Source: Gemmatimonadota bacterium (lineage in GTDB: Bacteria > Gemmatimonadota > Gemmatimonadetes > Palauibacterales > KS3-K002). Taken from it: 26,499 bases of DNA. Below, in pieces: positions 1-26,499 of this stretch. The DNA lies in assembly GCA_039586795.1 (NCBI GenBank), contig JBDHJS010000047.1, positions 1 to 26,499 of the forward strand, read 5' to 3'. The notes beneath the pieces are model-generated. The model made no database searches, was not told the origin of the DNA, and worked only from the letters and a program-made list of their open reading frames with translations. The translations under genes and the position numbers were made by a program. The first letter of the stretch is position 1. Every line of letters begins with the position of its first letter.

Positions 1-1
1 G

Positions 2-307
2 GGGTACGCGCTCACGCTCCAGCCGTTGCCCGACGCCGACGTGAGCTACAGTCGGATCGTGATGCAGGTCCAGCACGATACCTGGGTCATCACGGGCATG
101 GAGCTGTTCGGTCGGGACGGGCGGCTCGTAAAGACCGTTGTGGCGTCGGATATAGAACGCGTGGACGGGTACTGGATCGCGCGCCGCATGGAGGTGACGA
201 CGGTCAAGGACGGGCACCGGACCGTACTCGACATAGAGGAACTGCAGTTCGACACGGGGCTAGACGATGGGTTCTTCAGCCAGCGCCAGCTTAAGCGTCC
301 GGCCTGA
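2..307 (+). CDS. Outer-membrane lipoprotein-sorting (LolA-like) protein, C-terminal part; 5' end outside the window
   Basis: The frame is open from nt 2. The sequence SYSRIVMQV...ELFGRDGRLVKT...IERVDGYWIARRMEV...HRTVL...FDTGLDDGFFSQRQL is the typical C-terminus of LolA-like sorting proteins. Confidence 0.8.
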   Translation, partial: GYALTLQPLPDADVSYSRIVMQVQHDTWVITGMELFGRDGRLVKTVVASDIERVDGYWIARRMEVTTVKDGHRTVLDIEELQFDTGLDDGFFSQRQLKRPA

Positions 308-1673
308 AACGCGTGGCGTCGCGCGCGCCGTCGGCTTCGTGGTCTTCATAGCAGCGGCGCTGCTCGCGGGCCCGGTACAGGCCCAGCAGGTACGCCTCGG
401 CGGATTCGTTCAGCTCGACCGCCGCCTCGCTCTGGGAGGGGACTCGGTGCGGCTCGCGGACTTCTACAACGTCTTCCGGCCCGAGCTCAGCGCCAGCTTC
501 GGCGGGCGGGTGGACCTTGTCGTAAGCCTCGACTTCCGGTTCTACGACTTCACAGCAGCACGATCAACTGATGATCTGAAAGACGCCGACCTCCACTTTC
601 CCAGCTCGTTCACCGTGTGGGAGGCTCAGGCGCGAATCTCGGGGTTTCTGTTCGACCCGCTCGACCTCACGATCGGCAAGCAGCGGGTGCGGTGGGGGAC
701 GGCCGATGGCCTCAACCCGACTGACCGCTTTAGCCCGTACGACCTGTCAGACCTGACCGACTTCACGGCGCGGATCCCGACTTGGGCAGTGCGGGCGGAG
801 TGCTATGTAACGGATGAGTGGCGGGTCGAGGGCGTATGGACCCCAACGGCGCACGGGCCGCTGCTGCCGCCGGGGGCGGACGGTGCGCTAGGGAAGGCGG
901 GAGGAAGAATGCCGTCGGGGTCCGTCCCGTCGTGGGAGGAGCACTTCGAGGCGCCGTCGCGGCGGCTGAGTAACAGCCAGTACGGGCTCAAGGCCGCCGG
1001 GCACGCTGCAGGTCTCGACGTCTCGCTGAGCTACTTCGATGGCTTCGACGGCATCCCCGCGGCCGAGCGAGTGCTCCTCGTCGGTAAGGATGGAGCCTCG
1101 GCGTCGCAGACGTTCGACGGACACGCGTGGACTGCGCTCCCCCGAATCCGCGTGCTTGGCGGCGACGTCGCTACGGAGTGGAGAGGCATCGGCCTTTGGG
1201 GGGAGGGAGCTGTCGTGTTCCCGGAGCGGATGGAGCTTGTCACCGACGTCGTGGCGAGTGGAGACAGCGTGCGGGATCGAGTGGTCGCGCCAGACCGCCG
1301 GCCGTACGCGACATGGACGCTGGGAGGGGACTACACGTTCCCCGGCGGCTGGTATCTCAATGTTCAGTGGGCGCATGGGCTGTTCCTTGAGCGTGGTGCG
1401 GACGAACTCCACGATTACCTCCTGGGAAAGCTCGAGCAGCGGCTTTTCCGCGAGACGGTTACTCTGACGCTCAAGGGAGCCCTCGAAGTGGCCCAGTGGT
1501 CGGCTCCATCGGATCACCTGGGGATAGGCGTGTTTCCGGAGGTCGTTTACGCACCCGTGGATAACGTCGACGTGTCACTCGGCGCCTTTCTCGCAGGCGG
1601 AGGCGGCACCACGTTGTTCGGGCGCTGGGACGACGCAGACCAAGTCTACCTCCGCGTCAAGGCCAGCTTTTGA
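267..1673 (+). CDS. Putative outer-membrane beta-barrel protein (DUF1302-like)
   Basis: Signal-peptide-like segment (VGFVVFIAAALLAGPVQA-Q), motif DLTIGKQRVRWGTADGLNPTD, and a C-terminal beta-signal YLRVKASF. Lies directly downstream of a LolA-like gene. Start codon uncertain (overlaps the upstream stop). Confidence 0.7.
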   Translation: MGSSASASLSVRPETRGVARAVGFVVFIAAALLAGPVQAQQVRLGGFVQLDRRLALGGDSVRLADFYNVFRPELSASFGGRVDLVVSLDFRFYDFTAARSTDDLKDADLHFPSSFTVWEAQARISGFLFDPLDLTIGKQRVRWGTADGLNPTDRFSPYDLSDLTDFTARIPTWAVRAECYVTDEWRVEGVWTPTAHGPLLPPGADGALGKAGGRMPSGSVPSWEEHFEAPSRRLSNSQYGLKAAGHAAGLDVSLSYFDGFDGIPAAERVLLVGKDGASASQTFDGHAWTALPRIRVLGGDVATEWRGIGLWGEGAVVFPERMELVTDVVASGDSVRDRVVAPDRRPYATWTLGGDYTFPGGWYLNVQWAHGLFLERGADELHDYLLGKLEQRLFRETVTLTLKGALEVAQWSAPSDHLGIGVFPEVVYAPVDNVDVSLGAFLAGGGGTTLFGRWDDADQVYLRVKASF

Positions 1674-1754
1674 CGGACTATCCTCTCGGGCCCTGCAGTA
1701 TCGCCGGGCGTTCTGCCCGAATCTCCCCGTAGAGGATGGTCTTCCATGGGTCGC

Positions 1755-1803
1755 GTAGTGACAGACGTAGTGCCGACACAGTCAGCGCTGGTGTCCAACA
1801 GTC
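1755..1803 (+). repeat. Junction element A, left arm (direct repeat of 25245-25293)
   Basis: 45/49 nt identical to 25245-25293. Contains tandem GTAGTGACAGAC/GTAGTGCCGAC units. Confidence 0.9.
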
Positions 1804-1855
1804 AGCGCAGAATCGTTGAAATCAGCCCACCAGCGCTGGTGAGCGCTGCTTTTCG

Positions 1856-1904
1856 GCTTTGGGAGCAGGAGGTCCCCGGTGGAGGCTCACACCGGGCGCC
1901 CCGA
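1856..1904 (+). other. 3' half of a tRNA-Pro(TGG)-like sequence with an altered T-loop (att-like remnant)
   Basis: Reads GC-TT-TGG-GA-GCAGG-AGGTC-CCCGG-[TGGAGGCTCACA]-CCGGG-CGCCCCG-A: anticodon loop TGG, 3' anticodon stem, variable loop, T-stem and 3' acceptor strand. No 5' acceptor strand (CGGGGCG) upstream. Confidence 0.75.
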
Positions 1905-2096
1905 TTTACTGAATCGATTGCCACCGCAATGGCTTACGGCAATTCCCTTTCTGGCTATCCCAGCGCTTTTTAGGGCCTGGATGTTTGATGTCAGACAGAT
2001 GCAACGGTCGTGGAGGTCGAGCTGTCTAATCTGAGCAAAGCTGGGCTAACCCGCTTACTAGCTGAATTCTTAGGGACCTTCGACAGGAGCTGAACC

Positions 2097-2927
2097 ATGC
2101 AGTTACGTGCGATCGTTGTTGCACTTGCTCTCTGGGCCTTTCCTCTTCCCGTGTTCTCTCAACAATCGCCTGCGGAGAGCCAGACTTCGGCTAACCGCCC
2201 CCAGGTGTTGGTACTCGGCGTCTACCATATGGCGAATGCGGGAAGCCACGTTGTCGATGTGGAAGTTGATGATGTCCTCGCGGCCAAACGCCAAGCTGAG
2301 ATTGCCGATGTGATAGCGGTCCTCAAGAGGTTCCAGCCAACTAAGATCGCCCTCGAAGCAGATTATCATGAAGGCGACGTCATTGCGAGTCGTTACAGCG
2401 ACTATCTGAATGGCGTGCGGCCGCTCACCCGGAACGAGAGGCAGCAGATTGGCTTCCGTCTCGCCAACGAGCTTGGACACATGACGGTGTATTCTGTGGA
2501 CGCCGATGGCGACTTCCCGTTCCAACGAGTGGAGGATTACGCCAGGACGCATGGGCGCACGGAGGAGTTCGATACGTTGATGGGTGAATTGAGAGACAGG
2601 GCGGAAGCGTGGAAAGAGTATCTTGCCTCCCACAGCGTGCTCGAAGCGCTGCTCTACATGAACTCCGATGGCTACGCAGAACAGAGCCTGGGTTTCGATT
2701 ACCAAATTGCGCACCTCGGCGAGCCATGGAATTGGGCCGGTCCCGATTTGGTTACTGACTGGTTCAGGCGCAATATTCGAATCTACAGCAACGTCCTACA
2801 ACTCATCGACTCTCCCAACGAGCGGGTGCTGGTCATCTTCGGCGCCGGACATCTCGGGTGGCTGCGGCACAACTTCGCTAGCGACCCCAACGTCCGTCTG
2901 CGCAATCTCGCCGAATTTGCGAGATAG
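2097..2927 (+). CDS. Secreted DUF5694-family protein
   Basis: RBS AGGAG, signal peptide, and motifs VLVLGVYHMAN, FQPTKIALE, NERQQIGFRLA, WFRRNIRI, LVIFGAGH. Confidence 0.8.
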   Translation: MQLRAIVVALALWAFPLPVFSQQSPAESQTSANRPQVLVLGVYHMANAGSHVVDVEVDDVLAAKRQAEIADVIAVLKRFQPTKIALEADYHEGDVIASRYSDYLNGVRPLTRNERQQIGFRLANELGHMTVYSVDADGDFPFQRVEDYARTHGRTEEFDTLMGELRDRAEAWKEYLASHSVLEALLYMNSDGYAEQSLGFDYQIAHLGEPWNWAGPDLVTDWFRRNIRIYSNVLQLIDSPNERVLVIFGAGHLGWLRHNFASDPNVRLRNLAEFAR

Positions 2928-2984
2928 CCGCAGCTCGAAAGAGTCGCAGTGCGTCTATCTCGCCCCGTCGCGGCGAGCTGGCGA

Positions 2985-3013
2985 CGGCACCGCAATCGAC
3001 TTTAGCGGTGCCG
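2985..3013. terminator. Hairpin between convergent ORFs
   Basis: CGGCACCGC-N11-GCGGTGCCG, a perfect 9-bp stem with no strong U-tract. Confidence 0.35.
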
Positions 3014-3072
3014 CTCGGCTTTCAGGCGCACCGCCAGGTGTCGACCGTCCACCGACTATTGTCGACTGGCTC

Positions 3073-3387
3073 TCAGAAGCCGATCGTCACAGCCAGGTTG
3101 AACACCGGGCGCGTAATGGTCGGGTTCTGTGGGAGCTCGGCGAGGTTGCCAGGGCCCATCGCCGACCCGGACTGCGAGTCGAACGGAATCTGGCTGCCAA
3201 GCTTGTGGAAGTAGAGCAGAAGATCACCGCGGATACCCACATCGATGCCATTAGGGATAGGGGCGTAGCTGCGAATCAACATCCGTTCGAACCCGCCCCC
3301 AAGGTGCCACGTGTTGGGCAGAAAGGACGACAAATCGGAGATGGTAGGTTGGCGGATCCATGGGCCGTTTGGGGTGTCGAGCAGCAC
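3073..3387 (-). pseudogene. Probable C-terminal fragment of an outer-membrane beta-barrel protein
   Basis: Alternating beta-strand pattern ending PVFNLAVTIGF. No signal peptide, and an in-frame stop lies 7 codons upstream. Confidence 0.4.
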
Positions 3388-3473
3388 GCTCGGGCTCGCT
3401 CGACATCAATCGGTTCACGTACGTGATCGAGATTGGGGCTGGAGTGTGGTGATAATCTCCCGCACACGCTGAC

Positions 3474-3773
3474 GTGAACGAGACTTTTGACCTCGTTTCC
3501 CACACCGACACCGGGGGAGAAGAGCTGTTCGCGAAAGGGGTCGGCAAAGCTGTGTCTCCACCTGTCATTGAATCGAGCACCGAGACGGTCTTTGACAGCT
3601 TCGACGATCTACGTAAAGAGATGATCGCCGAAGCGGGCAGGCTCGGGGGAGAAGCCCTGATCTTAGGGCAGGAGTCCACCGACTCTGAGTTCATCTTCAC
3701 GGGAATCGCCATGATCAAGTCCGACAGGAGAAGAATGACTGGCGAGGTCATTGTGTACAACCAGGGCGAGTGA
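3474..3773 (+). CDS. Small hypothetical protein or fragment with a YbjQ-like segment
   Basis: FDDLRKEMIAEAGRLGGEALIL...MTGEVIVY resembles the YbjQ/heavy-metal-binding fold. No clear RBS, so possibly a remnant. Confidence 0.4.
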   Translation: MNETFDLVSHTDTGGEELFAKGVGKAVSPPVIESSTETVFDSFDDLRKEMIAEAGRLGGEALILGQESTDSEFIFTGIAMIKSDRRRMTGEVIVYNQGE

Positions 3774-3905
3774 TTCTGGTTGGGCAGGCCACGAGAAAGA
3801 CGCCGGCTCAATCCCTTACAAACGTGCCTACACCGGCAGTCCTTTCCGCGTGGCTTGACGGCAGGGGAGCACTTTCACCTAAGTCTTATCCGGAAGAGCG
3901 TTCCC

Positions 3906-4754
3906 GTGAGAAGAGTCTTCAGTCTCCTCAGTCTTCTGGCGCTGGTGGTCTTGCCGACAGCGCCCTCCCCTAGCCCAGGTGGAGCGCCGCGAGGTGCGCA
4001 ACCTGGTGTTGGAGGACACTCCCGACATGTCGCGGGAGATCGTGCAGCGCATGCGCCAGTACACGAATTACCGTTCGGCGAGATTCACCGGCTGGGATCC
4101 TGACGGGCAGGGCCTGTACGTCGCGACCGGTTCGCAGATCCACTACGTGGAGCGACCTGGCGGCTAGCGGGAGCAGTTCACGTCCTTCAACGAGCCTGTG
4201 CGTGAAGTCGCTGTCCGACCCGCCGGTCAGCCGGCGGGATTCTTGTTCCTCAAGGAAGTAGGAGGGAGTGAGTTCTATCAGATCTTCTACTTCGACGTGG
4301 CGACCGGTGAACACAGCGTGCTCACTGACGGCCAGTACTGGAAAGGAGGCCATGTCTGGTCGCAGGGGGGTGACCGTTTCGTCTACTACAGCACAGCCCG
4401 CAACGGCCGCGACTGGGATATTTATGTGGCCGACGTGGAGGACCCTGGTGCCGCCCGCATGGTTCTGGAGGCCGAGGGTGTCTACTATCCGATGGAATGG
4501 TCGCCTGACGATTCCCGCTTGCTGGTGCGGCAACAGGTGTCGTGGACAGAGTCGTACCTGTACGTGGTTGACCTAAGTGGCGGTGAGGTCACCCAGCTGA
4601 ATCCCTCGGATGAGAAGATCGCTTACGGAAGAGATGCAGCCTGGTCCCGCGACGGCCTAGGCGTCTACTACACGTCCGATGAGAACAGCGAATTCCAGCG
4701 TCTCCGCTACTGCGATCTGGCCACTGGCCAGAGCACGGTTCTCACAGGAGACAC
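3906..4754 (+). pseudogene. S9-family (prolyl oligopeptidase-like) peptidase pseudogene, beta-propeller part only
   Basis: GTG at 3906 gives a signal peptide (VRRVFSLLSLLALVVLP). A frameshift near 3965-3975 leads into QVERREVRNLVLED...YTNYRSARFTGWDPDG. In-frame TAG at 4165-4167, then propeller repeats (GGSEFYQIF, WSPDDSRLL, WSRDG, TSDENSEFQRL). Similarity stops at LTGD (about 4752) and no catalytic domain follows. Confidence 0.85.
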
Positions 4755-4792
4755 CGCCCCGACTAGTAACCACGCGGTCTTTCGGCTAATCG
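4755..4792 (+). repeat. Junction element C: tRNA-Pro 3' core plus right flank
   Basis: CGCCCCGACTAGTAACCACGCGGTCTTTCGGCTAATCG is 32/38 identical to 25342-25379. All six mismatches are transitions. Confidence 0.85.
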
Positions 4793-4899
4793 ACGCCAAC
4801 TGTGGCTTATCGTGGGAGGTCGTTGACTGAGCAACGCCTCTACGTTGGTGACAAATCGCTTGTTGGTCGAACACGGCGCTCGCATATTGGTCCGGTACT

Positions 4900-7362
4900 A
4901 TGATGGGTGTCGGATGGTTGATCGCCCAGGTTCGCGCACTGACGCCGGCGCCATTGGCGGCGTGTTTATTGGCGTCGAGCGCCTTCAGCTGTCGGAGCGG
5001 GCCGCCGCCTCTCACCGCAGACCGTCCCCTTCATTTGGAAGAGCATCTCGATGTAGCCCATGTCGCGGCCACGACCCCTGGGCGGGTTCCGGCGGTTTTC
5101 GAGTGGCGTTTCGAGGGACCGCAATCGGGCTGGACGTCCGTAGCTCAGGCCGATCCTCGCATCGGTGCTCCCCAGTTGGAGCAAATCGGGAACGCGCTGC
5201 GCGTATCGCTGACCGAGGCCAATCGTGACCGCAGCAGCGGCCGCCTTCGTGGTGAGATACGGACGGAGCTTTCCGATTCGAAGCTCGAAGATTGGGGCTA
5301 CGTGCTCGTGCGGGCACGCAGTTCGGAGGCAGCGCGTGGGTTGGAGCTTGGGGTCGTTGTCCGCGGAGCAGCCGATCAGCGCGGTGATCCGCGAGGCGTA
5401 GTGCGTTCGGGTGGGGTAGCCGCTGTCATCGGCGACGGCACGATAAGGAGCCATATACTCCGGGTCGAGCCGTCGCGATCGGGCGTTGAAGACGAACAGA
5501 CGCAGATCGGACTGGTGTTGGCGGCCGACGAGCCGGCCAGCATAGAGCTTCTATCGGTGAGCATCCTCCAGATGGAGGCCGACTACGCCGACACGGCTGT
5601 GGGGGTTCGCAGCGAAGTCAGAAGCGGGGTGCACCGGCGCGCCGTCCACATCCACACGCCGGGTCGGCTGGAGTACCGGATCCGTGTGCCCGATGCAGGC
5701 CGGCTAGACATTGGTTTGGGAGTCCAGCGTGACAACGCGCCGGTGATATTCAGGATCGCCGCCGAGCGCGCAGACGGCGAGAGCGTGTCACTGTTCGAAG
5801 AGGTGTACTCCGACGCCGAGAACTGGGGCCAGAGGACCGTCGACCTGTCCAGCCTGGCCGGGGAGACTGTAATCTTCGCGCTCGAAGTCGAGGCGGAGAG
5901 CACGGGCACCGTGGCGTTGTGGGGCTCGCCGACGCTGAGCGGCCCACGCACGCCCGACAAGCCCAACGTGGTTCTCTATGTTATAGACGCAGCAGCCGCC
6001 GATTACATGAGCGTCTACGGCTACGACCGCGCTACGACGCCCAATCTCGAACGGCTGGCTGCGGAAGGCGCGATCTTCGAGCGCGCCTACAGCAACTCGA
6101 GTTGGACCAAGCCTTCCACCGCCTCGTTCATGACGTCGTTACATCACAGCGTACTGGGCGGCTACGAGTACAACTCCGATCCGGTGCCGGACGAGGCGGC
6201 CACGATTGCCGAGCTCTTGCATGTAGCCGGTTACCAGACGGGCGCCTTCGTATTCAACCCCTTCGCCGGTTCGCTCAGCGATCTGCAACGCGGAGTGGAC
6301 TTTCTTAACGAGGGCGGTGGCGCGTACGACAGGCCATCGGTAGCGCGGTTGCATGAGCGGTATTGGCGCTGGCGCGAGGCCTACCCCGGTGAGCCCTACT
6401 GGGTGCACTTCCAGATCGGCGACGTACATCCTCCCCATAATCCGGTGCCACCGTTTGCTGGACGCTTCGTGGATGCGGAGCGCCGACGGGATTTCTACGA
6501 GTGGCAGCGTCGGCTCGAGGACGCAGGCGGCCGCGGACGCTTCGAGCGCTTTTTTGCCAGCCGGAGTTTGACCTACGCCGACGTCTTCGAGCGGACGGGC
6601 ATCGATAGACTCGACTACTATGCCGTCCGCGGCGGGCTGTATGACGAAGGCATGGCCAGCGTCGACGAGCAGATCGGTCAGCTGGTCCAGCGTCTGAAGG
6701 AAATCGGCGAGTGGAGGCACACTCTGTTCATTGTGGCGGCCGACCACGGCACTCACAGTCAGCAGCGGCTGGGACAGCTAGATCCGCTGCCTCCGCCGTG
6801 GGGCCCGATGTTCAGAAGCTCGGTGGCCCGCATCCCGTTGATCGTGGTTTGGCCGGAGCGAATCGCACCGGGTCAGCGATTCGCGGACCCCGTGTCGATG
6901 ATCGACCTACTCCCGACCACCATCGACCTCACCGGCGTTACCGGACCCGACATCAGGCAGGGCCAGTCGTTGGCACCGTTGCTGCTGGGACAGGAGGGCT
7001 GGGAAGCGCGGCCCGTGATCCTCGACGAGTTCAACATCGACCGCGCGACGCGCGAGTTCCGGGGCGTGATCGAGCTCATCGATGGGCGATGGGGTGCCTC
7101 GTTGGAGATCAACCCCGACCCGTCGGCGCCGGCGGAGATCCAGCGACCGGCTCCGCTGTTGCTGTATGATCTCGTAAACGATCCGTATTGTCTGCAGAGC
7201 GTGCACGAAGAGCACCCCGATCTAATCGAGAAGTACGGCCGGTTACTTGAGGCCAAGTGGACCGAGCACCAGGCGCTCGGTCAGCGCTTCAGTCGCGCGC
7301 GCGCGTTGCCGATCGGCGCCGAGCAGCTGCGGATTCTGCGGGCGCTCGGCTATATTGAATGA
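4900..7362 (+). CDS. Sulfatase-like hydrolase/transferase (alkaline phosphatase superfamily) with a long N-terminal region; putative lipoprotein, paralog 1
   Basis: Motifs KPNVVLYVID, YGYDRATTPNLERLA, SNSSWTKPSTAS, DVHPP, VAADHG, VSMIDLLPT, LYDLVNDP and C-terminal LRALGY. Lipobox-like AFSC. Confidence 0.85.
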   Translation: MMGVGWLIAQVRALTPAPLAACLLASSAFSCRSGPPPLTADRPLHLEEHLDVAHVAATTPGRVPAVFEWRFEGPQSGWTSVAQADPRIGAPQLEQIGNALRVSLTEANRDRSSGRLRGEIRTELSDSKLEDWGYVLVRARSSEAARGLELGVVVRGAADQRGDPRGVVRSGGVAAVIGDGTIRSHILRVEPSRSGVEDEQTQIGLVLAADEPASIELLSVSILQMEADYADTAVGVRSEVRSGVHRRAVHIHTPGRLEYRIRVPDAGRLDIGLGVQRDNAPVIFRIAAERADGESVSLFEEVYSDAENWGQRTVDLSSLAGETVIFALEVEAESTGTVALWGSPTLSGPRTPDKPNVVLYVIDAAAADYMSVYGYDRATTPNLERLAAEGAIFERAYSNSSWTKPSTASFMTSLHHSVLGGYEYNSDPVPDEAATIAELLHVAGYQTGAFVFNPFAGSLSDLQRGVDFLNEGGGAYDRPSVARLHERYWRWREAYPGEPYWVHFQIGDVHPPHNPVPPFAGRFVDAERRRDFYEWQRRLEDAGGRGRFERFFASRSLTYADVFERTGIDRLDYYAVRGGLYDEGMASVDEQIGQLVQRLKEIGEWRHTLFIVAADHGTHSQQRLGQLDPLPPPWGPMFRSSVARIPLIVVWPERIAPGQRFADPVSMIDLLPTTIDLTGVTGPDIRQGQSLAPLLLGQEGWEARPVILDEFNIDRATREFRGVIELIDGRWGASLEINPDPSAPAEIQRPAPLLLYDLVNDPYCLQSVHEEHPDLIEKYGRLLEAKWTEHQALGQRFSRARALPIGAEQLRILRALGYIE

Positions 7363-7372
7363 GGTGAGATCC

Positions 7373-9874
7373 TTGACCGAGATCCGGCTCTACGTCCCCT
7401 TGGCGATGGGGCTCCTGGCTTTGGGCAGCACCGGCTGCGAGTCCCGCCGGGCACCACTCACCGCTGACAGTCCGCTTCACCTCGAAGACCATCTAGACGC
7501 CGCGACGATCGTCGGTTCCGAGATCACTAGCGGCCTTCCGCCGCTGGCCGAGTGGCGTTTCGATGAGGCGCAACCCGATTGGAAACCGGTCACCGACACG
7601 GATCGCTCGATGGGCAGCCTTCGTGTGGTGAAAACCGACGAGGCACTACGGGTGACCCTTGATGAAGACGAGCGTGAGGCGAGCGCTGGCCGTCTGCGGG
7701 GCGAGATCTCGGTTGGTCTTGAGCAATCGGAACCTGCGGATTGGAGCTACGTGCTGGTGCGGGCGCGAAGCTCGGTCGAGGCCCGCGGATTCGAGCTCGG
7801 TGCGCGCCTGGCCGATGAGCCGGTAGGAGGCGGCGGCCTCGGCGATCGGAGCGGCCTGCAAGCCTCGGTCGTGGCCGTAATCAACGATGGCCAGGTTCAA
7901 ACCTACGTGATGCCGTTGGCGCGAGCGGCCGATCACCCGTTCGATCCGGCCGTCAGCGCGCCATGGGGGAGCGCGCACGGGGGGACGGGCGGCCTCAGGG
8001 AGGCGGAGCCGCAGGAGCGAACCCGGCGGCTCGGACTGGTGTTCAAGGCCGATGATCCCGCCAGCATCGACCTGCTGTCCGTCTCGATAATCCCCCTGGA
8101 GACCGACTACGCCGACGTTCCGGTGGGCGTGCGAACGGTGGCGCGCGGTGCCGTGCAGCGACGGACGCTCTACACCCACGCGCCCGGGCGCGTCGACTAC
8201 CGGATTCGGGTGCCCCAGGGTGGCCGACTCGATGTCGGCCTCGCAGTGCTGCGGGATGACGCCCCTGTGACGTTCAGGATCGGTGTCCGCGGAGCGGACC
8301 GTGAGACGCAGACGCTGCTGGAGGAATCGTACTCCGACGGCGCACGCTGGGGGCAACGGACCCTGGATCTCTCCGATTATTCAGGGCAGATAGTGAACCT
8401 GTCGCTCGAAGCCGAAGCGGAGCGCGCCGGGACGGTGGCGCTTTGGGGGGCGCCGACGCTGACCGGCGTGCGGGCCACCGTAAAACCGAACGTCATCTTC
8501 TATGTCATCGACGGGGCCGCCGCCGAGCTGATGAGCGTTTACGGCTACGAGCGTGGCACGACGCCGAATCTGGAGCGGATCGCTGCGGAAGGAGCGATCT
8601 TTGAATACGCGTACAGCAACTCTGACTGGTCGAAACCCTCGACCGCCTCGTTCATGACCTCACTCCACCACAGCGTGCTCGGTGGATTGGACCGGTCGGA
8701 TCCCATACCGGACGAGGCGCGGACGATGGCGGAGCTGCTGCACGCCGCCGACTACCAGACAGCCGTGTTCGCCTCTAACCCCTACGCCGGGTCGCTCAGT
8801 AACCTGCAGCGCGGGGTCGACGTGTTCCGTGATGGTGATGTCCAGGTCAAGTCGATGGCCGCTGCCGAGCTGCACGCCGACTATTGGAGCTGGCGCGATG
8901 CGTATCCGGGGGAGCCGTATTGGGTCCACTTCCAGCCCACCGATGTTCACGATCCGTGGGAATCCGTGGCGCCGTTCGCGGGACGCTACGTCGATCCCGA
9001 GCGGCGGTCGCGTTTCTATGAATGGCGCGCGCAGTTGCGCGAGGCCGGAGGGTTCGCGCGGTGGTGGGCTCACTTCGACGAGTTCGGGATCGACCGGCGC
9101 GAATTCTCCGAGATCGGCAGCGACCTATACGATGAAACGATGGCTCACCTCGACCATCGGATCGGCCGACTGGTGGAGCAGCTCAAGGCCCGTGGCGAGT
9201 GGGAGCGTACGCTGTTCGTCGTCGCGGCCGACCATGGCCAGTACGAGGCGGGTCTCCCGCTGCTCGATCCCATGCCGCCGGGGCTCGTGGCGCCCGGAAA
9301 GTGGACGCCGAATATCAGCGCTTGGGTCAGCCGCATCCCGCTCATCATCGTCTGGCCGGAGCGCATCTCCCCCGGGCAGCGCTTCAGCGATCCTGTCTCG
9401 ATGATCGATGTGCTGCCCACCATTCTTGAGCTGACCGATACACCGGGCCCTGAGATTCTGCAGGGTCGTTCGCTGGCACCGTTGCTTCTCGGAGAGAAGC
9501 GTTGGGAGCCGACGCCGGTCATCCTGGACGAATTCTATGTCGATGAGAAGACCGGCGAGCTCAATGGTGTGATCGAGGTGGTCGATGGGCGGTGGGGTGC
9601 GTCGCTGGAGATCAACCCCACCGACCGTGGCGAGTGGATTCCGCCGGAAAACCGTCGACCGGCGCCGCTGCTTCTCTACGACCTGCGAAAGGATCCCCAG
9701 TGCCTACACAGTCTGCACGAAGAACGGCCGGACCTGGTGGAGAAGTACACCGCCTTTCTCGAGGCACGGTGGGGCGAGCACCAGGCGCTGGCTCAGCGGT
9801 TCACGCAGCCGCAGGCGATGCCGATCACCGCCGAACAACTGCGGGCGTTGCGTGCGCTCGGCTACATTCAGTGA
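7373..9874 (+). CDS. Sulfatase-like hydrolase/transferase, putative lipoprotein, paralog 2
   Basis: Collinear with paralog 1 (PLTADSPLHLEDHLD, KPNVIFYVID, SNSDWSKPSTAS, VAADHG, LRALGY). TTG at 7373 follows a GAGGTG RBS, and the signal ends in a lipobox STGC. Confidence 0.85.
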   Translation: MTEIRLYVPLAMGLLALGSTGCESRRAPLTADSPLHLEDHLDAATIVGSEITSGLPPLAEWRFDEAQPDWKPVTDTDRSMGSLRVVKTDEALRVTLDEDEREASAGRLRGEISVGLEQSEPADWSYVLVRARSSVEARGFELGARLADEPVGGGGLGDRSGLQASVVAVINDGQVQTYVMPLARAADHPFDPAVSAPWGSAHGGTGGLREAEPQERTRRLGLVFKADDPASIDLLSVSIIPLETDYADVPVGVRTVARGAVQRRTLYTHAPGRVDYRIRVPQGGRLDVGLAVLRDDAPVTFRIGVRGADRETQTLLEESYSDGARWGQRTLDLSDYSGQIVNLSLEAEAERAGTVALWGAPTLTGVRATVKPNVIFYVIDGAAAELMSVYGYERGTTPNLERIAAEGAIFEYAYSNSDWSKPSTASFMTSLHHSVLGGLDRSDPIPDEARTMAELLHAADYQTAVFASNPYAGSLSNLQRGVDVFRDGDVQVKSMAAAELHADYWSWRDAYPGEPYWVHFQPTDVHDPWESVAPFAGRYVDPERRSRFYEWRAQLREAGGFARWWAHFDEFGIDRREFSEIGSDLYDETMAHLDHRIGRLVEQLKARGEWERTLFVVAADHGQYEAGLPLLDPMPPGLVAPGKWTPNISAWVSRIPLIIVWPERISPGQRFSDPVSMIDVLPTILELTDTPGPEILQGRSLAPLLLGEKRWEPTPVILDEFYVDEKTGELNGVIEVVDGRWGASLEINPTDRGEWIPPENRRPAPLLLYDLRKDPQCLHSLHEERPDLVEKYTAFLEARWGEHQALAQRFTQPQAMPITAEQLRALRALGYIQ

Positions 9875-9875
9875 C

Positions 9876-10391
9876 ATGAGATCACGCTCTAAGCCGATGC
9901 TGGTATTCGCTGCGGCTCTGACCTGTGCCGGTTGCCAGCCCCGAGCCGCGCCGCCCGAACCGCTCTCTGAAGCGGACGCTACGGCGATTCGGGACCTGGC
10001 CCGCTCGTACTTCGAGGCGGTGATCGGAGAAGACGCGAGCGCGCTCTCCGCTCTCTACGCGGACGACGCCGTACTGATGCCCCCGTACCGACCGGCGATC
10101 GAGGGGCGTGCCGCGATCGAGGCGGCCTTGGCCTTACCGGACGCGTTCAACCAGGGACTGAGCTACTGGGGTATCACCTTGAGTCCCGACGCGCGCGGCG
10201 GCGAATGGGTGTACGATTGGGGCACCTACGCCTTGCTGCTCGCGCCCGATAGCGTACCGCTGAATGAGAGGAGGCCGGACCTGGATACGATGCCGGACTC
10301 CGTGGCACACGCCGGAAAGTATCTGGTCGTACTCCGGAGGCAGGTCGACGGGTCCTGGTTGATCGCCAGAGAGATCTGGACGAAAGACTGA
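9876..10391 (+). CDS. NTF2-like/DUF4440 (SnoaL-like) lipoprotein
   Basis: ATG 1 nt after the upstream stop. Lipobox CAGC and motifs ALYADDAVLMPP, GRAAI, YDWGTY, GKYLVVLRRQVDGSWLI. Confidence 0.8.
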   Translation: MRSRSKPMLVFAAALTCAGCQPRAAPPEPLSEADATAIRDLARSYFEAVIGEDASALSALYADDAVLMPPYRPAIEGRAAIEAALALPDAFNQGLSYWGITLSPDARGGEWVYDWGTYALLLAPDSVPLNERRPDLDTMPDSVAHAGKYLVVLRRQVDGSWLIAREIWTKD

Positions 10392-10416
10392 CCGCGGCGG
10401 TTTCCAGGCTTCGATG

Positions 10417-11409
10417 CTAGCGCGGGCGATTCCGCTCAATCGCGCCGCGATGCTCGCCAAAAGTCCGAGAGAACTCGTGCCGGCCATCCTGGCGAGCGAC
10501 GAAAAAGAGATAATCCACCGGTGCCGGGTGCAGCGCTGCGTCGATGGCCGCTTCGCCGGGTGAGCAAATTGGGCCCGGCGGCAGGCCGTCGTGACTGTAT
10601 GTGTTGTAGGGGTGATCGGTGAGCGAATCGATGTCCGTGTATCGCAGTGGTGTGTTCGGCGGCAGCGCGTAGCGAACCGTCGGATCCGCCTGAAGACGCA
10701 TCTCCTGCCGCAGCCGGTTGTGGAACACCGCCGAGATGAGGGGCATCTCATCCTCCCAACGGGACTCGGCCTGGATGATACTGGCCAACGTGACTGCCTC
10801 GCGCTCGCTTATGCCGAGCGAGTCGAGCCTCGCACGGCGAGCCGGCGTCCACAGCTGCCGGTAGCGCGCAAACAGCAGGGCTGCGATGCTTTCCAACCGT
10901 TCGCCGAGGCGCACCTCGTACGTCGCTGGAAAAAGGTAGCCTTCGAGGGTCGGGCCGGGCGCGCCCAGCGAATCGGCGAGGGCTGCGTCAAGCAGGCGCT
11001 CCGCGGCCGAGTCCGGCGAAAGCCCTGCGATGGGCCCGATCCGATTGGCGATCTCAGCGATCCGCCAGCCTTCCGGAAGCGTGACGCCTTCCGCCACGCG
11101 ACCCATGACTAGGATCTCGAGGGCCACCGACCAGCTGGCGCCGCGCGGGAAGTCGTAGATGCCGGCTTTGAGCTTCTTGTCGGCGCCCTGGAGGCGGACA
11201 TAGAGGACGAAGAGGGCTGGCCAGCGAATGACGTCGTGGACGGCGAGCATATCCGCGATCTGATCGAGCGTCGCGCCCGCCGGCACGACGAGTCGTTCGC
11301 TGTCCGGATCCGGCTCTCGGCAGGCAGCCAGGGCGACTGCGACGAGACACACGGTCATCGACAGCCTCGAACGGCGCCCGGCCATCGGTGTTCGGCTGAA
11401 TTCAGTCAC
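10417..11409 (-). CDS. mltG: Endolytic transglycosylase MltG (YceG family)
   Basis: Motifs LKAGIY, TLPEGW, LEGYLFPATY, LASIIQAE (catalytic Glu position), VFHNRL, LQADPT, PYNTY, GLPPGPICSPG, YLFFVA. The start may be 11385 or 11358. Confidence 0.92.
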   Translation of the reverse strand: MTEFSRTPMAGRRSRLSMTVCLVAVALAACREPDPDSERLVVPAGATLDQIADMLAVHDVIRWPALFVLYVRLQGADKKLKAGIYDFPRGASWSVALEILVMGRVAEGVTLPEGWRIAEIANRIGPIAGLSPDSAAERLLDAALADSLGAPGPTLEGYLFPATYEVRLGERLESIAALLFARYRQLWTPARRARLDSLGISEREAVTLASIIQAESRWEDEMPLISAVFHNRLRQEMRLQADPTVRYALPPNTPLRYTDIDSLTDHPYNTYSHDGLPPGPICSPGEAAIDAALHPAPVDYLFFVARQDGRHEFSRTFGEHRGAIERNRPR

Positions 11410-11473
11410 GACGTGTCAACCTGTCCGCTGGAAGAAGATTCCGCAAGCGAGAACTTGGCATGAACAGTGCTTA

Positions 11474-11538
11474 TTGACTGCTGCGGGGCCGGACATGATA
11501 TTGAACGAGGGCATAATTATGACAGCCATAATTGTGGC
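11474..11538 (+). promoter_or_regulatory. Candidate sigma70 promoter followed by tandem palindromic operator-like sites
   Basis: TTGACT-N17-GATATT, then CATAATTATG (perfect palindrome) and GCCATAATTGTGGC (near palindrome) in an AT-rich patch upstream of 11597. Confidence 0.4.
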
Positions 11539-11596
11539 TCAAGCAACCAAATCCGCGGGCACCGAGAACTGCTGTAGAGCACGGTGGAGGGGAGTC

Positions 11597-11890
11597 ATGC
11601 GTCACCTGCTTCCTGGGGTCCTAATGGGCTCTATTGTCGTGGCCGCTGGAGTTTTCGTCGCTTGCGAGAGCAATGCACCGACGCAGGCGGGCTCCGATGG
11701 GCTGATGCCACAGTTTTACGGGGGTGCGCCGGCACCGTGCCCCGGGCCCTTCGAGGCAGTTGATGTCTCGCAGGGGAGCGGCGCGGACCGCAATCTCAAT
11801 GGCGTCGTATGTCGAACGGAGCTGGGCGGCAGGACGGTCGAGATTGATGATGCCGCCGCGGGACCGCACCCGCCCCACAAGAAGGCGTGA
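11597..11890 (+). CDS. Small hypothetical lipoprotein (97 aa) with a CP...DRNLNGVVC...IDD motif
   Basis: GGAGG RBS before ATG 11597, lipobox FVAC, and two further cysteines, the second directly after a DxNxNG loop. Confidence 0.7.
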   Translation: MRHLLPGVLMGSIVVAAGVFVACESNAPTQAGSDGLMPQFYGGAPAPCPGPFEAVDVSQGSGADRNLNGVVCRTELGGRTVEIDDAAAGPHPPHKKA

Positions 11891-12042
11891 GCGACAATAC
11901 AGGGCTGCCGAGTTCGCGTCGCGTTCGACAGCCAATCCGCAGTAGCCGCCGTTAGAGCGATCCGATCGTCAGCCACCGGCGGTGCAGAGGTGAGTCGTGC
12001 GCACCGCTGGTCAGATCTTCCGAGCGCAGGGCGCCCTCCACG

Positions 12043-13038
12043 ATGACCGATCGAGGCTATCTCCAAGCCACTCTGTTGATGACCGTGGCCTTTTGCGCTT
12101 CGGGTTGTGGTGGAGGCGAAGGCCAGTGGATATCCGACTTCCAAGCCGCACCGGCTTCCATCCGGGTTCATGAAGTGGAAGCCACCCGTATCAGCTTCGT
12201 GCTCCGGGACCGCCGGACCGAGTCGGCCGGTTTCGCTCGGAGTGCGGCTCCACGAATTCGTTCGATCGAGGCCTACGTGGTTCCGGAAGGCAGACGCTGG
12301 CGCGGCTTGCGTCGTTCGTTCCTCTGGCGTAGTCCGCGCCCGGGTTACAAGGTGGCCATCTGGGACGGAACGCTAGCCGGTCGACGTAACCGCCCACCCG
12401 CCGGAGGGATGTACCGCGTTTGGCTCGTGGTGACCGATGAACGCGGCCGCATGGAACGAGCGTATCGACGTGTTCGGGTATCGAATCCGCGCAGGGTCAC
12501 CCTATTGCCGAGGACGCAATCCGGCCTTGGCTTGCGATCGATCGAGTTCGACGGATCTCACCTAGTGCTCGCCGATGAAAGAGGTAACGCTATTCGGGTG
12601 CGTGCCGTTTCGGGTCTAAAGGCCAACAATCCGTACAATCCCAGCGGCGTAGACTACACCGCGCCCGCTCACCAGTGGGAAGTGGATCGGGGTCCGATTC
12701 CGGCTGGACGATATTTCATTCGCAAGAATCAGGTGCAACAGCCCGAGATTACTTACGGCCAGCTGCTCTTCCCCTCGCTGGACGCCGTTGCTCGCTGGGG
12801 TCCCATGCGGGTGATGTTACGGCCCAGAGTCGTTGGAAACCGGCGCGACTTCTTCTTGCATCTTGACGCCGACGGCGATGGAACCGCCGGTTGTATCGGC
12901 GTGCACCCGAGCGATGAGGGCGAATTCAATCAAATCATGGCCTTGATCGCGTGGATGCCCAACGACTCGCTCCCAGTCATCGTCAATTATCCGGAGGCCG
13001 ACTTTGGTGAGGCAGCGCGGGTGGAGGCCAGCCCTTAG
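12043..13038 (+). CDS. Putative lipoprotein with an FlgD-like Ig domain and a Tlde1/DUF2778 (L,D-transpeptidase-like) domain
   Basis: Lipobox ASGC. WDGT...GGMYRVWLVVTDERG fits FlgD_ig. AVSG, GPIPAGRY, RRDFFLH and GTAGCIG give a His-x10-Cys pair. Confidence 0.75.
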   Translation: MTDRGYLQATLLMTVAFCASGCGGGEGQWISDFQAAPASIRVHEVEATRISFVLRDRRTESAGFARSAAPRIRSIEAYVVPEGRRWRGLRRSFLWRSPRPGYKVAIWDGTLAGRRNRPPAGGMYRVWLVVTDERGRMERAYRRVRVSNPRRVTLLPRTQSGLGLRSIEFDGSHLVLADERGNAIRVRAVSGLKANNPYNPSGVDYTAPAHQWEVDRGPIPAGRYFIRKNQVQQPEITYGQLLFPSLDAVARWGPMRVMLRPRVVGNRRDFFLHLDADGDGTAGCIGVHPSDEGEFNQIMALIAWMPNDSLPVIVNYPEADFGEAARVEASP

Positions 13039-13051
13039 CGGGCGGTCGAGC

Positions 13052-13552
13052 ATGCGCGTCCGGCTTCTTTGCGCTTTAGCTGTCGGAATCGCAGCAGCTG
13101 GCTGCCGTGCGCCGGCGCGGGACGTCGGTCCGCTGTCACCTGACGATGTTGCGGCGATCGTCGATGTACGTGAACGGTTCGTCGAGTACGAGCTGGATGG
13201 CGCTTGGGCGGACCAGGCCGCGCTGTACACAGAGGACGCCGCCCTGCTGGAACCGGAAGGTCCGGTCATGGTGGGCCGGACGGCGATTCGGCTCGGGCTG
13301 GAAGAATTCGACATCGTTCTTGAAGATTTCAAGCTCACGTCGCTCGAGATCGAAGGCGCCGACGGTCAGGCCTATGATCGCGGCATCTACTCTCTGGAAT
13401 ACCTGGATTACCGTAGCGGCGACACGATCACCGAGACGGGCAATTACCTAATGGTCCTTCGCAAGTACTCGGACGGAACCTGGCTCATCGCCGCACTCAT
13501 CCATAACTCTAATCAGTCCCTAGATGGGCCCAGTTCTACGCCCGATCCGTGA
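13052..13552 (+). CDS. NTF2-like/DUF4440 lipoprotein (second copy)
   Basis: Lipobox AAGC and motifs ALYTEDAALLEP, GRTAI, AYDRGIY, GNYLMVLRK...DGTWLI. Similar to 9876-10391. Confidence 0.8.
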   Translation: MRVRLLCALAVGIAAAGCRAPARDVGPLSPDDVAAIVDVRERFVEYELDGAWADQAALYTEDAALLEPEGPVMVGRTAIRLGLEEFDIVLEDFKLTSLEIEGADGQAYDRGIYSLEYLDYRSGDTITETGNYLMVLRKYSDGTWLIAALIHNSNQSLDGPSSTPDP

Positions 13553-15521
13553 CTCGGCGGTACGGCCATTGGTGCGGTGTCGAGCCAGGGGCGCGGCCGT
13601 GTTGGGCCGGGCCCTGGGGCGAGCGGGGTTCGCCGCGCTACTGGTTGGGGCGGCTGCCAGCGGCTGCCGGGATGCGGCACCCGAATCGCCGGGCCCTCCG
13701 CCGATTCCGCTCGTCAAGGGGGCCCTGCGAGTAGATGTGGTCTATCCACTGGCGGGCGCCCTCATCTCGGTCCGCGATTCCAACATGATCTACGGCAATG
13801 TCGGCAACGGCGAGGTGCGTCTCGCGATCAACGGCCGGCCGGTAAAGGTCGAAGCGAACGGCGCGTTCCTCGCGTTTCTTCCGGTGCCCGCCGAGCCCGG
13901 CGACACGCTGGCCACGTACGATCTGGTCGCCAGGCTGGGAGCCGAGGTCGTCCGGGGACGTCACACAGTACGTTTGCCACCGGGTTCGGGCTCGCCATCC
14001 GAGGAGCGGGTAGCCATCGATGCGGCGAACGCAGCCCCGCGAGGCGTGTGGTGGGCTCTGGACGGCGAGCCCATCCCGGTGCGCGTGCGAGCTACCCCGG
14101 GGGCCGACGTACGGCTCACCTTGCCAGATGGAAGGACGAAATCACTGACCGAACGGCCGTCGAATCAGCCACGGTTGAGGGGCCGGTGGATCACTGGAAG
14201 GCCAGGCCGTGACTCTGTGGGAAGCGGAGTCTACGAGGGCAGCTTCGCCGCGGGCAGTCCGCTGGGGCGCGGAAGTCGCACTGCGCGACCCCCCCTAGCG
14301 CCGGAGTCCGGCGCGGTCGACTCGGCTCGCCGCCCGGTCATCGAGGTTCGCAGCGGCGACGGAATCGTCCGGGCGCGGCTGCCCCTTGACCTCTGGATAC
14401 TCGACGGGCCGGGACCGATGGTCGAATTGCAACAGGCCGTTCGACTCTCCGGCGGCGAAGGCGCCACAATCGGTCGAACAGGCCCGCAGGGGGCCCTTGC
14501 TTGGCTTTGGGCCGATGGGGTTAGAGCCCGGGTGACGGGTCGGCGGAATCGGAGCGTCCGAGTCGGGCTGGACCAGCAGTCGGACGCCTGGATCGACGTG
14601 GAAGATCTGAAGTGGCTGCCGGACGCGACCTTGGACCGGCCCGTCGCGGTTGGATCGGTCGGCCTGAACGAGCGACCGGATCGTCTCGAGGCCCGGATCG
14701 CCGTCCCCGCACCCGTCCCCTACGCCGTCCGTATCCGCGAGCGTCGCGTGTCTCTGGTTCTCTACGGTGCCTACTCGGCTACGCACAGCATCGCGGTCGG
14801 TCGAGAGGGTGACCTGCTGCGCACGGCGGGTTGGGAGCAGTTGGCCCGCGACCGTTATGTGCTTCACCTCGATCTGACGCGCGAGCCGTGGGGCTACCGG
14901 GCGCGCTATGAGCGAGGCGTTCTGATGCTGTCGATACGTCGTCCGCCGCAGATCGAGGCCCGGCGGCCGCTGGCAGGGCGGACGATTGTGGTGGACGCCG
15001 GGCATCCGCCCGGCGGAGCGACCGGCCCAACGCGCCTGTACGAGGCGGACGCCAATCTCGAGATCGCTCTGCGCGTTCAGCGCCTGCTGGAACGTGCGGA
15101 TGCTCGTGTCGTGCTCACGCGGCCTGACCGCCTACCCGTGTCGCTTGGAGACCGGATCCGACGCGCGCACGGCGAGGACGCAGAGGTGATCGCTTCGATC
15201 CACAACAACGCCCTGGCGGATGGCCGTAATCCGTCCGGCGAGTTGGGGACCAGCGTCTACTATTTCCAGCCGTTCGCCATCGATCTGGCGCGAGCGCTGC
15301 GAACGGGCCTCGTCCAGGCCTTGGGGCTGCCCGACCAAGGAATCACCCAGGCGAATCACGCGATAACGCGGTCGACCTGGATTCCTGCGGTGCTCATCGA
15401 AGGTGCATTCATCACGATCCCGGCGCAGGAGGCGGCCCTGCAAAATTCCGAGTTTCTCGACGCCTATGCCGCCGGCGTGGTGGAGGGTATCAGGGCGTAT
15501 TTCCGGGAGAGGGCCCAGTAG
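13524..15521 (+). CDS. N-acetylmuramoyl-L-alanine amidase (Amidase_3), putative lipoprotein
   Basis: C-terminal IVVDAGH, YEADANL, VVLTR, SIHNNA, GTSVYY, PAVLIEGAF, with the Zn ligands and catalytic Glu intact. Lipobox ASGC. The true start is probably a downstream TTG/GTG (about 13569-13599). Confidence 0.88.
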   Translation: MGPVLRPIRDSAVRPLVRCRARGAAVLGRALGRAGFAALLVGAAASGCRDAAPESPGPPPIPLVKGALRVDVVYPLAGALISVRDSNMIYGNVGNGEVRLAINGRPVKVEANGAFLAFLPVPAEPGDTLATYDLVARLGAEVVRGRHTVRLPPGSGSPSEERVAIDAANAAPRGVWWALDGEPIPVRVRATPGADVRLTLPDGRTKSLTERPSNQPRLRGRWITGRPGRDSVGSGVYEGSFAAGSPLGRGSRTARPPLAPESGAVDSARRPVIEVRSGDGIVRARLPLDLWILDGPGPMVELQQAVRLSGGEGATIGRTGPQGALAWLWADGVRARVTGRRNRSVRVGLDQQSDAWIDVEDLKWLPDATLDRPVAVGSVGLNERPDRLEARIAVPAPVPYAVRIRERRVSLVLYGAYSATHSIAVGREGDLLRTAGWEQLARDRYVLHLDLTREPWGYRARYERGVLMLSIRRPPQIEARRPLAGRTIVVDAGHPPGGATGPTRLYEADANLEIALRVQRLLERADARVVLTRPDRLPVSLGDRIRRAHGEDAEVIASIHNNALADGRNPSGELGTSVYYFQPFAIDLARALRTGLVQALGLPDQGITQANHAITRSTWIPAVLIEGAFITIPAQEAALQNSEFLDAYAAGVVEGIRAYFRERAQ

Positions 15522-15527
15522 GAACGA

Positions 15528-15579
15528 CGGATTGCTCCGGGCCAGCGGGTTCTGCCAGCCGGTGTCGATGATCGACGTG
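15528..15579 (+). pseudogene. 52-bp remnant of a third sulfatase-like paralog
   Basis: Reads RIAPGQR-(+1 G)-FCQPVSMIDV, versus RIAPGQRFADPVSMIDL in paralog 1 and RISPGQRFSDPVSMIDV in paralog 2. Confidence 0.75.
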
Positions 15580-15784
15580 TGATCGGTTCAGAGGTGCCGG
15601 AACACAACCTTCAGCCCAAAGTCGATAGCCGAACAGGATTCGGGCGTCGAGCGACGGCTGTCCGCTGTCGGCTGTCGAAATATCCCGCCAAAGGCGGGTC
15701 GATTATTCCAGCTGAACTCCAGGAGGAGATCCTCGTGGACCTGACCGGTGGTAGCTCACACCGCCCAGCCGGGTGCCCTAAGCC

Positions 15785-15813
15785 AAGGCCCAGGCTGACA
15801 AGCCTGGGCCTTT
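15785..15813. terminator. Hairpin between the convergent amidase and katG genes
   Basis: AAGGCCCAGGCT-GACA-AGCCTGGGCCTT(T), a perfect 12-bp stem. Confidence 0.6.
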
Positions 15814-15851
15814 AAGACTTAAACACCTGTGGACAGGATCAGCCAGAGAAA

Positions 15852-18218
<2,367 letters not shown>

Positions 18219-18270
18219 TCAGGATATGGATTTTTGCCCTCCAGGGCCAAGAGGGAAGGGAAACCGTCAG

Positions 18271-19218
18271 ATGATCGTTCGCGGCGGGACGAGTTGGCGA
18301 ACGGCGTTGCGCGTCACTCTAATGCGCAACAAGGCCGCGGTTCTCGTGGTGCTCGTGATCGAGGCTGGCGCCTGGACCCTGCATGAGCTCCTTCCGGACC
18401 TCCAGAGCACCGCGTTTTCCGCTGGCTCCGTCGGCGTTTTCGCCACCGTGGTCGGTATCTTCATCGCCTTTCGGTTCAACGAGGCGTACAATCGCTGGTG
18501 GGAGGCGCGCATCCTCTGGGGCGGGATGGTGAACGCAAGCCGCACCTTTGGCCGACAGGTTACCACGCTGCTGACCGCAGACCGGGTCGCCACGCTGGAA
18601 ACAGACGCCGAGGCGCGTGACGTCCAACGCGAGCTCGTGTATCGCCAACTGGCCTACGTCAACGCCCTTCGCTTGCAGCTCCGCGACCAACCCGTGTTCC
18701 CGGAGATCGACGTCTACCTGAATTCCAAGGAGGCGCAGGAGCTACGCTCCGCCAAGAACGTCGCGACCCAGCTCAATCAACGTCAGGGCCGGCGACTGGC
18801 ATCGCTGCTCGACGCCGACCCGTCGGCGACGCTGATCCTGACGCAGATCGATTCGACGCTGGAAGAGCTGACAGAGCTGCAAGGCGGAATGGAGCGCATC
18901 AACAACACCGCGTTTCCGGATCGCGTGATCTTCACCACAAGCGTACTCGTGTGGGCCGTGGCTATCCTAATTGCCGTTGCGTTCATCGAGCCGCAGCGCG
19001 GCGTGGCCTGGTTCGAGTTCCTCGCCGTGCTCGTTGTGGTGATCAGTTTCCTACGTGTCAAGCAGCTCGGCGAAGAGCTCAACGATCCGTTCGACGATCA
19101 ACCCAACGATACTCCGATGACGGCTCTGTCCCGCACCATCGAGATCGACTTGCGACAGCAGCTGGGAGAAACGGACATTCCGGAGCCGTTGCAGCCGATC
19201 GACGGGGTCCTGATGTAA
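18271..19218 (+). CDS. Bestrophin-family ion channel
   Basis: Motifs FRFNEAYNRWWEARILWG, GGMERI, GEELNDPF, DTPMTALSRTIEIDL and hydrophobic TM segments. ATG 18271 follows a purine-rich RBS. Confidence 0.9.
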   Translation: MIVRGGTSWRTALRVTLMRNKAAVLVVLVIEAGAWTLHELLPDLQSTAFSAGSVGVFATVVGIFIAFRFNEAYNRWWEARILWGGMVNASRTFGRQVTTLLTADRVATLETDAEARDVQRELVYRQLAYVNALRLQLRDQPVFPEIDVYLNSKEAQELRSAKNVATQLNQRQGRRLASLLDADPSATLILTQIDSTLEELTELQGGMERINNTAFPDRVIFTTSVLVWAVAILIAVAFIEPQRGVAWFEFLAVLVVVISFLRVKQLGEELNDPFDDQPNDTPMTALSRTIEIDLRQQLGETDIPEPLQPIDGVLM

Positions 19219-19380
19219 GAGGCACTCCAGAGTGCAGCTTGGAATCACTGCCGATCCTGCCGGATGTCCGGATCACGTCCGGGGGAGGGGGGCTTCCAGT
19301 CTTTGCACCGACCGGACCGTGTCATGGTAGCGATCTTTCGGGCAATAGGTTTACGGACGCGGGCCAGAGTAGGTAGATGG

Positions 19381-19419
19381 CCGCACCTCGCCCCCCCCCT
19401 CCGACCCAGAGGTCCCACA
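19381..19419 (+). repeat. Junction element E (degenerate right-flank copy)
   Basis: CCGCACCT (identical to 25424-25431) followed by CTCCGACCCAGAGGTCCCACA, which resembles CTCCGACCCATAGACCCACA at 20373-20392. Confidence 0.45.
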
Positions 19420-19478
19420 TTTCCGAAGGTGGTCTCCAGAGGCCGCTGGAAATCGATCCCGATGCTGAAGTAGACGCG

Positions 19479-20267
19479 CTACACGTCCGGCGCGAAGTCG
19501 GAAAACACAAAATGATAGAGCTGCTGTTGCGCGTCGTACTCCGCACGGAAGGCGCGGGGGTGTCGCCCGGACATCCCGGGTATACTGGGGATGGGGAGAT
19601 CGAACGAACGCTTCTCCAACAGCATCGCGCGCGTGATCATGGGTTCGATGAAGATCGGCCCGCCTTGGTAGTAGCCGATGACCATGGTCCCGCGAAACGT
19701 CTCGGCGCTCTCCAACTCGGAGGTCAACAGAGAGTGCATGCCCATTTCCGCAACGCAAAGGCCGATGAGGGGCCCCCCTCCGGCCATCTCGGCCAACGGA
19801 GGCGGCAATGTCACGTCGGGCAAGCTGTATCCTGCCGGCAGAACGGACGGCTTGGTCTCATCGATGCAGTCAATGGCGGTCCGCTCCGCCCGCGTAATCG
19901 TGTAGAAATGGAAGTCGAAGTGCGGTGTAAGGTATGGGCCGGGTGGGTGTCCATGGGCCTCCCAGTATACGGTGACCTCGGTAAGCCCAGCCTGCTGTTG
20001 GCTCGACTCCGGCATCCGCAACACGGTGGCCATGACCGGAGGCCAGACCATCTGCTGATCGTCCGGTGCATTCTCGATGCTGGCCAGCGGGACTGTCGCC
20101 CCGACCGCGACGACGGTCGTCCCCTGCATCCGCGCCCAGGTGCAGAGCTCTGCCTGGTACACATCTGCGCATTCGCCCATCACTTCGACAACCGGGACTT
20201 CCTTGCCACAACCACACAGGACGGCGGCGAGCACCACTAGCCGGCTAGTGAGTTGGTATCGGGGCAT
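19479..20267 (-). CDS. Lipoprotein with a DUF5602/TTHB210-like His-rich domain
   Basis: GAGGAGG RBS before ATG 20267, lipobox LCGC, and motifs WEAHGHPPGPY..PHFDFHFY, MGMH, GYYQG..IFIEPMIT. Confidence 0.75.
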   Translation of the reverse strand: MPRYQLTSRLVVLAAVLCGCGKEVPVVEVMGECADVYQAELCTWARMQGTTVVAVGATVPLASIENAPDDQQMVWPPVMATVLRMPESSQQQAGLTEVTVYWEAHGHPPGPYLTPHFDFHFYTITRAERTAIDCIDETKPSVLPAGYSLPDVTLPPPLAEMAGGGPLIGLCVAEMGMHSLLTSELESAETFRGTMVIGYYQGGPIFIEPMITRAMLLEKRSFDLPIPSIPGMSGRHPRAFRAEYDAQQQLYHFVFSDFAPDV

Positions 20268-20334
20268 CTTGTTCCTCCTCTCGTGGTTGGAGAGCGCGTC
20301 ATGCGCTCTCCGGCGCGCGGCCTGATTCGCCCAA

Positions 20335-20380
20335 AATCGCGAGGTGACCCACGGACGTGACCTACGTCCGCCCTCCGACC
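20335..20380 (+). repeat. Junction element D (right-flank copy)
   Basis: 20335-20365 is 25/31 identical to 25394-25424, with two TGACC units at 13-nt period. CTCCGACC follows, as at 25433-25440. Confidence 0.75.
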
Positions 20381-20688
20381 CATAGACCCACAAATGATGA
20401 AACCTTGATTCGAGGCGGTGTTTGGCCTCCCTCTGGCATCCCCGCCGATCGCATCGTGACCTCGTCGGCATCGAGATGCGCACTGACCGTTTGCCGATCG
20501 AAGAGATGCTCGAAGCCGCTTTCCCCGGCGAGCTGCGTCTTCCAGAACGGCACACTGAAGTGATTCATGATCTCGATGACTCGGTCGCCCTGCATCCGAG
20601 ATGGATGAAACTCCTTGAGGGAGTCGTCGACGCCCGCGATTCCGTCGATGCGAGCGCGCCTGGGACGCCGAAGTGCGCTTCGGGGCAT
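20362..20688 (-). pseudogene. Probable gene remnant (possible alpha/beta-hydrolase C-terminus)
   Basis: GGAGG RBS plus ATG, and GC3-rich codons. GDRVIEIMNHFSVPFWKTQLAGE resembles the terminal helix of alpha/beta hydrolases. The 3' end runs into element D. Confidence 0.35.
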
Positions 20689-20722
20689 AGACCCCTCCGT
20701 GGAGTGTCGAGTTTGGGCAAAC

Positions 20723-20740
20723 TAATAATAATAATAATAA
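20723..20740. repeat. (TAA)6 microsatellite
   Basis: TAATAATAATAATAATAA, an 18-nt pure AT tract in a GC-rich context. Confidence 0.95.
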
Positions 20741-21050
20741 GTGATATTCCTTCCCTGGCTCTGTCAAGGGAGATCCGCAATGATTGCAACGATACGACGA
20801 CCCGATATTGTCAGCCCTGTGGGGCCTGATCCGGCCATCAGGCTGGGGGAACCTCGCGGAACACTGATCCTCACTCGGGCATGGGTCTACCCTCGTTGTT
20901 TGGCCGTACCTTGTGTTTCGTCGGGCTGTGGGCAAGATTTTCCCGTTGCCCCAGCAGCGTAGCGACCCTGTTTTCCTCGTGCGGGAAACGGAGTGTAAGA
21001 GCAAGGCAGGAGATGTTGTAGTACCCGGTCGTCAACGACAACTGGCGATA

Positions 21051-21106
21051 AGGGGACAGTGACCATGACTGCGCTGGGGCCAGCCGGTCAAAGGTTACTG
21101 TCCCCT
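21051..21106. repeat. REP-like inverted repeat
   Basis: AGGGGACAGTGACC-N28-GGTTACTGTCCCCT, 13/14 complementary with one G-T pair. Confidence 0.7.
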
Positions 21107-21189
21107 CAGTTTATGCAGTTGTCTGACTGTTCTGAGTTCGTGCGGCAGAAGAACAACTGTTGGACCCCTTAGGCAAACAAGGAATAACC

Positions 21190-22908
21190 ATGGCGGCGAC
21201 ATTCATCCTGGCCGACAGTTCGCGAGCACGCTACGTCACTGGGTCGATGATGTATTTCGCGCAGGGCATCCCACAGGGCCTGCTGGCGATCGCCATACCT
21301 GCCTGGCTGGCAAGCCAGGGCGTCGGCGCCGCTGGTATCGGTTCCTACCTCGCCGTGATCGTCTTACCCTGGGCATTCAAGCTGGTTACCGGTCCCTTGA
21401 TGGACCGCTATGAGTATTTGCCGATGGGTCAGCGCCGGCCGTGGGTGCTGGGCGCGCAGCTGGGGCTCTCGCTGTCACTGCTCGCACTCATGTTAATCGA
21501 GCGCCCCGCCGAACAGTTGGGCCTGCTGATGCTGATCGGGGTCGTCATCAACAGCTTTGCCGCAACGCAGGATGTCGCGGTCGACGGTATGGCGATCGAT
21601 CTCACGCCGCTCAAAGAGCAGGGCCGACTGAATGCGTTCATGAGTTTCGGTAAGGCGGTCGGTTGGGGGGCGACTTCGGCCGTGACAGGCGTGCTTCTGG
21701 TGACTTTTGGGATGAAGTTCACGGCGATTGTCGCGGCAGCCGTTGCCGGCCTCGTACTGCTTGCCTTCGTTTTCGTTCTCGAGCGCGAAGGCGAGCGGGC
21801 GCTGCCCTGGACGCCCGGCGAAGCGAAATCGGAGCATCGTCCGGGTAACTCGTTCCGGGCTGTATTCAGCGGCATCAACAGTGTGCTCTGGAAACGCGCC
21901 AGTCTGGTCATCATGATTATCATGTTCTTCGATGGTCTGGTGACCGGCTTCGGCCAGGCACTTATGCCGGTCGCCGCAGTGAACTTATTTGGCTACACGA
22001 CACCACAATGGTCACAGTTGGTCGCGATGATGGGGCTGACCGGCGCAGTTTTCGCGCTCATGCTCGGCCCCGTGATCGATCGCATCGGTGCCAAGCGGAT
22101 ACTGCTCGTGACGGCCTCGTTGGTCGGCCTGCATGCGCTGCTAATAGCCGAGACACAGCACCTTTGGCAGAACACTATCTATGTACGAGTGATGCTGTCG
22201 ATCTGGGTAATGATGCTGCCCGTAGTGATGGTCTGTATCATCGCGCTGGCGATGGCGATCTGCTCCACCAAGAACTCGGCGACACAGTTCGCCATTTACA
22301 TGTCGATGGCCAACCTGGGGTACTCGGCAGGGTCGAAGGTCTACGGCATGGTCGCCGAGCGTTCGACTTACGTGGAGACCTACATATTGCTCAGTCTGTT
22401 CGTCGTGGTATTGATTTTCGTGCTGTTCTTCCATCGCCATAGGGAGGAGGGGGGGTCGAAAACCGGTCTCAAGGCAGCTCCTAAGCACACCATCGCGATC
22501 GCGGGGAGCGAAGCCGGGCTCTTCTGGTCCGGCGTCATGCGGTGCCCTAAATGCAGTTCTTACCTGGAGCAGGTCAAGTACGACGGTATCGAAGTCGATC
22601 GCTGCGTCACGTGCAGCGGGATCTGGTTCGATGACGGGGAGGTAGAGCTGTTGCGCAACAAGAGGGCAGCGGCTGCGATAGACATCGGCGACGCGAAACG
22701 CGGGGCGGAGCTCAATGCCGTCGACAGCTATCGATGTCCGCGCTGCGGTGACGCGATGGCGCGCGTGGTCGACGCACGGCAGCGGCACATCTGGTATGAG
22801 ACATGCCGCGGCTGTGATGGATCATTCTTCGATGCCGGCGAGTTTCTCGATCTCGCCCAGCTGACGCTATCGGACCTGTTCAAGACGCTGGTGGCGCCGA
22901 AACGCTGA
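21190..22908 (+). CDS. AmpG-like (PAT family) MFS transporter fused to two C-terminal zf-TFIIB-type zinc ribbons
   Basis: Motifs YFAQGIPQG, LPWAFK...PLMDR, GQRRPW, AATQDVAVDG, SATQFAIYMSMANLG with about 12 TM segments. In-frame C-terminal CPKC...IEVDRCVTCSGIWFDDGE and CPRC...ETCRGCDGSFFDAGE. Confidence 0.85.
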   Translation: MAATFILADSSRARYVTGSMMYFAQGIPQGLLAIAIPAWLASQGVGAAGIGSYLAVIVLPWAFKLVTGPLMDRYEYLPMGQRRPWVLGAQLGLSLSLLALMLIERPAEQLGLLMLIGVVINSFAATQDVAVDGMAIDLTPLKEQGRLNAFMSFGKAVGWGATSAVTGVLLVTFGMKFTAIVAAAVAGLVLLAFVFVLEREGERALPWTPGEAKSEHRPGNSFRAVFSGINSVLWKRASLVIMIIMFFDGLVTGFGQALMPVAAVNLFGYTTPQWSQLVAMMGLTGAVFALMLGPVIDRIGAKRILLVTASLVGLHALLIAETQHLWQNTIYVRVMLSIWVMMLPVVMVCIIALAMAICSTKNSATQFAIYMSMANLGYSAGSKVYGMVAERSTYVETYILLSLFVVVLIFVLFFHRHREEGGSKTGLKAAPKHTIAIAGSEAGLFWSGVMRCPKCSSYLEQVKYDGIEVDRCVTCSGIWFDDGEVELLRNKRAAAAIDIGDAKRGAELNAVDSYRCPRCGDAMARVVDARQRHIWYETCRGCDGSFFDAGEFLDLAQLTLSDLFKTLVAPKR

Positions 22909-22967
22909 ATGATGTTCAGGCGACACCGGTGCGTGGAGTGTGACACAATTAGGAGAGGCAATAAGAC

Positions 22968-23078
22968 GTGACTAAGGGCGGAACTGGATTAACGTTGGTT
23001 CCTGTGGCGGTCGCGGCGTTGGCGATCGGTTACCTGGTCGGTCGCACGGCGACAGTGCCGCCGGCGCCCAGGAGGTGA
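22968..23078 (+). pseudogene. Orphan N-terminal signal/anchor fragment (36 aa)
   Basis: AGGAGAGG RBS plus GTG. Reads MTKGGTGLTLVPVAVAALAIGYLVGRTATVPPAPRR then stop. Confidence 0.45.
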
Positions 23079-23109
23079 GTCCCACCAAGGCGATTTCGAC
23101 AAGATCTTC

Positions 23110-23496
23110 CTCGGTCACCTCGGCCCTGCTATGTGGTTCCCGTTTGGTGCTACCCCGGTCCTCAGGTCACGGTTGGGTGAGGAGCGTGCGGCGCGCTACT
23201 TCGACATTCGCTCGATGCTCGATGCGGGGATCACCGTCGCCTGGGGTAGCGATTGGCCGGCCGGCACGCCGGATGCGAACCCGTTCAGGGGGCTCGAGGG
23301 GCTCGTGACACGCGGCCACCCGAGCGGAGACGACGAAGGGACTTGGGGCGTGCCGATCACGCTCGAGGAGGGGATCCGAATCCTGACGATGGGTTCGGCC
23401 TACGCTATGGAGCGCGGGGTTTCGATAGGCTCGATCGAGGTGGACAAGCACGCAGATTTCATCGTCCTCGATCGTGATCTCTTCGAGATTCCGCCG
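23110..23496 (+). pseudogene. YtcJ-like amidohydrolase (Amidohydro_3) C-terminal fragment
   Basis: RLGEERAAR, SMLDAGITVAWGSDWP, NPFRGL...VTR, ITLEEGIRILTMGSAYA, GSIEVDKHADFIVLDRDLFEIPP. Most of the domain and the last strands are missing. The left boundary is approximate. Confidence 0.8.
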
Positions 23497-23500
23497 CGTG

Positions 23501-23524
23501 TGACCTTCCGCATCCCCTCCGACC
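23501..23524 (+). repeat. Junction element F (right-flank copy)
   Basis: TGACCTTCCGCATCCCCTCCGACC is 21/24 identical to 25417-25440. Confidence 0.8.
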
Positions 23525-23765
23525 CGGCTGTTTTGACCTGGGTCGTCACCGCGTTCATTCCCCAGGACGTAGGCCCTCTTCTCGGTTCCCGACGCCCCGA
23601 CTTCGATCCCTCTAGGAGGTTCCGTGGCCCCCCCCTTGCTACTTGAGCTGGTCTTCGCTAGTCGTGTCGTCCAATCTCTATGTAGGCCTTGCCGGGTATG
23701 GACAGTAGGAACGAGAATCGGCTGGTCACGCAATCAGTCACTACGAAAGGCGAAGGAGCTGGGGG

Positions 23766-25190
23766 ATGAGAAAGGCCTCTGTATTGACCTTATTGGCGCT
23801 ACTCATGCTGCCGTCAACGGCGCTTACACAGGACAGCCAACCCAACATCGTGTTGGTGTTCATGGACAACTTCGGATGGGGTGAGCTGGGCGCGTACGGC
23901 GGCGGCATCCTGCGCGGGGCGCCGACGCCACGCATCGACCGGCTGGCCGACGCGGGCATGCGGCTGCTCAACTTCAACGTCGAGGCGCAGTGCACGCCCA
24001 GTCGCGCCGCCATCATGACCGGCCGCTACGCCATTCGCACCGGCAATGCCGAGGTGCCTCTCGGCGTTGGACAATACGGCCTGACCCAGTGGGAATACAC
24101 GCTGGCCGAAATGTTGTCCGACGCCGGCTACGCCACCGGCATGTTCGGCAAGTGGCACCTGGGTGATACGCCAGGGCGTTATCCCACTGACCAGGGCTTC
24201 GACGAGTGGTTTGGCATTCCTAATTCGTCGGATGAGAGTTACTGGCCGGACAATGATCTCTTTCGGCCCGGCGTTCATCCGCTGGTCAAGTACGAGCACG
24301 TCATGGAGTCCGAGCGCGGTCAGAGTCCGAGAGAACTGGAGGTCTATGACAGTGCCAGGCGCCTGACCATCGATCGCGAGATCACCGACCGCACCGTCGA
24401 TTTCATGCGGCGGAAAGCAGCAGGGGACAAGCCGTTCTTCGTTTTCGTTCCCTACACCCAGACGCACCTACCCGTCGAGCCGCATCCCGATAACAAGGGG
24501 AGGACCGGTAACGGCCATTGGGCCGATGTGTTGGCCCAGACCGATGCCTATGTTGGGGAGATTCTTGACGCGGTCGACGAGTTGGGGATCAGGGACAACA
24601 CGATCTTCATCTTCACGGCAGACAATGGGCCCGAGGGCGCCATTCCGCATCAGGGGTTCTCCGGCCCCTGGCGCGGCAGCTATTTCACCGGGCTTGAGGG
24701 ATCGCTACGTGTGCCTTTCTTGATTCGCTGGCCTGGAAGGATACCGGCGCGGCGCGTCTCAAACGAGATAGTGCACGAGATGGACCTCTTCGCGACGTTC
24801 GCTCGGATAGCAGGCGGCGAAGTACCCGACGACCGCGTGATCGACAGCGTTGACCAGACTGACTTCTTCACGGGTGAGACCGAGCAATCTAATCGAGAGT
24901 CGGTGGTTGTCTATGTAGGCAGGGAGCTCTACGGCGTAAAGTGGCGTGAATGGAAGATGATGGTGAAGGAAGTCAGCACTATCGGCGGCGACCCGGTCCG
25001 GAGTTACGGGGTTCCGCTGTTCTACAATCTGTTGCTGGATCCGAAGGAAGAGTACCCGGTCCTCAATGCGCCCCCGAATTTCTGGGTCCGATATCCGGCT
25101 GGCCAGGTGCTCGTCGATCATGCGCGATCGCTCCAGATGGAGCCACCGATTCCGCCAGGTACGCCGGATCCGTACACGCCGACGAGATAG
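23766..25190 (+). CDS. Secreted arylsulfatase (Cys-type, formylglycine-dependent)
   Basis: GGAG RBS, signal peptide, and motifs PNIVLVFMDN, TPRIDRLA, CTPSRAAIMTGR (CxPxR), GKWHLG, QGFDEWFG, FTADNG, EGSLRVP. Confidence 0.93.
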   Translation: MRKASVLTLLALLMLPSTALTQDSQPNIVLVFMDNFGWGELGAYGGGILRGAPTPRIDRLADAGMRLLNFNVEAQCTPSRAAIMTGRYAIRTGNAEVPLGVGQYGLTQWEYTLAEMLSDAGYATGMFGKWHLGDTPGRYPTDQGFDEWFGIPNSSDESYWPDNDLFRPGVHPLVKYEHVMESERGQSPRELEVYDSARRLTIDREITDRTVDFMRRKAAGDKPFFVFVPYTQTHLPVEPHPDNKGRTGNGHWADVLAQTDAYVGEILDAVDELGIRDNTIFIFTADNGPEGAIPHQGFSGPWRGSYFTGLEGSLRVPFLIRWPGRIPARRVSNEIVHEMDLFATFARIAGGEVPDDRVIDSVDQTDFFTGETEQSNRESVVVYVGRELYGVKWREWKMMVKEVSTIGGDPVRSYGVPLFYNLLLDPKEEYPVLNAPPNFWVRYPAGQVLVDHARSLQMEPPIPPGTPDPYTPTR

Positions 25191-25244
25191 GCGCGAGGCT
25201 GGCTTGATCCAACGTTGGTCACTTTGATTGCCAGGCTCGTGTGG

Positions 25245-25440
25245 GTAGTGTCAAACGTAGTACCAACACAGTCAGCGCTGGTGTCCAACAGTCGGTGTTC
25301 GGTATGAAGGCGCCTGTCGGCGCCTTCAACGCGAATCCGGGCGCCCCGACTAACAACCGCGCGGTCTCTCGGCCGATCGGCCGGCCCGGGCGGAATCACG
25401 ATGTGACCTACCGACCTGACCTTCCGCACCTGCTCCGACC
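25245..25440 (+). mobile_element. Junction element B: the most complete att-like site (left arm, hairpin, tRNA-Pro 3' end, right flank)
   Basis: Left arm 25245-25293 matches A. Hairpin TGAAGGCGCC-TGTC-GGCGCCTTCA at 25305-25328. CGAATCCGGGCGCCCCGAC at 25332-25350 is a T-loop/T-stem/acceptor 3' end. The right flank matches C, D, E and F. Confidence 0.65.
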
Positions 25441-25617
25441 TACCTGAGACTTACGTCTTGAACGCGGTCATCCCCGGGACATAGGTCGTGTCGGGCTCTG
25501 GAGGCCGCGGGTTGACACGCATCGGCCGCCGACCTTTCTTCGGGAGTTTATCGATCGGAAACGTAAGTAGCCCGCGGCCTTGAACCACGCTGACGGGTAA
25601 CAGCATTGGGAGAAACG

Positions 25618-26499
25618 ATGCGAGAAGACAGAGTGGCCGGCCTTGCCCTGACCCTGATCCTGCTCATCACAGCTTGCGCCCCTGACCAGGAGAGCTACCG
25701 CTTCCCCAGGGCCCCGGGAACCACGGAAGCAGGCTACCCGCTGCCGCTCACCGGAAAACCCATCACGAAGACACCCGTCATCGCGGCGGAAGGTATTTCC
25801 GTGAAGGAATACCCGGAACACTACATCCCGGGGCAAGAGAGCCTGGCCGAGGACGAGATGAGAATCACGGCCTGCGGTTCCTGGGGTCCCGCTCCGCTTC
25901 GCATTGGCCAGGGTGCATCTTGTCTTCTAGTCGAGTTGGGTAACGATGACGTCTTTATCTTCGATGTGGGCGGTGGAACGGTTGGGAACCTGTTCGCCCT
26001 GGGCGTGCATCCCGCCAGGCTGGATAGAGTCTTCATCACGCACTTTCATTTGGATCACGTCGGCGGAATCTTCCCCCTCTTCGACGCGATGGGCTGGGCG
26101 CGCAATACGCCCCTCCATGTGTGGGGATCTTCAGGTTATACGCCAGAGCTGGGGATTACCGCGTTCGCGCAGAATATCAGGGAGGCGTCTGAGTGGCACA
26201 TTCAGAACAAGCAGAACATCCTTCCGAAGGCTGGAATGACGATTGTTCCTCACGAGGTTGACATCAGCAAGTTCAGTCCCGAGCACCCACGCGAGCTCGC
26301 CTACGACGAGAACGGCGTCAAGATCTACGCCTTCCCGGTAATCCACGCGCTCGCCGGGTCAATGGGCTACCGGCTGGAGTGGAATGGACTCACTCTCGTG
26401 TACACCGCCGACAGTCAGCCGAGCACCTTCGAGGCCGAGCAGGGCAAGGGTGCGGACGTATTCATCCACGAGATCTTTCCGTCCGCCGAGGAGTTCGCC
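25618..26499 (+). CDS. RNase Z/AtsA-type MBL-fold metallo-hydrolase (GntH-like), putative lipoprotein; 3' end outside the window
   Basis: Absent from the ORF track because it runs off the edge. ATG 25618 follows GGGAG. Lipobox ITAC, then EDEMRITACGS, SCLLVELGN, FIFDVGGG, THFHLDH (HxHxDH), PVIH, GYRLEWNG, YTAD, DVFIHE. Open to the window end. Confidence 0.88.
   Translation, partial: MREDRVAGLALTLILLITACAPDQESYRFPRAPGTTEAGYPLPLTGKPITKTPVIAAEGISVKEYPEHYIPGQESLAEDEMRITACGSWGPAPLRIGQGASCLLVELGNDDVFIFDVGGGTVGNLFALGVHPARLDRVFITHFHLDHVGGIFPLFDAMGWARNTPLHVWGSSGYTPELGITAFAQNIREASEWHIQNKQNILPKAGMTIVPHEVDISKFSPEHPRELAYDENGVKIYAFPVIHALAGSMGYRLEWNGLTLVYTADSQPSTFEAEQGKGADVFIHEIFPSAEEFA

Follow-up and report, generated by a model that had tools for sequence, protein, structure and literature searches.

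How did a stretch of DNA from a Gemmatimonadota bacterium come to carry pieces of one tRNA gene, repeated in a single orientation, between unrelated blocks of genes? The window, by which we mean the whole 26,499-nt stretch that was analysed, was described in a first-pass annotation as holding at least six related non-coding pieces (copies A to F), read either as the debris of repeated integrations by one tRNA-Pro-targeting family or as an integron-like capture platform. We propose that the repeats are junction remnants, made up of a tandem arm and a tRNA-Pro(TGG) 3' half, and that they most probably stem from a series of site-specific insertions of small islands at that tRNA, after which integrases were lost and deletions occurred. 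The debris is supported by our analysis; the single family is not, as there are several end types. The locus is likely a decayed tRNA accretion island of the CIME or Dehalococcoides ssrA-island type, and not an integron.

The repeats themselves were confirmed. A and B have 49 nt in common at 92% identity, C and B 38 nt at 84%, and the pairwise alignments A-B, C-B, D-B, F-B, A-tRNA and B-tRNA were each better than 300 of 300 shuffles. Copy E, which resembles D alone (1/300 shuffles as good), aligns to B no better than chance (159/300 shuffles equally good). The claims that six pieces are related and that each matches part of B accordingly hold for the other copies, with E the weakest. A profile of the second end type, built from 11 sequences that all came from relatives and searched against the 4.68-Mb genome, returned four matches at E<=1, all on the + strand and inside the window's contig (B flank, 6e-30; C, 3e-5; F, 7e-4; D, 0.009). 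Copy E was not among them, and the reversed-window control gave a single match at E 1.3. The genome-wide scatter that the annotation had named as evidence against its idea was not seen. Copy F reaches further than first drawn, to about 23606, as does the B flank, to 25486, and two degenerate copies (about 3780-3820 and 15745-15782) are additional. Spacing is uneven, with no copy detected across 11 kb (4.85-15.7 kb). The features are as follows.

1756..1775 (+): copy A, arm-type direct repeat, two 8-bp units with a 12-bp period; putative integrase arm
1776..1855 (+): copy A, conserved spacer from arm to tRNA half; 82-91% identity in many family genomes
1856..1880 (+): copy A, tRNA-Pro(TGG) fragment, anticodon loop to T54; all 25 of 25 nt as in the host tRNA
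1881..1904 (+): copy A, first 13 bp of the T-loop insert fused to the tRNA 3' end via 2-bp microhomology; by comparison with full junctions
3780..3820 (+): probable degenerate junction; one run contig only
3885..4754 (+): pseudogene of an S9-family peptidase, truncated at copy C; Pfam propeller matches
4755..4792 (+): copy C, the tRNA's final 9 bp and the beginning of the second end type; alignment to B, profile
4796..4851 (+): 56-bp piece of a third element end; 88-96% identity in 4/30 relatives
15745..15782 (+): degenerate junction at the katG 3' end; weak alone, profile E 2.5
19394..19419 (+): copy E, remnant of the second end type and the weakest copy; matches D only
20335..20389 (+): copy D, arm repeat of the second end type; shuffle test, profile
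23500..23606 (+): copy F, second end type that continues into a degenerate 3' end of tRNA-Pro; profile
23766..25190 (+): secreted-type sulfatase, cargo of the unit ending at B; Pfam
25246..25293 (+): copy B, arm repeat plus the start of the spacer; alignments, relatives' junction profile
25294..25331 (+): copy B, right hairpin of the T-loop insert; covariance model E 1.4e-11
25332..25349 (+): copy B, tRNA-Pro(TGG) 3' end; 18/18 identical to host tRNA
25350..25486 (+): second end type, which has a tandem arm repeat of its own; profile E 6e-30

In Gemmatimonadota relatives, the intact junction measures about 215 bp and consists of an arm, a spacer and a tRNA 3' half that starts in the anticodon loop; 23 of the 30 insert-bearing Pro(TGG) copies match the tRNA on their left for exactly 25 nt from that loop. 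Copy B had been taken for the full unit, but A and B are different deletion products of this junction, and the two halves of the T-loop insert are preserved apart, one in each. The relatives' junction profile matches A at 1756-1899 (E 2.7e-40), and the A-type arm repeat is conserved in 14 full junctions of relatives. The A arm motif, searched in its own genome with one mismatch allowed and drawn from the same copies it matched, occurs three times: in A, in B, and just behind the intact tRNA-Pro on contig C19. The second end type stands directly behind the intact tRNA-Pro in relatives G012 and G004 and behind other junctions elsewhere; judged from their sequence, C, D and F are remnants of it. 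Most copies in the window are truncated.

Synteny breaks in relatives fall at the copies, as had been proposed for the gene-block boundaries. A run contig matching 3061-3802 runs on into the insert's first hairpin, and homology to a relative's tRNA-Pro array begins at 3821, from where the window is 95% identical as far as 4522 to DNA behind a tRNA-Pro junction in G015, a genome of another genus. The S9 peptidase gene is indeed cut where C begins, as a 90% identical gene in G017 runs on intact past window position 4749. Copy C is bridged by contigs from two runs of different studies (4351-4821, 3 differences; 4544-4803, 12 differences). The third-end piece stands after a different arm repeat in the four relatives that have it, and run X4 has loose ends at 4796 and 4851. 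A full junction immediately precedes the homologous katG end in G023. One run contig joins, at low stringency, a B-type flank to 19417 via a D-like stretch, while D lies within a run contig matching 20136-20842 with 1 difference. Copy F is 74% identical to G043 over 208 nt, and position 23631 comes directly after a tRNA-Pro half in G004. F had likewise been thought to begin where a coding sequence is cut. The truncation of this amidohydrolase gene is real, but its greater loss is the 5' part: the Pfam match stops at ORF residue 138, about 23545, and since it reaches profile position 466 of 472, F lies at or just inside the 3' end. The right part of B is matched without differences by a run contig (25323-25643). 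Paralogues of the sulfatase, 59% identical, occur in junction-bounded units of G014, G015 and contig C82 of the window's own genome; an 89% identical copy in G005 has no junction within its flanks of about 300 bp.

The junction-bounded units, 41 when duplicates and inter-tRNA spacers are left out of the count, have a median length of 2.2 kb. Twenty hold a single gene, 40 lack an integrase match and one carries an integrase remnant. Among the 215 ORFs scanned, one matched an integrase and none was a conjugation or replication gene. Gene direction is mixed, both in single-gene units (12:8) and over all ORFs (32:23), and several units of G005, G016 and G041 still have an arm repeat at either end. 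Single contigs of G005, G004 and the window's own genome (C82, tRNA-Ile) hold an intact tRNA and then junction-bounded units. The array architecture is repeated across 13 genomes and 16 metagenome loci. Relatives assembled as one contig contain 100-N gaps, so that their coordinates cannot be used to position arrays with respect to the tRNA. The window's cargo was said to be mostly secreted or lipoprotein genes, which a crude test finds roughly right: 13 of 17 ORFs, the MFS transporter left out, have a hydrophobic N-terminus, and 8 of 17 a lipobox-like motif.

The annotation had asked for a match to the host tRNA-Pro, and for the intact gene with an integrase beside it. The single tRNA-Pro(TGG) called in the genome (C19:53274-53349) is identical to A over 25/25 nt and to B over 18/18 nt. 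It lies 114 bp from the end of its contig, which is not that of the window, and this separation counts against an accretion island here, while the exact tRNA matches, the single orientation and the confinement to this contig count for one. The integrase was found in two relatives only. In G041 and G017, tyrosine integrases converge on the intact tRNA-Pro(TGG), and 14 of the 21 loci of their family contain a tRNA gene; the window's own genome has no match to this family, and its 24 window ORFs include no tyrosine integrase. Next to one G015 junction, 41 aa of an integrase remnant align at 73% identity with the G017 integrase. Since the arm repeats found behind the G041 and G017 integrases are unlike the window's arms, the ends in the window itself have no integrase assigned to them.

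In the proposed accretion at tRNA-Pro, an incoming circle would recombine in the anticodon loop and restore the tRNA, and each insertion would displace the old tRNA half and the older units outward. Integrase genes would decay afterwards, and deletions might then fuse cargo to new ends, as at A, B, C, D and F. Excision through a junction plugged by the insert would carry the insert into the sole tRNA-Pro(TGG) gene and is predicted to be lethal; the cargo would thereby be ratcheted into the chromosome.

The T-loop insert is the unusual part of these arrays. It is 58-69 bp long, forms two hairpins, and replaces T55 in the T-loop of spare tRNA fragments, derived from at least eight tRNAs; 26 of 31 family genomes are positive. 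In a junction census, 79 of 79 insert copies come after T54, with T55 never retained on the left, and the hairpins are conserved with compensatory changes. The insert plugs 37 of 41 junctions, a figure inflated because the loci were found using the insert. It is present in three full-length spare tRNA genes (in the census of full-length insert-bearing tRNAs, two of four rows matched a tRNA fragment and were dropped), and G041 and G043 combine the same arm with an intact T-loop, so that the insert is separable from the island ends. At intact tRNA genes, in the loci holding them, the insert model has no match. Variants track the tRNA target and not the genome, the nearest neighbour from another genome sharing the target in 40.5 of 54 cases versus 22% expected, which would also fit the insert as a fixed part of each element's end.

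Rfam yielded no match at E<=1 for the window and three loci, and viral contigs none for the insert. A phylum-wide DNA search of 401 genomes found full insert matches only in the family, the others being coding or chance on inspection, and a model search of 150 class genomes gave two marginal matches outside the family, neither in a T-loop. Searches of five insert-bearing genomes for Y1 transposase (PF01797, 0/5), IS110 (3/5) and reverse transcriptase (1/5), the latter two absent from the window's own genome, produced no candidate enzyme for the insert. A long autonomous form was rejected: 39 of 54 left ends have a right end within 90 nt, and the remaining 15 were explained by false positives in coding sequence, by contig ends, by divergence of the copy, or by truncation with unrelated sequence beyond. 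Active hopping within genomes was likewise rejected, since copies on different tRNAs of one genome are 0.746 alike versus 0.753 between genomes. Compared by eye, the insert junctions do not fit IS200/IS605 guide rules, IS110 core duplication, attC geometry or group I/II intron ends. A MITE would have terminal inverted repeats and a target-site duplication, which are lacking in a 31-copy alignment and the 79-junction census; a REP or IS200-IS605 derivative would need the cognate Y1 (PF01797, 0/5 genomes); and against a self-splicing or tRNA intron stand the empty Rfam search and a T-loop left one base short by removal.

Could the units be cassettes of an active platform, integrase-free, with an arm at either end, and moved by an integrase acting in trans? 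Small and often single-gene units (20/41, with 40/41 lacking an integrase match) look more like cassettes than random decay, both-end arm repeats survive in G005, G016 and G041, and a 700-bp stretch is 95% identical across genera. We nevertheless consider such a platform improbable, given that the genome has no match to the integrase family, gene orientation is mixed (12:8), the ends of LolA-DUF1302, katG and the sulfatase differ or are absent between genomes, integrase remnants adjoin some junctions, and most window copies are truncated. The circular or empty-site joints that the annotation had suggested looking for were absent from the contigs of four runs, although contigs drop rare variants. 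Of the integron-like alternative, what survives is the small integrase-free units; orientation, varying ends, integrase remnants and the lack of an in-trans candidate speak against the rest. An integron has intI and attI at the head of its array, co-oriented cassette genes and attC-type sites at the ends. The arrays here resemble one in their small, often single-gene, integrase-free units, but their sites are tRNA halves with arm repeats, genes run both ways (32:23 over all ORFs), no intI is adjacent, the window has no integrase, and the insert lacks the attC box order by inspection. An IntI-like fragment, labelled by reading its sequence, lies on contig C22 with its own sites.

Less probable still is that the hairpin insert is itself a recombination or copying site, which recombines with the tRNA T-loop, duplicates the tRNA end and leaves the units as products. 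The constant, precise T-loop junction (79/79 after T54), the compensated hairpins, the tracking of tRNA targets and the short duplications directly behind intact tRNAs would suit it. Against it, same-arm junctions exist without the insert, fragments begin at the anticodon loop, left-only and right-only remnants both occur with unrelated continuations, Y1 transposase is found in 0/5 genomes, and the window's own genome holds neither IS110 nor reverse transcriptase. Very unlikely, finally, are assembly chimeras at tRNA repeats, even though the source is a metagenome assembly, the junction is multi-copy in communities (summed depth 9-286 versus about 5 nearby) and the deletion in A is bridged by none of the listed run contigs. 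Contigs of other runs, whose largest share of the window's words was 0.42, cross C, D and the right part of B, 13 genomes and 16 metagenome loci show the same architecture, and the copies are diverged, not identical.

Accretion at tRNA-Pro places the window beside several known systems. In Dehalococcoides, tandem islands at ssrA are described between direct repeats of the tDNA 3' end, 15 of them integrase-less, with strain-variable adaptive cargo, and accretion was proposed (PMC3146451). The arrays here share the tandem units, the delimiting tDNA 3'-end repeats and an often missing integration module. They differ in joining at tRNA-Pro from the anticodon loop with tyrosine integrases, instead of the ssrA T-loop with a serine recombinase; in further targets among kin (Ile, Lys, Ala, Arg, Gly); and in their units of about 2 kb and the hairpin insert in their fragments. 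CIMEs, formed in the tandem accretion of ICEs and IMEs, have lost integration and transfer genes, keep att sites and are mobile as composites (PMC5704250). Stacking at a tRNA 3' end and the loss of both gene sets are found here too, and att cores with arms are intact in many relatives' units; unlike CIMEs, no conjugation gene occurs among 215 ORFs, and most window ends are truncated. Tycheposon islands of Prochlorococcus are reported to arise by successive insertions at one tRNA, with scattered partial tRNAs and integrase fragments (10.1101/2020.12.28.424599), a pattern repeated here; no replication module is seen here, and a T-loop insert goes without mention in the parts of that report we cite. 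Islander recognises a tRNA and a displaced 3' fragment in one orientation, its A sublocation being the anticodon loop (PMC4383910). Such fragments at that site are present (25/25 nt in A; the same base in 23/30 copies), co-oriented downstream of the tRNA on single contigs in G005, G004 and C82, with the window's tRNA on another contig. Islander demands an integrase per unit, whereas none was found in the 24 window ORFs or the whole genome, and a remnant is present in one of 41 units. The 'damage' that Islander describes takes the form of a small deletion close to the 3' end; here it is a T-loop insertion. The insert resembles REP, RPE and MITE repeats in being small, non-coding, hairpin-forming, multi-copy and lineage-restricted (PMC3733652), but it lacks terminal inverted repeats and target duplication, costs one target base, sits in T-loops, and has no Y1/RAYT gene in 5/5 genomes.

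We infer that a non-autonomous element underlies the insert, one that inserts into T-loops, persists only where the tRNA copy is spare, and is afterwards carried from genome to genome aboard multi-unit blocks. A bolder reading, possible but rather doubtful, is that it is a new minimal mobile element that recognises T-loops by some enzyme, replaces T55, plugs the halves and makes excision lethal, turning tRNA hot spots into one-way stores of small, mostly single-gene exported-enzyme cassettes that move between genera as blocks. Single-base-precise insertion into a universal tRNA loop, with T55 lost and no known transposase signature, would imply unrecognised recombination or RNA-based chemistry; if the insert also blocks excision, this would explain the fixation of integrase-free cargo. 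tRNA accretion arrays are a known route of gene gain, mapped here in a little-studied phylum, where the array gathers exported hydrolases, lipoproteins and katG; such arrays would escape island finders that rely on an integrase. We also observed very short units (134-181 bp), as well as duplications that lie directly behind tRNA-Gly and in which no arm is visible; both could stem from another mechanism.

The assembly that holds the window (4.68 Mb, 107 contigs, 97.8% complete; the window is all of contig C83) has one called tRNA-Pro(TGG) gene, at C19:53274-53349 and 114 bp from the end of C19, and no tRNA gene was called in the window itself. The repeat feature is genuine: the matches of copies A, C, D and F to B were each better than 300 of 300 shuffles, as were those of A and B to the tRNA, which bears out the relatedness and tRNA-Pro origin proposed in the first-pass annotation. 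That annotation had also counted E as a relative of B, a claim that did not survive, the E-B match being not above shuffles; E pairs with D only (1/300 shuffles).

In the family, a full junction of about 215 bp consists of a two-unit direct repeat, an 80-bp spacer and a tRNA 3' half that starts in the anticodon loop. The direct repeats are putative integrase arm sites, a label taken from established tyrosine-integrase anatomy. Spare tRNA fragments can carry an insert, a two-hairpin sequence that replaces T55 in the T-loop, and exactly 25 nt of tRNA match precede the T-loop in 23 of 30 insert-bearing Pro(TGG) copies. A second end type, the right flank of B with its own tandem arm repeat, lies directly 3' of intact tRNA-Pro in two relatives (G012 and G004). 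In these terms, the copies in the window are the following.

A, 1755-1904: arm, spacer and tRNA half, minus most of the insert; exact tRNA-Pro(TGG) piece at 1856-1880
C, 4755-4792, + strand: remnant of the second end type
E, 19381-19419: probably a remnant of the second end type
D, 20335-20380, + strand: remnant of the second end type
F, 23501-23524, + strand: remnant of the second end type
B, 25245-25440, flank on + strand: junction without its middle, right hairpin of the insert kept; exact tRNA-Pro(TGG) piece at 25332-25349

Since motifs derived from the window would be circular, two profiles were built from relatives' sequences only. The junction profile (14 sequences) matched A, both halves of B and two places on contig C82 (E<1e-6). 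The second-end profile (11 sequences) gave four genome matches at E<=1, namely the B flank, C, F and D; because all lie in C83 on the + strand, the copies are not a genome-wide scatter. With B as query, 35 of 41 genomes matched at a loose threshold, and strong multi-copy matches were confined to its own family. A third element end is represented by a conserved piece at window 4796-4851, which in four relatives lies behind an arm repeat of its own; no further copy of its target gene was found in this genome.

Assembly chimerism is an unlikely explanation for the three joins that contigs of other sequencing runs, one of which could be the source sample itself, bridge: C is spanned at 4351-4821 (3 differences) and 4544-4803 (12 differences), D at 20136-20842, and the right part of B at 25323-25643 (0 differences). 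Among the pieces listed, no contig spans the internal deletion of A or the left deletion of B. At window 2986, after DUF5694, all four runs' contigs and G020 diverge at a sharp break that holds no att copy. A run contig also revealed a probable further copy at ~3780-3820.

The expectation that synteny breaks coincide with the copies was confirmed. The S9 gene runs on past C in G017, window 23631 (at F) adjoins a tRNA-Pro half in G004, and the katG end lies directly 3' of a full junction in G023, a comparison that revealed a degenerate copy at 15745-15782. Behind the LolA-DUF1302 block, G007 and G042 have tRNA-Pro(GGG) junctions and G009 has another arm. Because the same blocks meet different ends among relatives, cargo is not bound to one end pair. 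Units, counted as gap-free DNA from one junction to the next of the same tRNA type in 13 genomes and one metagenome contig, numbered 41 (median 2206 bp, range 134-10156). One ORF was present in 20, none in nine and two or more in 12; single-gene units were oriented 12:8, and 1/41 had an integrase match. The 215 ORFs near junctions included one phage-integrase family match and one IS110 domain, the remaining matched ORFs being cargo, for example hydrolases, kinases and transporters. Gene-free mini-units of 134-156 bp (L035, L171, L037, L055, L173, L114) consist of end sequence plus a tRNA half, some common to several genomes.

The first-pass annotation had proposed looking for any tyrosine integrase adjoining tRNA-Pro(TGG). 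Two members of a divergent tyrosine-recombinase family converge on the intact gene in relatives; the window's own genome has none by either query. The family occurs in 12/31 and 13/31 family genomes (two queries), with a tRNA gene at 14 of 21 loci. The G017 integrase matched tyrosine-recombinase models below their cut-offs. A remnant adjoining a G015 junction shares 73% identity over 41 aa with the G017 protein, and the DNA behind this remnant is 95% identical to window 3821-4522. Because the arm repeats behind both tRNA-Pro integrases differ from the window's, neither can be assigned as its exact partner. The genome's three phage-integrase matches are two full-length proteins, probably XerC and XerD, and an IntI-like fragment on C22 (~5500-7100) that adjoins several attC-like sites, labelled by reading of the sequence and unrelated to the tRNA junctions.

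The insert (58-69 bp; left end recognisable in 37/44 copies) lies directly 3' of T54, with T55 absent on the left, in 79/79 copies. G stands at both ends in 75/79; as the search demanded 3' T-loop bases, the query itself partly determines the right junction. Hosts are fragments of tRNA-Pro(TGG), Pro(GGG), Ile, Lys, Arg(CCG), Ala, Gly and a long-armed tRNA, plus three full-length spare genes; intact tRNA genes of the scanned loci had none. Its two hairpins pair in 95% of cells, with both sides changing in 5/22 pairs; 0/500 shuffles reached the covariation score, the copies being related rather than independent. Fold z-scores were -3.1 to -4.9 in three of four and -1.5 in the fourth. The insert occurs in 26/31 family genomes (12/12 high-quality ones), and none was detected in the genomes searched beyond the family; 42/43 loci in insert-sharing records are titled Gemmatimonadota or Gemmatimonadales. 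A pair of long-armed, 85-nt tRNA-like genes, called Gly(GCC) and 90% alike, lies at C22:108170-108254 and C70:17908-17992; similar genes in G002 and G009 contain the insert.

Insert variants track their target tRNA, with the same target in 40.5/54 nearest neighbours vs 22% expected, after 9/63 unclassified copies were dropped and with kin not independent. Our reading is that insertion is rare and that the insert then spreads as a passenger; alternatively, the insert could be a fixed part of each element's end. G041 and G043 have junctions with the same arm in which the T-loop is uninterrupted. As for a mover, no Y1 transposase was found in five genomes, and the window's own genome yielded neither IS110 nor reverse transcriptase. 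On the passenger reading, the insert would enter T-loops and last only in spare tRNA copies.

We propose that a circle carrying an integrase likely recombines in the anticodon loop, restoring the tRNA and displacing the old half, and that repeated integrations likely stack units. Integrases would then decay while deletions wear down unit ends, and composites may at times cross genera. A ratchet is predicted, since excision using the intact tRNA and an insert-plugged half as its two ends would disrupt the sole tRNA-Pro(TGG) gene. Earlier work (PMC4383910, 10.1101/2020.12.28.424599, PMC3146451, PMC9897764, PMC3733652, PMC5704250) describes tDNA islands in tandem, members that lack an integrase, and accretion. 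In its working the array resembles a CIME or a stack of ssrA islands; it fails the integrase requirement of Islander, and also the tests for an integron. What makes the feature of interest is the insert and the testable ratchet more than the array; exact-word searches of open-access papers found no description of a comparable T-loop insert.

A parallel array lies behind tRNA-Ile(GAT) on C82 (~29950-33672; L069, L259), with three displaced halves, two of them bearing the insert and one called as a tRNA by ARAGORN; its cargo is a sulfatase paralogue and a serine-hydrolase-like gene. The window has two tandem lipoprotein-type sulfatases (4900-9874, ~70% alike in DNA), and a third paralogue lies on C82. 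Second copies of MltG and N-acetylmuramoyl amidase occupy 10417-11409 and 13524-15521, with lipoprotein-like genes between; no att copies were detected in this 11-kb block, and an MltG on C60 is 62% identical to the window's. A ~62-bp genome-dispersed repeat at 15619-15682 (78 BLAST pieces, often paired) is REP- or MITE-like. The 123 bp at 22964-23085, upstream of an amidohydrolase fragment, are 78% identical to C24:34102-34224. A 37-nt tRNA-Pro(CGG) fragment at C47:36598-36634 is a possible further island scar, and one ORF at 21190-22908 joins an MFS transporter to two C-terminal zinc-ribbon domains.
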